Part shown: piece after piece, positions 1-64,000 of the stretch | Layout of the letters: each line of letters begins with the position of its first letter | Position numbering within the stretch: the stretch's first letter is position 1 | NCBI GenBank assembly: GCA_024763035.1 | Contig: JANTGG010000002.1 | Coordinates: forward strand, 48,970-112,969 | Direction of reading: 5' to 3' | From: Desulfocapsa sp. | GTDB lineage: Bacteria > Desulfobacterota > Desulfobulbia > Desulfobulbales > Desulfocapsaceae | Length of the DNA stretch: 64,000 nucleotides | The notes under the pieces: generated by a model | Seen by the model: the letters and a program-made list of their open reading frames with translations, nothing else | The model's database searches: none | Told to the model about the DNA's origin: nothing | Made by a program: the position numbers and the translations under genes

Positions 1-90
1 CTTCCCTTGTCCGCCTAAATTGGCTTGAAAAATACAGAAAAGTTCGTACAATACGGGGATGCAGATGACACGTGAGCTGGGGAAAAAATA

Positions 91-1002
91 GTGGCGAAGC
101 GGGAAAACATACAATCCGGTGTTGCCATGATGACCATCAGCGGTTCCCTGATACGTTCCCTTCGTGAGAAGCAGGAACTGACACAGTTGTATCTTGCCAC
201 TGCTGTGGGAGTGACCACCGAGACCATTTCCCGGTGGGAGCGTGCCGAACATCCCACCATAAAAAAAGAAAACGGGTTGAAGCTTGCTGAAGCACTGGGG
301 GTCGATCCCGATGCCCTTACAGCTTTCCCGGAAACGGCATCCCGGGATAAGGTGACAGCTGTCCCTTCATCTCCACCCGAAAAAAAAGACCGCCGCTGGC
401 TGCTTCTCTTCCTGCTCCTGCTTCCGCTCACTCTTCTCTTTTTTTACCTTTCCCCCTCTCCGCAGGTCTCTGCAGATTTTTCCGTTCAACGGATGCTGCC
501 GGAGCATACGGTGGCTGGTCATTCTTTTCCCGTGGTGATAAAAGCGGTTTCGAGTTCCCGCCAGACCAGTTCCCTTATTTTAAAAGAGCAGCTTCCGGCA
601 TCATGTAGCATTTTGCAGACGGTACCTGCCGCAGCCACTGTGGATAATAATTTGCTGAAGTGGGTTGATAAAAATGGTTCGGGTGAGCGTATCTTTGCCT
701 ATCTGGCGACCTGTGATTTTCCGGAAGAGACAGACTCTTTATTTGACGGTGCTCTTCTTATCAGACAGGCAAGCAGGCATGAGTTTCCTGTGAAGGGTCG
801 GGATCGTATCCGTTCGGAGCCGTTTCACTGGGCAGATCGGAATAAAGATAATGTGATCGATGACGAAGAGTTGCTCGGAGTGTATGACGATTACGGTCAG
901 GTGGAGGAATTGCACTTGGATGTTGAATTTATAGAGTCGATCTGGATGGGGTCCGGATATCGTCTGGGGAGTGACGGGGAAACCATAGAGATCATTCCCT
1001 GA
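91..1002 (+). CDS. XRE-family HTH protein with a TM segment and an extracytoplasmic Ig-like domain plus EF-hand-like loop (start may be ATG 127/130)
   Basis: N-terminal HTH (LREKQELTQLYLATAVGVTTETISRWE), hydrophobic stretch WLLLFLLLLPLTLLFFYL, C-terminal DRNKDNVIDDEE loop. Confidence 0.75.
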   Translation: MAKRENIQSGVAMMTISGSLIRSLREKQELTQLYLATAVGVTTETISRWERAEHPTIKKENGLKLAEALGVDPDALTAFPETASRDKVTAVPSSPPEKKDRRWLLLFLLLLPLTLLFFYLSPSPQVSADFSVQRMLPEHTVAGHSFPVVIKAVSSSRQTSSLILKEQLPASCSILQTVPAAATVDNNLLKWVDKNGSGERIFAYLATCDFPEETDSLFDGALLIRQASRHEFPVKGRDRIRSEPFHWADRNKDNVIDDEELLGVYDDYGQVEELHLDVEFIESIWMGSGYRLGSDGETIEIIP

Positions 1003-1004
1003 AG

Positions 1005-1418
1005 GTGAGTTATTACAAAAAACAGATGGGTGATAGAGTGAAATATGTACTATTTCTGCTTGTTTTTGCATGTGTTCTTCAATCCGCTGAAATCCGTGCA
1101 GAAGGTGTGCAGGCACGATACCTGGAAAACGGCGGCAGTGCGACGGTTCTTGAGTTGCTTGTCGAAGATCCGCCGCCAAGCTCTGTAATTGTTATGCAGC
1201 AGATTCCCAGCGGAGTACGGATTCAAAAGGCAGCTCCTGCATATATGAAGTACGATGCACGAAAAGGGCAGGTGAAGTGGCTGTTCAGACGTCCGGCGTC
1301 GGGGGTAAAATTGATCCGGATGCAGTACGAAAAACCCCTTGCCGGCGGCGGGGCAACGGCGGTAATCCGCTGTAAAAGCCCTGTAACCGGAAAGCTTATG
1401 ACGCTCACAGTGCCGTGA
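1005..1418 (+). CDS. Secreted hypothetical protein, paralogous to the extracytoplasmic domain of the upstream gene
   Basis: Signal-peptide-like N-terminus (VKYVLFLLVFACVLQSAEIRA); 2 bp after the upstream stop; shared SS(L/V)I..EQ/QQ(L/I)P...I....P....(L/V)KW pattern. Confidence 0.7.
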   Translation: MSYYKKQMGDRVKYVLFLLVFACVLQSAEIRAEGVQARYLENGGSATVLELLVEDPPPSSVIVMQQIPSGVRIQKAAPAYMKYDARKGQVKWLFRRPASGVKLIRMQYEKPLAGGGATAVIRCKSPVTGKLMTLTVP

Positions 1419-1632
1419 TAGATGCAGCGGGGGCAGCTGTGAAAACAACCGGTATGCTGCTTAAAGCCGAACAGAGTCCCCTTCTCCCTGATTGATACCA
1501 CCCGCATCCTTACTGAAGCTGTTGTCGAGCTGATGCTTTTGCTCTGATTCTTCTCCCCGTTCCATTTTTTTTAAATTATCACCAACGCACTGTATTTATC
1601 TGAGCTTTGCGGTGAACATGTTTTTTGCCTGC

Positions 1633-1691
1633 AAAAGTACATTGACATTTCCGTTTGTTTTGGTGTAGAAAGAAAAAGTACATGGACATTT
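1633..1691 (+). promoter_or_regulatory. lexA promoter (TTGACA-N18-TAGAAA) flanked by two near-identical 18-bp candidate LexA operators
   Basis: AAAAGTACATTGACATTT (1633-1650) and AAAAGTACATGGACATTT (1674-1691), 17/18 identical. The first overlaps TTGACA 1642-1647; the second lies just downstream of TAGAAA 1666-1671. Confidence 0.6.
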
Positions 1692-1708
1692 GTGAAAGAG
1701 GAGAGAGG

Positions 1709-2341
1709 ATGGAACTCACCGGCAGGCAGCAGCTTTTTTTTACATATCTGCAGAAAAAAATAGAGGAGAAGGGGCGATCACCGAGTCTGCGGGAAGCGGC
1801 AGAAGATATCGGAGTGAGCCGCAATGCGGTCGCCCAGCTGATTGGACAACTGGAACGCAAACAGATGATTCAGCGGGAAGGGCGATACAGCCGTTCCATT
1901 CGCATCCTTCCGGAACAGCCGATGGGAAGCAGGCAGCAGGATCGGGTGCGGGAACTTCCCGTGATCGGACAGATCACAGCCGGTCTGCCCATGTATGCCC
2001 AGCAGGAGTGGGACGGCTCAGTTCTTGTGGACAGCACGTTGTTTCCCGGCAGTAATCTGTTTTGCCTGCGTATCAAGGGGGAATCCATGCGGGATGCCGG
2101 GATCATAAACGGAGATCTGGTTGTCTGTGAACCCCGTCAGTATGCGGAAAATGGTGAGATTGTCGTGGTTCTTATACGGGAAGAGGAGGCGACCGTGAAA
2201 CGGTTTTTCCTGGGTGCCGATTATATCGAACTGCGACCGGAGAACAAAGCGTTTGCCCCCGTCCGCTACTCTTTTGCCGATATCCTTGTGCAGGGGAAGA
2301 TTGTCGGCGTGATACGGGATCATATTGCTGATGACAGGTGA
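1709..2341 (+). CDS. lexA: LexA SOS repressor (start ATG 1709 with GAGGAG SD, rather than 1655)
   Basis: Winged-HTH (SPSLREAAEDIGVS), Ala-Gly cleavage site (ITAGLP), catalytic Ser (GESM) and Lys (TVKR). Confidence 0.93.
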   Translation: MELTGRQQLFFTYLQKKIEEKGRSPSLREAAEDIGVSRNAVAQLIGQLERKQMIQREGRYSRSIRILPEQPMGSRQQDRVRELPVIGQITAGLPMYAQQEWDGSVLVDSTLFPGSNLFCLRIKGESMRDAGIINGDLVVCEPRQYAENGEIVVVLIREEEATVKRFFLGADYIELRPENKAFAPVRYSFADILVQGKIVGVIRDHIADDR

Positions 2342-3149
2342 GAGTCGCATAAATAAGCCTGGTTCCCTCTGTCCTGTCCTTATTGGCACCAGCGGCTATT
2401 CCTACACGGAATGGGTGGACAGTGACTTTTATCCTCAGGGGACAAGGGCTCCGGAAATGCTTGCCTTGTATGCCCGCAGGTTTCCCATTGTCGAACTCAA
2501 CTACACCTGGTACCAGATGGTTCGGGCAGAGGCGATCAGCCGGATGATTGCAAAGGCACCGGCAAGTTTTCTCTTTACTGCCAAACTGACCAGGACCCTT
2601 ACCCATGAGCGGGACCGGAACTGGCGGGAAGAACTGCAGAAGTACCGGGAGGGGATCAGACCGCTGCAAAGGCAGCTGGCCGCAATTCTTGTGCAGCTGC
2701 CGCCGGATTTCACCTGGACCACAGCCAACCGCTATTATCTGGCAAGCCTGCTGGACGGGCTGCATGGATTTCCTCTGGCTGTGGAGTTTCGCCATGTTTC
2801 CTGGGCCAGGGATTCGGTATTTGCGGAGCTGGAATCACGAAAAATTACGATGGTCACGGTGGATGCCCCCCCTCTGCCGGGACTGTTTCCCTGTCTCAAT
2901 GTGGTGACCAATCCCGAATTCTTCTTTGTGCGCTTTCATGGTCGCAATAAGCAGGGCTGGGTGTCCGGCAATATGCAGAAGAAGTTTGATTACTGCTACA
3001 GTGATGATGAACTGCACAGATGGAACGAACAGTATCTGCAGAAAATACGTGCGCAGACAGGAAACGGGTTTGTCTTTTTCAATAATCATGTTCGTGCCCA
3101 GGCACCGGAAAATGCACAGCAGCTCCAGAAAATCCTGCAGGAGGGGTGA
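2331..3149 (+). CDS. DUF72 (YecE-like TIM-barrel) protein
   Basis: Motifs IGTSGYSY..W...FYP, VELNYTWY, LVQLPP, AVEFRH.SW, RFHGRN, FFNNH; overlaps the lexA stop. Confidence 0.88.
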   Translation: MTGESRINKPGSLCPVLIGTSGYSYTEWVDSDFYPQGTRAPEMLALYARRFPIVELNYTWYQMVRAEAISRMIAKAPASFLFTAKLTRTLTHERDRNWREELQKYREGIRPLQRQLAAILVQLPPDFTWTTANRYYLASLLDGLHGFPLAVEFRHVSWARDSVFAELESRKITMVTVDAPPLPGLFPCLNVVTNPEFFFVRFHGRNKQGWVSGNMQKKFDYCYSDDELHRWNEQYLQKIRAQTGNGFVFFNNHVRAQAPENAQQLQKILQEG

Positions 3150-3153
3150 GGTG

Positions 3154-4320
3154 ATGCGGGATCGTTCCATTATCCACTTGAATGTCACCGATTTTGCCGT
3201 CGCCGTGGAACGTCTGCAGGACAATTCGCTGCGGGAAAAGGCGGTGATCGTGGCTCCACTGCAGGCTGCCCGCGCCCTTGTGTATGATATGAGTGAGGAG
3301 GCTTATGGTGATGGTGTGCGGAAGGGAATGCGGCTGGATATTGCCATGCGCCGCTGCCGGAAAGCCTGTGTCCTGATGCCCGAAATCAGCCGCTATCGTC
3401 AGGCGATGCAGGCAGTGCTTGGACAGGTCTGTGCCTACACACCTCTTGTGGAGCGGGGGGAGGAGGATGGACATCTTTTTCTCGATGTCACCGGCACCCA
3501 CAGATTATTTGGACCTCCCCAGGATATTGCCTGGCGTCTGCGAAAACAGGTGCTGGCAAACCTTGGTCTTGATCCTGTCTGGAGCCTTGCTTCCAGTAAA
3601 CTGGTTTCCAAGGTGGCATCCCGAATGGCACGTCCCCTTGGGGAATGTATTGTCGGGCATGGAGAAGAGGCGGAATTTCTTGCTCCCCTGTCTCTGTCTC
3701 TGCTGCCGGGAATAAAGCCCGCCGAAAGGCGACTGATGCAGGATTTCAACCTTCGTTCCATTGGAGAGCTTGCGGCTCTCAGTCGTGTTCAGCTGCGGGT
3801 TCCATTCCAAAAACGTGCAGATTTTCTACACGATATCAGCCGAGGCAGAGACAGGTCGCTGGTACTGCCCGAACGAAACGGAACTTCCCGGATCGTTTGT
3901 GAATATCACTTCGATACCGATATCTGTGAGCGACGGGTCTTGACAGATACCCTGACCCCGCTGATCCATGATATCGGTAGAGAGCTGCGTCGGAGAGGAC
4001 ATGTGGGGCAGCGAATCGGTATCAGACTTTTTTACAGTGACGGCAGGAGTGTGGTTCGGCAGGCAAGCTGTCGCGGAGGAAGCGACAACGATTTTCGTCT
4101 GCGGGAGCTGGCACTGGCGGCATTAAACAGGGCGTGGCAGAGGCGGACAAGGATTCGCAGCTGTATTCTTATCTGTGATCGTCTGCTTCCCCGTTCACGG
4201 CAGCAGACGCTTTTTTCCATGCAGAGTAAAAAAGAGGAGCAGCAGGGAAGAATGCTTGCCGCCATGGACACAATCTGCCACCGTTTTGGTAGAAACGCTG
4301 TGCGTCTGGGGACGTCGTAA
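3154..4320 (+). CDS. imuB: ImuB-like, catalytically degenerate Y-family polymerase (start ATG 3154/GTG 3151, not 2926)
   Basis: DinB-like fold with acidic catalytic residues lost (HLNVTDFAVAVE vs HxDMDAFYASVE; EEDGHLFLD vs SIDEAFLD); C-terminal RFGRNAV motif; sits between lexA and dnaE2. Confidence 0.83.
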   Translation: MRDRSIIHLNVTDFAVAVERLQDNSLREKAVIVAPLQAARALVYDMSEEAYGDGVRKGMRLDIAMRRCRKACVLMPEISRYRQAMQAVLGQVCAYTPLVERGEEDGHLFLDVTGTHRLFGPPQDIAWRLRKQVLANLGLDPVWSLASSKLVSKVASRMARPLGECIVGHGEEAEFLAPLSLSLLPGIKPAERRLMQDFNLRSIGELAALSRVQLRVPFQKRADFLHDISRGRDRSLVLPERNGTSRIVCEYHFDTDICERRVLTDTLTPLIHDIGRELRRRGHVGQRIGIRLFYSDGRSVVRQASCRGGSDNDFRLRELALAALNRAWQRRTRIRSCILICDRLLPRSRQQTLFSMQSKKEEQQGRMLAAMDTICHRFGRNAVRLGTS

Positions 4321-4373
4321 GTTCCCCCTCCGCTCTTCTGAACCCTTTTTTCTAATTTTTTCTAATTTTTTCT

Positions 4374-7361
4374 GTGTTTCCTCTAACCACACGTTCCTTC
4401 TATTCATTGATGTGCGGGGCAAGTTCCCCTGATGCACTGTGCAAAAGGGCAAAAGAGCTGGGATATTCAGGCCTCGCTCTCACCGACCGGAACACTCTCT
4501 CCGGGATGTGGGATTTTCTGCATTCCTGCAAACGGCACAGGTTGAAACCTGTTATTGGGGCGGAACTGGTCCATGCGGATCTTGATGCACCACTTGTCTG
4601 CCTGGTAAAGGATGCCGGCGGGTATGCTAATCTATGTAATGTGATCACTGTACTGAAGGACTCCCGGAAAACGCTTAATCTGGAGTATCTGCAAGAATTT
4701 CAGAATGGTTTGATATTTCTTTCTTCTTCTCCCGTGTTTCTGGAGGCTGGCAGAAAGAACGGACTGGATATCGCAGCAGACCTCGGCTGCCGTCCCACTG
4801 CCAAAAGTCGTCTTTTGTACCGCTGGGCAAAAGCCAGTGGTGTTCCAGCCGTTGCCGGCACAGCAGCGGTCATTGCCGGGGAAAACAGCAGACAGCTCTT
4901 TGCTCTTTTGCAGGCAATAGGTAAAAAGACTGTTTTTTCCATGGCAGACAGAAAAAACAGGGAGGATCCGGTTTTTCTGGAGCATCCGTCTGTATACGAA
5001 AAACGATTTTCCGTCTGGCCGGGAGTCACGGCTGCAGCCGATACGCTCGCCGGACGCTGCACTTTCAGCGGACCGGATTCCGGTATCGTTATGCCTCCCT
5101 GGAACAACAGGGGGAACACCGCGTCTGCAGTACTCCGAACCGTTGCCTATGAGGGGGCATGCAGACGCTATGGAACTGATCTTTCTGAAGTTGTGGTGGA
5201 GAGATTGGAATATGAGCTGCAGGTTATCCATGATATGGGCTTTTCCTCGTATTTTCTGGTTGTGCGCGATATCGTGCAACGTGCTCATGCTTCGACATCG
5301 TGTGGTTCTTCACGTATCTGCGGGCGGGGATCCGGGGCGGCATCGCTTGTTGCCTATTGCCTGCAGATAACAAACGTCTGTCCGGTGAAACATAATCTCT
5401 ACTTTGAGCGTTTTCTCAATCCCGGACGCACTGATCCTCCGGATATTGATATCGATTTTGCCTGGGATATGCGTGATGGTGTCCTGGATCAGGTCCTGCA
5501 TGAGCATGGAAAGCATGCGGCGATGGTGTCAACTCTGATACGCTTTGGACCACGGATGGCGATTCGGGAGACGGCAAGAGCCTTCGGGCTGGCATCCGGA
5601 GAAATTGCCAGGGTGAGCAGGCGTCTTTCCGGGCTGCATCTGCGTAAAGGGAAGACCCTTGCGACCGCTGTCCGTGACCTGCCGTCTCTGCAGGGAAGGG
5701 AACTTCCGTCACCCTGGGCGGATGTTATTGATCTCGCTTCACAGCTTATTGGCATCCCTCGCTGTCTGTCCGTGCATCCCGGCGGAGTGGTGATTACTCC
5801 GGATCCTGTTTGTTCCTATGTACCCGTCGAACGTGCCGTCAAAGGTGTTCCCGTTATTCAATGGGACAAGGACGGGGCTGAGGAGGCGGGGCTTGTGAAG
5901 ATAGATCTTCTCGGGAATCGCAGTCTTGGTGTGATTCGGGATGCCATTGAGTCGGTGCGAATAAACGGTACTGCCTTTGATGAAGAGTACTGGAATCCCG
6001 AGGAAGATCCGAAAACCAGAAGAACGGTGGCACAGGGGAAGACCATGGGCTGCTTTTATATAGAAAGCCCCGCCATGCGCCTGCTGCAGCAGAAGGCAGG
6101 TACGGGAGATTTCGAACAGCTTGTGCTGCAGTCTTCCATTATCCGACCCGCCGCCAATGAGTTTGTCCGTGAGTATGTGCGCCGGCTGCACGGCGGCAAA
6201 TGGCAGCATCTGCATCCCAAACTTGCCGAAGTCCTTGATGAAACCTTTGGTCTTATGGTGTACCAGGAAGATGTGTCCCGGGTGGCAGTGGCACTGGCAG
6301 GGTTCAGCCATGTTCGTGCCGACGGTCTGCGGAAGGTGATGTCTAAAAAAGACAAGGTGCTGCGTCTTGAACATTACCGGGATGCGTTTGCTGCGGGCTG
6401 TGCTGCAAATGGGGTGGAGAAAGAGACTGAGGAGAAGTTATGGCAGATGATGATGAGTTTTGACGGCTATTCGTTTTGCAAACCGCATTCTGCATCGTAT
6501 GCCCGGGTTTCTTTTCAGGCAGCGTATCTGAAAACCCATTATCCTGCAGAATTTATGGCGGCGGTTCTCTCCAATCAGGGCGGCTATTATTCCACTTTTG
6601 CCTATGTTTCCGAAGCGAAACGCTTGGGGCTTGTGATTCAACACCCTTGTGTTCAGAGCAGCACCATCCGCTGGCAGGGGAAGGGGATGTGTCTCCGGGT
6701 GGGACTTATGGCGGTGAGAGGGCTGTCCCGGGAACTGATGAAGCGAATTGTTCAGAGCCGTGGTGAAAAACCCTTTACCTGCAGCCTTGATTTCTGGCAG
6801 CGGGTCTTTCCCGCCAGGGATGAGGCGAAGGCTTTAATCGATTCCGGAGCCCTGGATACCATCGCCAAACGGGCAAACAGGACAGTTCTTTTCTGGGAGT
6901 TCAGTCAGGTTCGACACCTTGCGGGAGCACGGAGGAGCAGTCCGCTGTTCCCTGTGCAGCTCCCTGTCCCACCTGCTCTGCGTGATCCTGCAAAAAAAGA
7001 GTTGTTTCGGCGGGAATACCGGGTGCTTGGCTTTCTGTGTGAGAGTCATCCTCTTCTTCTCTGCAACAAACGAATAAAAGGAAGAATCCGGGCGGTTGAC
7101 TGCGCTGGATACGAGGGAAGGTCAGTTTCTTTTGCCGGCTGGCTGCTCAGTGGTAAACTGGTGTCCACTAAAAGTGGAGAAGTGATGGAATTCCTCACCT
7201 TTGAGGACGAAAGCGGTGTTTTGGAAACGACATTCTTCCCTCGGGTGTATCGGAGGTATGCGTCACTGCTGATGCCGGAAGTGCTGTATCTGCTGCAGGG
7301 CACTGTGGAAGTGGAGTATGGGGCTGTGACGCTGACAGTGAAAACGGTACGCCGTCTGTAA
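4374..7361 (+). CDS. dnaE2: Error-prone DNA polymerase III alpha (DnaE2/ImuC)
   Basis: PHP-like N-terminus, GRGSGAAS, PPDIDIDF, HPGG, KIDLLG, FCKPHSASY, C-terminal OB fold; 995 aa; SOS cassette context. Confidence 0.92.
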   Translation: MFPLTTRSFYSLMCGASSPDALCKRAKELGYSGLALTDRNTLSGMWDFLHSCKRHRLKPVIGAELVHADLDAPLVCLVKDAGGYANLCNVITVLKDSRKTLNLEYLQEFQNGLIFLSSSPVFLEAGRKNGLDIAADLGCRPTAKSRLLYRWAKASGVPAVAGTAAVIAGENSRQLFALLQAIGKKTVFSMADRKNREDPVFLEHPSVYEKRFSVWPGVTAAADTLAGRCTFSGPDSGIVMPPWNNRGNTASAVLRTVAYEGACRRYGTDLSEVVVERLEYELQVIHDMGFSSYFLVVRDIVQRAHASTSCGSSRICGRGSGAASLVAYCLQITNVCPVKHNLYFERFLNPGRTDPPDIDIDFAWDMRDGVLDQVLHEHGKHAAMVSTLIRFGPRMAIRETARAFGLASGEIARVSRRLSGLHLRKGKTLATAVRDLPSLQGRELPSPWADVIDLASQLIGIPRCLSVHPGGVVITPDPVCSYVPVERAVKGVPVIQWDKDGAEEAGLVKIDLLGNRSLGVIRDAIESVRINGTAFDEEYWNPEEDPKTRRTVAQGKTMGCFYIESPAMRLLQQKAGTGDFEQLVLQSSIIRPAANEFVREYVRRLHGGKWQHLHPKLAEVLDETFGLMVYQEDVSRVAVALAGFSHVRADGLRKVMSKKDKVLRLEHYRDAFAAGCAANGVEKETEEKLWQMMMSFDGYSFCKPHSASYARVSFQAAYLKTHYPAEFMAAVLSNQGGYYSTFAYVSEAKRLGLVIQHPCVQSSTIRWQGKGMCLRVGLMAVRGLSRELMKRIVQSRGEKPFTCSLDFWQRVFPARDEAKALIDSGALDTIAKRANRTVLFWEFSQVRHLAGARRSSPLFPVQLPVPPALRDPAKKELFRREYRVLGFLCESHPLLLCNKRIKGRIRAVDCAGYEGRSVSFAGWLLSGKLVSTKSGEVMEFLTFEDESGVLETTFFPRVYRRYASLLMPEVLYLLQGTVEVEYGAVTLTVKTVRRL

Positions 7362-7448
7362 AATTATTGCTTAGGGGAGGCTGTAAAAATTGCTTTTTTT
7401 TCTATAAGTTGGCATATTGGGGGCGAGAAACTTTTTGTGATTTGATAG

Positions 7449-7847
7449 TTGTCGTCCATAAACCCGCTGAGAGAAGTTGTGAAACGAATCTTGATAATAG
7501 ATGATGAGAAAGCTGTTCTCCTGATGCTGCGGCAGATATTGGAAATGGCGGGGTATGAAGTCTTCGAGGCCCTGAATGGTCAGGACGGGATGGTTCTCTT
7601 TGATGAGTATGGTTTTGATCTGGTGATAACGGACATGGTCATGCCCGTACAGGACGGTTTGAAGACTATTATGGCAATCACTGAGATGTATCCCCAGCTT
7701 CCAATTATTGCCATTTCCGGTGGTGGTGCTGTTCCCAAGGAACGTTATCTTACAGTGGCAGGCTATCTGGGGCAGGTCCGCACCATGCCAAAACCCGTTG
7801 ACCGCCTGGAACTCCTTGATACCGTGGAAGAATTGCTGAAAGAATAA
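7449..7847 (+). CDS. Single-domain CheY-like response regulator (start may be GTG 7479)
   Basis: ILIIDD, DLVITDMVMPVQDG, IIAISGG, KP. Confidence 0.85.
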   Translation: MSSINPLREVVKRILIIDDEKAVLLMLRQILEMAGYEVFEALNGQDGMVLFDEYGFDLVITDMVMPVQDGLKTIMAITEMYPQLPIIAISGGGAVPKERYLTVAGYLGQVRTMPKPVDRLELLDTVEELLKE

Positions 7848-7850
7848 CGC

Positions 7851-8945
7851 CTATCGTTCGGCAATCATTTTGGGGCGGTTGTTCCCGGCTTTTTCCTCTC
7901 TGCTCAGATCTGTTTTCTTTTTGAATCCATATTCCACCAGATTTTTGATGTCCGACCACATGGTTTCGCTCCCCATGATCGCCACAATGATGGCGTCATT
8001 TCCACGTTTGAATTTCCCCACGTAAGTCTGTCTGGCAGCATTGGTGTAGCCGGTTTTGCCGCCAAGCGTTCCTCTCACCTGCCACAGTGCCTTGTTGTGG
8101 TTGCGGAGGAGTTTGCCGTCGGTGGTTCTAGCCTTCACCCGTTTCATTCTCCTGGAGAAATCCGGATCGCTCATGGTATGGCGAAAGATTGCAGCAAGGT
8201 CGCTGGCAGTGCTTTTCTGCCCTTTGGCGGTGAGTCCTGAGGCTGTTTTACAGATCGTGTTGGTTGCCCCCCACAGTTTGGCACGGTGCGTCATCATTTT
8301 GGCAAAATCTTTTTCATTGCCTGCAATCTTTTCGGCAAGGGCGACACTGGCATCATTGGCAGAGGCGAGGAGGACGGCGTTGATCAGATCGTTTGCCTTG
8401 TAGGTTTTGTGCTGGTCGAGATACACTTTGGAACGGGGCTGGCGGGCTGCTTTTCGGCTGACCGAAACCCGTTCGTCATTGGAAAGTGCTTTGATGGCGA
8501 TCATACCCGTCAGGATTTTGATGGTGGATGCAGGCTGCCGCGGGGCATTGGGGTTTTTGGCGTATAGAGTTTTGCCGGTGGCAGCGTCAGTAATAATGAC
8601 ACTTCGCGAGGAAATCTTTCTCTCCATCCTTCTGGTGGTGGAGGCCGTCACTATGGGTCCGACCCGTTTTTTCGTGTGTGATATGTCGTTGGCTGCTCCG
8701 AGTATTACCAGTGCATGGGCAGCAGAAGGCGCCCGTTTTGTCTGCACCGGTGGAGACTGTTTGGCGGAACTTGCTGTTTTGCCGATCCATTTGCTGTTGG
8801 TGCTGAGAACAGGAAGGGACGTGCTGTGGGCGCCGGTACCGGTGAATACGAGAAAAGAGATAAGGAGCAGTAATAAGGAAGTAAAAGGGTGTTTTGTGAA
8901 CATTAACAGCACAGTGATTGAGTATTCGATTAATGAGCATCTCAT
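7851..8945 (-). CDS. D-alanyl-D-alanine carboxypeptidase (peptidase S11, low-MW PBP)
   Basis: SxxK (ASTIK), SxN (SAN), KTG; N-terminal hydrophobic segment. Confidence 0.88.
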   Translation of the reverse strand: MRCSLIEYSITVLLMFTKHPFTSLLLLLISFLVFTGTGAHSTSLPVLSTNSKWIGKTASSAKQSPPVQTKRAPSAAHALVILGAANDISHTKKRVGPIVTASTTRRMERKISSRSVIITDAATGKTLYAKNPNAPRQPASTIKILTGMIAIKALSNDERVSVSRKAARQPRSKVYLDQHKTYKANDLINAVLLASANDASVALAEKIAGNEKDFAKMMTHRAKLWGATNTICKTASGLTAKGQKSTASDLAAIFRHTMSDPDFSRRMKRVKARTTDGKLLRNHNKALWQVRGTLGGKTGYTNAARQTYVGKFKRGNDAIIVAIMGSETMWSDIKNLVEYGFKKKTDLSREEKAGNNRPKMIAER

Positions 8946-8974
8946 CAGATGAAATGTTACCCTATATACCGTAA

Positions 8975-9003
8975 TTACTAGCTTGTCGCTGTTTTTCTGT
9001 CAA
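8975..9003 (-). promoter_or_regulatory. Possible sigma-70 promoter of the carboxypeptidase gene
   Basis: Minus strand TTGACA-N17-TAGTAA, about 30 nt upstream of the ATG. Confidence 0.4.
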
Positions 9004-9371
9004 GTGAATTCTGTGAAACTCCACCGGCAATGGACACAACCTGAGGAAAGAGTATCATTCCTGTTTGCCGTTTGTCACCGCTATCAGGATATTGTAACCT
9101 TTAAAGACATGATTGTATCCGGACCCGGCATGGGAAGGGTATGAATTGTATGAAATGACAGAAATTGTTCCTTGGGCGTTTCCTGCATGCAGGTTGCGTG
9201 AATACTTACATAAATTTGAACAACACAGTATTTTATCGTCAAATTCTATCAGTCGGCAATCCTGAGTAATTGACCTGATATGCACTATTATGTATTATGC
9301 TCGCAGGTGCATTTTCCTGGATATGTTTTCATCCCCAATGATAATTTAAAAAACACTTATAGAGGTCTTTA

Positions 9372-11072
9372 ATGCCGGACTCTAACGATGTGCGCATGAC
9401 TCTGAACTATATACTTGATACAAGCGTTGAACGATATGCCGATTTGCCCGCCATCGGAATGGCTGCAGAGACTCCACTCACCTACCAGCAGTTTTACGAC
9501 AACATAACAGCCCTTGCCGTACGTCTTGCAGAAGAAGGCCTGGAAAAAGGTGATCGGGTGGCGATTCTTGCCGAAAATTCCCACTGCTGGGGAATGGTTT
9601 ACTTTGCCATTGTCCGTATCGGGGCGGTGGCTGTGCCCATTCTCCCTGATCTTCCCGAGGCGGATGTTCATCATATATTGAATGAAATGGAAGTGCAGGT
9701 TTTGTTTGTTAGCCAGCGCCAGATCGAAAAAATATATGAGCTGAACAAGAAGGAACTGCGGCAGGTGGTGACCCTCGATGATTCTTCCGGGGCAAAAGGG
9801 GTGGTCGATGTCATGCCATTTTCCGATTATCTGGCAGAAGCCATTTCCATGAAGGAGGATCACGAATCTTCCGAAGAACTGTCCTTTCCCGAAGTGGAAG
9901 AGGATGATCTTGCCTCTATCCTCTATACTTCAGGGACATCCGGGTACTCCAAGGCGGTGATGCTAAGCCATAAGAATTTGACCTCAAACGCCTATTCAGC
10001 TGCCAATATGATCAAGTCCCTCAAAAGTGGAGTGGGCTTTCTCTCTGTCCTTCCCATGTCACACACCTATGAATTCACCCTGGGCTTTATCCTGCCGCTG
10101 GTGAAAGGCTGTAAGATTGCCTATGTGGGCAAGGCACCGACACCTGCCATCCTGCAGCGGCTCTGTATACATGAAAAACCAAATGTGATGTTTGCCGTAC
10201 CTCTTATTATGGAGAAGATTTATAAAAAGAGGGTGATGCCGCAGATTGAAAAGAGCCGGTTTCTGTCATTGCTCTGCCGCTGTAACATCGGGCGGCAATT
10301 TGTCTATAAAAAAATCGGAGCAAAGCTCATTGAATTTTTTGGGGGAAACCTGGAACTGATGGGCATCGGTGGAGCGGCACTCAACCCTGATATTGAACAG
10401 TTTCTTCGGGATGCAGGATTCCCTTATGTCATAGGATACGGACTTACAGAATCTTCGCCCATTTTATCGGGTGGCCCGGTTGGTGATCCATCCATTGCTG
10501 TTGGTTCTGCCGGACGGCCTTTCCCGGGGGTGGATATTAAAATTGTTGACCCGGATCCGGAAACCGGAATTGGAGAAATCTGGGGCAGCGGTCCAAATAT
10601 CATGCAGGGATATTACAACGATCCCGATGCTACAGCAGAAGTTCTGGTGGATGGCTGGCTTGCCACCGGAGACCTTGGCTATATTGACGAAATCGGGAAT
10701 CTGCATATCCGTGGTCGTTCAAAGAATGTTATCGTTATGTCCAACGGTGAGAATGTCTATCCCGAGCCCATTGAACATAAGATCAATGTGTACCCCTGGG
10801 TGGTTGAAGCATTGGTTGTGGAAAATAATGGAAAGCTTGACGCCTGGATTTATCCCGATTATGAGCAGATTGATGAAGAAACGTCGGGGAAAGGCAGGGT
10901 TGAGCAGAGAGATTATGTTGATGGCTTGATGAACACCATGCGCATGGAAATAAATGGGCAGCTTCCTCCCGCTTCACGACTGGCAAGAATAGTCGAGCGG
11001 CGGGAGCCTTTCATAAAAACAGCAACTCATAAAATTAAACGTTACCTCTATGGGAGCGGCACTGCTTTGTAG
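9372..11072 (+). CDS. Long-chain fatty-acid--CoA ligase (AMP-binding family)
   Basis: YTSGTSGYSK, GYGLTESSP, TGDLGY, GRSKNVIV, NVYPE. Confidence 0.88.
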   Translation: MPDSNDVRMTLNYILDTSVERYADLPAIGMAAETPLTYQQFYDNITALAVRLAEEGLEKGDRVAILAENSHCWGMVYFAIVRIGAVAVPILPDLPEADVHHILNEMEVQVLFVSQRQIEKIYELNKKELRQVVTLDDSSGAKGVVDVMPFSDYLAEAISMKEDHESSEELSFPEVEEDDLASILYTSGTSGYSKAVMLSHKNLTSNAYSAANMIKSLKSGVGFLSVLPMSHTYEFTLGFILPLVKGCKIAYVGKAPTPAILQRLCIHEKPNVMFAVPLIMEKIYKKRVMPQIEKSRFLSLLCRCNIGRQFVYKKIGAKLIEFFGGNLELMGIGGAALNPDIEQFLRDAGFPYVIGYGLTESSPILSGGPVGDPSIAVGSAGRPFPGVDIKIVDPDPETGIGEIWGSGPNIMQGYYNDPDATAEVLVDGWLATGDLGYIDEIGNLHIRGRSKNVIVMSNGENVYPEPIEHKINVYPWVVEALVVENNGKLDAWIYPDYEQIDEETSGKGRVEQRDYVDGLMNTMRMEINGQLPPASRLARIVERREPFIKTATHKIKRYLYGSGTAL

Positions 11073-11105
11073 GCAGTGTATTCAAAAAAAGGGAGAAAAG
11101 AGAGA

Positions 11106-12335
11106 ATGAAAAAGAAAATTTCTGTAGTTGTGTTGAGTTCTATCCTGATGTCCGGCTCGGCATGGGCGGCGGGATACCGCATCCCTGAGCAGTCCACGGA
11201 TTCCGTCGCCAAGGCGGGGGCCAATGTGGCGTCTTCAACGCGTGCCGACTCCAGTTATTATAATCCTGCCAATATGGCGTGGACGAAAGATTCCTGGCAG
11301 ACAGAGGTGGATCTTTCATATATCTACCTGGCCTCTGTAACGTATACAGACCGGCGAACTCCGCTGTATAACGGTGAGTCACGATCCGAAGAGTTCCTGC
11401 TGCCCACTCTGTTTCTGGTTTCGCCGAATATGAATAATTTCCGTTTCGGTCTTTCTATAACCTCACCCTTTGGTCTTGCAAAACGCTGGGATCAGGTCTA
11501 TCCCAGAAGTTACGCTCAGATTTACAGCCTGAAGGTGCATGATATTAACCCGACCGTGTCCTATCAGATTGGTGATAAATTTTCCGTGGCAGGCGGTGTT
11601 CGCATGCTCTACGGCTCTGCTGAGGTGAGTAACTATGCCGTCAACCGCGATGGGTTGCTGGTAACACGGGCGATGGATGGTGATACCATCGAATGGGGCT
11701 GGAATCTGGCTGCTTCTGTAAAACCCACGGAGGATATGAATATTTCCGTGAGCTACCGTTCCAATGTTGACCTGGATCTTGAGGGTGATGCTGTGATGGG
11801 AACCAATAAGCCCTCCACCTTTGTGCTGTCAACCGGCGGCAGTGTCTCCATTCCCGCCCCGGCAGTTCTTGCTGTGTCATTTGCCTATAGCTTCGACAAG
11901 GTAACCGTTGATCTGACCTGGGACAGAACCTTCTGGTCAGAATATGATAATATCTCCTTTGATTACGACCTTCCCCTTATGCACCCGGTTCTTGAGCAGG
12001 TCTATGGCACGCCCCTGCCTAAAAACTGGGATGACAGTAACGCCTATCGGATCGGCGTCGATTACCGGCTGAATGATGCTGTAACGCTGATGGCAGGTTT
12101 TGCCTATGATGAAACTCCGATTCCGGATGCCACTCTGGGCTTTGAACTGCCCGGCAGCGATGCTTACCTCTATTCCCTTGGCGGTCGTTATAAGCTTAAC
12201 GATACTATGGAGGTTGGTATCAGTTATCTCTATGACTACAAAACAGACCGCTCCGCTGCAAATACAACAGTACAGGGGGAATTCACCGATTCTGCAGCTC
12301 ACCTGCTGACTATTGGCTTTAGTTACGATTTCTAA
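11106..12335 (+). CDS. FadL/OmpP1-family outer-membrane hydrophobic-compound transporter
   Basis: Signal peptide, AGY hatch start, NPANM motif, beta-barrel pattern, C-terminal Phe; follows the acyl-CoA ligase. Confidence 0.88.
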   Translation: MKKKISVVVLSSILMSGSAWAAGYRIPEQSTDSVAKAGANVASSTRADSSYYNPANMAWTKDSWQTEVDLSYIYLASVTYTDRRTPLYNGESRSEEFLLPTLFLVSPNMNNFRFGLSITSPFGLAKRWDQVYPRSYAQIYSLKVHDINPTVSYQIGDKFSVAGGVRMLYGSAEVSNYAVNRDGLLVTRAMDGDTIEWGWNLAASVKPTEDMNISVSYRSNVDLDLEGDAVMGTNKPSTFVLSTGGSVSIPAPAVLAVSFAYSFDKVTVDLTWDRTFWSEYDNISFDYDLPLMHPVLEQVYGTPLPKNWDDSNAYRIGVDYRLNDAVTLMAGFAYDETPIPDATLGFELPGSDAYLYSLGGRYKLNDTMEVGISYLYDYKTDRSAANTTVQGEFTDSAAHLLTIGFSYDF

Positions 12336-12367
12336 GTGTTATCTGATGTGAAGTTGTAGCGGGACGG

Positions 12368-12407
12368 AAAATCCCCTGTCGACGTCTGGTCGGCAGGGGA
12401 TTTTTTT
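12368..12407. terminator. Bidirectional intrinsic terminator between fadL and the convergent M50 gene
   Basis: AAAATCCCCTGTCGAC-gtctg-GTCGGCAGGGGATTTT stem with A and T tracts on either side. Confidence 0.85.
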
Positions 12408-12416
12408 GGGAGATTT

Positions 12417-13058
12417 TCAGATAAGAATGTTCTGGGCAAAGGCGATAACCGGCATGATCATCCTGGAGAGCAGTCCCGAAAAAGCCAGGACGAGGATAAT
12501 AACAAAACCGTATCGCTCAACTGAGGCGTAGGAACGTGCCATGTCCGGCGGCAGGATGCCGGCAAGTATTTTACTGCCGTCAAGGGGAGGGATGGGCAGG
12601 AAATTAAAGATACAGAGTACCAGATTGATCCATACAGACGCCATAAGCACCATATTCAGAGGGACAAGGATGGCCTCGGCAACTGATGAGTAGGGAAGGT
12701 TTTCTGCCAGAAACCAGACAACTTTTACAGCAATGGCACTGAGTACCGCGAGAATAAGGTTCACCACAGGACCGGCAAGGGCAACCCAGAGCATATCTTT
12801 TTGCGGATTCTTGAAATAATTCGGGTTGACCGGAACCGGTTTTGCCCAGCCTATCTTGATGATGAAAAAGGCGATTGTCCCCAGAGGGTCAAGGTGTTTC
12901 AGGGGATTGAGGGTGAGTCTGCCCATGGCTTTGGCAGTGGGGTCGCCCAGGCGGTACGCCACGTAGCCGTGGGCAAATTCATGCACCGTGAGCGCCAGCA
13001 GTATTGCCGGGGCAATCACAATGAATTGAAGAATGTAATCGTTCATGGTTTCCGTCAT
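12417..13058 (-). CDS. Site-2 protease family (M50) membrane metalloprotease
   Basis: HEFAH, GWAKPVPVNP, AGPVVN, NFLPIPPLDG. Confidence 0.9.
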   Translation of the reverse strand: MTETMNDYILQFIVIAPAILLALTVHEFAHGYVAYRLGDPTAKAMGRLTLNPLKHLDPLGTIAFFIIKIGWAKPVPVNPNYFKNPQKDMLWVALAGPVVNLILAVLSAIAVKVVWFLAENLPYSSVAEAILVPLNMVLMASVWINLVLCIFNFLPIPPLDGSKILAGILPPDMARSYASVERYGFVIILVLAFSGLLSRMIMPVIAFAQNILI

Positions 13059-13292
13059 ATCCTGTAAAGGTGATAGTGCAGTTTTGTTGTGTCTGCTGCA
13101 AGGGTAAGCATTGAAAAGGAAGGGGGCAAGGGGGGCTGTTTTTTACTGAATGATTTTGAGGGTGATCTTCCTCGGAGAAAACAGTACCTCTATTTGCAAT
13201 ATTTTAGGTAGATAATGCGGTTTTTTTAATAGAAAATAACCGGTTGGGGACAATGCTGTTAAGGATTGTTACGGCTCAGCCGGGATTTTTCC

Positions 13293-13329
13293 TTGACGAT
13301 AAAAGGAGACGGTATTAAAAATTAATACC
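13293..13329 (+). promoter_or_regulatory. Promoter plus perfect palindromic operator directly before the RHH-znuACB operon
   Basis: TTGACG 13293-13298, 17-nt spacer, AT-rich -10 at 13316; inverted repeat GGTATTAA-aaa-TTAATACC at 13311-13329 abuts ATG 13330. Confidence 0.65.
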
Positions 13330-13635
13330 ATGGAAAAGAAAAAAGAACGGGTCTTCTCATTTAAGGCAGATGGTGATCTCTCCACAGCTCTTGAAAATAC
13401 ACCCAACCGCTCGGAATTTATTCGAAAGGCTCTCCTTGCAGCCCTGGAGCACGAATGTCCGTTGTGCAGGGGGACGGGGGTACTGAGTCTTGAGCAGGGA
13501 AAACATCTTGAGCAGTTTCTCACCCTCCATGCCTTAACCCGATGCGAAGAATGCCAGGCAGTGCATTTTGTCTGTCAGTCCAACGCTGATGACGGAGAAT
13601 CTCATACAAAGGTAAAAGGGGGAGTTCAGAAATGA
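13330..13635 (+). CDS. Ribbon-helix-helix (CopG-like) regulator with C-terminal CxxC...CxxC metal-binding motif
   Basis: VFSFKAD...NRSEFIRKAL RHH pattern; CPLC and CEEC plus HFVC; 4-bp overlap with znuA. Confidence 0.75.
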   Translation: MEKKKERVFSFKADGDLSTALENTPNRSEFIRKALLAALEHECPLCRGTGVLSLEQGKHLEQFLTLHALTRCEECQAVHFVCQSNADDGESHTKVKGGVQK

Positions 13636-14498
13636 GTTGTGTCAAAGTGGTTGTTTTCCTTTGTGTTCTGCTCTGTTTTTTTCCGGCTTTGCTGGTGGCG
13701 TCAGAGTCGGGAAAGGTGGATGTGTTTGTCTCCATTCCTTCACAGAAGTGGTTATGTGAACAGGTGGGTAAAGGTCTGGTCACGGTGCGGATACTGATAG
13801 AGAAAGGGCAGGAACCGCATAGCTTCGAGCCTCGTCCCCGCCAGATACTGGAGTTGTCAAAGTCGTCCATTCTCTTTGGTGCCGGTCTGGTGTTTGAGAA
13901 AGGGCTTATGCAGCGGATGGGGCATAGTTTTCTCAATTTTCGTATCGTTGATACCACAGAGAAAATCCACAGGATCCCCATGCAGGGAGAGAAAAGCGAG
14001 AAAGGCGAGATGGATCCCCATGTCTGGTTGTCACCTGTTAATCTGAAGATTATGGCAGCATCCATGGCAGAAAATCTCGCTGTTGAAGACCCGAAGAATG
14101 CGGAGGTCTACCAGAAGAATATGGCGGAACTCGGTCGGCAGCTGGATGATCTGGATCGTGAGATAACTGAACGCCTTGCCCCATTTCGGGATGCCTCATT
14201 TCTGGTGTTTCATCCGGCATTCGGGTATTTCGCCGACAGGTACCATCTGCATCAGGTTGCGGTGGAGGTTGGAGGACGTTCGCCAACACCCAAAAAACTT
14301 GCCGCTCTTATCGGAAAGGCAAGGAAGGAAAAGATCCGCGTGGTCTTTGTGCAGCCCCAGTTTGACCCCAAAAGTGCCAATGTGGTTGCCAATGCTATTC
14401 ACGGGCAGGTGGTTCCCATGGATCCTCTGGCAGAGAATGCAGCAGAGAGTCTGGACGTGATGGCAGAGAAGATTGCGGAAGGGCTGGGGGGTAAATAG
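13632..14498 (+). CDS. znuA: Zn/Mn ABC transporter substrate-binding protein (ZnuA family)
   Basis: EPHSFEP, DPHVWLSP, FHPAFGYF; signal peptide. Confidence 0.88.
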   Translation: MSCVKVVVFLCVLLCFFPALLVASESGKVDVFVSIPSQKWLCEQVGKGLVTVRILIEKGQEPHSFEPRPRQILELSKSSILFGAGLVFEKGLMQRMGHSFLNFRIVDTTEKIHRIPMQGEKSEKGEMDPHVWLSPVNLKIMAASMAENLAVEDPKNAEVYQKNMAELGRQLDDLDREITERLAPFRDASFLVFHPAFGYFADRYHLHQVAVEVGGRSPTPKKLAALIGKARKEKIRVVFVQPQFDPKSANVVANAIHGQVVPMDPLAENAAESLDVMAEKIAEGLGGK

Positions 14499-15271
14499 TG
14501 CAGCCCATAGGACCTTTCCAGGAGAGTGCTGTTTTCATAAAGAATCTGAACTTTTCTTATGATTCTCGGCTGATTCTCGAAGATGTGAATCTTGATATCT
14601 TTCCCCTGGATTCCATCTGTGTGGTCGGTCCCAATGGTGGCGGCAAGACGACACTGGTCAAGCTTATTCTCGGATTACTGCATCCGGATAGCGGTACGGT
14701 GCAAATCTACGGAGGCAGCCCCGAAGATGCCCGTCTGCGCATGGGCTATGTACCCCAGTATGCCCAGTATGATTCAAGCTTTCCCATTTCTGTGCTGGAA
14801 GTGGTGTCCATGGGATGTTTGGGCAGAAGCTTCACCGGGAGGTACAGCAGGGAAGATCGGGCACAGGCGATGGACTCCCTTGAAGAGACAGGACTTGCTG
14901 ATATTGCAGGGCGTCCCTTTGCCTCAATTTCAGGGGGGCAGCGCCAGCGGGTACTGATCGCCCGGGCACTGGCAGCAAAGGGTGATATTCTTATTCTTGA
15001 TGAACCCACTGCCAATATCGACCATGAGAGTGAAATGCATTTTTTTGAATTGCTCACACGGTTGAATCAGCGCATGATTATCCTGATGGTGACCCATGAT
15101 GTGGGTTTTGCGTCCACCTTTTTTAAACGCATTGCCTGTGTCAATAAGCAGGTGAAGATCCATCCCACAAGTGCACTCACGGGAGATATGATCCGTGAAA
15201 TGTATGGTGGCGACCAGCAGATGATCCGCCATGATCACTGCTGCGGTCCGGAGGGACACACTTATGGGTGA
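14498..15271 (+). CDS. znuC: Zn/Mn ABC transporter ATPase (ZnuC family)
   Basis: GPNGGGKT, ISGGQRQR, LILDEPT, VTHD; His/Cys tail HDHCC. Confidence 0.88.
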   Translation: MQPIGPFQESAVFIKNLNFSYDSRLILEDVNLDIFPLDSICVVGPNGGGKTTLVKLILGLLHPDSGTVQIYGGSPEDARLRMGYVPQYAQYDSSFPISVLEVVSMGCLGRSFTGRYSREDRAQAMDSLEETGLADIAGRPFASISGGQRQRVLIARALAAKGDILILDEPTANIDHESEMHFFELLTRLNQRMIILMVTHDVGFASTFFKRIACVNKQVKIHPTSALTGDMIREMYGGDQQMIRHDHCCGPEGHTYG

Positions 15272-16103
15272 TTTTCTGACGGTCATCCTGGATCCTGACC
15301 TGCCTTTTCTCCGCTATGCTCTGCTCACCGGAATCTTTGCCTCCATTCCCTTTGGAGTTATCGGCACCTTCGTTGTCGTAAGGCGGATCAGTTATATTGC
15401 AGGTGCCATTGCCCACTGTGTGCTCGGTGGCATCGGTTTGGGGCTGTATCTGGAAAAGGGGATGGGGGTCGGCTGGTTTGGTCCGATTCAGGGGGCGGTT
15501 CTCGCAGCACTGCTGGCAGCTTCTGTTCTTGCCGTGGTGAGCCGCCATGCAAAACAGCGTGAAGACAGTGTTATCGGTGCTCTATGGGCGGTGGGGATGG
15601 CGGTGGGGCTGCTCTTTATTGCCAAAACCCCCGGCTATGTAGATCCTATGAGTTACCTCTTCGGAAATATTCTGCTGGTGGGAAAGAATGATCTGCTCTT
15701 TGTATTGGCACTTGATGTGTTGGTGTTCGGGGCGGTGTGGATATTTTATAATAAATTTCTAGCGATCTGTTTTGATGAGGAGTTTGCCCGGCTGCGAGGC
15801 GTCTCAACAGGCTGGTTCTATCTGTTTCTGCTTTGCCTGACTGCCCTCACCATCGTACTTCTGGTGCGGGTGGTGGGAATTGTGATGGTTATAGCCCTTC
15901 TCACTCTACCTGCAGCCGTTGCCGGCAATTTTTCCAGAAATATCTTTCAGATGATGCTGGTGGCGGTACTGTTCTGCGTGTTTTTTGTGGTAACAGGGCT
16001 GGGGCTCAGCTTTTCCCTGGACCTGCCCAGTGGTCCGGTCATTATTCTGGTGGCGGCGGTGGTATATTTGTGCACCATGGTGTTTGAGAGGCTGAGACAT
16101 TAA
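15264..16103 (+). CDS. znuB: Zn/Mn ABC transporter permease (ZnuB family)
   Basis: GAIAHCVLGG, YLFGNILLV, FDEEFARLRG, VGIVMV; multiple TM segments. Confidence 0.88.
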   Translation: MGDFLTVILDPDLPFLRYALLTGIFASIPFGVIGTFVVVRRISYIAGAIAHCVLGGIGLGLYLEKGMGVGWFGPIQGAVLAALLAASVLAVVSRHAKQREDSVIGALWAVGMAVGLLFIAKTPGYVDPMSYLFGNILLVGKNDLLFVLALDVLVFGAVWIFYNKFLAICFDEEFARLRGVSTGWFYLFLLCLTALTIVLLVRVVGIVMVIALLTLPAAVAGNFSRNIFQMMLVAVLFCVFFVVTGLGLSFSLDLPSGPVIILVAAVVYLCTMVFERLRH

Positions 16104-18784
16104 CTGCCTGGTGTGAGTGTGAAATTCTTTGTGATAAAATTCCGTTCATCTTCCCTGTTCTGCACCTTCCCGTCAAGCTTTGCATCCTGCAGGGCTGTGA
16201 GCATCTTTTTGAACTGTTTCCCCGGTACATATCCCATATCTTTCAGGTCTTTTCCGGTAAGAAGAGGATGGACGTTGCCAAGGGTGGTGACGTAGAGAGA
16301 AATAAGCTTTTTGATCTCATTTTTCCTGGCAATAGCCATAAGATAGAGAAGCCCGTCATTTGACAGGGGGCTGAGCAGTCTGCAAAGTGCACTGTTGTTT
16401 TTTGGTTGTCTGCCGTAGAGCTGGTTGGCAATCTCATCTGCTAAAACCTTTTGTTCCAGAAGATCCTTGTGTGTTTTTGGCGGCAGCTGAAAACGCTTGC
16501 AGAAATTGTCGAGTACAGCGGGTTTGGAGCGGCCCATGATGGCAAGAAGATAGATGCGCCAGGGAAAAATTTCCTTTTCTAAAAAGAGCAGGCGGAACCA
16601 GGCGATGGCCCGTTGTGCCTGGGTCAGGTTGTGCATAAAGCGTCGATCCACCTTTAAATGGGGTTTCAGATCCGGCCAGAGAAACTGAAAGAGGTTGAAG
16701 TCTGCCAGCCGTTTGATTGCGGGGAGAGGGTTTTCCTCACAAAAGATCAGTTTCAGCTCGGAGAAAAAGCGGGGGTCATCTCCCTTGTCAAACAGGTTCA
16801 TCTTCACAGCACCCTGAATCAGGCGGGCTGTATGTTTGGCAATTTTAAAATCCATTCGTTTCTCAAAGCGGACAGCCCGGAAAATCCGACTGGGATCTTC
16901 CACAAAACTCAGATTGTGAAGAACCTTGATCTGTCCATCCTTCAGGTCATTCTGACTGTTGAAAAAATCGAGCAGGGTTCCGAATTTCTCCGGATTAAGC
17001 TGCAGTGCCATACCGTTGATGGTAAAATCCCGCCGGTAAAGGTCGAGTTTTATGGATGAGAGTTCAACGGTGGGCAGTGCCGCCGGATATTCGTAATATT
17101 CAAGGCGTGCTGTGGCAACATCTATCTTAAACCCGTCGGGCAGGATGATGTTTGCGGTGAGGAAGCGGTCGTGTGCTTTTACTCTGCCGCCAAGCTTTTG
17201 TACAAGCTTTCCGGCAAAGACAATTCCGTCGCCCTCCACCACAATATCAAGATCCAGATTCTGCTGTTTGAGCAGCAGATCCCGCACGAATCCTCCCACT
17301 GCATAGGCGGTATAGCCTGCTTCTTCCGCAACTTCACCAATGGTCTTTAAGAGAATGACCAGATCCCGGCTCAGGCATTCGCCAATAACCTGCAGCAGGT
17401 TTTTTGTTTTCTTACGTGTCGGCTGATCGTTCTCATGGTGAAGATTACGGGGCAGGTGGGCAGGGTCGTTTATCAGTCTGTTGAGCAGGTCGGTGCGGGT
17501 GATAACCCCTTTTAAGATGTTGTCCTGGACAATTGGTATCAGCCGCTGTTTACGTTCGATGATGAGTTCTTCGATATCTGCCAGGGTGGCACTGAGGGGG
17601 AGAACCTCGATGTCACTTGTCATGTAATCGCTCACTGGAAAAGAGCCGAGGTTGTGGTGGATCGCCTTTTCAATGACCCGTCGCGATATCATGCCAACCA
17701 CCCGGGCTATGGCCGGCAGCTGGGAATTTCCGGGGGCTTTACTGGTAAGAACGGGGAGTGCGGTGATGTTGTAGCGGGTGAGGACATTGTTTGCCTCCAG
17801 GATGGTGGTGTCTTCCGGAATGGAGATGGCCGGCTGGGAGAGCATCTCTTTGGCAATCGCCTGGGGCTCGATATGTTTGTGCAGACTGCGGATCAGATGT
17901 TCCTGTGCCTCAATAAGTGTCATGTCGCGTACGGTTGCGGCAGCGGCAGTGGCATGTCCGCCGCCGTTAAAGTCCCTTGCTATCTGTCCCACGTTTACTT
18001 CCGGAATTCGGGAGCGGGCAATAAGGTAGATCCGTCCCTCCATGCAGACCAGGGCAAAAAGGGTATCCAGGTTCTCCATCACCATAAAGCGTCTGACAAT
18101 CAGGGAAAAATCGTCCTCGTAGTGCTGCAGGGTAAGGGTTGCCACGACATTCCTGATCCCGGAGATTTGATAGCTCTGTGCTGTCTTTGTCAGCGCATGG
18201 AGGAGAAAGACCTGATGGGAGGTGAGGTCCGAGGAGAGAAACTGGGAGATGATTTCCAGTTGTGCTCCTTTTTCCAGAAGCCAGGCAGCAGCCGTCAGAT
18301 CGGCAGGGCGTGTGCTCAGATGGGAAAGGGAGCCGGTGTCTTCATAGATACCAAGGGCGAGAAGCGTTGCTTCATCCTTCGAGACGGGAATTTCCTGCTC
18401 CTGGAATATCCGGCAGAAGAGTGTGGTGGTTGCCCCTGCCTCGATAATAAATTCTTTGTCACCGTTCATGCAGTCAGTGGTGTCGGGGTGGTGGTCGTAA
18501 ATATGAAGTGATAGCCCCGGGTTGTCCAGACATTCGGCAAAGACACCGATACGGCTTTTCTGTCTGGTGTCCACCACGATAAGGGTTGTGACTGTGTCCA
18601 GTTCAATATCTTTTAATCTGACAAAGTTGTATCTGTCCTGCAGTGTGTCGCTGATAAGCTGCCGCAGGTTTTTTTCCTGGGAGCCGGGAAAACACATCAG
18701 TGCATCCGGATAGAGTTTCCGGGCGGCGATCATGGAGGCGAGACCGTCAAAGTCTGCATTCAGGTGGGTGGTGATGACTTGCAT
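16100..18784 (-). CDS. DHH-CBS-fused tRNA nucleotidyltransferase (probably A-adding type)
   Basis: DHH domain (HLNADFDG, DHH, GGGH), two CBS domains, class II NTase core (VGGFVRDLL, DLDIVV, RRDFTIN, EDPSRIFRAVRF). Confidence 0.88.
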   Translation of the reverse strand: MQVITTHLNADFDGLASMIAARKLYPDALMCFPGSQEKNLRQLISDTLQDRYNFVRLKDIELDTVTTLIVVDTRQKSRIGVFAECLDNPGLSLHIYDHHPDTTDCMNGDKEFIIEAGATTTLFCRIFQEQEIPVSKDEATLLALGIYEDTGSLSHLSTRPADLTAAAWLLEKGAQLEIISQFLSSDLTSHQVFLLHALTKTAQSYQISGIRNVVATLTLQHYEDDFSLIVRRFMVMENLDTLFALVCMEGRIYLIARSRIPEVNVGQIARDFNGGGHATAAAATVRDMTLIEAQEHLIRSLHKHIEPQAIAKEMLSQPAISIPEDTTILEANNVLTRYNITALPVLTSKAPGNSQLPAIARVVGMISRRVIEKAIHHNLGSFPVSDYMTSDIEVLPLSATLADIEELIIERKQRLIPIVQDNILKGVITRTDLLNRLINDPAHLPRNLHHENDQPTRKKTKNLLQVIGECLSRDLVILLKTIGEVAEEAGYTAYAVGGFVRDLLLKQQNLDLDIVVEGDGIVFAGKLVQKLGGRVKAHDRFLTANIILPDGFKIDVATARLEYYEYPAALPTVELSSIKLDLYRRDFTINGMALQLNPEKFGTLLDFFNSQNDLKDGQIKVLHNLSFVEDPSRIFRAVRFEKRMDFKIAKHTARLIQGAVKMNLFDKGDDPRFFSELKLIFCEENPLPAIKRLADFNLFQFLWPDLKPHLKVDRRFMHNLTQAQRAIAWFRLLFLEKEIFPWRIYLLAIMGRSKPAVLDNFCKRFQLPPKTHKDLLEQKVLADEIANQLYGRQPKNNSALCRLLSPLSNDGLLYLMAIARKNEIKKLISLYVTTLGNVHPLLTGKDLKDMGYVPGKQFKKMLTALQDAKLDGKVQNREDERNFITKNFTLTPGS

Positions 18785-18879
18785 GGGGGCGTTGCCTTAT
18801 ACCTCAACTCGCAGGGGGATGTTGTGACTGTTGGTTACTTTTAACTATCGACTATCCTTCTTCTTCTGTCAATGCCTGC

Positions 18880-19797
18880 TCAGCCCCGCGGGTGAAATTT
18901 CTTGTGAATGGATTTCAGGCGGTCCCGGTCGATATGGGTATAAATCTGGGTTGTGGTGATATCGGAATGGCCGAGCATAAGCTGTACGGAGCGGAGATCG
19001 GCACCGTGGGTGAGCAGGTGGGTGGCAAAGGAGTGGCGAAGGGTATGGGGGGAGAGTTTGTCGCTGATTCCGGCGGCAGCTGCGGCATCGTTTATGATCT
19101 GCCAGAAGCGCAGACGGGTCATGGCTTTTGCACGATTGCTAACAAACAGGGCGTCGCTGCGTCTGCCCTTCAGGATTAGGGGACGGGCGGATTGCAGATA
19201 ATTTTCAATGGATTCTTTTGCCGGAATTCCAAAGGGTATCAGTCGTTCTTTTTCGCCTTTCCCAAGTACGCGGACAAAACAGGATGTCAGGTTACAGGCG
19301 GTTACCGGCAGGGTGACGAGTTCTGTGACCCGCAGACCTGTGGAGTAAAGAAGCTGCAGCATGCAGTAGTTGCGCACGATGAGGGGACTCTGCAGGGCGG
19401 GAGGGGTGAGCAGTCTGTCCACAACTTCTATCGGCAGTGCCTTTGGCAGGGGCTGCCCGCTTTTGGGGATGGTGATAAAGGCGAGGGGGTTGGTTTCTAT
19501 CTCACCGGCATGGTGGAGAAAGGAAAAAAAACTCTTCAGGGCAGAGAGGCGTCGTCCATTGCTGCGGTGGGAAATATTTCTGCTGAGACAGAATTTGAGA
19601 AATCTGTGGATGCTTGTGTCGGAAACATCCCCGAGACAGGTTATTTTTGCTGAACGCTGGATAAACCTGAGAAAAAAGGCGATGTCGGCATCGTATGCCC
19701 TGATCGTATTTTCCGCAAAGCGTTTCTCGGTGATGAGATAGAAGAGAAAACGTTCTTTGGCGGCACCAAATTCCGGAAGAAGCGGTTTCGTGATGAT
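18880..19797 (-). CDS. xerD: Tyrosine recombinase XerD. The frame is open to 19797 but its first ATG/GTG/TTG is at 19422
   Basis: Catalytic R (GLRVTE), K (GKGEKER), HTLRH, LGH and Y (TQIY) present. Hand translation shows the N-terminal SAM-like domain (FLFYLITEKRFAENTIRAY...RRLSALKSFFSFL) in the same frame. An in-frame TAG lies six codons upstream of ATC 19797. Confidence 0.85.
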   Translation of the reverse strand: MITKPLLPEFGAAKERFLFYLITEKRFAENTIRAYDADIAFFLRFIQRSAKITCLGDVSDTSIHRFLKFCLSRNISHRSNGRRLSALKSFFSFLHHAGEIETNPLAFITIPKSGQPLPKALPIEVVDRLLTPPALQSPLIVRNYCMLQLLYSTGLRVTELVTLPVTACNLTSCFVRVLGKGEKERLIPFGIPAKESIENYLQSARPLILKGRRSDALFVSNRAKAMTRLRFWQIINDAAAAAGISDKLSPHTLRHSFATHLLTHGADLRSVQLMLGHSDITTTQIYTHIDRDRLKSIHKKFHPRG

Positions 19798-19823
19798 GGC
19801 TGCTAAGAAGAGCTATTAAGAGG

Positions 19824-19870
19824 AAAAACGTCTGTTACCTGGTAAAGAAAAAGGAAGCAGCAGACGTTTT
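19824..19870 (-). terminator. Possible terminator/attenuator hairpin between rpsU and xerD
   Basis: AAAACGTCTG...CAGACGTTTT 10-bp stem, 26-nt loop, T tract on the minus strand. Confidence 0.4.
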
Positions 19871-19892
19871 AAAGGGAAGGGCAACTCTTGTC

Positions 19893-20084
19893 TCAGCCGC
19901 GTCTGATGCGGTTGAACTTGCGAAGTTTGCGGCGTGCTTCAGCCTGTTTGCGGCGTTTTTTGACACTTGGCTTTTCATAGTGCTCACGGCGTTTTAACTC
20001 TCTTTTGATTCCATCAATCTGCAGTTTCTTCTTCAGCTGTCTGATGGCATATTCAAGATCTCCACGAACTTCAACTTCTATCAT
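19893..20084 (-). CDS. rpsU: 30S ribosomal protein S21
   Basis: ELKRREHYEKPSVKKRRK. Confidence 0.96.
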   Translation of the reverse strand: MIEVEVRGDLEYAIRQLKKKLQIDGIKRELKRREHYEKPSVKKRRKQAEARRKLRKFNRIRRG

Positions 20085-20264
20085 TTGGGACTCCGTAAGT
20101 ACAAAATATAGTTAAGGAAATAATATGATTAGAAAATCCACCCGGAATTTCTAACGGAATAATCGTAAAAAATAAAAACGGTAATTTTCCTTATATAGAA
20201 AAAAGTCGCCGTTCTGTCAATGGATTATTGTCCATTAAAGGGGGATTGTCGTTTTCCGGGTGGA

Positions 20265-21638
20265 TCAGGGGAGTATTTTACCGGGATTGAGAATGGTGTT
20301 CGGGTCAAAGAGCTTTTTCAGGCTGCGCATGACTGCAATGCTTGTCCTGTCAAGCTCGAGACTGATAAACGCGGATTTTGTGTTTCCCACGCCATGTTCG
20401 CCGGAAATCGTTCCCCCCAGCCGGAGAACTTCTGTAAACAGTGCGCTCTTTGCCTGTTGTATCTTCTCAGACTCACGTTGGTCGCGATTTCGTGTCATTA
20501 TGTTGACATGCAGGTTGCCGTCACCGGCGTGACCGAAAGTGAGGATGATGAGCTGCAGCTTCCCGGCAAGGGACTCACAAAAAAGAACCAGGTCCGGGAT
20601 ACGGGTTCTTGGTACGACCACGTCTTCGCTGCTCTTGTGCGGGTTCAGTTTGAATGCTGCCGGAGATATGGAACGTCGTGCCCGCCAGATGTCCTGGATG
20701 TCCTGCTCGTTTGCCGCCTGCCGCAGGCTGCAGTGGGGTTCCTGTTTGAGCAGTTCCCTGAGCCGCTGTACCTGGTCCATGACATGATCTTTGCTGCCGT
20801 CAATTTCCAGAATAAGCATGGTGCGGATATCTTCTGCCGGCGGCTCCGGCAGAAGTTCTGAAACGACGCTGATGGCAGTCTTGTCCATATACTCCAGGGT
20901 ACAGGGCAGGATATTGTGCTGCAGGATTTTTGCAACCAGTGTTGTGGATTTCTGCAGAGAGGTGGATTGCAGGAGAAAGGTTTCCTTCCATTCCGGCAGG
21001 GGCTGGAGCCGGGTGATGATTTGAGTGATTACGCCAAGCGTTCCTTCCGAGCCGATAAAGAGTCTGGTGAGGTCATAGCCCACAACGCCTTTTTCTGTGC
21101 GGGTGCCAGTGTGCAGGATGTCGCCGTTGGCAAGCACAACTTCAAGCCCGATGATGGAGTCTTTGGTGACACCGTATTTTACCGCAGACGGACCACCTGC
21201 ACATTCGGCCGCGTTTCCGCCAAGGGTGCAGAACTTCAGGCTGGCGGGGTCGGGCGGGTACATGAGCTGCTGTTTCTTCAGTTCGCTCTGAAATTCTCCG
21301 GTGATAACCCCCGGCTGGACCACAGCGATCTGGTTTTCTTTGTCAATTTCAAGGATTCGGTTCAGTCGTGAACAAGCAAGTACCATACCTCCCTGCAGGG
21401 GGACTGCCCCGCCTGTCATGCCGGAACCGGCTCCCCTTGCGGTTACCGGCAGACCGTGCTCGTTTGCAAGTCTCAGGAGGGCAGATACCTGTTCTGTGCA
21501 GTCCGGGAAGACAACAACATCGGGGAGAGCCCTCTGTCTGCTGCCGTCGTAGGAGTAGCAGTGCAGTTCTTCTTTTCCTGTCCTGCAGTGTTTCTGCCCG
21601 ACAATATTGCTGATCTTTTGTAACAGTGTTGAGTCCAT
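20265..21638 (-). CDS. FAD-linked oxidase, GlcD/D-lactate dehydrogenase family
   Basis: RGAGSGMTGG, YPPDPAS, GGNAAECAGG, GSEGTLG, GHAGDGNLH, GEHGVG. Confidence 0.9.
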   Translation of the reverse strand: MDSTLLQKISNIVGQKHCRTGKEELHCYSYDGSRQRALPDVVVFPDCTEQVSALLRLANEHGLPVTARGAGSGMTGGAVPLQGGMVLACSRLNRILEIDKENQIAVVQPGVITGEFQSELKKQQLMYPPDPASLKFCTLGGNAAECAGGPSAVKYGVTKDSIIGLEVVLANGDILHTGTRTEKGVVGYDLTRLFIGSEGTLGVITQIITRLQPLPEWKETFLLQSTSLQKSTTLVAKILQHNILPCTLEYMDKTAISVVSELLPEPPAEDIRTMLILEIDGSKDHVMDQVQRLRELLKQEPHCSLRQAANEQDIQDIWRARRSISPAAFKLNPHKSSEDVVVPRTRIPDLVLFCESLAGKLQLIILTFGHAGDGNLHVNIMTRNRDQRESEKIQQAKSALFTEVLRLGGTISGEHGVGNTKSAFISLELDRTSIAVMRSLKKLFDPNTILNPGKILP

Positions 21639-21849
21639 TGCTGCATCATACTCCTGTGGGAAAAAAAACAGTAGGCAAAAGAGATGGGATATGGATCTTC
21701 GTCTGTGGATGAAGTAGAATGGGAACAGCGGTATCTGGTCGGCATGGAAGTGCTGTTTTCCTGATCAGAGAAGCCCGCCTCCCCGATGCCTGGCGGGCTG
21801 GGCGAAAGAGCAGGGCGGTTAAAGATAATGATTGGAGTTTGAGGATCTA

Positions 21850-22797
21850 ATGGGAAATACGAAAAAAATACGGGTGGCATTGCTTGCCGGAGGGAAATCC
21901 GGAGAACGTGATGTCTCTCTTGCAGGGGCGGCAGGTTTTGAGGCGGCAATTGACCGGGATCGGTTTGAGTTGTCCCGTTATGATCCCAAAACGGATCTTG
22001 AACGACTCGCCGGGGATGTTGAACAGATAGATGTTGCCTTTATCCTTCTCCATGGAATACACGGGGAAGATGGAACGGTACAGGGGTATCTGGATCTCCT
22101 GGGTATCCCGTATCAGGGCTCCGGCGTCCTCGGCAGTGCACTGGCCATGGATAAAAATATGGCAAAGAGCTTATACCAGCTCGAAGGACTGCCCGTTGCC
22201 CGCTGGGAGATGGCACAAGTGGAAGATAAGGAACGTGCGGATCGCCTGCTCGCCATTCTTGAGTTACCGCTGGTAATAAAACCTGTTCGTGAAGGATCCA
22301 GTCTTGGTATGAGCATAGCCCGTGACAAAGAGCAGCTGCTTGACGGTGTCCGCCTTGCGTATGAGCACGATTCGCAGGTGATGGTAGAGGAGTATCTGGA
22401 AGGGCGTGAGATCACCGTCGGGGTGATCGGCAATGACGAGTTGACACCGCTGCCGCTGGTTGAGATTGTTCCCGGTGACGGGTTTGAATTTTTTGATTAT
22501 GAGGCAAAGTACAGAGATGGCGGGGCACGGGAGATCTGCCCCGCAGAGGTGAATGCTGATATTGCCGAAAAAGCTCAGCAATATGCTCTTGCCGCCCATC
22601 GAATCCTGCAGCTGCGGGGATATTCCCGTACAGATATGATTTTGACACCCGCAGGCGACTTGTATCTGCTTGAGACGAACACGATCCCGGGAATGACCCC
22701 CACAAGCCTGCTGCCCCAGGCGGCGGCGGAAGCAGGACTTGGTTTTCAGGCGTTAATCAGCAGGCTGCTTGATCTTGCCCTTGAAAAAACAGTCTGA
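21850..22797 (+). CDS. ddl: D-alanine--D-alanine ligase
   Basis: GGKSGERDVS, LHGIHGEDG, GSSLG, FFDYEAKY, ETNTIPGMT. Confidence 0.95.
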   Translation: MGNTKKIRVALLAGGKSGERDVSLAGAAGFEAAIDRDRFELSRYDPKTDLERLAGDVEQIDVAFILLHGIHGEDGTVQGYLDLLGIPYQGSGVLGSALAMDKNMAKSLYQLEGLPVARWEMAQVEDKERADRLLAILELPLVIKPVREGSSLGMSIARDKEQLLDGVRLAYEHDSQVMVEEYLEGREITVGVIGNDELTPLPLVEIVPGDGFEFFDYEAKYRDGGAREICPAEVNADIAEKAQQYALAAHRILQLRGYSRTDMILTPAGDLYLLETNTIPGMTPTSLLPQAAAEAGLGFQALISRLLDLALEKTV

Positions 22798-23883
22798 TCA
22801 GCGGCTCTCCAGAAAACATTTGATATGATCGCTTCGTGCCGGATGACGCAGACGCTGTAAGGCTTCCTGTTCTATCTGGCGAATGCGTTCCCGGGAAACA
22901 TTAAAGCGTTTTCCAACCTCATCAAGGGTGCATTCCTCTTTTACACCGATTCCAAAACGCATACGGATAACCTGTGCTTCCCGGTCACTGAGGCTGGCGA
23001 GTACGTCGTCGAGCTGTTTGTGAAGGTCTGCTGTTACGGCAATGTCAGCAGGAGAATCCGCCTTTTTATTCTCGATAATGGACATCAGGTTCTGATTGTT
23101 CTCGCCAATGGGCTCGTCCAGAGAAGATGGCTCTCGGGTTGTCTCCATAATGGCAAGCATCTTTTCGTAGGGCATGTATGTTGTTTCGGAGAGTTCTGAA
23201 ATGGTAGGCTTTCTTCCCAGTTCCCGGTGCAGTTCACTGAATGATTTGTTGAAATGGTTGCAGGAGACCAGAAAGTGGGCGGGCAGTTTGATGGTTCTGG
23301 TCTTTTCCGGGATTGCCCGTGTTATTGCCTGTCGTATCCACCAGGAGGCATAAGTTGAAAAGCGTCTGCCTGTGTTGTGGTCAAAGCGGAACACTGCCCG
23401 CATCAGCCCTATACATCCTTCCTGGGTAAGGTCGGCAAGGCTTAATCCCCTGTCTGTATAGCGTTTGGCAATGGAGCAGACCAGGCGAAGATTGGCAGTG
23501 ATAAGGGAATTTTTTGCCGTTTCTATCTCTTCAGCCATCCCTTTAAACTGGATGCAGATCCTACGGGTGGCGTTGTCTTCCGGGAGTTTGCAGCAGATCA
23601 ATTCCATGGTGGACATCATGTAATCCAGCCTGCGTTTGCCGGGTTTCAGTTCTTTGTCTTTTTCCTCCCATTTCTGCAGTGTCTTCTGCAGGGCAAGGAT
23701 CTCGTCGGGTGGAGATTCAATACTGAGCACTCCTCTGGCAATGTACTGGAAATTGTCCCGGATGATTTTGGTGTATTCCAGTTCGTCCTCATGGCTGAGT
23801 AGTCGTGACGACTGCAGCTGCTGTTCGACAAGAGATGGCGGCTGTCTGTCTTCTGTGCTGTCATGGCTGTCTGTCTGTAGCAT
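22798..23883 (-). CDS. RpoD-like (group 2) alternative sigma-70 factor lacking region 1.1
   Basis: ANLRLVCSIAKRY, DLTQEGCIGLMRAV, FSTYASWWIRQAI, TLDEVGKRFNVSRERIRQIE; 361 aa. Confidence 0.9.
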   Translation of the reverse strand: MLQTDSHDSTEDRQPPSLVEQQLQSSRLLSHEDELEYTKIIRDNFQYIARGVLSIESPPDEILALQKTLQKWEEKDKELKPGKRRLDYMMSTMELICCKLPEDNATRRICIQFKGMAEEIETAKNSLITANLRLVCSIAKRYTDRGLSLADLTQEGCIGLMRAVFRFDHNTGRRFSTYASWWIRQAITRAIPEKTRTIKLPAHFLVSCNHFNKSFSELHRELGRKPTISELSETTYMPYEKMLAIMETTREPSSLDEPIGENNQNLMSIIENKKADSPADIAVTADLHKQLDDVLASLSDREAQVIRMRFGIGVKEECTLDEVGKRFNVSRERIRQIEQEALQRLRHPARSDHIKCFLESR

Positions 23884-24144
23884 TGGAACCCTCGGTTTTG
23901 TGGTAATTTTATTCTGGGGGTAATGGTTTTTCAGTAATGCAAAAAGTGAACCAGTATTAATTTTTGTACTTTTAGTGGTGTGATATCAGGCTATTGTGGA
24001 GTGGCGTATTTCGTATGCAGGGGGGGAGGTCACAGGAGAGTCGGAAATTTGACAATCCGGTTTCCGTATTTGGGGGCAGGGGGCAGATTGATGAAGATGG
24101 GATAGGATTGTTTCTATCGTACTGTTTAAAAGGCATTACTTTTC

Positions 24145-24173
24145 TTGACAGATATTTGTGGAGTGTATAGAAC
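24145..24173 (+). promoter_or_regulatory. Possible sigma-70 promoter of the sigma-54 activator gene
   Basis: TTGACA-N17-TAGAAC. Confidence 0.45.
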
Positions 24174-24254
24174 TATAAATAGATGTAAATGATGTTTACG
24201 ATAGGAAAGAAAGTTTCATGGCATATTTCTGCTGAGTAAAAAAAACTGAATATT

Positions 24255-25799
24255 ATGGAACTGCGCAGTCAACTCTCATCCCTCAGGCGTCGTCTTAACC
24301 AGGTTCGCGGAAGCTGGACGACTGAGGACTACAATTCCCTGGTCTGTTTTTATGTGGACCTGCTGCCCAAGCTGATGCATGTGGAGCGGTGCACCATTTT
24401 TCTCAATGAATCCGGCGGTGGTTCTCTGGTCTCCATGTTTGGAACAGCTCTTGAGAGGGGTGTTATCCAGGCACCTCGTGAAGGCAGTATTGTCGGCAGG
24501 GTTCTCGCAGATGGCGACAGTGTTATTGAAAACGATCTGAAAGCGGTTTCCGGGTATCATCAGCAGGCGGATGAACAGACAGGGTTTCATAGTCGCAATA
24601 CCCTCTGTGCTCCCATCAGGAGTGTCGCCAACGGAGCTGTGCTTGGTGTGATCCAGCTTTTGAACAGTAACAAAGCGTCCGGTTTCAGCACAGATGACCA
24701 GGTATATCTCGAAGAGATTGCCGGATACCTCTCCATCTCCATTGAATCCTTTCTGTTAAGTGAGAAGATTGAGGAGATTGTGGAGATTGCCCGGGAGATT
24801 GACACCGAAGTGGCGAAAATTCAGCCCGGCGAGATGCCTCAGGGAGAATTTATTGCAAAAAGTCCGGAGATGCTTGCTGTCCTGAGGATGGTCTGGGTTG
24901 TTCGTAATACCCCGGTTAATGTTTTAATACAGGGCGAGAACGGAACCGGCAAGGAACTCATTGCCAAGATGATTCATGAGCATGGTGAGCGGCACGACAA
25001 GCCCTTTGTACCCGTTAACTGTGCCTGTATTCCCGAAACACTGGTTGAGAGTGAATTTTTTGGTCATGAAAAGGGAGCTTTTACGGGAGCAGGCAAGAGT
25101 CGCCGCGGTCGCTTTGAGGAAGCAAAGGGGGGGACGTTGTTCCTTGACGAAATTGGCGAAATGCCGCTTAGTGTTCAACCAAAATTTCTGCGTGCTGTTC
25201 AGGAGCAGGAGGGAACGCGACTGGGCAGTAATGTTCCTGTTGCCTACGATGTACGTCTTATTTCTGCCACAAACCGCGATCTGCAAAAGGAAATTGATGA
25301 AGGCAATTTTCGCCGGGATCTCTTCTTCCGTCTGTTTTCAGTGGAGATCGAGATCCCTCCCCTGCGCGAACGAAAGGAGGATATCCTGCCCCTTGCCCTC
25401 TCTTTTCGCGAAGAAACCAACCAGAGATTCAGCAAGGCGGTGGGTGAGTTCAGCCCCGAACTGCTGAACCTGTTTGAGGAGTTTCCGTGGCCGGGAAATG
25501 TGCGGCAGCTAATGAAAGAAGTGGAGCGTCTTGTTGCTCTTACCGGTGACGGAATGCAGATGGAAGTGGCAACCTGCTCCCGTGAGCTTCGTACTTTTGC
25601 CGCAAACAATCAGATTGAGAAAGTACGTATGCCGGAAGGTGAGTATGGACTGCCCGAGCAGGTGACAAGCCTTGAAAAACGGTTGATCGTGAAGGCTCTC
25701 ACTGACACAGGGGGAAACAAAACCCAGGCCTCAAAATTACTGCATATTACCCGTCAGGGTCTCCTGAAAAAAATAAAGAGGTATCAGCTTTCTGTTTAA
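24255..25799 (+). CDS. GAF-domain sigma-54-dependent transcriptional activator (Fis-type HTH)
   Basis: [40 protein letters not shown]-terminal HTH. Confidence 0.93.
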
Positions 25800-25851
25800 C
25801 TTTTCAGGACTGTTCTCAATCTTCTTTTTTCAGCAGAAATGTCTGTAATGT

Positions 25852-25912
25852 GGTACTTCCACCCCTCAAGAGGGTACCGAAAAGAGTGCCGATCTACCAT
25901 TTGTTACCGGCG
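25852..25912 (+). repeat. 61-bp structured repeat family B, copy 1
   Basis: Ungapped 45/61 identity (hand count) to 51786-51846; 14 of 16 differences are transitions. Confidence 0.8.
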
Positions 25913-26225
25913 CCAGTCCGTAGAAAGTTTCTGAGACGTAATCCAACAAAGTTGGAGCACTTTGTATCCTTCCCTGAAAGTTCCTTTTTTAAAAGAGTTG
26001 CTTTCGTGCTTCTGTTTCCTATACAATTCTTGTAAAGGAGCTATCTTCTCCTGCCTCATCTAATGAGTGTGCAAAATAGTGCCTTCCTCCTGAAAAGCTG
26101 TAATAAAAAACACGGTGGAACCTTGCAGCTAACGAGCTCAAAAGGAAAAGGGGCAAATTTCATCATCACCTTGCCGGTAGATGGAGCAGCAAGGATACAA
26201 GAAGTAACAGTTCGCGAGGATATCC

Positions 26226-28313
26226 ATGGTTGAACCGAAAAAAAGGTATACGTTGCTCATTGCCGAAGAAGATGCTGTTATCCGTAAAGAGACCAGCTCT
26301 TTTCTTCAATTACAGGGCTATGACACGCTGGAGGCGGGCAGTGGCAGCAAAGCCCTTGAGCTGCTTCGTTCTCACAAACCAGATATTCTTATCACGGATT
26401 TGCGAATGCCCGGACTGGACGATTCCGAGCTGCTGAAAATAACTCTCCAGGAATTTCCTTTGACCCCGGTTATTATTCTTTCCGGTATGGGCACTATGCA
26501 GGATGCCATCGATTTATTACACCTCGGAGCCTTTGATTATATCAGTAAACCGATTCAGGATATGGAGCTCATTCTTCACAGTGTGAAGAAGGGGCTTGAG
26601 CACCTGGAACTCAAGAAAAGAGCACAGAGTCATACCGACGAAATGGAAGCCCTGGTACGGCAACGAACCATGGAACTCCTGCAGCAGAACAAACAGCTCG
26701 AAAAGGAGATGAAAAAACGGCAGGTTCAGGAAACTCTGGTTCTTCATGCCAAACAGGAATGGGAACGGACGGTCGATTCCATGCCAGAGATGATTGCCTT
26801 GGTTGACAATAATCACCACATTGTGCGCATGAATCATTCTATGCAGCAAAAGATAGGAAAGCCCTATGAAGAAATCATAAACAAACCGTGTTTTCACTGG
26901 CTGCATGGTATGCAATGCCCGCACGGGAAATGTCCCCACGTTAAAACCCTGACTGATTTCCGGGAACATACAGAAGAATTTTACGAACCGCACCTCAACT
27001 GTTACGTCGAAGTGACCACTGTCCCCTATAAAGACCCTGACGGTACTTTGATCGGTTCTGTGCATATTGTCAGGGATATATCCGAACGAAAAAATCAACA
27101 GAAAGATTATGAACGACTCTTTGAATCATCCAGAGACGCCATTATCGTTACTGATGAGAGCGGCTTTCTTGACTGTAATCATGCCGCCCTGAAGATGTTT
27201 GGTTATAAAGATAAAGAAGAGTTCCTTACACTTTGCCCTGCTGATGTTTCTCCTGAAATACAGCCCGACGGTACTTTTTCCGCCGAGGCGGCCGAAAAAC
27301 AAATTAGAGAGGCCATTGAAGGGCGCGGAGTTTTCTTTTCCTGGGAACATAAACGCAAAGATGGATCGATTTTTCCGGCAGAGATTCTTCTCAGTCCCTT
27401 TGAGCGTGAAGATAAACTTGTTGTGCAGGGGGTTGTGCGTGATGTAAGTGATCGTCTTCTAGCTGATAAAGATAAAGAAAAACTGCAATCCCAACTGCTA
27501 CATGCCCAGAAACTGGAATCTGTAGGACAACTGGCAGCAGGAATTGCCCATGAAATCAACACACCTGCCCAGTTTATAGGTACAAATATTGATTTTCTTG
27601 ACGAAGCCGTACAAGATTTCATTGAATTCATAACACAACTTAAAAAAATAATGGCAACGGCAACAGCAGAGACGGAACAGGCTATTTGCCATGCCCTTGA
27701 AGAGGCAGACTGGGAGTTTCTTGTCACAGAACTTCCCCAGGCCATAGCTCAATCAAAGGATGGGGTGCAACGGGTGACATCTATTGTCCGGGCCATGAAA
27801 GAATTTTCCCATCCCGGCAGTAAAGAAAAAGTCCTGTACAACCTCAACAACATCATTGAAACCACGGTGACAGTGGCCAGAAATGAGTGGAAATATGTGG
27901 CCGAAGTGAAACTGGATCTTGATGAAGATCTCCCGCAGCTCCCCCTGCTCGTTGATGAAATGGGTCAGGTGGTTCTTAATATGCTGGTTAACGGAGCCCA
28001 TGCCATTGGAGACAAACTTGGTGAAAATCCCCAGGGGGATAAGGGGACAATTACTATCACGACCAGAAATGGGAAAGACCATGTGCTTCTGACCATCAGT
28101 GACACGGGTACAGGTATTCCGGAAGAATCAAGGACACGCATCTTTGATCCGTTTTATACCACTAAGGCTGTAGGAAAAGGTACAGGGCAGGGGCTTGCCA
28201 TTGCCCATGATGTAATCAGTAAACATGAGGGCGCAATCAGAGTGGAGAGTACAGCGGGCAAGGGAACTACCTTTACTATCGCACTGCCTTTCGATAAAAT
28301 TGCAAAAATATAG
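26226..28313 (+). CDS. REC-PAS-PAS histidine kinase
   Basis: N-terminal receiver (ITDLRMP), two PAS domains, AHEINTP, FDPFYTTK, GTGQGL. Confidence 0.92.
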   Translation: MVEPKKRYTLLIAEEDAVIRKETSSFLQLQGYDTLEAGSGSKALELLRSHKPDILITDLRMPGLDDSELLKITLQEFPLTPVIILSGMGTMQDAIDLLHLGAFDYISKPIQDMELILHSVKKGLEHLELKKRAQSHTDEMEALVRQRTMELLQQNKQLEKEMKKRQVQETLVLHAKQEWERTVDSMPEMIALVDNNHHIVRMNHSMQQKIGKPYEEIINKPCFHWLHGMQCPHGKCPHVKTLTDFREHTEEFYEPHLNCYVEVTTVPYKDPDGTLIGSVHIVRDISERKNQQKDYERLFESSRDAIIVTDESGFLDCNHAALKMFGYKDKEEFLTLCPADVSPEIQPDGTFSAEAAEKQIREAIEGRGVFFSWEHKRKDGSIFPAEILLSPFEREDKLVVQGVVRDVSDRLLADKDKEKLQSQLLHAQKLESVGQLAAGIAHEINTPAQFIGTNIDFLDEAVQDFIEFITQLKKIMATATAETEQAICHALEEADWEFLVTELPQAIAQSKDGVQRVTSIVRAMKEFSHPGSKEKVLYNLNNIIETTVTVARNEWKYVAEVKLDLDEDLPQLPLLVDEMGQVVLNMLVNGAHAIGDKLGENPQGDKGTITITTRNGKDHVLLTISDTGTGIPEESRTRIFDPFYTTKAVGKGTGQGLAIAHDVISKHEGAIRVESTAGKGTTFTIALPFDKIAKI

Positions 28314-28513
28314 TTCGTCCTTTTTGTGTTTTGGTGAGAATTAAAAGTGTGCAGGTACAAACTTTCTCGTGATTAACATCAAAGGAAAGCTGTTCTTTGT
28401 TGTGTTTGTAACTGCTTTATATGAGTATGAAAAATATCATAATAGCGTGAGCCGTAACTCGCTGCTCTTGTATTGAATTGGGCTTGACGGTTATGGTACA
28501 GGGAAGGATAGCA

Positions 28514-29797
28514 ATGACACAAGCTGATATAAACCTACTGGAACAGGAACTGGAAAGTGCCCGTCAGGCACTCAATCAGCTCCGGTATCAAAACGAGATG
28601 ATGCTGCGCTGGGTTGAAGGTGCCGTTCTTCTTGTGGATAAAACAGGCACAATCATTCAGGCCAATGAAGTTGCCCTGCGTGCTCTGGGCTGGCAGGAAG
28701 AAGAACTCATCGGGCAAAATTGTCACGAGACCATCCATCATACACTGGAGGATGGCAGTGAGTATCCCTGGGATTTCTGCCCCGTTTTTGCAGCCCTTGA
28801 GGACGGCTCTTCACACCATGTCAGTGGAGACATCTTCTGGTGCAGGGATGGCACAAGTTTTTCTGTTGACTTTATTGCCTGCTCCACCCGCAATGAACAG
28901 AATGAAATCAACGGAGCTGTGCTCACCTTCCGCAATCTCACTGAATTGCGTATGCAGGAGGCCAAACGAATCCACGGCATGAAACTTGAATCCATCGGAG
29001 AACTTTCTGCCGGAATTGCCCACGAAATCAACACGCCCATGCAGTTTGTCGGCACCAACCTTTCCTTTCTCCGTGAAGGATTTGATGATATTCTTGAGCT
29101 CTGCGACCGTTATAAAAAATTTCGAAAGGATGTCGCACAGGAGGAGAAATTTCACTCAATCTGTGAGGAACTTGCTGAATTTGAAGAAGAGATTGACATA
29201 AGCTACATTGAAGAAGAGGTTCCCGCCGCCTTTCAGCAGACCCAGGATGGTGTGGAAAGGGTGGTCAAACTTGTACAGGGGTTGAAAGGATTTGCCCATT
29301 CTGACAGTGAACAGATGAAACAATCAGTGGATGTTAATGATGTTATTAAAAATACATTGGTGGTGAGTCGTAATGAGTATAAGTATGTGGCAGATGTTGA
29401 GACGAACCTTGGTGTGTTACCAAGGATTCTGATTCATCCCGGAGACATTGGTCAGGTCATCCTTAATCTGATCATCAATGGTGCTCATGCCATAGCTGAT
29501 GTGGTTAAGGAAACAGGAGGAAAAGGATCTATTCGTATTGAAAGCAGGCAACAGGATGATGAGATTATTATTACAGTCACCGATACCGGTGGAGGGATAC
29601 CGGATTCTGTCAGGAATCGGATATTTGACCCGTTTTTTACCACCAAGGAGGTTGGTCGCGGATCAGGTCAGGGACTGGCTATTTCCAGATCCATAATCCA
29701 CGAAAAACACCAGGGGACACTGTCTTTTACTTCAACAACGGGACAGGGAACAAGCTTTTCTATTCACCTGCCCATGGAAACGCCTGCCGATAAATAA
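28514..29797 (+). CDS. PAS histidine kinase
   Basis: PAS (CHETIHH), AHEINTP, FDPFFTTK, GSGQGL; SD GGAAGGA before ATG 28514. Confidence 0.9.
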   Translation: MTQADINLLEQELESARQALNQLRYQNEMMLRWVEGAVLLVDKTGTIIQANEVALRALGWQEEELIGQNCHETIHHTLEDGSEYPWDFCPVFAALEDGSSHHVSGDIFWCRDGTSFSVDFIACSTRNEQNEINGAVLTFRNLTELRMQEAKRIHGMKLESIGELSAGIAHEINTPMQFVGTNLSFLREGFDDILELCDRYKKFRKDVAQEEKFHSICEELAEFEEEIDISYIEEEVPAAFQQTQDGVERVVKLVQGLKGFAHSDSEQMKQSVDVNDVIKNTLVVSRNEYKYVADVETNLGVLPRILIHPGDIGQVILNLIINGAHAIADVVKETGGKGSIRIESRQQDDEIIITVTDTGGGIPDSVRNRIFDPFFTTKEVGRGSGQGLAISRSIIHEKHQGTLSFTSTTGQGTSFSIHLPMETPADK

Positions 29798-29868
29798 GTC
29801 GGGCGTTGGTGTTCCTTGCACATGCAGAAAGAAGAGTGGCGTTGAGTAAGTATTGTACAGAATTCGAT

Positions 29869-30780
29869 TCACACCCGGATACAGTAAGCAATGATACGGT
29901 TACGTCCGCTACGTTTGGCCTCGTATAATGCTTTGTCGGATTGTTCAATAAGGGTGTGGGGTGCAAGATCATCAGATGCAGGATTGCAGGTCGCCACACC
30001 CATGCTGACGGTGACCATATCGCTGGCGAGCGAGTCCCTGTGAGGAATACAGTGAGATGCTATTTTCTTTCGGATTTTACCCGCCACATGCATGGCACCA
30101 TCTGGTTTTGTATCAGGAAGGATACAGCATAATTCCTCACCACCATAGCGGGCCACCATATCCATGGGGCGATTCAGCACCTCCTGTACCGCCCTGGCAA
30201 TCTTAATGAGACACTGGTCACCCATTTGATGACCATAGCAGTCGTTATACAGCTTAAAATAATCCACATCGATCATGATAAGTGAGAGGGCGTGCTGTTC
30301 CCTTCGGCAGTTTTTCAGCTGCCGGGAAAGATATCGGTTGAAATAACGCCGGTTGGGGATAGTCAGCAAACCGTCAAGTTTGGCCTCCTGTTTGAGAATA
30401 TTCTCCATTGCCTGTCGGGCAAGGCGATCCTGTCGTGCGATAATGATCTGACCGAGAGCTGTTGTCAGTGGAGAAAGATATTCTATAAGTTTAAAACTAT
30501 ATTCTCTTTTCCCATTGATCAGTCCGATAAGGCCGACTACCCGGGAAGAAACCAGAACCGGGATCCCTAAAAAGGATTCGATCCCAGGGGGACCGGTCGA
30601 TATTTCCGTGTTGTGAGGATCATGGAGAGGATAATTTTTGACAACAGGTGCGTTTGTGAGAATGGCTCTCCCAAACAAATTGTCAAGGTTATGTAATTCC
30701 AGTCCTTTGTCTTTGTCGCCCCTGCATAGGGTGACAGTGTCATCAGCCCAGGACAGGTCATTGAGACCATGAAGCAGCAC
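29869..30780 (-). CDS. GAF-GGDEF diguanylate cyclase; N-terminus appears truncated or frameshifted
   Basis: DVDYFKLYND.YGH..GD, RxxD I-site (RPMD), GGEEL; GAF-like sequence continues in frame to 30840 with no start codon. Confidence 0.82.
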   Translation of the reverse strand: MLLHGLNDLSWADDTVTLCRGDKDKGLELHNLDNLFGRAILTNAPVVKNYPLHDPHNTEISTGPPGIESFLGIPVLVSSRVVGLIGLINGKREYSFKLIEYLSPLTTALGQIIIARQDRLARQAMENILKQEAKLDGLLTIPNRRYFNRYLSRQLKNCRREQHALSLIMIDVDYFKLYNDCYGHQMGDQCLIKIARAVQEVLNRPMDMVARYGGEELCCILPDTKPDGAMHVAGKIRKKIASHCIPHRDSLASDMVTVSMGVATCNPASDDLAPHTLIEQSDKALYEAKRSGRNRIIAYCIRV

Positions 30781-30836
30781 ATACGGTTGCTTTTCAGGAT
30801 CGAGGAGAACATCACCGGTTATCGAAAGGCGACTTT

Positions 30837-32477
30837 TTATTCATTGGTTCCGGCACCCTTGTCTTCCCTCAGAGGAAGGCGGATGGTAAAGGTCGTCCCC
30901 TTGCCCGGCTCACTGTCAACAGTGATGCTGCCGTGATGCTTTATGGTGACCACATCCTGGGCAATGGATAATCCCTGACCAGTGCCATTGCCCACTTCTT
31001 TTGTCGTGAAGAACGGGTCAAAAATACGTTTTCTTACCTCTTCCGGCATACCGCTGCCGCTGTCACTGATACGAATTACCGCAAAATCCTGCTCTGTATC
31101 CGTTGAAAGGGTGATGGTTCCCTTGTCGTCATTTCCACACTGTTTCTGCTGCTCGGCAATGGCATGGGCACCATTGACTATAATATTGAGAAAAACCTGT
31201 CCCATTTCCTCGCTCAGGCAGGGAACCATGGGGAAGTCCCTGGAAAAATCTGTCTCAATTTCAGCCACATATTTCCACTCATTGGCGGAGATAGTGAGGG
31301 TGTTATTGATAATATCATTGAGGTTGGCAGGAGCCATCTCTTTGCTGCCGGGATGTGAGAATTCTTTCATGGCTCGAACAATGGCAGAGACCCGGTTCAC
31401 CCCGTCCCTGGTCTGCTGCAGAGCAGCCGGCACCTCTTCACTGAGGAATTCCCAGTCCGCCTCCTCCATAGCCCTGCGAACAGCACTTACCTGGTCCACA
31501 GTCAGTGCGTTACCTCCCGCCTCCTCGCACTCTTTTTCAACAGTGCTCATCAGGGTGGAAATATCGTCAAAACTTTCGGAAAAGAAATCTATATTGGTGC
31601 CGATATATTGAATCGGGGTATTGATTTCATGGGCCATACCTGCGGCGAGCTGACCCACCGATTCCAGTTTGGATTGCTGCAGCAACTGAGTCTGCATCTG
31701 TTCCCGTTCCTGTTCCATTTCTGTTCTTTTGGTAATGTCCAGAAAATCTTCTACAATACCGACAAGTTCCCCTTCGTTGTTTCTGTATGGTGTTGAAGTA
31801 ATGGTGTAATGACGTTGCTCATTGTCTTGACGGATTTTAATGCAATCTTCCCGAATTGCTTTACCAGTCCGAAAGATTTGCCGAAGTGCACAATCATCGG
31901 ATTGTTCACAGGATTCATTCCTGAAATGAGAAAAACATTTTGACCCAACCAGCTCTTCTGCAGACAAACCGGTCATAGTGCAAAAGGTTGCATTCACCCT
32001 GACAACGGTTCTATCCTGGTCAATTAAGCGCACACCTGTTGAGATAGTGTTCAATATCTGGTCGATCTCACCATGCATTGCATCAAGATCATCCATGGCA
32101 TGCTGTAAATCCAGGGTTCGTTCTGCAACCCGCTGTTCAAGGTGCTGATTCGCCTCCTTCAGTTGATTTTCCTTGTCAAGGATTTCATCGACGGTCTTCC
32201 GGGTCAGGCGGATAACCAGAAAAACAAAAAAAGCACCTCCAAGGAACACCGATCCGGTGATTAATTCCACGGGCAGAGGAATTTTTGACAGCGATACAAC
32301 AATGAACCCGAGGTAACCGATCAGGAAAAAACCCATGAAGCCTGTCAGCACAATCCATCGTTTACGGACAAGATCAGGAAGCCCGATGAGCATCTTCAAG
32401 CTGAGCAGGATGGACGTCAGCATAAAACCGGCGCCGATAAGAATTAATCCGTTGGAAAAAAGAGTGTCTAGAGTCAT
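30837..32477 (-). CDS. Membrane PAS histidine kinase
   Basis: Three N-terminal TM segments, PAS, AHEINTP, FDPFFTTK. Confidence 0.9.
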   Translation of the reverse strand: MTLDTLFSNGLILIGAGFMLTSILLSLKMLIGLPDLVRKRWIVLTGFMGFFLIGYLGFIVVSLSKIPLPVELITGSVFLGGAFFVFLVIRLTRKTVDEILDKENQLKEANQHLEQRVAERTLDLQHAMDDLDAMHGEIDQILNTISTGVRLIDQDRTVVRVNATFCTMTGLSAEELVGSKCFSHFRNESCEQSDDCALRQIFRTGKAIREDCIKIRQDNEQRHYTITSTPYRNNEGELVGIVEDFLDITKRTEMEQEREQMQTQLLQQSKLESVGQLAAGMAHEINTPIQYIGTNIDFFSESFDDISTLMSTVEKECEEAGGNALTVDQVSAVRRAMEEADWEFLSEEVPAALQQTRDGVNRVSAIVRAMKEFSHPGSKEMAPANLNDIINNTLTISANEWKYVAEIETDFSRDFPMVPCLSEEMGQVFLNIIVNGAHAIAEQQKQCGNDDKGTITLSTDTEQDFAVIRISDSGSGMPEEVRKRIFDPFFTTKEVGNGTGQGLSIAQDVVTIKHHGSITVDSEPGKGTTFTIRLPLREDKGAGTNE

Positions 32478-32528
32478 GATGATGAATTTCTTTATTGATT
32501 GTTGGTTAAACAGTATCTCTTGCAGAGC

Positions 32529-34232
32529 TTATGTCTTTTCTGCTTCATTCGTTTCATGTTCCAGGGGTAAAAGGATTGTAAAGGTACTGCCCTTACCAGG
32601 ATGAGAGGTGATATCAATGCTTCCATGATGTTTATTCACCACCACATCCCTGGCAATGGCCAAGCCCTGACCGCTGCCTTTGCCCACCTCCTTGGTGGTG
32701 AAAAAAGGATCAAATATTTTTTCACAGACAGCTGTGCTCATGCCCTTGCCGGTATCAGAGAGTGAAATTTCCAGCTGTTTGTCAAGTAACCGTGTGCGGA
32801 TGGTGATTCTGCCCTTTTCCTCTCCGGAAATTTCCAGCTGATCAGCAATGGCATGGGCAGCATTAACAATCATATTGAGAACGACCTGATTGAGTGCATC
32901 CGGAAAACAGGGGATTCGGGGAAGATCCGGAGCCAGATCCATTTCAAGATCCGCGACATATTTCCATTCGTTTTTCGCCACGGTTACGGTATTTTCAATA
33001 TTGCTGTTGATGTCGCTGAGTTCTGCTTCACCACTCGCCGGTCTGGAAAAAGATTTCATGGCACTGACAATTTTTATAATCCGGCGCAATCCTTCTTTTG
33101 ACTGGGCAAGGGCATCGGGCACTTCTTCGGCAAGGTACTGCCAGTCAAGATCATCCCAGGCTGACTGCAGATCTGTCATGTCTTTTAACTGTTTATCGGA
33201 ATCAGACTCCCCTATAACCGGGGTGAGAGATTCCATAAATCCGGAGAGCTCTTCATATGTTTCTGCAAAAAAGTCTACGTTGGTGAGTACATACTGGGTC
33301 GGAGTGTTGATTTCATGGGCAATGCCTGCGGCGAGCTGCCCTACGGCTTCAAGTTTCTGGGTCTGGGAAAGCTGTTGTTCCATGGCAACCATATCTGTAA
33401 TGTCTCGCAGGGCAATAACTTTGTCAATGGTCTTGATAGATGGAACAGCGGCAGAAGAAAATTCCAGATGCAGAGGCTGCTCTGCAAGTGTGATAAGCAG
33501 TTTGCCCTGAGCATGCTCTGCCAGTGACTCCTTCAGACTGTTTAGAATATGCTCCCTGATTTTGATATTCTCCATCCCGGTACGTTCAGTCCAGTGAGAA
33601 ATCATGCTCGCAAAGAAGTCATTATGTTCCGTATACTGCCCCTCTCCGTCACTGGTGAGCAGAGCAAGGGGAATCACCTGAAAAACATCTTCAATGTATT
33701 CCTTTTGCTGCCTGATCTCTTCCATGGCTTTATGAATACGTTCAACCTGGTCTTCAAGCTGTTTATTTACTGCAAGTTGATGCACATAAAAAATGCTGAT
33801 GATTAGTAAAAGAACGGCAACCAGCATTCCGTATGCGACACCATAAACAGTTGTGTCATTCCATCTGACGAGAAGAGTGCCTATTCTTGAATCATTTTTT
33901 GTAACCGGCACCTTGATGGTTCTTTCAGGAGTCAGTCCAAGCATCTGCAGCCCTCTCTTTACAGTGCTTTTGTCCTGCCGGGTTACCTCTGAAAAAATTT
34001 CGCCGCTGGATTCCAGCACAGTGATGGAAAGATAATGATAACGCTCCAGTATAATATGCAGGTATTCATCCATTAAATGATTATTGAAATTCCATAATGG
34101 GTTTGCGGCAATCCGTGCATGTTCAACAGTATCCTGTTCCACATCCCGTATCAGGCTGTGATGATACATATTGCTGAAAAGAATCAGCGCAAGACAGATA
34201 ATGAGAGAGAAGGTAACGGTGTTACGTTTCAT
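32529..34232 (-). CDS. Membrane sensor histidine kinase (start probably ATG 34232)
   Basis: Two TM segments flanking a periplasmic domain, AHEINTP, FDPFFTTK. Confidence 0.88.
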   Translation of the reverse strand: MKRNTVTFSLIICLALILFSNMYHHSLIRDVEQDTVEHARIAANPLWNFNNHLMDEYLHIILERYHYLSITVLESSGEIFSEVTRQDKSTVKRGLQMLGLTPERTIKVPVTKNDSRIGTLLVRWNDTTVYGVAYGMLVAVLLLIISIFYVHQLAVNKQLEDQVERIHKAMEEIRQQKEYIEDVFQVIPLALLTSDGEGQYTEHNDFFASMISHWTERTGMENIKIREHILNSLKESLAEHAQGKLLITLAEQPLHLEFSSAAVPSIKTIDKVIALRDITDMVAMEQQLSQTQKLEAVGQLAAGIAHEINTPTQYVLTNVDFFAETYEELSGFMESLTPVIGESDSDKQLKDMTDLQSAWDDLDWQYLAEEVPDALAQSKEGLRRIIKIVSAMKSFSRPASGEAELSDINSNIENTVTVAKNEWKYVADLEMDLAPDLPRIPCFPDALNQVVLNMIVNAAHAIADQLEISGEEKGRITIRTRLLDKQLEISLSDTGKGMSTAVCEKIFDPFFTTKEVGKGSGQGLAIARDVVVNKHHGSIDITSHPGKGSTFTILLPLEHETNEAEKT

Positions 34233-35394
34233 CTTTTCCGGAATCCTGTTCTTCGTTGTTAAGACCGGTATGAACCGTAATCGGTTCCACAATACCCACC
34301 TGATTGTTGAAATTATGCAGGGCCTGCAGCACAGACCAGCTGATTTCCTGGCCTGCCGGAAGAATCATTGCCCCGTTTTTAGCAACAATATCTTCTTCGG
34401 CAATCATGCCGACAGTAATCTCGCCAACAGTCAGGGACAATGTGCAGACATGTTTCTGAAAACGGAAATTAGCCAACGCCTTTATAATGTCAGGATTATA
34501 GTCATCACCTTTTCTTCTCAGCTGTTTCATTGCCTGGGAGGAATCCATTCCCTGATGCTGCAGGATATCAAAATCGATGACTGCCTTTAGAATCTGGGCG
34601 CCGGTAAGGACCTCCTCAAATTCAGCAATTGTGTCTTCTTCAGTAAAATGGCTATACTTTTTCTGTTGCCAGCGAATCATTTTTGTTACACTTTCCAGGC
34701 GGGGGATCTGCTCAAGCAGCCGAGCCCCGATCTCCGGATACTTCTCCCACATCTCCTGTTCTGTATCATCAAGGGCAATACCCGCATATTTTTTGTTGAT
34801 AATATCCGTTGGCAGTGAAGTACAGCCTATCTGTGACAGCAGGGAGGCGACTTCAATCTTCCACAGGTCAGTCAGCTCCAGCTGACGGGCAACATCACAG
34901 GCATACTCTTTGATTCGCAGTCCGGCACTGAAGACTGTGGGATTTGCCTGGCTGAGTAATTCTGAGAGGACAGTGACACTTCCTCTAAGTGTTTTCTGCA
35001 GTAATTCTTTTTCTGCGGTGATCAACTTGTATTGCCGCTGTGCAAGGGCGAGGGATGGAACCAGTATGGCGGTGGAGCATGGCTTGGTTAAAAAACGAAA
35101 AATCTGACCGGCATTCACAGCTTCCATGGCTGTTTCCTGATCTGCATTCCCGGTGAGCATGATACGAACGATTTCAGGATACAGCTCCTTGACTCTGGAT
35201 AACAATTCCACACCGTTCATGCCGGGCATACGCATGTCTGAAACAATAACAGCAAATGGCCCTTCTTCCTTAAGGATTTTCAGGGCTTCGTCTCCAGACA
35301 TTGCTGTCTGCATAGAAAAACGTTTCCTCAACTGTCGCTTCATGGATTGAAGGACATTTTCTTCGTCATCGACAAAGAGTATTTTCTCAGTCAT
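34222..35394 (-). CDS. Response regulator with degenerate HD-type output domain (start ATG 35394, not 35652)
   Basis: ILFVDDE, VSDMRMPGMNG, LTKP; HD site reads LLSQIG. Confidence 0.85.
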   Translation of the reverse strand: MTEKILFVDDEENVLQSMKRQLRKRFSMQTAMSGDEALKILKEEGPFAVIVSDMRMPGMNGVELLSRVKELYPEIVRIMLTGNADQETAMEAVNAGQIFRFLTKPCSTAILVPSLALAQRQYKLITAEKELLQKTLRGSVTVLSELLSQANPTVFSAGLRIKEYACDVARQLELTDLWKIEVASLLSQIGCTSLPTDIINKKYAGIALDDTEQEMWEKYPEIGARLLEQIPRLESVTKMIRWQQKKYSHFTEEDTIAEFEEVLTGAQILKAVIDFDILQHQGMDSSQAMKQLRRKGDDYNPDIIKALANFRFQKHVCTLSLTVGEITVGMIAEEDIVAKNGAMILPAGQEISWSVLQALHNFNNQVGIVEPITVHTGLNNEEQDSGKDET

Positions 35395-36607
35395 TGTCTT
35401 CTCCCGGGTTCTGGAGTTTTTTGCACAGCTCAATCCAGGAGTCGACGTGGTCAAGCATGCCGAGCTGCTCAAGAATCGGTTCATTGAGCTGCGGAGCCGC
35501 ACCAATACAGACGTCAGGGTTGAGTTTGTAATAGAGACAGTCTGCAATATGAACAATGACCGGAGGGCAAAAGGAGATATCCGGATATTCCTCCAGCCGA
35601 TGATGGAAAGTAATTGATTCCACAACCACTCCTGGCAGTCCCCAGAGACCAATCAGATATCCGCCTATATCACCATGACAGGCTCCAAAAATATGGTGTT
35701 CGGACTCGTGGAGCAGGCACTGTGCCTCCACGGCCCGGCTTACAGCCTGTTCGTATTCGGTGTCCATTCTGGAAAAAAGCAGTAATTTCCCGACATCGTG
35801 GAGCAAAGCGGCGATAAAAGTGTTGTCGATGGTTTCCTTGTCATCAAGTTCCTGTAAGGCTATTCCCTTGGCAAAGGCTGCAGTGGTCATGGAGTGGGAC
35901 CAGAGAGCATTGACATTGAATACCTTACTGACCGGACTTTTCATCTCGGAAAACACACCGACCCCGAGGACAAGGGCTTTGATGGTGTCCAGACCAAGCA
36001 GATTGACTGCCCGAAAGGGACTCTCAATATGTGTGTACAGACCAAAAAAGGCGGAATTTACCAGCTGCAGCACCTTGGCGCTCATGGCGAGATCCTGCTC
36101 TATAATTTCTGCCACATCACCCAGACCGCTGTCAGGATTTTTAACCACATCCTGGAGCCTGGTATAGGTCTCGGGCAGACTGGGAAGACTGTCCACCTTG
36201 GAGATCAGTTCCTGCAGTCGTTCATCTGCCATGAGATCCTGCAGGGCCGATGCCCGTTCAATCACCTGTTTGAGGACCTCCGGATCTGCTGGTTTGGCAA
36301 GAAACTGATGGACGACTCCCACCGTACGCATAATGGATTCGTCATCAGCCTGACCGGTGAGCATGATACGAACCGCATGGGGATATTGTTCCTGGATTGT
36401 GGTCAGCAGGGCAGCACCGTCCATTCCAGGCATGCGCATGTCAGAGACTACAACATCAATTTTTTCAGAAGCCATAATGTCCAGGGCTTCCAGACCGTTT
36501 TCAGCAAACTGAAAATTCATGGTTTTTCGCATGGAGCGCAGCATTCTTTTTAATCCTGAGAGAATATTGGGCTCATCATCTACAAACAGAATGGTTTTTT
36601 TCCCCAT
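35387..36607 (-). CDS. Response regulator with HDOD domain
   Basis: ILFVDDE, VSDMRMPGMDG; LPSLP, DLAMSAKVLQLVNSAFFG, LLHDVGK, WGLP. Confidence 0.9.
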   Translation of the reverse strand: MGKKTILFVDDEPNILSGLKRMLRSMRKTMNFQFAENGLEALDIMASEKIDVVVSDMRMPGMDGAALLTTIQEQYPHAVRIMLTGQADDESIMRTVGVVHQFLAKPADPEVLKQVIERASALQDLMADERLQELISKVDSLPSLPETYTRLQDVVKNPDSGLGDVAEIIEQDLAMSAKVLQLVNSAFFGLYTHIESPFRAVNLLGLDTIKALVLGVGVFSEMKSPVSKVFNVNALWSHSMTTAAFAKGIALQELDDKETIDNTFIAALLHDVGKLLLFSRMDTEYEQAVSRAVEAQCLLHESEHHIFGACHGDIGGYLIGLWGLPGVVVESITFHHRLEEYPDISFCPPVIVHIADCLYYKLNPDVCIGAAPQLNEPILEQLGMLDHVDSWIELCKKLQNPGEDND

Positions 36608-36879
36608 AAGACATGTCTCCTCACTGTCCGGTGTTACTGTGCCAAAACCCGGGCTGCAGTCTGCAGGTTGGATTCGGGCATTTTAGTGAGCTGATCCCAC
36701 TGTTTCAAATAAATGCCCTGTTGTCGGAAAATTATGTAATTCACATCATGCCGCACTGTCCTTATGATGCTGATGAACAGGAAGCTGTCCGACAATACCC
36801 TGTCGTCCAGACTCTTCTTGTTTTACAGAATTTTATCCTCAGAATATCAACTGGATGCTTGCTGTAAAATTTGAAAACA

Positions 36880-37028
36880 TGATTAGCACTGAAGCTCAGG
36901 TAAATGTAAAATGGAACTGTAGGAGCTCGCCCCTGCGAACGATTTTCCAGGTCTGGCAACACCTTGAATCGCTCGCAGGGGCAAGCTCTTACGTCAAATC
37001 CAGATTAACTGTGCTTTGATGGTAATCA
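36880..37028 (+). mobile_element. MITE-like element family A, copy 1 (full length, with nested GTAG-type REP doublet at 36919-36992)
   Basis: Terminal inverted repeats TGATTAGCA/TGGTAATCA; internal GTAGGAGCTCGCCCCTGCG...CGCAGGGGCAAGCTCTTAC; arms recur at four other intergenic sites. Confidence 0.75.
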
Positions 37029-37365
37029 ATTTTAAAAATGTCTCGATTTTAAACGATATGCCTACTCCTGGACCAGCTCCTGATGGCGTGAAAAGGTTTA
37101 AGATAATCGCTGCCTGGTTTCAGCCTATCAAAATTGAAAGTCCTTATCCAGTCTTCCCTGAAAAAAACATTATGATTTTACTCTGTTTCATTTATGAGCC
37201 AATAATGGTTTTTTCCATGAAAAAATGTACATTCATTTTTTGACTATTTTCGTTCTGTCAGGCATAACTCATAAAAGAGGCAATTATTTTTATTGCTACC
37301 TCAGAAGTACTGATACTAAAGATTTCTTGTGACTTTCTTAAATTTCCTGAACGGAGGAGTGCTGC

Positions 37366-38679
37366 ATGTATATCAAAAAAAAATTATGGAAACTCTCTCT
37401 GACCATTCCGGGAGTGATCCTTTTTGCCGGCTCTGCCTGGGCAACCAACGGTATGAATATGATCGGCTATGGACCTCGTTCTGCTGCCATGGGCGGAGCC
37501 GATGTCGCTGTAACTTCTGATAGTTCTGCGGCTGCCGGGAATCCTGCTGCCATGGGAATCAGCAGTCCCCGCTCTGCCGCTATCGGGCTTTCTGTTCTCG
37601 CCCCCCATCTCAGCCTGTCCGATTCCAGGAATACTACTGATGGTGAGGATCAATTTTTTCCTCTGCCGCAGATGAGTTATGCACAACCCTTCGCTGATGG
37701 TTCCCCGTTGATCCTGGGGTTTAATCTCTATGCCCAGGGGGGAATGGGGGTGGATTTCAGGGATGTTGAGACATTTTCCGGGACCAGTGACTCATTGAGT
37801 TCTCAGGTAAGTTACGTGCGGTTTGCAGGGAGTTGTAACTATCGTGTGACTGACAGTTTGAGTGTGGGACTTACGGCAATGCTGGGGTATGCCGAGATGG
37901 ATTTCAGCCTCTTTCCCAATACTTACTCAGTGGGACGGGATGGTCAGGCGGGAACTGCTGATGATTTTGCCGGGGTGGACGCTTCCAACCTTGCAAATCT
38001 TGGTGTCGCCGGCCGGGTTGGTGTGCAGTATCAGCTCAGTCCCATGGTGCGCCTGGGCATGCAGTATACCAGTGAGGCGACGCTTGATCCCAAAAATGGA
38101 GATCTGACCCTGAACTTTGGGGCCATGCGGGTGGACTATGACGCTGAGGTGGAGGGCTTTACCTGGCCAAGGGAAGTTGAAGCAGGAATAGCCGTTCAGG
38201 CATCCGATAAACTGCTTCTGGCTGCTGATATTAAATGGCTGAACTGGTCATCTGCCATCGACAAGGTTGTGGTGAACGGGACATCTCCAAGCGAGGCTGG
38301 TATGCCATCCAGTCCCAGCCTTTTATTTAATATGAACTGGCAGGATCAGTGGGTTGTTGCTTTAGGCTGCGAGTACCTTGTCAGCACGGCACATACCCTG
38401 CGCATGGGCTATAACTATGGAAAAAATCCGGTGCCCGATGCTAATCTGAGTCCTCTCTTTCCAGCAACGGTGGAGCATCACCTGACAGTGGGCTATTCGT
38501 ATGTCTACAATTCGTACCATTTTGATTTTGCGTATGAACACGGTTTCGGTGAACAGTGGGTCAACAACAGCTACGGACCACCAGTTGATAATAATGGGAT
38601 CGCCAATCCTTTTGGACCGGGGGTGGCGGTGACGCATACCCAGGATGTGTTCCATTTTCAATTGAGTTATCTGTTTTAG
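37366..38679 (+). CDS. FadL/TodX-family outer-membrane channel (second paralog)
   Basis: Signal peptide, TNGMNMIG hatch, NPAAM motif, C-terminal YLF. Confidence 0.85.
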   Translation: MYIKKKLWKLSLTIPGVILFAGSAWATNGMNMIGYGPRSAAMGGADVAVTSDSSAAAGNPAAMGISSPRSAAIGLSVLAPHLSLSDSRNTTDGEDQFFPLPQMSYAQPFADGSPLILGFNLYAQGGMGVDFRDVETFSGTSDSLSSQVSYVRFAGSCNYRVTDSLSVGLTAMLGYAEMDFSLFPNTYSVGRDGQAGTADDFAGVDASNLANLGVAGRVGVQYQLSPMVRLGMQYTSEATLDPKNGDLTLNFGAMRVDYDAEVEGFTWPREVEAGIAVQASDKLLLAADIKWLNWSSAIDKVVVNGTSPSEAGMPSSPSLLFNMNWQDQWVVALGCEYLVSTAHTLRMGYNYGKNPVPDANLSPLFPATVEHHLTVGYSYVYNSYHFDFAYEHGFGEQWVNNSYGPPVDNNGIANPFGPGVAVTHTQDVFHFQLSYLF

Positions 38680-38732
38680 AAAGAGGTGTTGTCTGCCAAT
38701 TTTTTTTTGTCGTCCTGAGATGCCATCGCCGC

Positions 38733-40010
38733 CTAAAACCGTTTTTCAAAGTACGGCTGTAACACCTCTGGAATATTGACTGTTCCGTCTTCCTGCTGAT
38801 AGTTCTCCAGGATGGCAAGGAGTGTTCTTCCCACCGCCAGTCCGGAACCGTTCAGGGTGTGGAGGAGTCTGGACTTTTTTTCTCCTTTAGGGCGATAGCG
38901 GATACCTCCCCGGCGTGCTTGAAAGTCAAGAAAGTTGGAGCAGGATGAAATTTCCCGGTAGGTATCCTGTCCCGGCAGCCAGACCTCAATATCATAGGTC
39001 TTGGTGGACGAAAACCCCAGATCGCCGCTGCAGAGGGTTACCACCCGGTAATGCAGACCAAGGAGCTGCAGAACCTCTTCGGCATCGGCAAGCAGGCTTT
39101 CCAGTTCTTCGGAAGATGTCTCGGGAGTGGTGAATTTCACCAGCTCCACCTTGTCAAACTGATGCTGGCGAATAAGTCCTTTGGTATCACGACCGTAGGA
39201 GCCGGCCTCCGAGCGAAAGCAGGGGGTGTAGGCGGTGTATTTCACCGGCAGATCTTTCTCATCCAGAGTTTCGTCGCGGTAGATGTTTGTTACCGGCACT
39301 TCCGCAGTGGGAATAAGATAGAGATCCCAGTCTTTAATGGCAAAGAGATCTTCTGCAAACTTGGGCAGCTGACCGGTGGCAGTCATGGAGGCGGAGTTTA
39401 CCAGAAATGGCGGCAGTACTTCTTCATAACCGTGCTTCTGGGTGTGCAGATCGAGCATGAAATTGGTGAGTGCCCGTTCCATTTTTGAGGCAAATCCCTT
39501 TAACAGGGCAAAGCGGGCTCCCGAGAGTTTTGCCGCACATTCAAAGTCGAGTATATTCAGATCTTCGCCAACTTCCCAGTGTGGCTTGGGCTGGAAGGGG
39601 AAAACCGGTTTGTTTCCCCATTTCCTAAGCTCTACATTGTCGCAGTCGTCGTTTCCTTTGGGGACGTCATCACTGCAGAGATTGGGAATGGAAAGTACCA
39701 GATCCTGCAGACGACTCTGTATGGCACTGAGTTCCCTGTCCAGATCCTTGATCCGCTCGGATGCCTTGCGCATTTCGGGGATCAGTCCATCCGCTTCTTT
39801 TTTTTCTGCCTCACTGCCCTGTTTCAGTTTGGCAATCTCTTTGGAAGCTGTGTTACGACTGGCTTTTAGAGTCTCAACTTCCTGAAGCAGATTCAAACGT
39901 TTTTGATCCACCTCTGCAAATTCATCGACTTTATCTGTGGCAAGTCCTCTGTGGGCAGTTTTTTCACGAACAAGATCCAGATTCTCTCTGATAAAACGTA
40001 ATTCAAGCAT
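38733..40010 (-). CDS. serS: Seryl-tRNA synthetase
   Basis: [51 protein letters not shown]. Confidence 0.97.
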
Positions 40011-40092
40011 GATAACCTATGGGCTGAAGGGTTGATTAAAGGTATTTGCTGATGTTTAGCATGGCTATTGACTGAAATCAACCTCTATCAAA

Positions 40093-40121
40093 TTGCTTTT
40101 CTAAAACCCATCTGCTATCTT
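40093..40121 (+). promoter_or_regulatory. Possible extended -10 sigma-70 promoter of tatC
   Basis: TTGCTT-N17-TATCTT with TG at the extended -10 position. Confidence 0.4.
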
Positions 40122-40211
40122 ACGCCACGCGATGTTCTGCAATGTGCAGCTCAAAAGACGTCAGCCTGTCAGCTGATACAATAAATACCTGGAGAATCCG
40201 GTTGCCTGCCG

Positions 40212-40907
40212 ATGGATAAATACACCACCCTGGTCATATTTCTCTCTGAACTGAGAAAGTCTGTACGTGCATTGGGAATCACCTTGATTTTTGCCACGGC
40301 GGTTGTCTTTTTTCTTTCTCCCCATCTGCTGCAGGTTGTTCAGGATCATCTGTCCGGTAAACTCTACTTTTTCTCTGTGGCAGGGCCGTTTCTGGCCCAT
40401 GTGAAACTTTCCCTCTTTGCTGCCGTGTATTGCCTGACACCCTGGGTGATGACGGTGCTGTGGCGTGCCATGGGAAAACCATTCGGGATGCAGGGAAGCC
40501 AGCTGTTTTTCTTTGTCCTGTTTACCTGTCTGTTATTTTATGCCGGAACACTGTTCTGTTACTTTATAACCCTTCCCTTTGGCATAAAATTTCTGCTCGG
40601 CTTTGGTTCACAGGATCTGCATCCGGTGATCTCCATCGGGCGTTTTGTAAACTTTGTAACGATCTTTATCCTGGCATTTGGAGTTATTTTTGAACTGCCT
40701 ATATTTATGGTTTTTGTGGCAAAGGTGGGTCTGTTCAGCCGCCGGTTTTTTGAAAAAAACAGACGGTATGCCGTGCTGGTTATTGCCATCCTGTCGGCAG
40801 TGCTGACCCCGACGCCGGATGTTGTGAACATGCTTCTGATGGGTGGACCGTTGTATCTCCTCTACGAGGCGGGGATCGTTATTTTGATGGTGATGCGTAT
40901 TCAGTAG
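40212..40907 (+). CDS. tatC: Twin-arginine translocase subunit TatC
   Basis: LSELRK, FGVIFELP, RRYAVLVIAILSAVLTPTPD, LYEAGI. Confidence 0.93.
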   Translation: MDKYTTLVIFLSELRKSVRALGITLIFATAVVFFLSPHLLQVVQDHLSGKLYFFSVAGPFLAHVKLSLFAAVYCLTPWVMTVLWRAMGKPFGMQGSQLFFFVLFTCLLFYAGTLFCYFITLPFGIKFLLGFGSQDLHPVISIGRFVNFVTIFILAFGVIFELPIFMVFVAKVGLFSRRFFEKNRRYAVLVIAILSAVLTPTPDVVNMLLMGGPLYLLYEAGIVILMVMRIQ

Positions 40908-40957
40908 CAGGTGTCCCGGGAGTTTGGGCGAAAGACCATTCCCGGACAGCCTCCTGG

Positions 40958-41383
40958 CTAGAACTCGTGGAGTTTGTATCCGTTTTCTGTAAGGAGTGCA
41001 GCGGTTACTCCGATGGTGCCGGATACGGCACAGGATGGACTTCGTGCCTTGAGGCAGATGCCGTCGATGGCTTGCAGCTGTGCCAGCTGCAGTACCTGTT
41101 TTGCACCGGATACGAATGCGGAGGTGATATCATCACCTTCTTGCGTGTGAACAAATGCCCTACCCTGCAGCACGTCGTATCCGTCACCGTGAAGGATCTC
41201 TGCGGCGGTTCGTGGGGTGGGCAGTCCTCCGAGCTGTTCCGGACAGAAGGGGATTATGGTGCAGTCCTGCAAAAAATGCAGACAGGCTTTGTCGGTTTTT
41301 ATTTTTCCGTCGTAACGGGTACACAATCCCAGCAGGCAGGCACTGGCAAGAAAAACAGGTTTTACAGATGGTGGCTCAGGCAT
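40958..41383 (-). CDS. DUF523 family protein (2-thiouracil desulfurase-like Fe-S family)
   Basis: SACLLG..TRYDG, CPEQLGGLPTPR, LKARSPSC, GVTAALL. Confidence 0.88.
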   Translation of the reverse strand: MPEPPSVKPVFLASACLLGLCTRYDGKIKTDKACLHFLQDCTIIPFCPEQLGGLPTPRTAAEILHGDGYDVLQGRAFVHTQEGDDITSAFVSGAKQVLQLAQLQAIDGICLKARSPSCAVSGTIGVTAALLTENGYKLHEF

Positions 41384-41444
41384 GGTAGATGATACAATGA
41401 GAGTGAATGGATTGCAGCGGCACATACTTTACCGGTAGAATAGC

Positions 41445-41771
41445 ATGAAACGCAGACCAAAAACAGTCCTTTCGCCAATGCAGCGCAGGCGTTTAGCAAA
41501 GATAATTTCGGCTATTGTGTTTTTTACCCTCTTGTGGATAATTTTTGCACCGGGGTATGGTCTCTATTTTCTCCACAAAAAGAAGAAATATCTTGCAGAA
41601 TTGCAGGCAGAACAGCAGATTCTGATTGAGAACAATAAAAAGCTTGCCGGGGACGTGGAACGTCTGCAGCATGATCAGGCATACCTGGAAAAAATTGCCC
41701 GGGAAGAGCACGGAATGCTAAAAGAGAACGAGATGGTCTTTGATTTTTCCGGGAAAAAGAAAGAGAAATAA
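41445..41771 (+). CDS. ftsB: Septum formation initiator FtsB/DivIC
   Basis: One TM segment, coiled coil, YLEKIAREEHGMLKENE. Confidence 0.85.
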   Translation: MKRRPKTVLSPMQRRRLAKIISAIVFFTLLWIIFAPGYGLYFLHKKKKYLAELQAEQQILIENNKKLAGDVERLQHDQAYLEKIAREEHGMLKENEMVFDFSGKKKEK

Positions 41772-41844
41772 GGGGGAACACAAGGTGTCTCCAGTGCCCC
41801 CCGGAGAGCTGTTTTGAGACCGCACGGGTCTCGTCTGCCTATGC

Positions 41845-42057
41845 TCAGGAAAATCCGGAGCGTGAAGAGCATCCGGATAGAGCTCCTGCCGGAATGGATG
41901 TTCCATGGGTCGGTTGGTGACTGGTGGTGGAGATCATTTTCTTAATATTGGTGCTGCCGCAGTATTTGCATGTCAGCCCTTCGACTGCCGAGGCGATGAG
42001 GACAAGACTCTCGAAGTCTTTTCCGCAACCCTCACAGTGGAATTCGTAAATAGGCAT
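41845..42057 (-). CDS. FmdB-family zinc-ribbon protein
   Basis: MPIYEFHCEGCG...CKYCGS. Confidence 0.88.
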   Translation of the reverse strand: MPIYEFHCEGCGKDFESLVLIASAVEGLTCKYCGSTNIKKMISTTSHQPTHGTSIPAGALSGCSSRSGFS

Positions 42058-42161
42058 GGGGGTACTCCTGTTGTGTAAAGTAGCGTGGTCTTTCCTGTTG
42101 TACCGTTCCGGAGGAATGGTAAAATTCTACGCTTGACCTCCCGAAGATACACTATTCTTCA

Positions 42162-42233
42162 TGATACCCTCTGAAGCTCAGGTAAATGCAAAGTGGAACT
42201 GAAAAAAAATTAACTGTGCTTTCACGGCAATCA
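42162..42233 (+). mobile_element. MITE-like family A, copy 2 (core replaced by an A tract)
   Basis: CTGAAGCTCAGGTAAATGCAAAGTGGAACTG left arm joined to TTAACTGTGCTTT..GGCAATCA right arm. Confidence 0.7.
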
Positions 42234-42333
42234 CGTTACTGTTAGTATTTTGTCTGCAGGTGAATTTGTCAAGCAGCTTTTCTTTTTTTCAGGTATCACA
42301 CTGTGAAAAAAGACCCACGAAAGAGAAGAATAA

Positions 42334-43176
42334 ATGAAAAAGGAAGTTCTGCAGTTTTTACATGATGTCCGCTCTGTCCTGCAGTATCAGCAGGTCAGTT
42401 CTCTTGCGGAGTATCCTGATAGCAGAGAGCTCTCGTCTTTTCTGGCAATCCCCGAAAAAAAAGAAGCGGCTGCCCTGCAAAGGGAGGTTCTCCCGCAGAG
42501 TAGTAGTAACTCTGCGACTGGGCGTGAAAGAAAACATGCCGTAAAACCGGCGGTAAAAGTTTCTCCAAAAGTGAATCCCGGGAGCAAAACTGACCTGGCG
42601 ATTCTTACGGAAATAGCAGGGGAAGTCCGGCATTGCAAAGGCTGTGAGCTTGCCGCCCGGAGAAAATGCAGTGTCTGTGGAACAGGTGTTACAAAAGCTG
42701 TACGTCTTATGCTGATCGGACATTGGCTGACAGAACCGGAAGAAGGTCTCTCTGCCGAAAGCAGATCCGTTTTTGGTGCTCAGGAGGATGCGATGCTTGC
42801 AAAAATGCTGACCGCCATTCACCTTGATCCGGAAGAAGTGCTGGTGACCAACGTAATTAAATGCAGTGTCAGTCGGAACATACAGCCGCAGGCGGCACAT
42901 ATGGATGCCTGTTCCTCCTATCTGCAGCGTCAGATTAAGGCGGCGGCACCGGAAATGATCTGCACCATGGGCATGGTGGCGACCAGAACACTCCTCCAGC
43001 GTTCCCAACCCCTGTCCCGGTTACGTGGCAGATTCTACACCTACACCGATCTTGACGGAAAAGAGATCCCACTCCTGCCCACATTTCATCCCGGCTACCT
43101 GCTCCAGAATCCGGAAATGAAAAAGGCCACCTGGGCAGACCTGCAAGCCCTGGAAAAACGGATCGGCTGCAGATAA
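42334..43176 (+). CDS. Uracil-DNA glycosylase family 4-like protein with altered motif A
   Basis: CxxC plus TNVIKC plus C (Fe-S ligands), HPGYLL; GE(A/G)PG replaced by GHWLT. Confidence 0.82.
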   Translation: MKKEVLQFLHDVRSVLQYQQVSSLAEYPDSRELSSFLAIPEKKEAAALQREVLPQSSSNSATGRERKHAVKPAVKVSPKVNPGSKTDLAILTEIAGEVRHCKGCELAARRKCSVCGTGVTKAVRLMLIGHWLTEPEEGLSAESRSVFGAQEDAMLAKMLTAIHLDPEEVLVTNVIKCSVSRNIQPQAAHMDACSSYLQRQIKAAAPEMICTMGMVATRTLLQRSQPLSRLRGRFYTYTDLDGKEIPLLPTFHPGYLLQNPEMKKATWADLQALEKRIGCR

Positions 43177-43320
43177 AATACCTTTTTTCCTCCAAACACT
43201 GATGAACAACAGGTGAGTCCGGCATAAGTGTACTCACCGGCAAAATCGTAAGGGATGTTTCAGAGTCTTCCCGGATTCAGCAACACGTTATAAACATTTA
43301 CAGGAACGGTCTTCCTGTGC

Positions 43321-43701
43321 TTAATGCAGGGCGATAAGTTCTCTTTGCCCCAGACTTTTCAGAAATGCAGTGACGGCATGTTCCGCCTCCTGCACGGTAA
43401 TATTGTGGCTTTTGGAGAAATTGTAGATGATCTCCTTAACACTTCTTTTTCCGTCAATCTGCTGCCAGACATGGCTCCCGAGTTTGTCGAGCTGCAGTTT
43501 TCTGGTGGGTGAGCCTCCCCTGTTTTTCCCAAATCGTTTGTACAACGCCAAAAAGAATGGGCTCAGCGGCAGTGGGTAGGTGAAGAGGATGCTGCCGTCA
43601 TCCAGCTCCTCCCAGTGAATGGTGTCGTTTCGTTTGGGGACGCATTGCAGTGCCTGGGAGCGGCTGGGGACGGAGTCGGATTTAGAGGGGAATAATGTCA
43701 T
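43321..43701 (-). CDS. PqqD-family (RRE-like) protein
   Basis: LDKLGSHVWQQIDGKRSVKEII...AEHAVTAFLKSLGQRELI winged-helix pattern with an N-terminal beta extension. Confidence 0.8.
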   Translation of the reverse strand: MTLFPSKSDSVPSRSQALQCVPKRNDTIHWEELDDGSILFTYPLPLSPFFLALYKRFGKNRGGSPTRKLQLDKLGSHVWQQIDGKRSVKEIIYNFSKSHNITVQEAEHAVTAFLKSLGQRELIALH

Positions 43702-44548
43702 AGCTGGCAAGAATAGCATGAATTGTTTTTTCGGGAAGCGGTTTTTTATCCTCGAAGAACAGACCGCTCAGGCGGTCTTCCCGCCGGTGGTGGCGGAGGG
43801 TCATCCAGTGAAAAGGCATTTTGCGTTTGAGCCTGATAAGGATCTGCTGGGAAATCGTCGGCTGAGACTGATAGCATACCGAATCGTCTTCATGGATAAC
43901 AGCTGCTGTGTCCACCGGGATATCACCGAGGGTGAGCATAATTTCTGCAAGTGATGCCGTTTGCAGCCGCTCTGCTGCGGGTGCCAGACGACAGACGTAG
44001 AGAGTGGTTCCAGCCCGGGAAAAGCTCAAGCGACTGAGACCTGCGGCAAAGCTGTAGTTGTCGAGAATAAAGTCTGCCGGGATTTGCAGCTGAAAGTCCT
44101 GAATGGCCCAGAGGGTGCAGTCATTTTCCTTCCCCGGATGACATTGCAGGGAACGCAGAAGGTTGTGAGAATCTTTCAAAGATCCGGCAGAGTCTTCAAA
44201 AAAGACGAGGATGCTGGTGTGACATTTCCTGCAGGTAAGGAGTGCTGCCTTTATGATGCTGTGTTTTTTTTCTGTGAGCAGTGAAACACTGTATGATGCT
44301 GTCAGTGCCTTCCAGGAAGAGGGGAGAGTGGTTTGCAGGCTAAGGTCTGATTCCTGCTGCAGGTTGCGCAGGACAGCGGCGTGCCTGTCTTTTGTGTTTG
44401 TATGCCAGCGCAGCTCGAAGACGGGCTGGAAATCCTGTTCAAAGACAAGGTGCCTGTTGCCGGAGACAAAGGTCTCCCAGTTCACAGGGCAGGAAAAGCT
44501 AATCCCGTTCCAGCCCACAGTTCTGCAGGTGGTGGTGCCATCATCCAC
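43682..44548 (-). CDS. Hypothetical protein coupled to the PqqD gene
   Basis: 288-aa ORF 5 bp after the upstream gene and overlapping pqqD by 20 nt; two similar W...F..P..W/F segments. Confidence 0.7.
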   Translation of the reverse strand: MDDGTTTCRTVGWNGISFSCPVNWETFVSGNRHLVFEQDFQPVFELRWHTNTKDRHAAVLRNLQQESDLSLQTTLPSSWKALTASYSVSLLTEKKHSIIKAALLTCRKCHTSILVFFEDSAGSLKDSHNLLRSLQCHPGKENDCTLWAIQDFQLQIPADFILDNYSFAAGLSRLSFSRAGTTLYVCRLAPAAERLQTASLAEIMLTLGDIPVDTAAVIHEDDSVCYQSQPTISQQILIRLKRKMPFHWMTLRHHRREDRLSGLFFEDKKPLPEKTIHAILASYDIIPL

Positions 44549-44553
44549 AACAG

Positions 44554-45138
44554 TTATCTGGGAATAAGAAAATCCCAGTTGTCCTTTTTGACCGGTTTAT
44601 TTTTTGGTCTGCGGGAGCTGCACTGTTCAGTAAAACATTTTTGCTCTGCGACAATACGGTCAGGATAATAGAGTTTGACCATGTTTCCGATATTTTCATT
44701 TGGATTTTTGCTGTTGTGCTGCAGAACCAGACTGACCCGGTTGTTGTTTTTGTCCACGAAGTTCCATTTCCAGATATGGAGGATACCGAAAGAGTCTCCT
44801 TTCCATTCAGTTGGTTTGCCATACTTCTTTTTGAACTTTTTGAGTAGTATTTGAAAATAGTCTTTGTCGGATTTATAATATTTTAATTTGATTTTGATGA
44901 TTTCCCCCGGGAATTTACAGATTCCATAAGAAATGATTCCCTTGTGAAAACCGTTCCAGTCGTAGACGACAACCTCCTTCATGTAATTTGAGTATTCAAT
45001 GTTCGGATAATCCGTGACATCACTGCCAAGAGCAATGCCGCCGACCTCGCTGGGAATTTTCGTTGCGGCATGTCCACTGGTGGAGAAAAAGAGACAAAGG
45101 ACGAAGAAGGTGATCCCTGAAAGAATAGATGATTTCAC
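44554..45138 (-). CDS. Secreted hypothetical protein
   Basis: Signal peptide (MKSSILSGITFFVLCLFFSTSGHA); heads the three-gene unit ending in pqqD. Confidence 0.72.
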   Translation of the reverse strand: MKSSILSGITFFVLCLFFSTSGHAATKIPSEVGGIALGSDVTDYPNIEYSNYMKEVVVYDWNGFHKGIISYGICKFPGEIIKIKLKYYKSDKDYFQILLKKFKKKYGKPTEWKGDSFGILHIWKWNFVDKNNNRVSLVLQHNSKNPNENIGNMVKLYYPDRIVAEQKCFTEQCSSRRPKNKPVKKDNWDFLIPR

Positions 45139-45350
45139 TGGAGTACTCCTGTAATAAGTGAAAGAAAATATATACTATCCATGTATCATGGAATAAAGTT
45201 TCCTTCCAGTGGAAATACATCTTGCAATAGTGTTATAATCCAGCGACAATCTTCTCAGTCCTTTCTCTGTATCTGCCAACCCGTTCTTCTGACGAACATT
45301 CAGCCGCTGAGAAGAAGAGTCTCAGGAGCTGATAATACCTTTTTTTTCTG

Positions 45351-47909
45351 ATGAATAAAAAACAAACAGAAACCAGTGTCCGTGTCACCGAACGTTCCCT
45401 TTTTTACTGGATCCTCCGGCGGCATCGGGGGATGCAGCTGATACTGCTGGTGGTCATTGTTGTCAGTCTGTTTTTTAAGGTGTTTCCCCTGGAGATGCAG
45501 AAACGCATTATCAACCGGGCCATTTATCTGCAGGATATCGACCTGCTCTTCCTGTATTGCGGACTGTATATCGGAGCCGTGACCATTGCCGGGCTATTGA
45601 AGTATGCCATAAATGTGCTGCAGGTTTCCATCGGTCAGAAAATCCTGGTCGAGATGCGTAATGAACTGTACAACCACGTCCTGCAGCTTCCCCTGCAGTT
45701 TTACCGGAAGATGCAGGCAGGGACGGTTATCTCGGCAATGACTGCCGAGCTGAATACCATCGGTTTTTTTCTCGGGGGTGCCATTGCTATTCCTGTGACT
45801 TCCATCCTCACTTTCCTCGTTTTTCTGATTTTTATGATTAATCTCAATCCCTGGCTGGCCCTTCTCAGCACGGGGATTTATCCGGTGGAACTGTTTGTTA
45901 TTCCCTGGCTGCAGAAAAAATATAACAATCTTAATAAAAAACGGGTGCAGACCACTCGGAAAATGTCCAACGTGGTAAATGAGGCGATTACCGGTATTCA
46001 TGAGATTCACGGGAATGCAAGTTATGGACTGGAAGAAAGGAAACTCTCCTCCTTTGTGGATAAGTTGTATGCGTTGATGCGGAGACTGTTTCTGGTGAAA
46101 TACGGGATTAAGTTCGCCAATAATCTCTTCCAGTCTTTCGGGCCGTTTTTTCTCTTTCTGGTGGGCGGGTATATGGCAATTCATGGTCAGTTCACCATCG
46201 GTGCACTTGTTGCCTTTCTTTCCGCCTATGAGAAAATATATGATCCGTGGAAGGAGATGATTGAGTACTACCAGAGCTATCAGGATGCTCAGATTCGATA
46301 TGCACAGATCATGTCTATTTTTGACCTTGATCCCCCCCATCTTCTGCTGCCCGACAATCGTGAGCTGCTCACCCTGCAGGGCAATCTGCAGCTCAATAAT
46401 GTCAGCTTTTCCGTGCCCGGCGGAGTGACTTTGCTGGAAGATATCAACCTTACGGTAAAGGCCAATGAACAGATTGCCCTGGTGGGATATTCGGGGTCCG
46501 GAAAATCCACTCTGGCACTGCTTATAGCTCAGCTCTACGATGCCAGTAAGGGAACTATCAGTATTGACGGCCACGATATCGAGGCAATGAGCAAGGCGGA
46601 TATCGGGAAGAATGTGGCAATGATTGCCCAGCAGCCGTTTATCTTCTCCGGAACGATTTCCGAGAATCTTCTTTACGGGATTAAATCCATCGCCGGGCGG
46701 GTCGAGAGCGTTGAGCGTGCAGAGATTATGGAGGTGGTTCGACAGGTCGGGCTGCAAAATGATATCCTCCGTTTCGGGCTGCAGTCTGTTATTACACCTG
46801 AGAAATGCCGTGCTTTTAAACAAAAATTTCTGCGTATGCGGCAGATAGTCTGTACCACATTGCGGAGTGAGTTTGAAAATGTGATCGAATTTTATGACGC
46901 ACAAAAATATCTGTACTATTCAAATATCAGGGATAATATCGTTTTTGGTGATTCTCTCACCGGTGAGTTTACAATCGAGCACCTTCCTGAGAATAAACCC
47001 TTTCTCAAGCTGCTCCGTGATCTAAGTCTTGAAAAACCTCTGATGACTCTTGGTTATGCCATAGCCACACAGACAGTGGCACTGCTCGCAGATTTTTATG
47101 ACGATGAGTTTTTCTTCCGTCATAATCCCATGGAGATGGTTGAGTACAGAACGTATCAGCAGTTGCTGGAGCGGATGAAGGGACCAGTTCCTGAGGACAG
47201 CGAGGCACGCCGCCTGTTACTGACCCTTGCACTCCGTTTTATTCCAAAAAAACACACCATTGTTTCCTTTCCGTCAGCTCTTGCAGAAAAGATCCTGCTG
47301 GCACGACGCGGCTTTCAGAAACAAATTGTCTTTATCGAGCCGTGTCAGGATCATGGGGAGTTTGCTCTCAAACCCGTCAGTCCGCAGACCGACGAGGAGC
47401 CCACATTTATTCCCTTCTGCCCCAGTGAATATCTATACTCCCGCACTCTTAGGGATAATATCCTCTTTGGTGCAGTAAAGTCAGAGGATATTCTCAATGA
47501 TCATTTCCGTGAACTGGCAGCCAGTGCCTTTGAGGATGAACAGCTGCTGGAAGAAATCATGGAAATTGGTCTGGAGTTTGATGTGGGCAGCAGGGGGGAC
47601 AGGTTGTCCGGCGGGCAGAAACAGAAGCTCGCCATTGCCCGGGCATTCTTAAAAGATGCTCCGATTATTATTCTTGACGAGGCAACTGCGAGTCTTGATA
47701 ATAGCTCGCAGGCACGCATTCAGGGCTTGCTGGAAAGCAAATATAAGGGAAAGAAGACAGTGATTGCTGTCATTCATCGTCTCGATCTGACTCCGGCATA
47801 CGACAGGATCTTTATGATGAAGTCGGGCAGGATTGTTGAACAGGGAAGCTATGACGAGTTAATGGCAAAGAAAGGAGACTTCTATGCACTTGCCAGAACA
47901 GAATCCTGA
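45351..47909 (+). CDS. ABC exporter (TMD plus NBD) with a large insertion inside the NBD
   Basis: Six-TM domain, GYSGSGKS, LSGGQKQKLAIARA, ILDEAT, IHRL; about 300 residues between the Q-loop and the signature motif. Confidence 0.9.
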   Translation: MNKKQTETSVRVTERSLFYWILRRHRGMQLILLVVIVVSLFFKVFPLEMQKRIINRAIYLQDIDLLFLYCGLYIGAVTIAGLLKYAINVLQVSIGQKILVEMRNELYNHVLQLPLQFYRKMQAGTVISAMTAELNTIGFFLGGAIAIPVTSILTFLVFLIFMINLNPWLALLSTGIYPVELFVIPWLQKKYNNLNKKRVQTTRKMSNVVNEAITGIHEIHGNASYGLEERKLSSFVDKLYALMRRLFLVKYGIKFANNLFQSFGPFFLFLVGGYMAIHGQFTIGALVAFLSAYEKIYDPWKEMIEYYQSYQDAQIRYAQIMSIFDLDPPHLLLPDNRELLTLQGNLQLNNVSFSVPGGVTLLEDINLTVKANEQIALVGYSGSGKSTLALLIAQLYDASKGTISIDGHDIEAMSKADIGKNVAMIAQQPFIFSGTISENLLYGIKSIAGRVESVERAEIMEVVRQVGLQNDILRFGLQSVITPEKCRAFKQKFLRMRQIVCTTLRSEFENVIEFYDAQKYLYYSNIRDNIVFGDSLTGEFTIEHLPENKPFLKLLRDLSLEKPLMTLGYAIATQTVALLADFYDDEFFFRHNPMEMVEYRTYQQLLERMKGPVPEDSEARRLLLTLALRFIPKKHTIVSFPSALAEKILLARRGFQKQIVFIEPCQDHGEFALKPVSPQTDEEPTFIPFCPSEYLYSRTLRDNILFGAVKSEDILNDHFRELAASAFEDEQLLEEIMEIGLEFDVGSRGDRLSGGQKQKLAIARAFLKDAPIIILDEATASLDNSSQARIQGLLESKYKGKKTVIAVIHRLDLTPAYDRIFMMKSGRIVEQGSYDELMAKKGDFYALARTES

Positions 47910-47910
47910 A

Positions 47911-48417
47911 ATGGAAGGGATTTCACATCTCACGGATACCCAGGAATTTATTGAGAAACTTGCGGTATTTGCAGGGGCTCCAGAGGGTGTTTCCAGGATG
48001 TTTGCCTATCTTGCCAGGAGAGAAAAATATAGCAAAGGACAGGTGATCCTCGAGCAGGGGAAAGAGTGTGACCGTTGTTTTCTCATTATCTCGGGACAGG
48101 TTGATATCTTTCAGATGCATCATGATCGACGGTTTCATGTGCAGCTGTTAAGCGATGATTCAATCAATTATTTCGGAGAGCTGGCACTGCTTGCTGAGTT
48201 TAACTGGTTTTTCTCGGCAAGGGCGTGGACAGATGTGGTGCTGCTCTCCATCAGCCGGGAGGCATTCAGCAAGGTGCTGGAGCGGTATCCGGAATCGTAT
48301 CAGAAGATGGTGCAGAAAATTATTACCCTTCGTATCCAACGTTTTTCTGCTCAGACCAGCTATCAGCTCGATCATCTTGCCCCGGATGCCTGGCGGGAGG
48401 ATCCGCCGGAGGAATAA
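47911..48417 (+). CDS. Stand-alone cyclic-nucleotide-binding domain protein
   Basis: ILEQGKECDRCFLIISGQV, YFGELALL; starts 1 bp after the ABC stop. Confidence 0.85.
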   Translation: MEGISHLTDTQEFIEKLAVFAGAPEGVSRMFAYLARREKYSKGQVILEQGKECDRCFLIISGQVDIFQMHHDRRFHVQLLSDDSINYFGELALLAEFNWFFSARAWTDVVLLSISREAFSKVLERYPESYQKMVQKIITLRIQRFSAQTSYQLDHLAPDAWREDPPEE

Positions 48418-48460
48418 AAAAAACAGGCAAGCGAAGACTCCGGGAAAATTATCTGTAAGG

Positions 48461-48592
48461 TACTGAGCTATGTTTACTGCAGGAGCTCGCCCCTGCAGGC
48501 GATCCAGGGTGTTGCCAGACCTGGGAAATCGCTCGCCGGGGGGGGACTCCTGCGGTTCTACCTTGCGTGTATCTGTATTTCAGTGCTCAGTA
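48461..48592 (-). mobile_element. MITE-like family A, copy 3 (inverted, diverged, full REP-like core)
   Basis: Core 48478-48552 matches the reverse complement of 36919-36992; has its own terminal inverted repeat TACTGAGC/GCTCAGTA. Confidence 0.7.
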
Positions 48593-48595
48593 GTA

Positions 48596-48928
48596 TTATT
48601 TATGACAGGTCTTGCAGGATTTTCCTTTGGGCACCTTCATCTCTTTATGGCAGGGCCAGCACAGCTTCTTGTGGAAATCATTTCCCGAACCTTTTTTCTT
48701 CACAATATCAACAATAAGTGCACCGCCGCCGGCAGGATCTTTGTGGCATTTGGCACAGTCGACTTTTTCCTGGTGCATGTGATGAGGAAAGATAACGGCT
48801 GATTTTTTTCCTTCAAACTGGAACTTTTCCTTCAGGTTGATGGTTTCCGGTCCTTTCTCCGCTGCATAGAGGGATAGAGGAAGTGCGAGGAGGGCTGCCG
48901 CCGCAATACATTGAATCGTTCTTTTCAT
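48596..48928 (-). CDS. Periplasmic triheme class III cytochrome c (c7/c3-like)
   Basis: Signal peptide; FPHHMH; CAKCH, CWPCH, CKTCH. Confidence 0.9.
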   Translation of the reverse strand: MKRTIQCIAAAALLALPLSLYAAEKGPETINLKEKFQFEGKKSAVIFPHHMHQEKVDCAKCHKDPAGGGALIVDIVKKKGSGNDFHKKLCWPCHKEMKVPKGKSCKTCHK

Positions 48929-49030
48929 TTTCTTCTCCTTTGTCTGTTTCGGTAAACTGCTGACTTGCCAACTTTATCCATGTTGTTTTTATGCTGCATC
49001 TCTCTTGACTGTTACCTGGTCAATAATACA

Positions 49031-49696
49031 TCATGTGAAAAATTGTGCAAATTTATCAGGGGAATCCCTTGGCAGCCGGTAGCTGTTGATGGGAGCGTCC
49101 GTATCCTCATAGCCCAGTGCCATGCCTAAAAGCAGGATGTTGTCCTGCGGGTACCCCAGGACAGATTTAATAATCTCGGGATAGTCGGCAAGGGATGCCT
49201 GCGGGCAGGTGGCAAGTCCCTGTTCCACGGCAGCAAGCATAAACGATTGCAGAAACATGCCGTAATCAAGGAAGGAGCCGGTCTGCATGGTTTTGTCCAT
49301 AAAGAAGAGGAGCATAACCGGTGCATCAAAGGCACGATAATTAGCCGCCCATTGCTGCAGACGACCCTCTTTGTCATTTCGTACAATTCCAAGAACCTTG
49401 TACATCTGTCTGGCACAGTTCAGGCGGTGGGTCTTGTGGGGGTCGACCCATTCGTACGGATAATAGCGATAATCAGCGTTGCCTTCTGTGCCCTTTTCAA
49501 AGGAGGCAATGATCTGATCCTGCAGACGCTGCTTGGTTTTGCCGCTTACCACTGCCACCCGCCATGGCTGCATATTTGTGCCTGAAGGGGCATGGGCTGC
49601 AAGTGTCAGGAGTTTTGTGATGGTGCCAGGATCAACTTCTTTATCCAAAAAAGCACGAACCGATTTTCGCTGTTGCAGGGCGTGAGAGACATTCAT
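49031..49696 (-). CDS. Nitroreductase family protein
   Basis: RKSVRAF, APSGTNMQPW, FDAPV, GLATCPQ. Confidence 0.9.
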   Translation of the reverse strand: MNVSHALQQRKSVRAFLDKEVDPGTITKLLTLAAHAPSGTNMQPWRVAVVSGKTKQRLQDQIIASFEKGTEGNADYRYYPYEWVDPHKTHRLNCARQMYKVLGIVRNDKEGRLQQWAANYRAFDAPVMLLFFMDKTMQTGSFLDYGMFLQSFMLAAVEQGLATCPQASLADYPEIIKSVLGYPQDNILLLGMALGYEDTDAPINSYRLPRDSPDKFAQFFT

Positions 49697-49802
49697 AATT
49701 GATCTGTTGAAGGTGTTGTGTTTTTAGTTGTAAAGGAAAAGCCGGATGGGGCAGTACCCTTCTCTGCTTTTCGGTGGATTTTCATATTTCGTTGCGGCTG
49801 AT

Positions 49803-51761
49803 TCAATATGCCATATGTCCCAGGGATTTCATAATAAGGGCCAGTCCCATGGCAAACATGCCGGTGAGTCCCATACCGCAGGAGAATCCGGCAAGGAGCA
49901 CGGGGGCATACTGTCGCCACATGGGACCGTAGCGTTTGAGGAAAAAATAACGACCGGCAAACGCTCCGATCACTTCCAGGATAAGGCCATGGGGGGTGGA
50001 TTGGCCCAGTCCGCGCACCACTCCGTATATAAGGAGTATGGGCAGTCCGAAAAGACTCAGTATAAAATACATGATAAGTCCAAAACCAAGACCTGAAAAC
50101 ACTGTGGTACCGTTTAATGCCTGGTAGAACATGGAGTTGCCTTCCAGGGTTGAAGTCTGCATCAGCAGGGTGTTCAGGGCCTGCAGGTGCCACAACTCCT
50201 GGGCGTATGGATAGGCGGAAGAGGGGATGGGGGCCAGCCGCCAGATGAACTGGGAAAAGAGCAGACTTGCCACCATAACAATGGGAAAGACCACAATCTC
50301 GGCCTTGATGATTCCCCGAAGAGATGTGCCGGTGAGTTCAATCTGTCGAAACTGAACCGTTGCCTCCCCGTAGTTGTGGATGGGAATGGGAGCGTACCAG
50401 ATCTCAATTCCGTGATAGCCGAAAAAACGTGCTCCGGCAATAAAACTTGCCTCCCGCACCAGGGGCAGGCTGACAAACTGACCGGCGATTCCCTCCATTC
50501 TGGCAGTGATGTAAGAGATTACAGGGGTATAGATGAAACCGTAACCGAGAAAGAATATCCATGGAAAGGAAGGAACAAGCCAGACACAGAGTGCCACATA
50601 GGCAAGCGTGGAAAAAACGTAAATACCGATGGCTATCCAGAAATCAAAATCTCCCCGCCCTTCAGGCGGATGAAACAGATCACGCAGGGTTCCCATATCC
50701 GCCCTGGTGTGACGGTATGAGCGAAACACCGACCAGACTCCGATAACGCCAATGGCGAGCCCCAGTCCGATGCCAAAACTCATATAGAAATCAAAGTTAT
50801 TGGCAAAAACCGTGTCCACTGTTGCCATGCCGGGATGCCAGCGCTGCAGCACACCGTGGGCATAGAGGATGGGGTTCAGGATAATGGTGATGAGAAGACC
50901 GATCAACCCGCCGATAACAGCCCAGAACGGCAGCACCATCCCGATAAAAACAAGCCCGAGATCTAGCTGTATCCCGGTGGCAACGGCAGGCAGGACATCT
51001 TCGGTGTGATTGGTGAGTTCAACCCAGGGGATAGGGATAAGGTGGATTGGTTCATTGAAGATCAGTCCGGAGGCAATGGGCAGAAGTACGTAAATCGAGC
51101 CGAACAGCAGCCCGATGACTCCGCCGATGGAAAACACCCGCCACTTCCAGCTTTTCTTCTTTTCCTCTGTGGATTCGGCAAGTGCCATGGTCCCAAGAGC
51201 CCCAACGGGAGCCATGGGAAAGGGGAGCTTCTCCACATCCGAGGTGATGCGGTAGAGGGCATAGCCCAACCCGAAATGATCAATGCGCTGAATGATCTGG
51301 GAGCCCACAAGGAGGAGGATGGGAATCAGCCAGTCTCGGTGGAAAAATGACCGTTCCACCATGGAAAGCGATTCGGGGGCGGGCGCTACCCAGCTGGGGA
51401 TATATTCGGTCAGTCCAAGCATTCGTGCTGCATCAGACTGAACCAGGTACTGATTCCAGAGCAGCCCGGAAAAGGGGGAGGCAAGGGCTGCACCCGCCAT
51501 ATAGTAGAGCAGGAAAATCTCCTGTTGTTTCAATTCGGAGTGGGCGCGCTTTGCCACTTCCGCAAAGAGGATGATGGTCACCCAGCGGGCGGCGGGGCCT
51601 ATCCCCTGACCGATAACGAGCTGCAGGTACATGGAGCCCGGCATCATCAAAAAGCCGATAAAGACAGCCCCCACCACAGTCTTCCAGTCAAACCCCTCTT
51701 CGAAATGATCAGGAGGTTTTAGAAGGTCTCGATATTCTTTAAGTTCCTTGTCGTCGTACAT
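49803..51761 (-). CDS. OPT-like polytopic membrane protein (putative peptide transporter)
   Basis: About 16 hydrophobic segments; N-terminal GFDWKTVVGAVFIG and EKLPFPMA motifs resembling the OPT family. Confidence 0.72.
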   Translation of the reverse strand: MYDDKELKEYRDLLKPPDHFEEGFDWKTVVGAVFIGFLMMPGSMYLQLVIGQGIGPAARWVTIILFAEVAKRAHSELKQQEIFLLYYMAGAALASPFSGLLWNQYLVQSDAARMLGLTEYIPSWVAPAPESLSMVERSFFHRDWLIPILLLVGSQIIQRIDHFGLGYALYRITSDVEKLPFPMAPVGALGTMALAESTEEKKKSWKWRVFSIGGVIGLLFGSIYVLLPIASGLIFNEPIHLIPIPWVELTNHTEDVLPAVATGIQLDLGLVFIGMVLPFWAVIGGLIGLLITIILNPILYAHGVLQRWHPGMATVDTVFANNFDFYMSFGIGLGLAIGVIGVWSVFRSYRHTRADMGTLRDLFHPPEGRGDFDFWIAIGIYVFSTLAYVALCVWLVPSFPWIFFLGYGFIYTPVISYITARMEGIAGQFVSLPLVREASFIAGARFFGYHGIEIWYAPIPIHNYGEATVQFRQIELTGTSLRGIIKAEIVVFPIVMVASLLFSQFIWRLAPIPSSAYPYAQELWHLQALNTLLMQTSTLEGNSMFYQALNGTTVFSGLGFGLIMYFILSLFGLPILLIYGVVRGLGQSTPHGLILEVIGAFAGRYFFLKRYGPMWRQYAPVLLAGFSCGMGLTGMFAMGLALIMKSLGHMAY

Positions 51762-51785
51762 AGATAAAACAGGTGTCAGGGTTAA

Positions 51786-51846
51786 GGTACTTATACCCCT
51801 CGCGGGGGTACTGAAAAGAGTACCGGCTTGCTATTCATCACCGGTG
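51786..51846 (+). repeat. 61-bp structured repeat family B, copy 2
   Basis: Ungapped match to 25852-25912; 17 bp from a family A copy. Confidence 0.8.
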
Positions 51847-51863
51847 TTATATGTATTCTTTCA

Positions 51864-51955
51864 TGATTACCACTGAAGCTCAGGTACATGCAAAATGGAA
51901 CTGTAGGGCGAGCTCTTACATCCAATCCAGATTACTTGTACTTTGATGGTAGTCA
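51864..51955 (+). mobile_element. MITE-like family A, copy 4 (core collapsed to GTAGGGCGAGCTCTTAC)
   Basis: TGATTACCACTGAAGCTCAGG...CTTTGATGGTAGTCA. Confidence 0.75.
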
Positions 51956-52009
51956 CTTATTCTTTTGTGCATGCAGTTGCATGTGAACTCCCTTTGATCA
52001 ATCAATCGC

Positions 52010-54007
52010 TCAGTTTGGCAGTACCTGATAGCCGGAATCCGTAAACAGACCGACAATTGCCCAGCCGCCGCCCATAAGGAAATCGCCGATGATAAGTCCG
52101 ATAAAGAAAAACTGGATTTTCTTAAAAAGGGACACGCCGCCGTACCGCATGCATAAGGCGTTGCATGCCCAGCCGATAAAAAAACTTATCCAGAGGATAC
52201 GCATGGCAGAACTGTAGGCGGTAAGATAGCCAAGGGGATGAATGGGCCACCAGTAAAAACGGTGGTAGCAGAGCACCAGAACCAGCATGACCACAGCACC
52301 GAGAAGGGCAAAGGCGGTGATCCATCCACCGGCATCCACAGGTGTTGTAATCAGCCTGTTGATATTTTCAAACATTGTCATGACTGTACGGCTGGACCAT
52401 TCAACCTGCAGCTCGCGGATGCCATAACGGTAATAGAGTGTCATCATGGCAAGGATTGAGGCACCGGTACTGATCAGGATGGTAAAGAACAGTCCGGAGA
52501 AAAGAAGCACCCCGGGGCGATGGCCATGCTGCAGTTTTCTGGCATGCTGCAGGGAGGGCATCAGGGATTCCCGAAGATCCACGAAAAGCATTTTTTGAGC
52601 CATACCGCTGAGAACACTGTTTATCCCGGAAAAGAGCTTGCTTCCGCCCATAACAAGTAGTCCGTCCATGGGGGCAGCAGTGAGAGTGAAGTAGGCAAGT
52701 CCACCCTGACAGATAATCCGGGTTGCCACAAGCATAATCATAAAGCCTGCACAGAAGAAGAGAAAGGCTGTGGAGAGGGCCATGCCAAGGGCTGTCGCCC
52801 AGTAGAGCAGCCCGGCAAAGCAGAGTATGCAGCCCCAGAAGGAAATGCGAACGTCAAACCATTCGGTTCTGGCAGAATGGGATTTTGTCAGAAAGAGGGA
52901 TTGTTTCGTGACATTCAAAAGATGTCTGCGTGCAAGCCACAGGAGAAAGAAAAAGAACACCCCGTAGGCACCGAGCATCTGGGTCTCTTCAGGGCGGGCA
53001 AGGGTGGGACCGAAGGTGATGCCAAGTTCTGAGACAGGTATGTTGTACCCAAGGAACCCGAGGAAACCAAAAAAGAAGCCGCCCAGGATAAAAAAGAACC
53101 AGAAACTGAACGAGATCTGTCTGGAGGTGAGAAAGGCAAATCCGATAAAGGCGGGATAGATGTAGATCTTCAGTTTGTGAAAGCCAGCCAGTAACCCGTG
53201 GTTGGGGAAATAAGGACCTGCCAGAATCAGGGTCGGCAATTGGGGGACAGAGGGATAATAAAAATGAAATCCATTCAGCAGATGGAGAAAGACCGGGATC
53301 AGCAGACCGGCGAGGAGAAAGCGGTTGGCAAAAAAACTGCCCACCTGACCTTCGTCCAGTGATTTGCTGAGCATTTCCGGCACACGGAGCAGCGGAAAGC
53401 TGATGCGTTCGTTATGAATCCACTGGCGGGAAAGCAGGTTGATAACAAAGAGCATGAACCCGTAGGAGAGCAGAATAAATGTTCCCCACACGAGTAGCGG
53501 GCTTGTCCATGCCTGCCAGGGGATATTTTGCACAACCTCCAGCCAGCCCATATCCCGTCCGCCATGCAGACCGGTATAGAGCAGGTCAATGGCTGCGTTA
53601 TCTGTGGGAGTGAGGGCTGCAGGCAGGAGTGGATGCAGACTTTCCTGCCACATATTACCAACATTTGCATGCTGGATGGGAATGGTCAGGCTGAGGAGGA
53701 AGGTCCTGGCAAGCCCGGTGTAGGCGATTCCTGAACCGATAACCATCTCAATCCACACTACAAGCAGCTCGCTGCCCGTGAAAAGGGGCAGGGAAGTGCG
53801 GAAAATTTTTTTGCCAAGGGCTGTCAGGATAATAAGCAGGACAAAAATAAAGAAGGGAGCAAGGGGAAAATGTCCGCCGCCAAGGGGGGTTGCCTGCTGG
53901 TAGATATTGTTAAAAGGGGTCAGCAGACAGATGGCAACAGCCAGTATCATTCCTGCGGTAACGGCACGCAGGCGGATAGCTCTCCTTTTTGTGTTCTTTT
54001 CAGCCAT
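52010..54007 (-). CDS. Polytopic membrane protein, probably DUF6785 family, OPT-like (start ATG 54007)
   Basis: RAVTAG N-terminus, QWIHNERISFPL, WWPIHPLGY, FFIGLIIGD motifs recalled for this family; 8-nt overlap with the upstream gene. Confidence 0.65.
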   Translation of the reverse strand: MAEKNTKRRAIRLRAVTAGMILAVAICLLTPFNNIYQQATPLGGGHFPLAPFFIFVLLIILTALGKKIFRTSLPLFTGSELLVVWIEMVIGSGIAYTGLARTFLLSLTIPIQHANVGNMWQESLHPLLPAALTPTDNAAIDLLYTGLHGGRDMGWLEVVQNIPWQAWTSPLLVWGTFILLSYGFMLFVINLLSRQWIHNERISFPLLRVPEMLSKSLDEGQVGSFFANRFLLAGLLIPVFLHLLNGFHFYYPSVPQLPTLILAGPYFPNHGLLAGFHKLKIYIYPAFIGFAFLTSRQISFSFWFFFILGGFFFGFLGFLGYNIPVSELGITFGPTLARPEETQMLGAYGVFFFFLLWLARRHLLNVTKQSLFLTKSHSARTEWFDVRISFWGCILCFAGLLYWATALGMALSTAFLFFCAGFMIMLVATRIICQGGLAYFTLTAAPMDGLLVMGGSKLFSGINSVLSGMAQKMLFVDLRESLMPSLQHARKLQHGHRPGVLLFSGLFFTILISTGASILAMMTLYYRYGIRELQVEWSSRTVMTMFENINRLITTPVDAGGWITAFALLGAVVMLVLVLCYHRFYWWPIHPLGYLTAYSSAMRILWISFFIGWACNALCMRYGGVSLFKKIQFFFIGLIIGDFLMGGGWAIVGLFTDSGYQVLPN

Positions 54008-57000
54008 GTGTACTTTCTCCCGTACCTGCTGCCTGCCTGCTTTTTTCCGTGAACTCCAGGAAGTGTTTGCCATAGTATGTGTGGCTGGCAGCATCAGTGG
54101 AACGCCAGACCAGCAGCTGTTTGCGTATTTCATGGAGAAAAGAGGTGGCGATTCGTTTCCAGATCTGTTCTTCACCGGAGCGGCGTTCCATGCTGATCTT
54201 TATTTCCAGATAGGAAGAGTCCTCCCGTGCCGGACAGAACTGGATGTCAACCCGCTGCATGATGCCGAAGTCAAAGGGGGCGAGCCAGACATTTGCCCGG
54301 AAATAGGTACAGTGGATTTCGTGGGGTTTATCACTGGCATTGATGACATCCCGCATCTCATCGATATTGCAGCAGCTCGAAACAATTTCCACGGGACCTG
54401 TGGAAAAAAGACCGTGGGAGACATCCTGATGGGAGGAAAAATAGTTGTAGATAAAACCGCAGATGGAGTTGTGTTCGCTGTATTTCATAAAAAACGGAAG
54501 GGTAACAGTGATACGGTTATTAATCACCGGCGGCAGGCTGAATGATGCATTCACATCGGGAATGGCTATGCGGGCGGCAACACGTGAGGGATAAACAACA
54601 GAGAGAAGGACAACAGCAATAACAAGAATCATGGCGGCAACACCTGCCATGGAGGAGTAGTTCACTGTGAGTCCTGCCCAGAGGGGCGTGTCTGCAAAGA
54701 GCGAGGCGGATACCTGCGCCAACAGGTATCCGAGAACCACCGAGATTACAGCCAGAGCCAGCGCTTCAGCCACAAAGAGAAAGGAAACATGGGAGGGGGC
54801 AAGTCCCACGGAGGTATAAATGGCAATCTCATTTTTTCGTTCGTAGACGGAACTGATCATGGTGTTGAGAACGATGAGGATGGAGATAAACAGCGGAATG
54901 AGAATATTGGGGACACCGCTGTACTGCATGGATTCATTCTGGTTGTAGAGGTAGACCCCGTCTTTCTCACCGGCAAAGATGGCAGTGGAAAACCGGTCTG
55001 TCATACGTTCAGCAGTTTTGCTGATGGGTGTTTCGGCATTTGGCAGGACGGCAAGGTTCTTAAGTTTTCCTCCCAGGGTAAGGAGGGTGGAGGCGGGAAT
55101 AATTCCAACCCGGGAAGCCGGGATATGGTGATAGCGGCTCTGGAAGGAGCGGACATCATCCCCTGATTCCATGGCATCCTTTTCCACTTCGGTGATGTCC
55201 CCTGCTGATTCGTCGGGGAAGGTCACGGGGGTAAGCGGTTCGCCGTCAAGATCCAGAGTCTGGTCAAAGTCTGTTCCCTTAAAAGTACCGACCACTGTGA
55301 AGGGGCACCCCCATATCTGTACGCTTGCCGAACCATCCGTTGCTATACTAAGAGCATTTACCATATCTTCACTGAGAATGATTGCCGCCCGGTCGTTTTT
55401 ATTGAACCAGCGTCCGCCCGTGAGCAGTTTGTCCAGCCCGGTGACCTGTGCTTCGGCGGGGGAGAGCCCGATCAGTCCCTGCAGCTCGGCATGTTTCCTG
55501 CCATTTTGCAAAGAGATGTGGACTGTCTGTGCCGGATTTTTTGCTTCCAGCCAGATGCGTGGTGCCACGCTGCCGGCATTTTGAAAGCCGTCAGCAAGTC
55601 CGTCCACTGCCTCCACCGGCAGGCTTCGCCAGTCCACCTGTTTTAAGAGCAGTCCCAGGTAGGGAGAGTGTTCCTGGAAGAACAGTTTGTTCTGTCTGGT
55701 CCCGGATTTTACCGTGGTAAAACTCATAATGGTAAAGGTAAGGATAATAAGGGTCAGACATGTGAGAATGGTGCGCATCCTTCGCCGCCGCAGGTTGGAG
55801 ACCCCGAGGAAGAATGCTGCTGTAAAGGCCTTCCAGTGACTGATCTCTGCCGGTCGTTTATGACTGGCACGCCGCTGCAGGAGGATCATCTCTTCTTCGA
55901 AACGAAAGAAGATGATAAGACTCACCATCAGCGAGAGACCCAGGATGAAAAAGGCGAGGATCACCACCGTTGGACTGTACGCCAGGCGGAATGCCGGATG
56001 AACCTGATAGATCACGGTTATCAGCAGAAAGAGGATGGTGGAAAATCCCACAATACGTTTGTAGATATTGGCGAAATTGAAGAGAAAACGTTCCATGCAG
56101 AAGGCAAACGGCACAAAGAGGGCAATGTAGAACAGTACCCCGAAGAGCACATCCTTCTGGGTCTTTTCCACTTGCACATACACACGGTTGGCAAGGGCAA
56201 GGGACTCTGAGGAAAAGCTGGAAAACCGGGCGTAATCAAGGTTTTTGAGGCTGTCTCCGGCATTGAGTAATGCCGTGATACCGCGTTCTTCAAGGTTGTT
56301 GATCTTGGCATCAAAAATGCCGTGGTTCTCCAGATTCTGTATCCGGGGAGCAAGCAGTGTCCAGATGTCGCGGGCCGCCTGATAGACCGTGTTGGGTATT
56401 GTCTGGTATTTGTCCACGGAGTAGCCGAGTCCCATTGGGTTTTTTTCCGTGCCGTTGGTGAGTATCATCTTCCGGTTGAGCACATTATCGGAGAGGGTGG
56501 CTTTCAGCCAGGTTCCCGGTTCGGTATAGATGGATGCCATGGTGGAATCACGGGTATCTATGCGGCTGTACCAGTAGTGCTGCGGCGGAGCATCCCGTCG
56601 TCCGTCGAAGAGCTTGAGCTTGGTGAGATAGTTGAAATTACGGGGTTCAAGCAGACCGAAGATTGTGGTTTGCCGGCAGCTGAAGAGGATCAGATCCGTT
56701 TTAACCAGCCGTTTTTTTATCTTCACCCGATAGTGTTTTTTGCCAGTTTCTTTTTTGTCTATTGCCCAGATGACCTGCCCTGTTTTCTCGTCAAACCGGT
56801 AGCCTTCAATAATCAGCTTATCGAGTACATGCTTTTTGTCGGCAATCCCCTTGATCCGAAAGATGCCGGAAGAGTTGACGGTTGTATGGTATTTCTGCAT
56901 GCCCTGATAGGCAAGGAGGACGGTCTTGGCAGCGGGGTAATCGGCAAAGAGCTCACCCTGCAGGAGCAGGTTTGCACGTCCACGGATGGTGGAAAAACCG

Positions 57001-58841
57001 TTTCGCGGTTTCTTGCCGGTGTGCAGGGGCGCGGTGCCGGCAAGGGTCTCAATCATATCTCCCACAAGAAGAGCCTGCTCTTCCAGACTCTTCCAGTTGA
57101 TATGCTTTGGAATATCCCAGGGGGTACCCCATAATGCCCGGGCATCTCCGGTGGTGACCAGACTGATGCCGACATAGCCGGCAAGGGATGCCACTTCTCC
57201 GCCCAGCGGAGGTTTGTCAAGAAACCAGGAGTCCCAGGAACGCATGTGGCTGGAGTGCAGAGTGTCGTGATAGGGGGTCGTGCTGCTGCTTGCGGCAACA
57301 GTTTCTTCAAGAAGATCGGCAATGGGGGAGAAGATACCTGTGCGATTCACCTGCATCTTCAGGTTGTATAAAAATCCCTGGTGAAAAGCCCCTATTCCAT
57401 TGCCATGACTGGAGAGATGGAGGGAAACCATGGCAGCAATGTCATAGCCTTCAACCAGTTCCCGAAAGGCATAGGCACTCTTCAGGTTCTTGAGATGTGT
57501 TTTGAGTTCTTTTTTTCGGCGTTTATTGGTCTTTATGGAAGCGGGAACAGCAGCCAGAAAGAGTTTGTGCTCATCGTCGCCCAGATCGTGAAAGCTGCTT
57601 CGCCAGCCCATCCTTTTGTAGAGCAACCGTGTTCTGGAGAGTTCATTAATATTTTTTTTCCTTTCTTCGCTCTTGTCGCTAGCCATTCGCAGAGTGTTGA
57701 GTCTGCGGGAGATATCATCCACGGAGAGTTTGATATAGTCGCTCATTGCCTCGCTGAGTACCGAGTCCCTTTCCATATCTTCGGTGAGGGGCCAGCTGAG
57801 CGATTCCAGAACGGCAAGATTGGCACTGGTTTGTTTCAGATCTTTTTTCAGCTGTTTTTTCTGTTTTTTTAAATATTTTGATTTGGAGTTGATGGACCAG
57901 ATAAGATCTCGCATTCCGGCAAGGGATTCATTGTGACCACTTGTGGCAACGAAGAGCACCGATTTCTTTGGTGGATTTTTTCTCAGTCTGTCAATGGTCT
58001 GCAGCAGGGTGGCAATGGAGGCAGCTTCATCGGCGCCGGGTGCTTTGCCGGAAACAAAGGAGGAACTGTCGTAAAACGCCTCTATGACCAGTAGCTGTCT
58101 GGCAAGTTCCGGATCTGTGCCGGGAATAACAGTGTAAATATTTTCTGCGGTGATTTCCTGCCACTGAACCCGGCTGTTGATATTTACTTTTTCTGCAAGT
58201 AGACCGGGCGTGTCGGGAAGAGTTATTGGCAGAGTGGAGAGAAATTGTTGTAATCCCTGCTTTTCCATCCAGAAGCAGGGGAGCTGGATGGGAGTGAGCT
58301 CCTCTTTTTCCTGGAACATATATTTTGAATGTACATCCTGGGTGTTCAGGTAGATAATCGCCTTAACACCCAGTGCCGCCAGCTGCTGCCACCGTTGTCC
58401 GGAATCAAAATCCAACACCACCACAGCTCCGGAAAGGGGCAGTCCCTGCAGGTCTGACCAGGTGCCTGATTTTACGTAGTAGAGTGGGCCGCTCAAGGCA
58501 CCATCTGTTGTTTCCGGGGTAATGGCATTATAGAAAAGGGTGTTGAGTGCAAGTGTTTTCCCATCTATCTGCAGGTTGGCGTCTTTCACCTTGCGTACAG
58601 TCAGGGCAAAACGGTAGGTTTCAGGGGTGAGTCCCATCTGCTGCAGCTGCGCTTTGATAAAAGCCGCACTTTCCCTGCTTCCTTCACTGCTGCCTGTTCT
58701 TTCGGAGAAACTGCTGAAGGTTTCTATCTGCTGTCGCAGGGACAGGGAGGGGACAGCTGCTGTTTTGGCAGAGACAGGGTAAAGAAAGAGAGCTGCAAGA
58801 AAAAACAGCAGTCCGGTTCTGTGGAGAGAAGAGGAAGACAT
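54000..58841 (-). CDS. 1613-aa fusion: M28-peptidase-like/PA domain, TM bundle and MacB/FtsX permease
   Basis: Signal peptide; EAFYDS...PGADE and FVATSGH M28-like motifs; NLRRRRMRTILT (MacB TM1); SVYERKNEIAIYTSVG (FtsX). Confidence 0.8.
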   Translation of the reverse strand: MSSSSLHRTGLLFFLAALFLYPVSAKTAAVPSLSLRQQIETFSSFSERTGSSEGSRESAAFIKAQLQQMGLTPETYRFALTVRKVKDANLQIDGKTLALNTLFYNAITPETTDGALSGPLYYVKSGTWSDLQGLPLSGAVVVLDFDSGQRWQQLAALGVKAIIYLNTQDVHSKYMFQEKEELTPIQLPCFWMEKQGLQQFLSTLPITLPDTPGLLAEKVNINSRVQWQEITAENIYTVIPGTDPELARQLLVIEAFYDSSSFVSGKAPGADEAASIATLLQTIDRLRKNPPKKSVLFVATSGHNESLAGMRDLIWSINSKSKYLKKQKKQLKKDLKQTSANLAVLESLSWPLTEDMERDSVLSEAMSDYIKLSVDDISRRLNTLRMASDKSEERKKNINELSRTRLLYKRMGWRSSFHDLGDDEHKLFLAAVPASIKTNKRRKKELKTHLKNLKSAYAFRELVEGYDIAAMVSLHLSSHGNGIGAFHQGFLYNLKMQVNRTGIFSPIADLLEETVAASSSTTPYHDTLHSSHMRSWDSWFLDKPPLGGEVASLAGYVGISLVTTGDARALWGTPWDIPKHINWKSLEEQALLVGDMIETLAGTAPLHTGKKPRNGFSTIRGRANLLLQGELFADYPAAKTVLLAYQGMQKYHTTVNSSGIFRIKGIADKKHVLDKLIIEGYRFDEKTGQVIWAIDKKETGKKHYRVKIKKRLVKTDLILFSCRQTTIFGLLEPRNFNYLTKLKLFDGRRDAPPQHYWYSRIDTRDSTMASIYTEPGTWLKATLSDNVLNRKMILTNGTEKNPMGLGYSVDKYQTIPNTVYQAARDIWTLLAPRIQNLENHGIFDAKINNLEERGITALLNAGDSLKNLDYARFSSFSSESLALANRVYVQVEKTQKDVLFGVLFYIALFVPFAFCMERFLFNFANIYKRIVGFSTILFLLITVIYQVHPAFRLAYSPTVVILAFFILGLSLMVSLIIFFRFEEEMILLQRRASHKRPAEISHWKAFTAAFFLGVSNLRRRRMRTILTCLTLIILTFTIMSFTTVKSGTRQNKLFFQEHSPYLGLLLKQVDWRSLPVEAVDGLADGFQNAGSVAPRIWLEAKNPAQTVHISLQNGRKHAELQGLIGLSPAEAQVTGLDKLLTGGRWFNKNDRAAIILSEDMVNALSIATDGSASVQIWGCPFTVVGTFKGTDFDQTLDLDGEPLTPVTFPDESAGDITEVEKDAMESGDDVRSFQSRYHHIPASRVGIIPASTLLTLGGKLKNLAVLPNAETPISKTAERMTDRFSTAIFAGEKDGVYLYNQNESMQYSGVPNILIPLFISILIVLNTMISSVYERKNEIAIYTSVGLAPSHVSFLFVAEALALAVISVVLGYLLAQVSASLFADTPLWAGLTVNYSSMAGVAAMILVIAVVLLSVVYPSRVAARIAIPDVNASFSLPPVINNRITVTLPFFMKYSEHNSICGFIYNYFSSHQDVSHGLFSTGPVEIVSSCCNIDEMRDVINASDKPHEIHCTYFRANVWLAPFDFGIMQRVDIQFCPAREDSSYLEIKISMERRSGEEQIWKRIATSFLHEIRKQLLVWRSTDAASHTYYGKHFLEFTEKSRQAAGTGESTHG

Positions 58842-58867
58842 GGTGCGTTACAGTGTCTGCAGGCAGA

Positions 58868-59596
58868 TCAGCTGTTCATCCCTCCCGTATGAATTTCCAG
58901 TTCGTCCCGTTCCTGAATCTTCTCCACCTTTCCGTCCCGAATCCAGATAACCTGATCCGAGACGTTCAGCATTTTGAAATCATGGGTGGCTGAAATAACC
59001 GTTACCCCCTGGTTTGCACTCATCTCTTTTAAGAGAGAAATGACCTCTTCACCGGTTGCCAGGTCGAGGTTGCCGGTGGGTTCATCGGCAAGGATGATGG
59101 CGGGACTGTTTGCAAGGGCACGTGCCACGGCAACCCGCTGCTGCTGACCGCCGGAGAGCTCAGACGGCTTGTGGTTATGACGCCCTTCCAGCCCCACCTG
59201 CCTGAGCAGTTTCATGCCGCGTTCAGTGGAGGCTTCTCCCGGCATGCCGCCAAAGGTCATGGGCAGGGTGACGTTTTCCAGGGCTGTCATCACAGGAATC
59301 AGGTTGAATGTCTGAAAGATATAGCCGATCTTTCGGCAGCGAAGCCAGGCGAGTTCGTATGCGTCGAGTTGAGCAATATCCACTTCATCAATAAAGACCT
59401 TCCCCGCAGTTGGTTTGTCCAGTCCTCCTATCATGTTGAAGATAGTGGATTTTCCTGATCCAGATGGACCCATGATTGAGACATATTTACCGGTTTCAAT
59501 GCTGAGGTCGATCCCTTTCAGGACCTTGACCACGATTTTCCCGAGATCAAAATCTTTTGTGACATCGGTTACCCGAACGATATTTTTTACACTCAT
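58868..59596 (-). CDS. LolD/MacB-type ABC ATPase
   Basis: GPSGSGKST, LSGGQQQRVAVARAL, LADEPTGNLD, ATHD. Confidence 0.93.
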   Translation of the reverse strand: MSVKNIVRVTDVTKDFDLGKIVVKVLKGIDLSIETGKYVSIMGPSGSGKSTIFNMIGGLDKPTAGKVFIDEVDIAQLDAYELAWLRCRKIGYIFQTFNLIPVMTALENVTLPMTFGGMPGEASTERGMKLLRQVGLEGRHNHKPSELSGGQQQRVAVARALANSPAIILADEPTGNLDLATGEEVISLLKEMSANQGVTVISATHDFKMLNVSDQVIWIRDGKVEKIQERDELEIHTGGMNS

Positions 59597-59631
59597 ATAC
59601 TGAGGTCCTTCACCACCGCTTTGGAGATGGG

Positions 59632-60282
59632 CTACTGTTCTACACGCATTGCCTCAACGGGCTGCATCCGGGAGGCTATTATCGCCGGATACAAAACCCC
59701 AATGAGGCTGAGACTGATTCCAATAAGTACGGATGTTGCCATGGAGAGAACAAAAGACTGATAGGGAGGGGTGGCAAATGCCTCACTTCCGAAACGAAAC
59801 CAGGCAGTGAGAACGGCAAACAGACCCCCGCCCAGAGCACCAATGACTGCCCCGGCAAAACCCTGCATGGCAGCTTCCATGACAAAGATACGAACGATAA
59901 AGCGGTCAAGTGCCCCCAGACATTTCATGGTGCCGATTTCCCGGAAGCGTTCGCTGACGGACATCAGCTGGGCATTAATAATGCCCACGATGCAGACCAG
60001 CATGGAGAGGGTGAGAATCCACCGCTGTTTGGGAGATGATGCGAGACTGGTATCTCCGGGGAGCACGTCATAGCCGCAGCGGATAAGGGTCTGGCACGTG
60101 GTGTTGTCACCGCTTGCAAGCATTCCATCTGCGATATTGATGCTGATTTGGGAAAATGCCAGAAAGGAAACGGCGAGAACCAGGGTTACAGTGGTGACGA
60201 TGGAGCGAAAGAAGCGGGCACGGATTGATTTGTAGGCAATCTCCACGGATTTGCTCCAGGGCAGCACGATAAGGCGGCTCAT
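59632..60282 (-). CDS. Minimal FtsX/MacB-type ABC permease with almost no periplasmic domain
   Basis: SIRARFFRSIVT (TM1), a loop of about 40 aa, SVSERFREIGTMKCLGA. Confidence 0.85.
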   Translation of the reverse strand: MSRLIVLPWSKSVEIAYKSIRARFFRSIVTTVTLVLAVSFLAFSQISINIADGMLASGDNTTCQTLIRCGYDVLPGDTSLASSPKQRWILTLSMLVCIVGIINAQLMSVSERFREIGTMKCLGALDRFIVRIFVMEAAMQGFAGAVIGALGGGLFAVLTAWFRFGSEAFATPPYQSFVLSMATSVLIGISLSLIGVLYPAIIASRMQPVEAMRVEQ

Positions 60283-60324
60283 ACTGTAAATCCTTTTCGG
60301 GTCATCGTAGTGTTTTTTTTGTTT

Positions 60325-62520
60325 TCAGGATGAGGGTTTTGCTGCCAGCTGGTCTTTAATCACCTGGTACATGGTTTCCGGATGCAGGGGTTTGCTGATA
60401 TAGTCATCCATGCCGGCATCAAGGCATTTTTGCCGATCACCCTGTATGGCATGGGCGGTCATGGCAATAATGGGGATATGGCCGCCTGTCAGTTTTTCGT
60501 GATCCCGAATGGCTTTGGTTGCCTGGTAGCCGTCCAGTTCAGGCATCTGTATGTCCATCAGTATAGCATCAAATGATTCTTTTTTGAAGCATTCAACTGC
60601 TTCACGTCCATTGGCAGCAGAAACAATGGTGATCCCCTTTTTTTCCAGGAGTGCTTTGGCAAGCAGCAGGTTGACAGTTTCATCTTCAGCAAGCAGAATA
60701 ACCGCATCCTGAAACGGCGATCGCCGGTTGGATACTATTTCTTTTGTCTGTTTCATTGCTACACTGTCTTGCTCCGGGAGCTTGAAATGGCTGATAAACC
60801 AGAACGTCGTTCCTTTGTTTTTCTCACTGATAAGATGCAGCTTTCCACCCATCAGCCGGCAGAGTTGGCTGGAAATCGTAAGTCCCAGTCCTGTTCCGCC
60901 GTATTTTCGTGTGTGTGAGGTGTCCGCCTGGGTAAATGATTCAAAAACACGATCCTGTTCCTCTCTGGCAATTCCTATGCCGGTATCTTTTACTGCAAAG
61001 TAGAGGGTACAATGACCGTCCTGTATTTCCTCCAGGTGGATTATGAGGGAAACCGATCCGACCTGAGTAAATTTTAAGCCATTATTAACAAGATTTGTTA
61101 ATATCTGCATCAGACGTGTGGGGTCTCCGATAAGTTTTTCGGGAATATCGGGAGCAAGGTAGCTGCGTAACTCCACCTTCTGGCTGTCTGCCTGGGGAGC
61201 CATTAGAAAAAAGAGTTCGTTTATTTTTTCCTCAAGGGAAAAAGGAATGGCTTCGAGCTGCAGCTTGCCCGCTTCGATTTTGGAAAAATCGAGTATACTG
61301 TTGATCACGTCAAGCAGTCTGGTGGTTGAACTGTCGACTATCTGCAGCTGTTGCCGCTGTTCCCGGGAAAGCTCACTGTTTAACAAAAGGTTCGTCATCC
61401 CCATAATACCGTTCATGGGAGTGCGGATCTCATGGCTCATGTTTGCCAGAAAATCACCCTTCGCCTTGTTGGCACTTTCCGCCTCATCCCTTGCCTGGAT
61501 AAGAGACTTTTCCGTATTTTTACGCTGTTCGATCTCCTTTACCATTTTTGCTGTGAGCTGTCTTTCTGTGTTTTTTGAGATAAAATTTATGGTCAGCAGA
61601 TAACCAAGGACGATGGAAAGAAACAGGACGGTGAGAACAGTCGGATAGACAGGCTGCTTTTTTTCAAGGGTGTATACATGCCAGCCGGGAAGATCAATCG
61701 GGGTCACTGCAACTCTGTAGGAAGTGTTGTCGAGCTGCACGTCATCTTCTGTGAGGTCAAAAGGGAGATCGGATAGCGGTTCGTTTCCAAACTGTCTGGA
61801 TTGTATGAGTTTCTCCTTTTCCCGGGCGGGCAGAGGTCTGCCTGCATGAAAGAGCCACTGGTCGTATCCATTGGAAGTGGCGAAGACAATATCCGTATCA
61901 GAGAGCAGAAAGGAGATCCTGGGAGTATTATCGGTGAGTATGGCGGAGAGCTGTTCCATTCCCGATTTAATGACCACCACACCCACGACTGTTTCCTGAT
62001 TGTCGCGTATGGGAGAGCTGAAATAGAGTCCGCGTTTATTGGTGGTTACTCCAAGGGCAGCGTAACAGTAACTGTGCCCTGCCATGGCGTTGCTAAAGTA
62101 GGGGCGGAAGCGGTAGTTGTTTCCCTGCAGTATGATGTCGTCGCTGGTGCTGGAGGCTGTTACCAGTCCTTCTTTATTCATCACATAGACAAAGGCTGCA
62201 GCAAGGATATCTCTTACAGCAGCTAACTCAGCGAGCAGTGCTTTTCCCGGCGCAGGTTCTTTCTGGAGGGCACTGCTGAGGATTTCAGGTCGTCTGCCCA
62301 GTTTCCGGGTGGCATTGGTGAACTGTTTTGTCAGAAGGGAATTGATATGGTCGGCGGTTGTTGCGGAGTGGCGGATATTATTTTTGATACTGTATATCTT
62401 TTGTCCCTGGAGGACAATGAGGAGCATAACCATAAAAACCAGCAGACAGTTGAGAAACAGGAAGAGGAGCTTCTTTCTCAGGGCATCATGGGTAGCGGCA
62501 ATTCGAACTGGGTTTGTCAT
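60325..62520 (-). CDS. Hybrid histidine kinase (DctB-like Cache, HisKA, HATPase, REC)
   Basis: [10 protein letters not shown] Cache motif, [30 protein letters not shown]. Confidence 0.92.
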
Positions 62521-62647
62521 ACCATGGTGATGAGCAGATTTTTCCGGTGCCGGAGTGAGCTGAATGATTGTCTCGGTGGATCATCTCCTGCAAGCATATC
62601 GTGTTCCCTGTGGACTTGTCAATGAATACGATTCCCAGTTTTTAATG

Positions 62648-62680
62648 AAAAAAAAGGGAAGACCTGTCAAGGTCTTCCCT
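62648..62680 (-). terminator. Intrinsic terminator after the tatA genes
   Basis: AGGGAAGACC-N6-GGTCTTCCCT followed by a T tract on the minus strand. Confidence 0.85.
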
Positions 62681-62724
62681 GATATAAAAAGGCAATGGGG
62701 ATGATAGTGTTTTCCGGTCTGTGT

Positions 62725-62979
62725 TTATTTTAAAATCTTACTGATATTACCGATGTTTTTCACTGTGTCGATCTTGTCTTTTACTGCAGAGACCTCTTTG
62801 ACTCCCGGTACATCGTCAATGATGCTCTTTCCGCTCTCTTCAATATCACCCATCCCTTTTTTAAAGGAAGAGATCGCCTTACCAAGACCGGAGCCCAGTT
62901 CGGGGAGTTTTTTACCGCCGAAGACAAGTACGGCAATGCCCAGGATTACGATAAGTTCCGGTGTTCCAAGTCCAAACAT
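62725..62979 (-). CDS. tatA: TatA/E family subunit, copy 2
   Basis: MFGLGTPELIVIL...VFGGKKLPELGSGLGKAISSFKKG. Confidence 0.9.
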   Translation of the reverse strand: MFGLGTPELIVILGIAVLVFGGKKLPELGSGLGKAISSFKKGMGDIEESGKSIIDDVPGVKEVSAVKDKIDTVKNIGNISKILK

Positions 62980-63024
62980 GGGTGGTTCTCCTGTTGAGGG
63001 AAAAGGCTGCCTGAATGGGGACGA

Positions 63025-63210
63025 TCAGGTGGCAGAATCGTCTTTCGATTCGTCGTCGATAGATTTTGTCTCTTCTTTTTTGGTAGCATCTTTGAAATTT
63101 TTGATCCCCTTTCCAATTCCTGACCCAATTTCAGGCAGTTTGCCTGCTCCGAAAATAATAACAATGATGACCAGAATAACTATCAGCTCCGGCATACCAA
63201 GTCCAAACAT
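63025..63210 (-). CDS. tatA: TatA/E family subunit, copy 1
   Basis: [13 protein letters not shown]...[24 protein letters not shown]. Confidence 0.93.
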
Positions 63211-63245
63211 AGCAATCCTCTATATAAAAATGGAATAATAAAACG

Positions 63246-63338
63246 CGATTTCCATTAAAGCACAGGTAAGCTGGATCTGATGCAGGGCTGATCTCCTGCG
63301 GTTCCATTTCGCATTTACCTGAGCTTCAATGGTAATCA
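63246..63338 (-). mobile_element. MITE-like family A, copy 5 (inverted; single-hairpin core)
   Basis: Reverse complement TGATTACCATTGAAGCTCAGGTAAATGCGAAATGGAACC-GCAGGagatcagcCCTGC-...CTGTGCTTTAATGGAAATCG. Confidence 0.75.
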
Positions 63339-63484
63339 TGTAATAAAAATACAGTTACAACCTGCAAACGACCAATATCGACACTGAACGACAAGCCGGC
63401 AGCAGCTCTCTGCAGATAATTCCCTGTGAATGAAACAGGAACGTATCCGTAAACAAATAAATGTAGAGCAGTCGGCATGGAATG

Positions 63485-64000
63485 TCAATCTTTTCCATAT
63501 CGGGAGATCGTTTGAGCAATGCTTCGCATTGTATCAAGGATCTCTGCCTCGTCCAGGGTGAGCAGTGTACGATTTTCCATAAGCAGTTGTCCGTTCACAA
63601 CAGAGTGCAGCACATCAGCCCCGCGGGCGGCATAGACCAGATGGGAAGGGATGTTGTAGAGGGGGGTGAGGTGGGGCTGGTTCATGTCAAGTACAATGAG
63701 ATCCGCCTTTTTGCCAACAGCAAGTGTACCGCAGGTCTTGTCTGCCAGAAGTGCTTCTGCTCCGCCAAGGGTGGCTGCCGAAAGGGTCTGCTCAGCGGTC
63801 ATGGCAGTGGGATCCATGCGGGCCGCTTTATGTACTTTGGCGACGGTGTTCATCTCGCCGAACATATCCACATCGTTATTGGAGGCGGCACCGTCTGTAC
63901 CGATTGACACCAAAACGCCGGCATTGAGCATTTTTACCACCGGTGCAGTGCCGGATGCGAGTTTCATGTTGGATTCCTGACAGTGGGAGACTTTGACCTT
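63485..64000 (-). CDS. Amidohydrolase, MTA/SAH-deaminase-like (5' part lies beyond the window)
   Basis: VSHCQESNMKLASG, GTDGAASNND, GKKAD; frame open to the window edge. Confidence 0.85.
   Translation of the reverse strand, partial: KVKVSHCQESNMKLASGTAPVVKMLNAGVLVSIGTDGAASNNDVDMFGEMNTVAKVHKAARMDPTAMTAEQTLSAATLGGAEALLADKTCGTLAVGKKADLIVLDMNQPHLTPLYNIPSHLVYAARGADVLHSVVNGQLLMENRTLLTLDEAEILDTMRSIAQTISRYGKD

Follow-up and report, generated by a model that had tools for sequence, protein, structure and literature searches.

The two near-identical boxes in front of lexA in Desulfocapsa sp. are very probably an undescribed variant of the LexA operator, which would serve a self-contained mutagenesis operon and would not be a genome-wide SOS box. 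The motif is conserved in all orthologous lexA promoters collected (81/81), is palindromic, lies in the promoter of an intact lexA gene and is unlike the known operator classes; on these grounds it is very probably the LexA operator of this lineage.

The lexA promoter and its operon

The window, that is, the whole stretch of DNA that was analysed, comprises 64,000 nt. The following features were located in it.

1633-1650, + strand: O1 (box 1), AAAAGTACATTGACATTT, with the conserved 16-bp core AAAGTACATTGACATT at 1634-1649; overlaps the -35 hexamer
1642-1647, + strand: predicted -35 hexamer TTGACA, read from the sequence, embedded in O1
1666-1671, + strand: candidate -10 hexamer TAGAAA, weak, 18-nt spacer
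1674-1691, + strand: O2 (box 2), AAAAGTACATGGACATTT, with the core AAAGTACATGGACATT at 1675-1690; covers the predicted transcription start at ~1678
1697-1708, + strand: ribosome-binding region AGAGGAGAGAGG, read from the sequence, before the lexA ATG
1709-2341, + strand: lexA, 210 aa, winged-HTH and S24 peptidase domains (Pfam PF01726, PF00717)
2325-3149, + strand: DUF72 gene (Pfam PF01904, E=5e-60), overlapping the lexA stop; position kept in relatives
3154-4320, + strand: Y-family polymerase homologue, 388 aa (Pfam IMS, IMS_C)
4374-7361, + strand: dnaE2/imuC-type Pol III alpha homologue (Pfam PHP, DNA_pol3_alpha, finger, HHH_6 and OB domains), the last gene of the operon

The first-pass annotation had described two 18-mers, 17/18 identical and 41 bp apart, and both were recovered on the + strand with this identity and a start-to-start distance of 41 bp. 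It had also placed one box over the -35 and the other just 3' of the -10, in agreement with the TTGACA held by O1 and with the start of O2 2 nt 3' of the weak candidate -10 TAGAAA; the lexA ATG follows 18 nt after O2. No promoter passed a strict consensus promoter scan, because the candidate -10 is weak. The promoter was therefore assigned from the invariant TTGACA and from a TAnnnn element, which relatives have at the same distance from TTGACA as TAGAAA. Both boxes are imperfect palindromes, as had been noted, with 12/18 (O1) and 14/18 (O2) symmetric positions. The conserved unit is 16 bp long, and the predicted functional unit is thus the palindrome AATGTAhATkTACATT (AATGTA-N4-TACATT), not the 18-mer. 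When the 18-mer was searched for at <=3 mismatches, the window gave O1 and O2 only, where 0.12 matches would be expected by chance, and two matches were reached in 1 of 100 shuffles. At <=2 mismatches no further site was found in the whole assembly (3.31 Mb, 48% G+C, 92% complete).

The LexA protein aligned to E. coli LexA structures with E=5e-29, including the catalytic residues. Its Ala91-Gly92 cleavage site, Ser126 and Lys164 correspond to A84-G85, S119 and K156 of E. coli, and both the DNA-binding domain and the self-cleavage residues are intact. No other LexA/S24 gene was found in the assembly, which has one S24 peptidase domain, and LexA is the sole DNA-binding protein of the operon. A weak LexA_DNA_bind match (L002, G000:C14:19733-22882) was considered as a second LexA and rejected, as it is a Fur-family protein adjoining rubrerythrin. 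This Fur/PerR-like regulator, encoded beside the rubrerythrin gene, has a long Cys-rich C-terminal extension.

Downstream of lexA the operon encodes the two proteins that define the mutagenesis cassette, an ImuB homologue of the Y family and a DnaE2-type protein. No RecA-like ImuA gene is present in the cassette; lexA and the Y-family gene are separated by the DUF72 gene (PF01904). The latter occupies the usual imuA place, a position kept in nearly all related loci (L033-L112). The full order lexA-DUF72-PolY-DnaE2 was seen at 67 of 80 of these loci, the remaining ones being cut off by contig ends. The N-terminal motif of the Y-family homologue reads HLNVTDF (IIHLNVTDFAVAVE), where active DinB has HVDMDCF. 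Asn and Thr thus appear to stand in for the two Asp residues that are catalytic in active DinB-type enzymes, so that the protein is probably catalytically inactive and an ImuB-like subunit. Typical ImuB proteins are longer than 388 aa.

The palindrome in orthologous lexA promoters

The proposal that the boxes are duplicated across the promoter of lexA was borne out, as the gene is real and intact and the motif recurs in the promoters of its orthologs. An iterated matrix detected 184 sites in 81/81 promoters of LexA orthologs with 61-100% identity, sampled from Desulfocapsa, Desulfopila, Desulforhopalus, Desulfotalea, Desulfoprunum and other Desulfocapsaceae. Every lexA promoter at the 80 loci beyond this genome (LexA identity 61-80%) had the motif. 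Two sites were present in 47 promoters, three in 28 and one in 6, with site spacings peaking at 20, 23 and 41-43 bp. The genes 5' of lexA differ among the related loci, and the boxes therefore travel with lexA. The spacers between the boxes are not conserved across genera whose LexA is 61-80% identical.

Both boxes were present, 40-42 bp apart, in 21 genomes of the same genus (LexA 68-80% identical). In these, box 1 is the invariant WGTACATTGACAT and box 2 is WGTAMATGKACAT; several species have a perfectly palindromic box 2, ATGTACATGTACAT. The family matrix and its reverse complement were correlated at r=0.90; the consensus is AATGTAhATkTACATT. Its positions G, T, A..AT..A, C and A are 97-99% invariant, and there are no compensatory changes. 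Such invariance without compensation is, at the sequence level, the pattern expected of a site for a dimeric protein and not of an RNA helix, and the 16-bp dyad fits the ~14-16 bp symmetry suited to a LexA dimer.

The hexamer TTGACA occurs in 76 of the 184 family sites, always in the promoter-distal one, and the conservation of O1 is owed in part to the embedded -35 hexamer alone. The 108 sites without TTGACA form the near-perfect palindrome AATGTAhATGTACATT. Where a promoter has three sites, the middle one contains TACAAT, the -10. Its loss in Desulfocapsa explains the 41-bp spacing there. The last site ends a median of 11 nt before the ATG. The sites overlap the -35, the -10 or the transcription start, and such placement over the core promoter is typical of repressor sites.

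The recognition helix of this LexA reads S-R-N-A-V-A-Q, against S-P-N-A-A-E-E in E. coli. The Ser, Asn and Ala equivalent to Ser39, Asn41 and Ala42 are kept; Glu44 and Glu45 of E. coli are replaced by Ala and Gln. This combination fits a half-site that is still TGTA-like but differs in its outer base. Among the orthologs, the clade with Arg in the helix prefers AGTA and the proteins with His prefer TGTA (Fisher p=9e-11, for proteins that are not phylogenetically independent). One genome (G046) contradicts this trend, since its LexA has the His helix, yet both boxes of its promoter, spaced at 41 bp, are of the AGTA type. The covariation comes from essentially one clade, or one evolutionary event, with G046 as the exception, and we treat it as a hint only. 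In G049 the LexA ortholog (L221, G049:C1:520920-521534) has the diverged helix SYSNIAHRF and its promoter keeps one degenerate site, TTGTGTATATACATTT; this may be an ongoing change of specificity. One further genome, G069, is without a LexA ortholog and without any match to the pattern.

Related sites were also found for two LexA orthologs (59% identity, sharing the SH.AVAQ helix) from two other families of Desulfobulbales, there at 200-350 bp upstream. At locus L108 the 130 nt 5' of lexA contain irregular short repeats (…CCCTTAAACCTTAAACCCTATACC…), unlike all other loci, and the operator sites lie further upstream. At four loci from other families of the order (L028, L029, L031 and L032), lexA homologues encoding proteins of 31-55% identity lie directly 3' of the end of a tyrosine recombinase/integrase-like gene (…TTMIYTHVLN…), and the motif is absent between this gene end and lexA. 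The arrangement suggests a mobile or integron-like context for these lexA genes.

Extent of the regulon

Scored with the family matrix, O1 reached 26.4 and O2 26.3 bits (26-28 bits with matrices built from orthologous promoters), whereas sites elsewhere in the genome scored <=17 bits; these two are the only ones in this genome to reach 20 bits. Matches of >=10 bits numbered 52 genome-wide against 89 for a reversed-matrix control, i.e. no enrichment, with a matrix that was trained on lexA promoters only and could miss weaker functional sites elsewhere. The upstream regions of recA, uvrA, uvrD, mfd and recQ in this genome had no motif. Upstream of recA in 29 genomes of the family the best score was <=4.8 bits, against >=11.6 (median 24.4) for the lexA sites. 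The initial reading of the boxes as the SOS box of the lineage thus stands as far as a lexA operator is concerned, which is very probable; it does not hold for a wider SOS role, given the absence of the motif from recA in the family and from uvrA and uvrD here. Of the two groups of promoters in which the motif had been expected, the orthologous lexA promoters have it and the other SOS promoters scanned do not.

The exact degenerate pattern had 81 matches in 26 genomes of the genus, against 15 for a reversed-pattern control, and ~50 of them were in lexA promoters. The ~30 others were all single, and most were intragenic, some of them recurring at identical codon positions in orthologs. Intergenic matches stood in front of genes for malic enzyme, a TonB receptor, an aminotransferase, PPIase, PepSY, FadL, MscS, FmdE or an IS5-type transposase. 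A wider regulon was rejected, since these matches are isolated and mostly intragenic or in front of genes unrelated to DNA repair. In eight genomes of the family, the exact pattern clustered at lexA only, and the one stray site was the end of an IS.

In the window, one isolated sequence with a weak resemblance to the motif (AAAAATGAATGTACATTT, 15 bits) is present at 37223-37240, 135 nt 5' of a gene for a FadL/TodX-family outer-membrane transporter, and is probably due to chance. A small palindrome, ATACTTTCGTAT, lies ~20-35 nt 5' of recA (G000:C78, ATG at 5457, minus strand), just before its ribosome-binding site; its sequence has no relation to the LexA motif, and it may have arisen by chance.

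As far as can be read from these scans, the lexA operon appears to be the whole LexA regulon. We lean slightly towards a broader proposal, in which the sole LexA of Desulfocapsaceae has shrunk to a private autoregulator. Its regulon would consist of lexA-DUF72-imuB-like-dnaE2 only, controlled through AATGTA-N4-TACATT; recA and excision repair would be independent of LexA, and the DUF72 protein would be a damage-induced mutasome partner replacing ImuA. On this view, an entire family of sulfur-cycling bacteria would respond to DNA damage with no SOS network under LexA control.

Predicted function and relation to known LexA systems

We consider it very likely that the boxes are operators bound by the LexA encoded directly downstream. 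In the model that we infer, from LexA binding and repression to damage induction and the transcription start, a LexA dimer would sit on each 16-bp palindrome (AATGTAhATkTACATT). With O1 over the -35 and O2 over the transcription start, bound LexA would block RNA polymerase, as in classical autorepression. The 41 bp between O1 and O2 amount to about four helical turns, so the sites would face the same side of the DNA and two dimers could cooperate. Upon DNA damage, RecA-ssDNA filaments would trigger self-cleavage of LexA at Ala91-Gly92, and lexA-DUF72-imuB-like-dnaE2, an error-prone translesion synthesis module, would then be transcribed. Fresh LexA would subsequently re-close the promoter.

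It is unlikely that the boxes serve a different transcription factor, encoded elsewhere, and are not bound by LexA. TGTA/TACA-type palindromes are common half-sites of HTH proteins, and motif-like sequences do occur singly elsewhere, for example at the IS end; however, the motif is confined genome-wide to the lexA promoter and follows lexA through 81 loci with differing upstream neighbours. LexA is as a rule autoregulated, and a dedicated outside regulator for a single promoter would be the less parsimonious assumption; in addition, loss or divergence of the operator accompanies loss of LexA (G069) or divergence of its helix (G049).

The perfect -35 TTGACA in O1 and the TACAAT held by the middle site of relatives might suggest that the conservation reflects contacts of RNA polymerase only (an UP-like element, the -35 and the initially transcribed region) and that a repressor plays no part. 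This is very unlikely, as O2, downstream of the -10, repeats O1 at 17/18 positions, including the left half GTACAT that has no promoter role, as the 108 sites lacking TTGACA are still a near-perfect palindrome, and as two or three copies are held in fixed helical phase. Least probable of all, and hardly credible to us, is an element acting at the RNA level (a hairpin or leader in the 5' UTR) or a functionless residue of a local duplication. O2 would be transcribed and is self-complementary, and the boxes are near-identical; but O1 lies upstream of the predicted start, and the sequence itself is conserved, with no compensatory changes of pairs. A neutral copy would have decayed, whereas here the spacer diverged while the boxes were kept across genera.

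The motif had been said to be unlike the known classes of LexA box, and this was upheld: none of eight published classes (CTGT-N8-ACAG, GAAC-N4-GTTC, GTTC-N7-GTTC, GGTT-N2-C-N4-G-N3-ACC, TTAC-N3-GTAA, TTAGTA-N4-TACTAA, GTAC-N4-GTWC and TGTTC-N4-GAACA) matched the 293-bp lexA upstream region at <=1 mismatch. The nearest geometry is that of the Xanthomonadales box, TTAGTArwawTACTAa (PMC2248561, Table 5), with inverted hexamers 4 bp apart, a GTA...TAC core and A/T-rich outer positions, likewise in the lexA promoter. However, TTAGTA and AATGTA are identical at 3/6 positions per half, the outer bases differ and the phylum is unrelated; even at <=2 mismatches the Xanthomonadales box had no match in the lexA upstream region here.

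The E. coli lexA promoter has tandem operators, and in this respect it is like the promoter described here. The E. coli box controls ~40 genes, including recA, whereas one operon would be controlled here. The gammaproteobacterial/E. coli SOS box, CTGT-N8-ACAG (aCTGTatatatataCAGt; PMC2248561, Table 5), provides the nearest half-site. Written as CTGTA-N6-TACAG it shares TGTA...TACA and an AT-rich centre with the boxes here, but in these the half-sites are 2 bp closer (TGTA-N4-TACA vs TGTA-N6-TACA) and the outer base is A instead of C. Geometrically the motif thus stands between the two known types: its TGTA half-site resembles that of E. coli, and its 6-N4-6 spacing is that of Xanthomonadales. 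The cyanobacterial box (RGTACNNNDGTWCB / AGTACWNWTGTACT; PMC3091678) has GTAC repeats that, as in the boxes here, can be read as a tandem or an inverted repeat. The arrangement is GTAC-N4-GTAC in cyanobacteria and GTAC-N2-GTAC here, where TGTA and TACA are conserved, not GTAC. The operator also differs from GGTT-N10-AACC and TTAC-N3-GTAA, other published LexA operators (PMC8565304).

A similar operon is known from Pseudomonas putida, where lexA2 heads and controls its own mutagenesis cassette, lexA2-imuA-imuB-imuC (PMC3901139). In both operons lexA comes first and ImuB and DnaE2-type proteins are encoded, with autoregulation predicted here; in contrast to P. putida, which also has LexA1, the LexA here is the sole one in the genome, and DUF72 is in the imuA place. 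Control of recA outside LexA, suggested here by the absence of the motif, has parallels in Deltaproteobacteria, according to reports as they are cited in PMC6511836 and PMC3901139: LexA of Geobacter sulfurreducens does not bind the recA promoter, and in Bdellovibrio bacteriovorus canonical SOS genes are not LexA-repressed.

By 2021, 17 LexA motifs had been counted (PMC8565304). In the literature library that was searched, neither this motif nor any work on LexA/SOS in these taxa came up, and an earlier description in key reviews is possible. What is new is the motif itself, the lineage, the sole-LexA status and the replacement of imuA by DUF72. LexA is unusual among bacterial regulators in that its binding motif has changed many times, and each new motif helps to trace the co-evolution of regulator and site. 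The operon would represent a minimal one-operon LexA circuit driving an error-prone polymerase and a DUF72 protein, which ties the uncharacterised DUF72 family to damage tolerance. The matrix can be used to annotate the regulation of this operon across Desulfocapsaceae and related Desulfobulbales genomes.

A different operator was seen at one locus of the same order (L030, G038:C1), which encodes a distant LexA with 36% identity. It has a classical GAACAAATGTTC box ~30 nt upstream, beside TTGACA, and therefore at least two unrelated LexA/operator types coexist within Desulfobulbales.

Follow-up and report, generated by a model that had tools for sequence, protein, structure and literature searches.

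The first gene of the zinc-uptake operon of this Desulfocapsa genome encodes a 101-aa protein that we interpret, with moderate confidence, as a zinc-co-repressed local autorepressor of the operon regulator-znuA-znuC-znuB, translated here from a leaderless mRNA. Operons of the znuABC type are usually controlled by Zur (Fur family) or AdcR (MarR family), and the best reading of our data is that the 101-aa regulator takes the role that Zur usually has. We observed the association of the regulator, a conserved operator in the promoter and a zinc importer in hundreds of genomes spread over many phyla.

In the window (the whole stretch of 64,000 nucleotides that was analysed) the regulator gene occupies positions 13330-13635 of the + strand. 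It is followed on the same strand by genes for a periplasmic zinc-binding protein, znuA (13632-14498; Pfam ZnuA, E-value 3e-62, 210.9 bits), an ABC ATPase, znuC (14498-15271; ABC_tran, 6.9e-28, 98.4 bits), and an ABC-3 permease, znuB (15231-16103; ABC-3, 6e-68, 229.6 bits). All three scores were above the Pfam cut-offs, which agrees with an earlier note on this DNA, where the regulator was described as the first gene of a metal-uptake operon. Together the ZnuA-fold binding protein, the ABC ATPase and the ABC-3 permease make up an importer of the znuABC type (cluster A-I); the best NCBIfam match of znuC, AztA, was under its cut-off. The start of znuA overlaps the stop of the regulator gene (ATGA) and is preceded by a GGGGGAG of its own, while the GTG start of znuC overlaps the znuA stop. 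The longest open reading frame of znuB begins at 15231; its true start may instead be the ATG at 15264. The gene located 5' of the regulator is divergent, on the opposite strand. Positions 13100-13800 of the assembly showed zero differences from a 19.6-kb contig of run X1, a match that is not independent support for the assembly, X1 being probably the source sample. The DNA runs with this locus were hydrothermal-vent metagenomes, and the locus was found in no RNA run.

The closest solved structure to the ZnuA of this operon was Synechocystis ZnuA (2ov1/1pq4) with an E-value of 1.8e-49. The alignment to 2ov1 showed that the three histidine motifs ePH, DPHvW and vFHP are kept; these histidines are the zinc ligands in structures of this kind. 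PsaA-type manganese-binding proteins carry sEGAF at the third ligand position, where the protein encoded here has His, not Glu. The genome has no Znu system other than this operon, and no ZIP transporter was found in it.

The translation of the regulator reading frame (13330-13635) reads MEKKKERVFSFKADGDLSTALENTPNRSEFIRKALLAALEHE, followed by C43-P-L-C46-R-G-T-G, C72-E-E-C75 and H79-F-V-C82. Thus, both the N-terminus resembling a ribbon-helix-helix (RHH) domain and the CPLC...CEEC...HFVC tail that had been described earlier are present, the tail containing one full CxxCxGxG zinc-knuckle motif (C43-P-L-C46-R-G48-T-G50) and one CxxC (72-75). The protein had also been called a non-Fur regulator, and Pfam and NCBIfam searches with the 101-aa sequence indeed gave no match to FUR (PF01475) and none to a MarR winged-helix domain; the same searches with the regulator family produced no match to the NikR_C (ACT-like) domain. 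No Pfam or NCBIfam model reached its own cut-off for either domain of the regulator. Below the cut-offs, RHH_1 (PF01402) scored 13.1 bits against the window protein (cut-off 20.5, E-value 0.098) and matched 52 of 57 family members at E<=0.1, with the best value of 2.1e-4 and all scores under the cut-off. The NCBIfam model aCcr1, an RHH family, scored 21.8 bits compared to a cut-off of 60 (E-value 1.3e-4). For the C-terminal part, DnaJ_CXXCXGXG scored 16.6 bits (cut-off 32.7), with sub-threshold matches in all 57 members, and Pfam Anti-TRAP 18.2 bits (cut-off 32).

A comparison of the family profile with the PDB aligned residues 25-51 of anti-TRAP (E-value 8e-4), a segment covering C-P-x-C-x-G-x-G and the next helix, while NikR was aligned in the RHH part only (E-values 0.45 and 1.5). 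The invariant N26-R-S-E-F-I-R aligns with the NRSEAIR helix of NikR. The other invariant residues in the family are F11, K12, C43, C46, G48, G50, Q56, H67, C72, C75 and C82 (the helix segment being invariant as N26-R32); judged by their conservation, the columns F11, K12 and N26-R32 would mark the RHH strand and the helix-2 cap. The AF2 model of the monomer, built from 57 sequences, had a moderate pLDDT of 71 and helices at 15-22 and 27-38. The N-terminal strand 7-13 (RVFSFKA) was not formed in the monomer, as expected, because the RHH fold needs a partner chain. A natural tandem fusion (P0058), modelled by single-sequence AF2 as a pseudo-dimer, had a pLDDT of 36, and no solved structure of the regulator family was found.

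We found 57 relatives of the regulator in a set of 5.8 billion proteins, and 258 representatives in a 50%-identity representative set matched at E<=1e-3. Genomes of more than 445 species, belonging to at least 12 phylum-level lineages, encode a relative. These lineages include Planctomycetota, Thermodesulfobacteriota, Hydrogenedentota, Sumerlaeota and anaerobic Bacillota, and many of them are uncultured or little studied. A description of the family was not found in a search of the full-text literature that covered few of the subscription journals. Znu genes were located within 4 kb of the regulator in 74 of the 80 loci of a first sample and in 67 of the 75 loci of a second one; in the first sample they were directly downstream on the same strand in 71 of 80 loci. 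Two genomes have ZIP instead of Znu, the gene for this zinc transporter being located after the regulator at L068/L113 and L114. Thus, the family is associated with zinc importers of two unrelated types, ZIP and the Znu system with its three-His site. At one locus (L136) a Fur-family gene adjoins the RHH gene. A prophage or toxin-antitoxin origin of the RHH gene was considered and rejected, given the fixed chromosomal partnership with a zinc importer, the operator in the promoter and the lack of a toxin-like partner.

The conserved cysteines and histidines suggest how zinc could be read. In the predicted C-terminal domain, the CxxCxGxG knuckle is followed by a helix and by a beta-hairpin carrying the CxxC, and one structural Cys4 zinc would be coordinated by C43, C46, C72 and C75. 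A second, exchangeable Zn(II) would be bound most likely via H59, H67, H79 and C82, a choice of ligands read from conservation. Alternatively, the protein could be an autorepressor that binds the operator while its Cys/His domain is merely structural or senses another signal, such as thiol oxidation releasing zinc (as in Hsp33 and RsrA) or Mn, Fe, Co or Ni; the operon would then follow simple negative feedback or the redox state rather than zinc availability. We consider this unlikely. The clearest metal site is indeed a Cys4 knuckle like those of DnaJ and anti-TRAP, where it has a structural role, and a Cys4 site by itself would be structural. The top Foldseek neighbours of the AF2 monomer in the PDB, none of them significant, were Hsp33 chaperones (nothing was below an E-value of 0.8 and the matches were unrelated). 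Moreover, cluster A-I importers include Mn and Fe systems, and the NCBIfam Zn models were not reached. Conversely, five cysteines and one or two histidines are invariant or nearly so across the family, more than a Cys4 site needs; the link to both Znu and ZIP importers argues for zinc, and a regulator of zinc importers that ignores zinc would be unusual.

The putative operator (13311-13329, without strand assignment) is a perfect 8+8 palindrome composed of GGTATTAA (13311-13318), AAA (13319-13321) and TTAATACC (13322-13329). As the earlier note had it, the palindrome covers the -10 region and ends at 13329, the base before the ATG at 13330. The genome-wide search that the note had proposed gave a single occurrence in the 3.3-Mb genome, and three Desulfocapsa MAGs share the 19-mer without a single change though the synonymous sites of the regulator gene are saturated; therefore, the palindrome is not a chance feature. 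A search upstream of orthologs, also proposed there, revealed a family motif in the promoters of 72 of 81 loci, compared to about 0.002 expected by chance (with at most 2 mismatches allowed within 200 nt upstream, and a background of 6 matches in 552,625 nt).

The family site is GTAwTAC-N3-GTAwTAC, i.e. two 7-bp pseudo-palindromes with centres 10 bp apart, and the window operator is its clade-specific variant GTATTAA-N3-TTAATAC. Therefore, the perfect symmetry noticed earlier holds for this sequence, while the idea of a single inverted repeat does not extend to the family, whose site is made of two tandem heptads. The two heptads probably serve two dimers rather than forming one inverted repeat for one dimer. 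A position matrix made from 116 unique sites, whose invariance is partly by construction since the sites were picked by likeness to the consensus, contained all four A/T combinations at the two heptad centres. Such freedom is what would be expected for symmetric dimers.

The site goes with the regulator gene. It is located upstream of znuA where the regulator is the last gene of the operon or lies on the other strand, and it stays with the regulator at loci without Znu (L052, L068). In the order to which the window belongs, 17 of 151 genomes have the gene, and the exact pattern was found 24-60 nt upstream of it in 12 of these 17; the 134 genomes lacking the gene had the motif at background level only. 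No such site was found in congeners that have the orthologous znuACB (76-79% ZnuB identity) and no RHH gene.

These observations bear on the possibility that a Fur-family Zur binds the heptads and that the RHH/Cys protein is an accessory, such as a zinc chaperone or a co-regulator. A Zur-like protein in this cell is possible: the genome has three Fur-family genes on other contigs, one of which (C42:892-1344) is 60% identical to a congener's Fur-family gene located 179 nt downstream of znuB, and Bacillus-type Zur boxes contain GTAAT-N-ATTAC. None of the three paralogues reached an NCBIfam cut-off, their best scores being on PerR/Fur models, and the Zur type of the congeners' znuACB-zur operons is absent in this genome. 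The heptad site occurs only with the RHH gene, which it follows even to loci without Znu, and is missing at the orthologous znuACB of the congeners that have Fur-family genes and no RHH gene. A comparison of this promoter with those congener promoters for a shared Zur box aligned only TTGACGA. Also, Zur boxes differ between phyla, while the heptad site is constant in at least 12 of them, and two 7-bp units 10 bp apart with free centres are typical of RHH proteins (omega, MetJ, Arc), not of the Fur 7-1-7 arrangement. We therefore regard binding of the heptads by Zur as highly improbable.

The promoter is compact. The hexamer TTGACG (13293-13298, + strand) is the sole sigma-70-like site on the + strand of the intergenic region and is assigned as the -35 element of the operon; the -10 element, either TAAAAA with a 17-nt spacer or AAAAAT with an 18-nt spacer (13316-13322, + strand), lies inside the operator, which extends from the -10 down to +1. 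Across loci, the operator has two fixed promoter geometries. In 17 loci, among them those of this clade, a TTGAC-like hexamer precedes the operator by a constant 12-13 nt, and Planctomycetota loci of the same geometry have TACAAT or TACGAT at the matching operator positions. From the geometry kept in these 17 loci, transcription is predicted to start at 13328-13330, at the 3' end of the operator. Downstream of the TAA at 13300, no in-frame ATG, GTG or TTG precedes the ATG at 13330, and the only Shine-Dalgarno-like run, as noted before, is AGGAG at 13304-13308, which ends 21 nt before the ATG, within the spacer between -35 and -10. Since the start codon follows the operator without a gap, the mRNA of the regulator is probably leaderless in this genome.

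We observed that close relatives have a leader of 23-24 nt with a Shine-Dalgarno sequence (GAGGAGG in L001, L002 and L004). This leader is missing here and in one other Desulfocapsa MAG (L003), which has the same operator-ATG layout and no Shine-Dalgarno sequence at all. The dN/dS ratio between the window and L003 regulators was 0.04 with dS saturated, an indication of strong purifying selection and thus of maintenance of the putatively leaderless gene. Within the family, in which ordinary leaders are found in the other members, the leaderless state would be a recent variant.

It is also conceivable, if rather doubtful, that transcription starts further upstream and that the operator acts in the mRNA as an 8-bp hairpin bringing AGGAG close to the start codon, or that translation is independent of a Shine-Dalgarno sequence. 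Phage T4 gene 38 is a precedent for such a hairpin. The order AGGAG, 2 nt, hairpin, AUG would allow a stem-loop to bridge the 21-nt gap, and the folding energy of the region is -11.2 kcal/mol (z = -2.66). However, in the minimum-energy fold AGGAG itself is paired with a downstream CUUCU, and its position between the -35 and -10 elements of the sole predicted promoter means that it should not be transcribed. Also, the upstream gene is on the opposite strand. Moreover, L003 has the identical operator-ATG junction and yet no AGGAG, and relatives of the same promoter geometry have the Shine-Dalgarno sequence after the operator.

A distinct Zn-sensing autorepressor made from a leaderless transcript had been inferred in the earlier note, and this reading was supported by every check that could be made computationally. 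The mechanism that we propose for the putatively leaderless autorepressor is as follows. The N-terminal RHH domains would pair into dimers, and two dimers would occupy the two 7-bp pseudo-palindromes, whose centres are one helical turn apart. Because the operator overlaps the -10 element and the start site, the bound protein would exclude RNA polymerase. The second zinc would switch on or stabilise operator binding and may do so by joining one dimer to the other. With plentiful zinc both importer and regulator would be off; when zinc is scarce, the site would empty and the operon would be expressed. Zur, AdcR and NikR follow the same logic. The first transcribed nucleotide would be the A of the ATG or lie 1-2 nt upstream of it, with the regulator made from a leaderless mRNA and the translation of znuA coupled at the ATGA overlap, aided by its own GGGGGAG.

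We put at about even the chances that the family represents a structural class of Zn(II)-sensing transcription factors not recognised before and forms a mobile, self-contained regulator-operator-importer cassette, with a leaderless sensor in this genome. If true, NikR would be joined by a second RHH family that senses metal, and Zur and AdcR by a third kind of zinc-uptake repressor. According to a 2024 review (PMC11672702), bacterial metal sensors fall into about a dozen structural families; in the parts consulted, Zur and AdcR/ZitR are the regulators given for zinc uptake, and RHH sensing is restricted to nickel. A sensor of about 100 residues that combines RHH and zinc-knuckle domains and is spread over at least 12 phyla would close a gap in this scheme. 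It would account for the control of zinc import in little-studied lineages and improve the annotation of hundreds of "CopG family" genes. The cassette, with its own cross-phylum operator, would replace Zur-type control patchily, even within one genus, and in its minimal form found here would combine -35, -10, operator and start codon within 40 bp. A very small zinc-responsive biosensor switch with a defined 17-bp operator could be another outcome. The close relatives with and without leader would make a natural before-and-after pair in which to follow how a gene copes with losing its ribosome-binding site.

Among known systems, NikR resembles the family in its N-terminal RHH domain, a putative one in the family, with a nearly identical start of helix 2 (NRSEAIRDIL in NikR, NRSEFIRKAL here), an operator rich in GTAT and an ABC metal importer as a target that metal would co-repress. 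However, the family has neither the NikR_C/ACT-like tetramerisation domain nor the His3Cys nickel site; its C-terminus is a putative 45-residue CxxCxGxG...CxxC zinc knuckle. The NikR operator, GTATGA-N16-TCATAC, differs in spacing from the two adjacent heptads (N3), and the targets are zinc importers rather than nikABCDE. The same 2024 Chem Rev review (PMC11672702) gives nickel as the only metal sensed by NikR proteins.

With Zur and AdcR/ZitR the regulator would share the repression of a znuABC-type operon, often from a gene inside that operon, and with Zur presumably the combination of a structural Cys4 site and a His/Cys sensing site. The fold is unrelated to both, with a putative RHH DNA reader instead of a winged helix, and the operator is different. 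The CxxCxGxG knuckle resembles the Cys-rich domains of anti-TRAP and DnaJ (with scores under the Pfam cut-offs), and in anti-TRAP this domain drives oligomerisation. In the regulator, unlike these proteins, a plain CxxC located in a predicted hairpin makes up the second half-site, there is an additional set of conserved His and Cys residues, and the knuckle domain is fused to a putative DNA-binding domain.

The RHH repressors omega of pSM19035, MetJ, Arc and CopG recognise 7-8-bp units, one dimer each, about one helical turn apart; the units are direct or inverted and are bound over the promoter with dimer-dimer cooperativity. The occurrence of all four orientations of the heptad centres makes the family similar to these proteins, which, in contrast, lack a metal-binding domain and are not known to regulate the transport of metals. 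Finally, the transcripts of lambda cI from P_RM and of Tn1721 tetR have the AUG as their 5' end, with the gene's own operator overlapping the promoter. The regulator gene described here resembles these leaderless repressor mRNAs, with the difference that its transcription start is a predicted one.

The regulator gene (13330-13635, + strand) encodes a 101-aa protein, MEKKKERVFSFKADGDLSTALENTPNRSEFIRKALLAALEHE-CPLCRGTG...CEEC...HFVC, with the RHH and cysteine-rich parts that the earlier note had described, and it is the first gene of the metal-uptake operon. The start of znuA (13632-14498) overlaps the regulator stop; znuC (14498-15271) and znuB (15231-16103) follow on the + strand, and all three genes scored far over the Pfam cut-offs. 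The upstream neighbour, an M50 peptidase gene (12417-13058), is divergent from the operon. The longest znuB ORF begins with the ATG at 15231, a 41-nt overlap with znuC; the ATG at 15264 (MGDFLTV...) may be the real start, and the overlap would then be just 8 nt.

A promoter search of the 270-bp intergenic region found a sole sigma-70-like site on the + strand, with the -35 element TTGACG at 13293-13298 and, 17-18 nt after it, the -10 element TAAAAA/AAAAAT at 13316-13322. The operator, a perfect 8+8 palindrome GGTATTAA-AAA-TTAATACC (13311-13329), covers the -10 element and ends just before the regulator ATG, and the only AGGAG (13304-13308) lies within the promoter spacer, its 3' end 21 nt short of the ATG; both observations of the earlier note were thus borne out. 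There is no in-frame start other than the ATG at 13330 on the 3' side of the TAA at 13300. The regulator stretch is present unchanged in a 19.6-kb contig of sequencing run X1, the probable source of the assembly. A second contig of that run (1.5 kb) matches 32 bases of the window (13313-13344) with one mismatch, i.e. the 3' part of the operator plus ATGGAAAAGAAAAAA, and continues into unrelated AT-rich sequence; this match is probably due to chance or to another organism.

Among the loci compared, the TTGAC-like hexamer was separated from the operator by either 2-6 nt, as in 40 loci, or 12-13 nt, as in 17 loci; the longer class takes in the window's clade and many Planctomycetota. In the 12-13 nt class the -10 element occupies operator positions 5-10 (TACAAT or TACGAT in Planctomycetota, TAAAAA in the window), therefore the start site should fall at the operator 3' end. 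The close relatives L001, L002 and L004, as well as genome G138, carry a 23-24-nt leader with GAGGAGG after the operator. The window and the locus of a second Desulfocapsa MAG (L003) have no leader, TTAATACC being followed directly by ATG, and the L003 upstream region has no AGGAG. Since nothing separates the operator from the ATG, the predicted +1 (13328-13330) coincides with the A of the start codon. A Spirochaetales MAG with the 2-6 nt geometry (L059) likewise has its ATG at the predicted +1, 9 nt 3' of the operator. Comparison of the window and L003 regulator genes gave a dN/dS of 0.04 with saturated synonymous sites, which indicates that the leaderless gene stayed functional. One could imagine a longer transcript in which an operator hairpin bridges the AGGAG to the ATG; we do not favour it, as the AGGAG itself is paired in the predicted fold of such a transcript. 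Judging from this layout, we lean towards a leaderless regulator mRNA with its predicted start at the ATG.

The earlier note had proposed searching for the palindrome genome-wide and upstream of orthologs. The palindrome occurs once in the window's genome, the MAG of an uncultured vent organism (3.3 Mb, 92% complete). The family motif GTAwTAC-N3-GTAwTAC is common to the regulator upstream regions of all phyla; with at most two mismatches allowed, 72 of 81 loci have it no more than 200 nt from the start codon. The rest of the same loci produced 6 matches in 552,625 nt, or about 0.002 per 200 nt. The motif is located 5' of znuA where the regulator ends the operon (L020, L067) or is encoded on the opposite strand from it (L049), and in loci devoid of Znu (L052, L068) it remains at the regulator. 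A matrix of 116 unique sites reads gGTAwTAc-nnn-GTAwTAy; T2, A3, T5 and A6 are essentially fixed, although choosing the sites by similarity builds in part of this invariance. At the two heptad centres, each of the four A/T combinations is represented. In the window's clade the operator takes the variant form GTATTAA-N3-TTAATAC, and the window, L002 and L003 share the very same 19-mer despite saturated synonymous sites.

Each heptad is palindromic around a free centre base, with 10 bp from one centre to the other. Such a layout would be expected if a pair of symmetric RHH dimers bound to the same face of the helix, as omega, MetJ and Arc do. Some loci have more than two heptads: three in a row at L049:6766-6792 (GTATTAC-AAA-GTAATAC-TTT-ATAATAC), and extra ones at L133:3850-3888, L148:3879-3919, L168:3871-3911 and L129:3935-3973. 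In several Bacillota/Clostridia loci the operator is present in two full copies, separated by 22-24 bp. The sequences of these promoters suggest higher-order binding.

The distribution of the site bears on which protein binds it. Within the window's order, 17 of 151 genomes have the RHH gene, and in 12 of these 17 the exact pattern is located 24-60 nt 5' of it. The 134 genomes that do not have the gene showed 15 scattered matches, not above the reversed-pattern control. Three congeners (G030, G133, G067) have an orthologous znuACB (ZnuB identity 76-79%) with the same M50 neighbour, and at these operons we found neither the RHH gene nor the heptads; their znuA promoters share other conserved blocks. 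At these loci (L091, G030:C86; L092, G133:C3; L093, G067:C1) a gene for a membrane protein of about 300 aa lies between the M50 gene and znuACB, the promoters share GCAATGMTTATTCT immediately 5' of TTGACGA, and two of the three contain the palindrome ATATAC-G-GTATAT. Since the heptads rise above background only in genomes with the RHH gene and are missing from these RHH-less znuACB operons, the site depends on the RHH gene and not on the importer.

This association argues against binding of the heptad site by a Fur-family protein. The window's genome has three Fur-family genes, none of which passed the cut-off in an NCBIfam scan. One of them (C42:892-1344) is a point in favour of the Fur alternative, its product being 60% identical to that of a gene 179 nt 3' of znuB in G030. 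Another, outside the window (G000:C14:21173-21922), looks PerR-like, lying beside rubrerythrin, peroxiredoxin and desulfoferrodoxin genes; its product is extended at the C-terminus by about 100 aa, which include a linker rich in Cys (GCGCKKGG...CDGPC) and a winged-helix-like segment weakly matching Csa3/ArsR types. Congeners also have a second, more distant Znu system (40-45% identity; L112, G067:C1:1174605-1174928, and L110, G095:C66:8198-8482), directly followed by a 144-aa Fur-family gene (MCEQCDY...), as in classical znuACB-zur operons. The window's genome has neither this system nor its type of Zur, and a search there for a second Znu system or a ZIP transporter was negative. A Zur-like protein may be present in the cell; nothing ties one to the regulator promoter, and we retain the RHH protein as the predicted binder of the heptads. 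The two kinds of regulator can coexist at one locus, because at one Planctomycetaceae locus a Fur-family gene (L136:3191-3625, - strand; PF01475, 1.8e-20) lies immediately 5' of the RHH regulator and in the opposite orientation.

With respect to targets, Znu genes were present within 4 kb in 74 of the 80 loci most similar to the window protein, with regulator-znuA-znuC-znuB on one strand in 71. A second, partially overlapping sample of 75 loci, centred on a Planctomycete member, had Znu in 67. Among solved structures, the nearest match of the window ZnuA is Synechocystis ZnuA (E 1.8e-49), and none of the three His motifs for zinc ligands has been lost; its third ligand is His, whereas Mn-type proteins have Glu. 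A gene for a ZIP-family zinc transporter (PF02535) takes the place of znuACB behind the regulator and its operator in two Planctomycetota genomes (L068:4309-5313, the same locus as L113, and L114:4478-5290). In three genomes of Verrucomicrobiota and Planctomycetota, the regulator and operator are followed, in place of Znu, by a membrane protein of about 215 aa that has no annotation (L052:4293-4931, L136:4424-5080, L137:4305-4958). Two of the three share 48% identity across 203 aligned residues, and several His are conserved (HAPFT, HVxLS); a Pfam scan gave no match, and they may represent an undescribed family of zinc transporters.

No Pfam or NCBIfam model matched the 101-aa protein over its cut-off. 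Relatives formed 57 clusters in a set of 5.8 billion proteins, labelled at most "CopG family" or "ribbon-helix-helix domain-containing", and 258 representatives at E<=1e-3 in a 50%-identity set. More than 445 GTDB species genomes had a relative among the matches listed in two scans; hosts among these matches include Thermodesulfobacteriota, Planctomycetota, Bacillota, Spirochaetota, Verrucomicrobiota/Victivallales, Nitrospirota, Hydrogenedentota, Sumerlaeota, Ignavibacteria, Acidobacteriota, TA06, GN15 and others. In alignments of 23 and of 57 family members, F11, K12, N26-R-S-E-F-I-R32, L39, C43, C46, G48, G50, Q56, H67, C72, C75 and C82 were invariant and H59 was nearly so. Scanned singly, 52 of 57 members matched RHH_1, all 57 DnaJ_CXXCXGXG and 35 Anti-TRAP, in every case under threshold. 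Helix 2 of the family profile aligns to NRSEAIRDILRSAL of E. coli NikR, and the profile matched anti-TRAP structures (3lcz, E 8e-4) over CPxCxGxG and the next helix; the anti-TRAP domain is an oligomerisation module. The AF2 model (pLDDT 71; residues 50-80 best determined) shows three helices (15-22, 27-38, 54-66) and one hairpin (67-71/78-82). We read the regulator as a fusion of a putative DNA-binding domain of the RHH type with a small zinc-knuckle domain, both scoring below formal Pfam membership. One library protein, P0058 (185 aa), is a natural tandem duplication with two full RHH + zinc-knuckle units per chain, i.e. a single-chain dimer; its single-sequence AF2 model was uninformative, and the protein could help structural work.

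We infer each part of the mechanism, namely repression, zinc as co-repressor and feedback. A pair of RHH dimers would sit on the two heptads and thereby obstruct RNA polymerase at -10/+1. The Cys4 site (C43, C46, C72, C75) would fold the knuckle, and a second site with ligands from among H59, H67, H79 and C82 would sense zinc and promote DNA binding, perhaps via dimer coupling. As the regulator heads its own operon, the feedback would be autoregulatory. Zinc would act as co-repressor by analogy with Zur, AdcR and NikR, the known uptake repressors, in all of which the metal has this role according to a 2024 review of bacterial metal sensing (PMC11672702).

Where that review treats these families, it places RHH under NikR alone ("nickel only") and names Zur and AdcR/ZitR for zinc uptake (PMC11672702). 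A full-text literature search found no description of an RHH/zinc-knuckle family. The regulator belongs neither to the Fur family, as Zur does, nor to the MarR family, as AdcR does, in support of the first reading of a metal-uptake operon with a non-Fur regulator. The novelty is at the family level within metal-responsive repressors, with the function predicted. New at the window locus are the clade operator variant, the two promoter geometries and the leaderless layout in two MAGs; the within-genus pattern of presence and absence and the two further kinds of target gene are also new. The nearest known system, in logic and in DNA-binding domain, is NikR. The system described here lacks the NikR_C domain, the N16 operator and nickel, and the regulator is therefore not a NikR.

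Follow-up and report, generated by a model that had tools for sequence, protein, structure and literature searches.

MITEs with IS1595-type ends and a REPIN core in a Desulfocapsa genome

REPINs are thought to depend on a single, vertically inherited RAYT transposase and to fade once that RAYT is lost. BIMEs and REPs are also reportedly targets of insertion sequences (IS1397, ISKpn1 and others), as Tobes and Pareja are said to have described in 2006. The described systems closest to the repeats analyzed here are the REPINs and RAYTs (Bertels & Rainey 2011, PMC3116915; Nunvar et al. 2010, PMC2817692; Di Nocera et al. 2013, PMC3733652) and the IS-derived bacterial MITEs, for which we compared Correia/NEMIS, RUP, ERIC, Nezha, and MITEAba12 (PMC6382973). 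As in the REPIN/RAYT systems, the repeats are built on a GTAG-headed REP of ~25 nt with a short GC-rich hairpin, paired into an inverted doublet that forms a long hairpin. They are likewise extragenic, with units in the hundreds, and in sister species these REPs stand on either side of a single RAYT gene, whose flanks agree with the REP variant.

The window, a 64,000-nucleotide stretch of a Desulfocapsa sp. contig (JANTGG010000002.1), was analyzed together with its own assembly, denoted G000, a 3.3-Mb metagenome-assembled genome (MAG) that is 92% complete and comprises 209 contigs. All coordinates are window positions. An earlier note on this DNA had listed five copies of a repeat and none in the first 36 kb. 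All five were found where it had placed them, and no copy was detected in window positions 1-36877 (BLAST, E<=1e-3). The features are as follows.

36870-36877 (TTTGAAAA) and 37031-37038 (TTTAAAAA): target-site duplication of the copy at 36878-37030, 7/8 matching
36878-37030, + strand: full-length MITE copy, 153 bp, 96% identity to the consensus; left arm 36878-36918, REPIN core 36919-36992 (74 bp), right arm 36993-37030
36919-36992, + strand: REPIN core, consisting of a 26-nt GTAG REP, a 22-nt spacer, and an inverted REP; 26-bp hairpin
42160-42235, + strand: core-less copy, 76 bp, left arm intact
48412-48465, + strand: one half of a repeat from a second palindromic family, ending ...AAAATTATCTGTAAGGTACT; adjoins the copy at 48466-48595 and lies outside the MITE family
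48466-48595, - strand: old, degenerate copy, lying where two genes converge
48479-48553: REPIN doublet of the copy at 48466-48595, 75 bp
51854-51861 and 51958-51965: target-site duplication of the copy at 51862-51957, TATTCTTT, perfect 8 bp
51862-51957, + strand: short copy, 96 bp, core collapsed to the 17-nt residue GTAGGGCGAGCTCTTAC
63236-63243 and 63341-63348: target-site duplication of the copy at 63244-63340, TAATAAAA, perfect 8 bp
63244-63340, - strand: short copy, 97 bp, with the 18-nt residue GCAGGAGATCAGCCCTGC (element orientation)

In the core-less copy, the core plus the first 12 nt of the right arm have given way to a G followed by eight A, and the target-site duplication is weak (5/8). 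The degenerate copy at 48466-48595 has a left arm with ~65% identity to the consensus and a right arm shortened to 14 nt, and the canonical terminal inverted repeats (TIRs) are gone at both ends. This copy had been credited with a different, self-complementary terminus, read as a sign of selection on end pairing. Both TACTGAGC and GCTCAGTA are indeed found on its flanks, but they are not an alternative TIR of its own: GGTACT is the conserved terminus of the unrelated abutting repeat (AAAATTATCTGTAAGGTACT), a family with ~30 matches genome-wide, and the half copy at 48412-48465 supplies the apparent "TACT" terminus. Selection on end pairing is not supported by this copy, since one of the two termini belongs to another repeat family.

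The family extends far beyond the five window copies. A genome-wide BLAST search, suggested earlier as a check on copy number, recovered 165 merged loci in G000, including ~42 full-length copies with 84-97% identity to the consensus. REP units gave 131 motif matches in G000, versus 0 for a reversed-pattern control. The MITE unit is 153 bp, non-coding, and multicopy, with imperfect TIRs of ~26 bp (CATGATTACCACTGAAGCTCAGGTAA and AGTGATTACCATCAAAGCACAGTTAA, the latter being the reverse complement of the right end). A search for target-site duplications found one of 8 bp, AT-rich and with sharp boundaries, just outside the TIRs: across 42 copies, flank-versus-flank identity per column was 0.69-0.86 in a block of exactly 8 columns, falling to 0.14-0.40 beyond it. 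Perfect 8/8 duplications were observed at many loci, the window copies at 51862 and 63244 included. A 169-bp subfamily with a 16-nt insertion was identified at no fewer than four loci, most with duplications of their own. The paired copies were intergenic in 53 out of 55 cases, versus a crude coding fraction of 87%. Many contig breaks of the MAG fall inside MITE copies, and for annotation the family accounts for many of these breaks.

At either end, the outermost ~26 nt were found to be the TIRs of an insertion sequence, (C)CTGATTACCAC(T)RAAGCTCAGGTA. Contig C66 of a sister species (G020) carries an intact 1,062-bp IS within a perfect 8-bp duplication (TTTACCGA). The TIR of this IS1595 parent (CCTGATTACCAC...) matches 23 nt of the G000 copies exactly. 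The 315-aa protein of the IS matches PF12762 (DDE_Tnp_IS1595) with 119.8 bits and PF12760 with 54.2 bits, and the IS1595 family makes 8-bp direct repeats. MITEs with the same TIRs and unrelated cargo also exist. The TIRs, the sharp 8-bp duplication, and the cognate parent in a sister species bear out the earlier description of the repeats as MITE-like. Each copy is very probably a non-autonomous DDE transposon (MITE) derived from an IS1595-family IS and carrying a REPIN, which fits the composite non-autonomous element proposed before: IS1595-type ends around a REPIN core. The cognate IS was not found in the G000 assembly, where only a remote pseudogene (C108) was present. A search of G000 for TIR pairs 300-5000 bp apart yielded nothing beyond adjacent MITEs and chance matches, whether or not a duplication filter was applied, and the G000 contig ends with a TIR all run on as MITE sequence, none as IS.

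To characterize the core, we analyzed the REP motif and its occurrence across genomes. The REP is 26 nt long (GTAG GA GCTCGC CCCY GCGAGC GAT), with the GTAG head followed by a 6-bp hairpin. Folded as DNA, a single REP hairpin has -7.5 kcal/mol and the consensus core -37 kcal/mol (z = -12). There are 43 REP doublets in G000, and 42 of them have a spacer of 22 nt. The REP also occurs as arm-less singlets and in at least one arm-less doublet (L010 in G017); a second candidate, L141, has sequence beside its REP head that resembles the MITE inner arm. The suggested covariation check gave two-sided compensatory changes in 4 of the 6 stem pairs across species, with 96% of cells paired and a covariation score reached by 0 of 500 shuffles, all among hand-picked REP variants.

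A RAYT flanked by the core REP had been proposed as a further check. RAYT genes flanked on both sides by the window REP were found in two sister species, G018 (Desulfocapsa sp. MC-05) and G017, and not in G000. The MC-05 RAYT ORF (L032/L086) scores 122.9-135.8 bits against NF047646 (cut-off 80), and the PDB contains a single relative, E. coli TnpA-REP (4ER8). All 29 REP units of G017 have the compensated variant GCCCGC/GCGGGC, which is also the one found in the RAYT flanks there. The REPIN layout is that of the two REPs bracketing the RAYT gene in the sister species, minus the gene. With the inverted GTAG REP doublet, the arm-less singlets, and the same REP flanking a RAYT in two sister genomes, the nested GTAG-REP core of the earlier note stands, and the middle of the MITE is shown, at the level of sequence, to be a REPIN and not IS sequence. 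In G000, TIRs and 8-bp duplications frame the doublets, so the core is REPIN-derived while the whole repeated unit is not a REPIN; dispersal by a RAYT leaving no target duplication was not found in G000.

The absence of a RAYT, noted before for the window, holds for the whole 92%-complete assembly. The only RAYT-like sequences in G000 were fragments of other clades (C170, C171, C207, C5, C15, C88), which group with those of G004 and G005. PF01797 matches on C80 (at the contig end, a C-terminal IS200-like fragment) and C77 (dubious) were rejected as RAYTs. The RAYT-like genes of G004 and G005 were rejected as partners, none having the window REP within ~2.5 kb. A collapsed or unbinned IS or RAYT may lie outside the G000 assembly.

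We considered whether the family could instead be maintained chiefly for a function as a structured RNA or DNA element, such as an mRNA 3'-end stabiliser, RNase III target, terminator, or protein-binding site. E. coli REPs stabilise upstream mRNA. The whole element folds into one hairpin (-86.6 kcal/mol, z = -12), copies are nearly always intergenic, with 63244-63340 directly 3' of the stop codon of ORF 62753-63238, and the REP stem covaries across species. However, recognition of a single-stranded DNA hairpin by a RAYT predicts this covariation equally. No Rfam match at gathering score was found anywhere in the window (E-value thresholds gave only spurious miRNA-precursor hairpin matches far below threshold), there is no terminator-like T tract, and a promoter/terminator scan of copy 36878-37030 gave nothing decisive. 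The orientation relative to flanking genes (21 versus 11) was not significantly biased. In G000 decay has gone on at the same pace in REP stems, spacer, and arms, and the hairpin has been deleted repeatedly. A structured RNA, as suggested earlier, is therefore improbable as the primary nature of the family.

Divergence among the G000 copies was 4-13% in every segment of the element. The median identity to the consensus was 93%, and nearest-neighbour identity did not exceed 95.4%. This even decay along the copies suggested that the MITE family is old and inactive in this genome, where it would now be decaying neutrally. On the GTAG strand, C>T changes numbered 50 and G>A changes 28, counts that are inflated by inherited changes.

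The junctions of the short forms are of at least four kinds; among them is an 18-mer, GTAGGAGCTCGCCCCTGC, that occurs also as its mirror image, the reverse complement. Their core residues are 17-19 nt, ~5 nt, or none. The 17-19-nt residues combine sequence from both REP ends, and the 81-85-nt forms have CCTAC, CCTGC, or TCTCC as their middle segment. Short copies share no common arm variants, and one (C27:3754) keeps the 169-bp subfamily insertion, which indicates derivation from a long form. From their junctions and residues, the short copies are recognized as products of separate microhomology-associated deletions in the long palindrome. The "states of decay" seen at first can thus be read as independent core deletions, with sequence decay even along the element, and they provide a natural series of how long perfect palindromes get trimmed at microhomologies. 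The reverse order, with short core-poor copies as the ancestral MITE and REPINs inserted repeatedly within this genome, is very unlikely. Three of the four 81-85-nt copies do share a similar 5-nt middle, (C/T)CT(A/G/C)C, and the MITEs of other species and of a second TIR lineage hold REPIN cores with different spacers. Against this, the 17-19-nt residues contain both REP ends at their several junctions, one short copy retains the subfamily insertion, a single 22-nt spacer prevails in G000, and its assembly has no RAYT to insert REPINs. The 81-85-nt forms could in part represent a REP-free ancestor instead of deletions.

IS200/IS605-type Y1 transposases generate no target duplication. A REPIN-type element moved as a whole 153-bp unit by a RAYT (HUH/Y1), with the arms part of the RAYT-recognised sequence, would account for the GTAG REP doublets (the REPIN hallmark), the cognate RAYT in the genus, and the CCTAC ATCCA after the REP head in RAYT flanks and MITE right arm alike, but it is largely refuted by the sharp 8-bp duplication outside the TIRs and by TIRs equal to those of a DDE IS1595 element with the same duplication, and has hardly any chance when same-TIR MITEs carry unrelated cargo and the genomes richest in copies are without a RAYT.

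For the IS1595-derived MITE with a REPIN core, we propose that two inverted GTAG REPs were captured between IS1595 ends and that the composite moved under the IS1595 transposase, each insertion duplicating 8 bp of AT-rich target. The duplications just outside the TIRs and the 16-nt-insertion subfamily at several loci suggest that REPIN and IS ends moved as one unit. The uniform spacer, in 42 of 43 doublets, suggests that capture happened once and that amplification came after it. Since the doublets lie within the TIRs and the duplication, growth in copy number would be attributable to the DDE transposase and not to a RAYT. MITE transposition would have raised the REP to ~130 units in an assembly without RAYT or IS; so many units may be found in a RAYT-less assembly because a DDE-type MITE carried the doublet. 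The 26-bp perfect palindrome would be unstable and lost by replication slippage between short direct repeats, themselves probably created by the symmetry of the REP within the doublet. Such slippage would leave 17-19 nt or ~5 nt, or delete the core wholly. An effect on neighbouring genes, for example through a -87 kcal/mol hairpin in transcripts, would be a by-product.

The same REP family was found inside MITEs of two IS1595 lineages in Desulfocapsa, with the TIR CTGATTACCACTAAAGCTCAG in G000, G005, G018, G020, and G024 and the TIR CTGATTACGTACGAAACTCAG in the RAYT-bearing G017. REPIN spacers differ among species, and REP variants track the local RAYT. With the second lineage (G017), the association recurs. 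It is conceivable, as a tentative reading, that REPINs in Desulfocapsa are systematically nested in IS1595-type MITEs and not by accident. The hairpin-forming centre of these MITEs may be a preferred site of REPIN insertion by the RAYT; alternatively, a REPIN aboard a DDE vehicle may escape RAYT dependence and outlive its RAYT. If true, either would be an undescribed two-transposase partnership of HUH-type and DDE-type selfish DNA. If general, REP counts would be no readout of RAYT activity, MITEs could serve as vehicles for other mobile DNA, and the REP family with its two IS1595 lineages would be a tractable case for HUH-DDE interaction. At one flanking gene, sister species have 70-74% nucleotide and 56-61% amino-acid identity, and the right-hand gene is not syntenic; the orthologous locus in these divergent, non-syntenic relatives has no TIR or REP. 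A search for near-identical strains with two flanking ORFs found none on record.

Judged from its sequence, the element is two unrelated kinds of selfish DNA nested in one. In the literature we found no published REPIN inside a DDE-type MITE. Unlike in REPIN systems, nearly every doublet here has IS1595-type TIRs on both sides and an 8-bp duplication around these, and the genome with the most units holds no RAYT in its assembly. With the IS-derived MITEs the family shares the TIRs of a full-length IS, a fixed-length duplication, the lack of coding capacity, an intergenic location, the ability to fold into a long hairpin, and survival beyond the parent IS. It differs from them in that the inner segment is not what a deletion left of the IS but an entire mobile unit belonging to a different class, the REPINs, and in that sister MITEs with the same TIRs bear other cargo. 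As with the IS that target BIMEs and REPs, REPs and IS are physically associated in intergenic DNA. However, whereas IS1397 and ISKpn1 insert into the REP or BIME, the REP doublet here is enclosed by the IS ends and moves along with them.

All five copies that an earlier note had reported in the window were confirmed, and a repeat search of the window tied them together by shared left arms, shared right arms and inverted matches. In the assembly holding the window (G000; 3.3 Mb, 209 contigs, 48% GC, 92% complete; window at C2:48970-112969), the five copies gave 742 BLAST matches, which merged into 165 loci. None of these loci lies in window 1-36877, in agreement with the absence of copies from the first ~36 kb noted earlier. 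About 42 copies are full length, with the consensus CATGATTACCACTGAAGCTCAGGTAAATGCAAAATGGAACT, then GTAGGAGCTCGCCCCTGCGAGCGATT TTCCAGGTCTGGCAACACCTTG AATCGCTCGCAGGGGCGAGCTCCTAC, then ATCAAATCCAGATTAACTGTGCTTTGATGGTAATCACT. Contig ends frequently fall within copies, so the true copy number is higher than counted.

MITE copies and adjoining repeats in the window
36779-36877: third repeat, about 100 nt, ending exactly at the start of MITE copy 1
36878-37030, + strand: MITE copy 1, flanked by TTTGAAAA and TTTAAAAA
42160 (start), + strand: MITE copy
48412-48465: second repeat family
48466-48595, - strand: MITE copy (48461 in the earlier note)
51785-51850: second repeat family
51862-51957, + strand: MITE copy, TATTCTTT flanking each side
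63244-63340, - strand: MITE copy, TAATAAAA flanking each side

The 153-bp family, previously described as MITE-like, is a true MITE. Its ends are imperfect inverted repeats of about 26 nt, and comparing the flanking sequences of 42 copies at every offset revealed a single sharp block, with identity of 0.69-0.86 over exactly 8 columns versus 0.14-0.40 immediately outside. Perfect 8-bp target-site duplications were found at many copies. Among paired copies in G000, 53 of 55 were intergenic, compared with 87% of the genome lying under crude ORFs, and no bias toward a type of intergenic region was detected; orientations relative to tandem genes were split 21 versus 11.

Each half of the 74-bp palindromic core is a REP unit headed by GTAG that forms a separate hairpin of 6-bp stem and 4-nt loop (GTAGGA GCTCGC CCCY GCGAGC GAT); the core as a whole is a REPIN. 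This motif has 131 matches in G000 when up to 2 mismatches are allowed (reversed control, 0) and was found in 11 of 30 genus genomes; when one genome per GTDB species was scanned, exact matches were confined to Desulfocapsa-type MAGs. Of the 43 doublets in G000, 42 have a 22-nt spacer, and nearly all are situated between MITE arms. G000 also contains about 11 perfect singlets without any arms, so the REP exists apart from the MITE as well. In a set of 18 distinct variants gathered by hand, two-sided compensatory changes were found at 4 of 6 stem pairs (GCCCGC/GCGGGC, GCTTGC/GCAAGC, GTCCGC/GCGGAC, GCTAGC/GCTAGC, GCCCAC/GTGGGT); 96% of all cells were paired and the covariation score was reached by 0 of 500 shuffles. 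On the GTAG strand of REP units in full-length G000 copies, C>T changes number 50 versus 28 G>A, and single stem changes are more commonly wobble-compatible than pair-breaking. Past selection on the hairpin of one strand may have left this pattern, or inherited variants may account for it.

The same REP brackets a RAYT gene in two other genomes, in support of the nested GTAG-REP core proposed in the earlier note. In Desulfocapsa sp. MC-05 (G018:C24, locus L032), an ORF adjoining a REP match scored 122.9 bits against NF047646, 'REP-associated tyrosine transposase' (cut-off 80 bits), and 135.8 bits across the full profile in a genome-wide search. Its sole relative in the PDB is E. coli TnpA-REP (4ER8); the HUH and YI..NP motifs of the two proteins align. 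REP doublets flank the gene on both sides, and the orientation of the inner REPs toward it matches their relative orientation in the MITE core. The G017 orthologue carries one TGA and lies between single REPs in inverted orientation, of the compensated GCCCGC/GCGGGC variant, which is carried by 29 of 29 REP units in that genome. The earlier statement that the window lacks a RAYT extends to the whole G000 assembly, where the cognate gene is absent and only fragments of other, longer RAYT-like clades occur. The REP-bearing MITE is likewise present in G024, G041, G004 and G005, in which no cognate RAYT above the cut-off was found.

In L032 (4900-5650), a bioB-like gene adjoins the RAYT, and a diverged duplicate of roughly its first 40 nt lies at the opposite end of the RAYT cassette, immediately beyond the REP doublets; this may be a footprint of the cassette's arrival. 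A different RAYT clade (L081-L084, from G003, G008, G042 and G043; 187-195 aa, ~202 bits on NF047646), without this REP in its flanks, presumably serves another REP family. Outside the window, G000 C80:14880-15101 holds an IS200-type TnpA C-terminal fragment (...FWAKGYCVSTVGLDAEMIREYIKHQDK) near a contig end, upstream of a multihaem cytochrome gene.

No TIR pair enclosing a transposase was found in the G000 assembly. Searching three sister genomes for the TIR pattern yielded a single pair, separated by 1,058 bp, on G020:C66. This IS1595-family element (L099 541-1602; 1,062 bp) starts CCTGATTACCACTAAAGCTCAGGTA, has the inverted sequence at its other end, and is bounded by a perfect TTTACCGA duplication. 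Its 315-aa product matches DDE_Tnp_IS1595 (119.8 bits) and the IS1595 zinc ribbon (54.2 bits), and the end of the element is identical over 23 nt to G000 MITE copies. The transposase frame closes with ...EDWW-TAA, its stop codon falling within the right TIR (TGGTGGTAATCAGG). Among 30 genus genomes, the close transposase is intact in G020 only, and survives as a pseudogene or a fragment in G004, G006, G001 and G023; G000 has only one remote pseudogene (30% identity, 3 stops). Same-TIR MITEs with perfect duplications in G020, G018 and G005 have very different interiors, consisting of unrelated AT-rich or palindromic sequence in some and REP doublets in others. Those with unrelated cargo in G020 and G018 (L117-L123) measure 132-195 bp, most with perfect 8-bp duplications. 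Among these is a near-identical pair of 188 bp, oppositely oriented, in G020, the only genome with the intact IS, and the family looks recently active there.

By the segment between their arms, MITE copies in G000 were sorted into four classes, listed here by element length.

Classes of MITE copies by element length
About 153 nt: about 39 copies, full core
169 nt: 4 copies, 16-nt insertion after the G of GTAG
About 97 nt: 8 copies, 17-19-nt core residue
61-85 nt: 5 copies, core almost or wholly gone

The 169-nt copies occupy separate loci, and most are flanked by duplications of their own, so transposition moves the whole composite. Four or more distinct junctions occur in the 97-nt class; among the residues are the core's initial 18 nt (GTAGGAGCTCGCCCCTGC) and the mirror image of these, its final 18 nt, as expected of slippage between CCTGC and CCTAC or between GTAGG and GCAGG. 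A short copy at C27:3754 retains the 169-subfamily marker and thus derives from a long form, and the short forms hold no arm variants in common. In G000, divergence from the consensus is similar across segments (TIRs 9-13%, inner arms 6-12%, REPs 5-8%, spacer 4%), with a median identity of 92.8% and nearest-neighbour identity of at most 95.4%. Together with the multiple junctions, this bears out the states of decay described earlier, and the pattern is consistent with an old burst and neutral decay since then, with the REP not maintained here.

One earlier suggestion, selection on end pairing, was not supported. The left arm of the copy at 48466-48595 is ~65% identical to the consensus, and its right arm ends after 14 nt, at the terminus of the second repeat family (…AAAATTATCTGTAAGGTACT). 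What looked like a self-complementary terminus is thus made up of parts of two separate elements and gives no evidence for such selection. The second family is a long palindromic element (...AGTACCTTATTAGAAATTTTCTTGCGAAAAAAACAAGAAAATTATCTGTAAGGTACT..., outer arms CAGTACCCCCTTGAGGGGTATA) with about 30 genome matches, directly adjoining two of the five window MITE copies. The third repeat has 10 copies in G000 (77-86% identity), many in most genus genomes (76-89%) and no Rfam match; it may represent a further MITE, or else a conserved leader or small RNA.

Full-length MITE copies of other species match the G000 consensus at 81-88% identity, while an orthologous flanking gene shows 70-74% DNA and 56-61% protein identity across species. 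The REP is identical across species at 25/25 nt and the TIR at 20/20 nt, and the spacers and inner arms vary. From these comparisons we infer that the family may have spread horizontally, or that both sets of cis-signals may be constrained. The G017 REPINs lie within MITEs of another TIR, CTGATTACGTACGAAACTCAGCC, which belongs to a paralogous IS1595 clade (57-58% protein identity) that shows a perfect ATAAAAAT duplication in G010. REPs nested in MITEs are thus found with two IS lineages, a recurrence that may result from targeted REPIN insertion, repeated capture or co-divergence. At least one arm-less doublet occurs in G017 (L010); in a candidate second (L141), sequence next to the REP head resembles a MITE inner arm.

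The MITE consensus folds into one hairpin (-86.6 kcal/mol, z = -12), has no Rfam match and carries no terminator-like tail; effects on neighbouring transcripts may occur. The overall interpretation in the earlier note is supported. Full-text searches of the REPIN/RAYT literature (PMC3116915, PMC3337134, PMC2817692, PMC3733652) and of bacterial-MITE papers turned up no description of REP doublets enclosed by DDE-type TIRs with target-site duplications. The components are each well known; what is new is the nesting of a REPIN in a MITE and its recurrence.

Follow-up and report, generated by a model that had tools for sequence, protein, structure and literature searches.

A stand-alone PqqD/RRE-fold protein and two co-encoded proteins as candidate accessory components of an FtsX/OPT-like envelope machine in Desulfobacterota

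The 64,000-nucleotide stretch of DNA from Desulfocapsa sp. that was analysed here (the window) carries three tightly packed genes, encoding an exported protein (S), a cytoplasmic protein of an unnamed family (U) and a PqqD/RRE-fold protein (Q). Comparison of related genomes suggests that the three are probably accessory components of an undescribed envelope machine, in which U and Q would serve as a cytoplasmic peptide-holding adaptor. This machine would consist of a small FtsX permease, an ABC ATPase, a giant M28-like/FtsX permease, a DUF6785/6784 permease and a 652-aa permease, the products of the core operon F-A-G-O1-O2. The initial annotation of the window had proposed that the orphan RRE unit may be a detached part of the DUF6785/OPT-like/M28-FtsX system, and this proposal is backed both by synteny and by phyletic co-occurrence.

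The same annotation had reported a three-gene unit on the strand of the transporter operon, and all three genes were confirmed, co-directional on the minus strand, at the positions given in Table 1. U starts with a GTG codon 5 nt past the stop of S. The longest open reading frame of Q spans 43321-43719 (132 aa); on comparison with orthologues, the ATG at 43701 is the more likely start, in which case Q overlaps U by 20 nt. Across related loci, U comes next after S in 90 of 102 (median gap 11 nt) and Q next after U in 81 of 84, and the U and Q frames overlap in 84 of 92. Because both adjacencies and the overlap recur across loci, the S-U-Q unit is far beyond chance, and U and Q are translationally coupled. 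The description of a three-gene unit held for the tight packing of S-U-Q and not for a single unit, the arrangement being composite, with S having a distribution of its own. The distance from the operon, put at about 6 kb, was approximate: the start of S lies 4.7 kb from the stop of unk652 (49803) and 6.9 kb from the DUF6785 gene. A promoter scan upstream of S gave no sigma-70-like site for the minus strand, so the S-U-Q promoter placed in the divergent intergenic region is a presumed one. The terminator-like hairpin directly past the stop codon of Q is a consensus match only, and such sites are no more numerous in the region than expected from shuffled sequence. PADLOC defence-system models gave no match for S, U or Q.

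Table 1. Coordinates in the window of the three-gene unit, the core operon and the elements beside them
Feature	Position	Strand	Description
Terminator-like hairpin	43300..43318	-	directly past Q stop codon; consensus match only
Q	43321..43701	-	PqqD/RRE-fold protein, 126 aa from ATG 43701
U	43682..44548	-	288-aa cytoplasmic protein, unnamed family; tandem Mog1/PsbP-like domains (fold-level reading)
S	44554..45138	-	194-aa exported protein (ORF list); signal peptide, two conserved Cys, charged linker, C-terminal ...NWDFLIPR
Divergent intergenic region S / ABC exporter	45139..45350	.	212 nt; presumed promoters of both units
X	45351..47909	+	852-aa ABC exporter (type IV fold); Pfam ABC_membrane + ABC_tran in two stretches
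N	47884..48417	+	177-aa cyclic-nucleotide-binding protein, PF00027; overlaps X end
O2 (unk652)	49803..51761	-	652-aa membrane protein, final gene of core operon
O1	52010..54175	-	DUF6785 + DUF6784 membrane protein; PF20581 E=6e-161, PF20580
G	54000..58841	-	1613-aa giant permease, C-terminal FtsX domain; PF02687
A	58868..59596	-	ABC ATPase of core; PF00005; order F-A-G-O1-O2 conserved
F	59632..60282	-	small FtsX-type permease of core; PF02687; order conserved

Q scores 35 bits against PF05402 PqqD (gathering cut-off 23.4, residues 76-129) and lies below the cut-offs of every curated NCBIfam PqqD subfamily. The AF2 model (pLDDT 85.5) has a three-strand, three-helix winged helix in which the beta3 strand comes directly before alpha1; strands were assigned to residues 22-24, 29-32, 38-43 and 66-70 and helices to residues 73-81, 88-99 and 103-119; beyond this fold, the model has one more strand at the N-terminus and a helix inserted at residues 48-57. 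The top Foldseek matches were TbiB1 (5v1u; TMt 0.80-0.82), PqqD (5sxy) and a lasso B1 protein (6jx3), and the best matches among PDB sequences were lasso PqqD-type chaperones and TbiB1 (E 3.6e-7, 9e-6). It has been reported that the peptide cleft of RREs is formed by alpha3 and beta3 (PMC12710340). In an alignment of 86 orthologues, conservation of Q peaks at KLQLD (beta3) and EAE..V..F...LG.RG (alpha3). Judging by the model, Q appears to be a genuine RRE-fold protein. Its conservation is highest in the elements of the putative cleft, as would be expected if the cleft were functional. The suggestion that Q may act as a peptide chaperone is likewise in keeping with its predicted fold and with the conservation of the cleft. 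A basic N-terminal tail is frequent among the Q orthologues.

U had no Pfam or NCBIfam match, and nothing significant was found among PDB sequences. Its own family comprises 676 cluster representatives at E<=1e-3. The AF2 model (pLDDT 86) consists of two domains, each a beta-sheet with a helix. Searched singly with Foldseek, the domains matched PsbP, Mog1 and BT_1490 with a probability of 0.98-1.0 and E values of 6e-4 to 5e-2, and since the TM scores were low (0.2-0.46 over the matches of U, 0.3-0.46 for these three), the term Mog1/PsbP-like is a fold-level reading only. U was also considered as an enzyme or zinc protein, and this was rejected: a CxxC...CH motif is invariant in Desulfobulbales but lost in other families, and across the wider family U appears to be devoid of conserved catalytic, cofactor or metal-binding residues. 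A 289-aa gene beside another PqqD gene of the source genome proved unrelated to U; it is HPr-kinase-like and has a Walker A motif.

The N-terminus of S is of the Sec type (MKSSILSGITFFVLCLFFSTSGHA|AT). S belongs to no Pfam, NCBIfam or PADLOC family and gave nothing significant against PDB sequences; all 52 of 52 homologues combine a signal-peptide-like N-terminus with a W-x-x-L-[IV]-P-[RKQN] C-terminus. The W-x-x-L-I-P-R tail, carried on a flexible charged linker, may serve for docking onto a partner.

It had been noted from the outset that no radical-SAM enzyme and no visible precursor accompany the pqqD-type gene, and both points hold. None of the 34 PF04055 matches of the genome lies on the 122-kb contig of the window. 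ORFs of 18-110 aa outside known genes were clustered for the window and 58 related loci, and no conserved small ORF was found beside S-U-Q or X-N in these 59 loci; nothing recurred except shadows of known genes and an unrelated zinc-ribbon gene of the FmdB type. A 110-aa ORF at 48470-48802 was rejected as a precursor candidate, not being conserved. Pfam scans of all ORFs between 29.8 and 63.9 kb revealed no radical SAM enzyme, YcaO, lanthipeptide dehydratase, lasso B2/C, MNIO or similar protein. A nitroreductase gene that is specific to this window is of a generic type and was rejected as a SagB-type RiPP dehydrogenase. The RRE fold has been known only from pathways to peptide natural products, yet it seems to serve here without one.

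The core operon appears to encode a large ATP-driven envelope machine, undescribed so far. The G homologue of locus L001 gave a weak Peptidase_M28 match. O1 is present as a single copy in the genome; as its frame shares 175 nt with that of G, translation probably begins further downstream than listed. O2 matched no Pfam or NCBIfam family. Between the core and S lie X, whose nucleotide-binding domain has an insert of about 300 residues, and N, which adjoins X almost always in related loci.

In most Desulfobulbales, S-U-Q come directly after O2. Many loci, among them L054, L055, L085 and L090, have F-A-G-O1-O2-S-U-Q as one colinear series with short gaps, and a variant with X and N in the same direction between O2 and S is found in L001, L088 and L098. 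In 50 of 60 loci, O2 lies upstream of S and no more than 6.5 kb away. The ancestral Desulfobulbales arrangement has S-U-Q as the 3' end of the core operon, and in the lineage of the window O2 and S have been separated by the insertion of an ABC-exporter/cNMP pair in inverted orientation, here together with the nitroreductase gene; hence S-U-Q now lie 4.7 kb away, behind an intergenic region of their own. The proposed synteny with the DUF6785/OPT-like/M28-FtsX operon is thus found in most relatives, and in one family the operon begins with Q. In G028 and G067, Q stands directly before F-A-G and U directly after O2; in G028 the two occupy the head and the end of the core operon. The neighbourhood with F-A-G-O1-O2 was seen in several lineages and persists through rearrangements. 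Part of the synteny is inherited, because many of the sampled genomes are related. The neighbouring housekeeping genes for UDG, DivIC, TatC and SerRS are equally syntenic across Desulfobulbales.

Co-occurrence was examined in a sample of 401 genomes of the phylum, with the Q subtype called at E<=1e-39. DUF6785 was present in 24 genomes. U was found in 12, the Q subtype in the same 12 and S in 20, all of them DUF6785-positive; none of the 377 DUF6785-negative genomes had U, the Q subtype or S. For U and DUF6785 the association gave a Fisher p of 9e-17, or 3e-13 after collapsing to genera, and the co-occurrence spans 8 families of the phylum. It extends to cases in which the genes are unlinked, being 3.7 Mb apart in G206 and 95 kb apart in G264, and it still holds in G040, G366, G160 and G319, where they lie on other contigs. 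All occurrences of U (12/12), the Q subtype (12/12) and S (20/20) therefore fall in DUF6785-positive genomes, unlinked cases included. The U and Q alignments, used in word-limited searches, gave matches of the Desulfobacterota type only. The evidence bearing on S, U and Q as accessory components is comparative throughout.

U and Q are absent from 12 of the 24 machine-bearing genomes, 8 of which have no PqqD-family gene at all; hence the pair is dispensable and the machine works without it. S was found in 10 genomes without U and Q and is absent from two genomes that have them (G028, G067); it is often accompanied by the ABC-exporter/cNMP pair alone. In the genomes with S and without U/Q, no consistent replacement partner was found beside S; its neighbours (PPDK-like, TPP enzyme, RNR, PMT_2 and Omp85 genes) vary and are unrelated. 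On comparing F, A, G, O1 and O2 between genomes with and without U-Q, no group-specific block was found, the sole difference being 2-5 residues at the C-terminus of the ATPase. No docking site for Q or U is therefore evident, as no segment of these five proteins is specific to Q-bearing genomes.

U and Q, translationally coupled and sharing one phyletic pattern, would most likely form a cytoplasmic adaptor in which a peptide, or a protein segment in extended form, is held for the machine. On this reading, in which S, U and Q are accessory components, Q would not be a leader-peptide binder for a modifying enzyme, and S would act in the periplasm, its C-terminal tail docking onto a partner. A bolder version, tentative and rather doubtful as it stands, is that an RRE-fold protein was recruited from peptide natural-product biosynthesis as a subunit of a new kind of envelope machine. 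Q and U would then receive a peptide, or present one, at the cytoplasmic face of a type VII ABC motor wired to OPT-like permeases. On the periplasmic side, the tail of S, a tethered ligand or adaptor, would plug into the M28-like head, which lacks zinc. If true, this would be a line of peptide capture, translocation and hand-over unlike any described transporter.

It is unlikely that U and Q instead serve the split-NBD exporter X together with N, presenting a peptide or protein client to it, in an X-N-S-U-Q sub-system that has S as its periplasmic member and merely neighbours the type VII core. Such a sub-system would agree with the loci in which S-U-Q are detached from the core, where X-N accompanies them (L045, L046, L047, L048, L049), with X staying close to S (at most 5.5 kb away in 38 of 54 loci) through four different orientations, with the existence of X-N-S units without U-Q, and with the weak match of N to the NCBIfam family "bacteriocin-type transport-associated protein" (E=0.011). 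However, every one of the 24 DUF6785-positive genomes has X-type genes, even the 12 that lack U-Q, so X is not specific to U-Q; the source genome also has an X paralogue. Moreover, 16 of the 54 loci have no X within 5.5 kb, Q and U flank the core operon itself in G028 and G067, and the small-ORF clustering yielded no client gene.

Quite unlikely, too, is a role of S as the client, with U and Q as a dedicated cytoplasmic chaperone/maturation pair for pre-S before Sec export. RRE partners of Sec-signal precursors have a precedent (PMC12710340, PMC11626156), two cysteines of S are conserved and its C-terminal motif is invariant, and the order and tight spacing of S-U-Q are conserved (in loci anchored on S alone, U is next in 39 of 51, and Q in 34 of 35 of those). 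Yet S retains the same tail in the 10 genomes without U and Q, and G028 and G067 have the pair without S; nor do the lack of conserved catalytic residues or a cofactor motif in U and the absence of MNIO (DUF692) or other maturase families nearby favour a maturation role. That Q regulates the locus as a winged-helix DNA-binding protein and only resembles an RRE is very improbable. The RRE fold derives from the winged helix, winged-helix transcription factors are frequent RRE false positives (PMC12710340), and the basic tail is frequent among Q orthologues, but Q exceeds the PqqD gathering score, it is matched best, in sequence as in structure, by solved RRE-leader complexes rather than regulators, and it is translationally coupled to U in a setting of structural-gene operons. 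A lack of any functional link, with S-U-Q near the transporter operon through inherited gene order alone, is strongly disfavoured despite the equally syntenic UDG, DivIC, TatC and SerRS genes nearby, as the co-occurrence spans 8 families and unlinked arrangements, survives repeated reshuffling of gene order and has no exception among 377 DUF6785-negative genomes.

In genome mining, a PqqD-like gene near transporters is taken to point strongly to a cluster for a peptide natural product (PMC7470986). With S, U and Q as accessory components of the machine, the Q family would be a systematic exception to this rule, a leader-binding fold without precursor or modifying enzyme that is held under selection in a membrane machine. 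Three handles would thereby be gained on an unstudied and widely conserved ABC/OPT-like system, namely Q as a small, soluble predicted peptide binder, U as its scaffold partner and S as an exported protein with a putative terminal docking motif, and the ligand of Q would be likely to reveal what the machine handles.

Among known systems, the lasso-peptide B1 proteins (TbiB1, PDB 5V1U/5V1V; 6JX3; 9X90) are the best structural match (TMt 0.79-0.82, probability 1.0) and PDB sequence match of Q, which like them is small and stand-alone and has three C-terminal helices with a strand before alpha1. Unlike them, it scores 31.9 against a cut-off of 80 on NCBIfam lasso_PqqD (NF033536), has the extra strand and inserted helix (residues 48-57) and is always paired with U, and its locus is without a nearby B2 protease, lasso cyclase or precursor. 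With PqqD of PQQ biosynthesis it shares PF05402 and the fold (5SXY, TMt 0.71), whereas it scores 29.5 against a cut-off of 46 on TIGR03859, there is no PqqE-type radical-SAM enzyme on the contig, and Q has no pqqA/B/C-like neighbours. In the DUF2063/BufC-MNIO bufferin systems, an RRE-type protein is likewise encoded beside a Sec-signal protein (PMC12710340, PMC11626156). The S-U-Q locus differs from these in having no MNIO/DUF692 enzyme and in the differing phyletic patterns of S and U-Q, and S is a 170-residue folded protein, while bufferin precursors are short Cys-rich peptides.

The core resembles type VII ABC systems (FtsEX-EnvC/PcsB/CwlO with SweCD, MacAB-TolC, LolCDE) in its FtsX-type permease pair, its MacB/FtsE-type ATPase and its co-encoded extra small proteins. 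A cytoplasmic partner of RRE or Mog1/PsbP-like fold, OPT-like co-permeases and a periplasmic protein resembling S are not known from any described system of this type, and no paper naming PqqD together with FtsX or MacB was found in a literature search. U departs from Mog1/PsbP proteins in its tandem architecture, the absence of sequence similarity and the low TM scores; like these non-enzymatic binding modules, each of its halves matches PsbP, Mog1 and BT_1490 by Foldseek. Mog1/PsbP-like binding proteins include the DUF1795/Eag chaperones of T6SS effectors.

The exported protein S, the 288-aa protein U, which falls in no named family, and the PqqD/RRE protein Q very probably belong to the envelope machine encoded by the core operon F-A-G-O1-O2 (an FtsX permease, an ABC ATPase, a giant M28-like/FtsX permease, a DUF6785/6784 permease and a 652-aa membrane protein), as judged from gene distribution and order. 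As the initial annotation described, the three ORFs are present on one strand, head to tail. When Q begins at the ATG indicated by orthologue alignment, its first 20 nt lie within the end of U. A terminator-like hairpin lies 3' of Q, such sites being no more numerous in the region than expected from shuffling. The stop codon of O2 is 4.7 kb from the start of S; the nitroreductase gene and the 110-aa ORF found there are present in none of the related loci compared, which suggests that they were inserted recently or that an ORF here is spurious. Because the longest ORF of O1 overlaps the end of G by 175 nt and its Pfam domain begins only at residue 68, the real start of O1 is probably further downstream than listed.

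Features of the S-U-Q region and the core operon in the window
Feature	Position	Strand	Description
Q	43321-43719	minus	132 aa as listed; ATG at 43701 by orthologue alignment, 126 aa
U	43682-44548	minus	288 aa; GTG start 5 nt past S stop codon
S	44554-45138	minus	194 aa; exported-protein-type N-terminus MKSSILSGITFFVLCLFFSTSGHA|AT
X	45351-47909	plus, divergent from S	852-aa ABC exporter; about 300 residues inserted into nucleotide-binding domain
N	47884-48417	plus, divergent from S	cyclic-nucleotide-binding protein; overlaps X end
110-aa ORF	48470-48802		past X-N, toward core operon; not conserved
Nitroreductase gene	49031-49696		generic; between core operon and X-N
O2	49803-51761	minus	652-aa protein, no family
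O1	52010-54175	minus	DUF6785 + DUF6784
G	54000-58841	minus	1613-aa permease with FtsX domain
A	58868-59596	minus	ABC ATPase
F	59632-60282	minus	small FtsX permease

These gene families were located in about 140 related loci, drawn from assemblies, metagenomes and GTDB genomes. The most frequent order in the Desulfobulbales was found to be F-A-G-O1-O2-S-U-Q, colinear with short gaps, which bears out the suspected proximity of the pqqD and 288-aa genes to DUF6785/M28-FtsX genes. In the Desulfocapsa-like lineage of the window, the pair X-N (an ABC exporter with a split nucleotide-binding domain and its cyclic-nucleotide-binding partner) is inverted between O2 and S; the pair is colinear at this position in other lineages (L001, L088, L141, L148) and convergent past Q in further loci (L166, L178, L192-L196). 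Given these placements, the arrangement in the window is best read as an ancestral operon split by insertion. In two genomes of one family (G028, G067), Q heads the core operon and U ends it. Pooled over all loci, U follows S in 90 of 102 and Q follows U in 81 of 84, O2 lies at most 6.5 kb upstream of S in 50 of 60, and U and Q overlap, mostly by 20 or 14 nt, in 84 of 92; for loci anchored on S alone, the first two counts are 39 of 51 and 34 of 35. In one locus (L052:7804-8736; G390, C77), a 310-aa gene, by eye of the Rpn/transposase nuclease type, is inserted between S and U; the Q gene of this genome lies on a different contig, at its edge (C34:146-496). In Desulfobulbales, the genes for UDG and DivIC flank a conserved small gene of the FmdB zinc-ribbon type (Pfam Zn_ribbon_8; L003:10421-10630, L001:10980-11183 and 34 other loci); it was rejected as part of the unit, being missing from the detached S-U-Q modules of other families.

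Since UDG, DivIC, TatC and SerRS are as syntenic as S-U-Q in these loci, synteny between relatives carries little weight, and the phyletic pattern was therefore scored in 401 evenly drawn genomes of the Desulfobacterota. DUF6785 was found in 24 of these, U in 12, the Q subtype (E<=1e-39) in the same 12 and S in 20. All positives for U (12/12), Q (12/12) and S (20/20) fall inside the 24 DUF6785-positive genomes, in agreement with the co-occurrence initially proposed. The Q subtype is cleanly separated, as generic PqqD matches elsewhere are partial and reach only 1e-9 to 1e-11. Fisher's test of U against DUF6785 gave p=9e-17, or p=3e-13 when collapsed to genera. The pattern covers eight families and persists for unlinked genes, at distances of 3.7 Mb (G206) and 95 kb (G264) or on separate contigs (G040, G366, G160, G319).

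The initial view of a detached part of the transport system thus stands as regards synteny and co-occurrence, but the "three-gene unit" is composite, with S behaving differently from U-Q. One common phyletic pattern and the predicted translational coupling show U and Q as a coupled pair. S occurs in 10 machine-bearing genomes that have neither U nor Q, where it is stand-alone in unrelated contexts; U and Q are present and S is absent in G028 and G067. In some lineages X-N-S is followed by nothing related (L153, L157, L162 and others). U-Q is dispensable, since 12 of the 24 machine-bearing genomes are without it, eight of which have no gene of the PqqD family whatever. Families f83 and f99 are without U and Q, and there O2 is followed by a gene for a 444-484-aa protein (L063:7535-8869, L064:6610-7998, L065:7268-8722). 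Its N-terminus would resemble glycosyltransferases of the DUF2064/TIGR04282 type and be joined to a GT2-like domain.

Sequence and fold both place Q in the PqqD/RRE family. It matches Pfam PqqD with 35 bits (curated threshold 23.4) and scores far under the cut-offs of all curated PqqD subfamilies (lasso B1, PQQ PqqD, ScmD, GeoRSP), so that assignment as PQQ PqqD or lasso B1 was rejected. S and U gave no match in Pfam, NCBIfam or PADLOC. The reported lack of a radical-SAM enzyme and of a visible precursor was confirmed: none of the 34 radical-SAM matches of the genome lies on the 122-kb contig carrying the window, and clustering of 59 related loci gave no conserved small ORF adjoining S-U-Q. 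Pfam scans of the sizeable ORFs between 29.8 and 63.9 kb revealed no peptide-modifying enzyme. With neither enzyme nor precursor found, S-U-Q was rejected as an RRE-dependent RiPP cluster, and Q is placed outside any such cluster. Two further PqqD-family genes of the same genome show no relation to U or the machine: one (C17:14539-17724, L004) encodes a PqqD of 94 aa and precedes the gene for a 289-aa protein, which carries a Walker A motif and by eye resembles HPr kinase; the other (C64:5995-9177, L006) encodes a PqqD-Peptidase_M50 fusion adjoining a GAF-HlyD protein.

The AF2 model of Q (pLDDT 85.5) has solved RREs as its best Foldseek matches, namely TbiB1 with leader peptide (TMt 0.80-0.82) and lasso B1 6JX3 (0.79), followed by PqqD 5SXY (0.71) and by MibB and MadB in their RRE domains. 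Searching PDB sequences with a profile gave the same picture. Beyond the canonical three strands and three helices, Q has a further strand towards its N-terminus, a short helix that is conserved (R..AL) and another helix inserted at residues 48-57. Among 86 orthologues, conservation is highest in the strand before alpha1 (KLQLD) and in alpha3 (EAE..V..F...LG.RG), the elements that form the leader-binding cleft of characterised RREs (PMC12710340). The model thus shows an RRE fold with a conserved putative cleft.

U, a family of 676 representatives at 50% identity, is modelled (pLDDT 86) as two similar beta-sheet-plus-helix domains, each weakly like PsbP, Mog1 and BT_1490 (probability 0.98-1.0, TM 0.3-0.46). 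Its cysteines are invariant in Desulfobulbales and lost in other families, where only P, F, G, R and A are invariant; this pattern favours a role in scaffolding or binding, and an enzyme or zinc protein was rejected. All 52 S homologues examined have a signal-peptide-like N-terminus, then a conserved domain with two cysteines and a charged low-complexity linker, and end in W-x-x-L-[IV]-P-[RKQN] (C-terminus of S at 44554-44600 in the window; homologues e.g. L045:9222-9824, L162:9992-10594). The motif closes the protein in almost all of them and lies at most three residues from the end in the others. Such an ending would suit a tail for docking or sorting; we know of no similar motif. The linker before it is variable.

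We consider it rather probable that, within the machine, U-Q is a cytoplasmic adaptor that would hold a peptide or extended protein segment for it and S works in the periplasm, docking perhaps via its terminal motif. It is unlikely that U-Q serves the X-N exporter and not the type VII core. In 38 of 54 loci an exporter of the X type is found no more than 5.5 kb from S, but X is not specific to U-Q, since each of the 24 DUF6785-positive genomes has X-type genes and the genome of the window has a paralogue (C12:29315-30277, 46% identical in the insert). X-N is kept beside S in four different orientations (45351-48417 in the window; L045-L049, L127-L133, L166, L192-L196). N matches PADLOC Pycsar TIR effector models (E about 1e-10) through the common cyclic-nucleotide-binding domain only and has no effector domain. 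Somewhat less likely again is S as the client of U-Q, a bufferin-like substrate with a Sec signal, against which it counts that S is distributed differently from U-Q and that no enzyme accompanies them. Q as a winged-helix regulator appears very improbable beside its RRE matches. A coincidental neighbourhood of S-U-Q and the core is scarcely credible, as co-occurrence in eight families, unlinked genes included, rules out chance synteny.

A PqqD-like gene near transporters is read in the field as a RiPP cluster marker (PMC7470986). Our literature search found no paper mentioning DUF6785 or DUF6784, or combining PqqD with FtsX or MacB.
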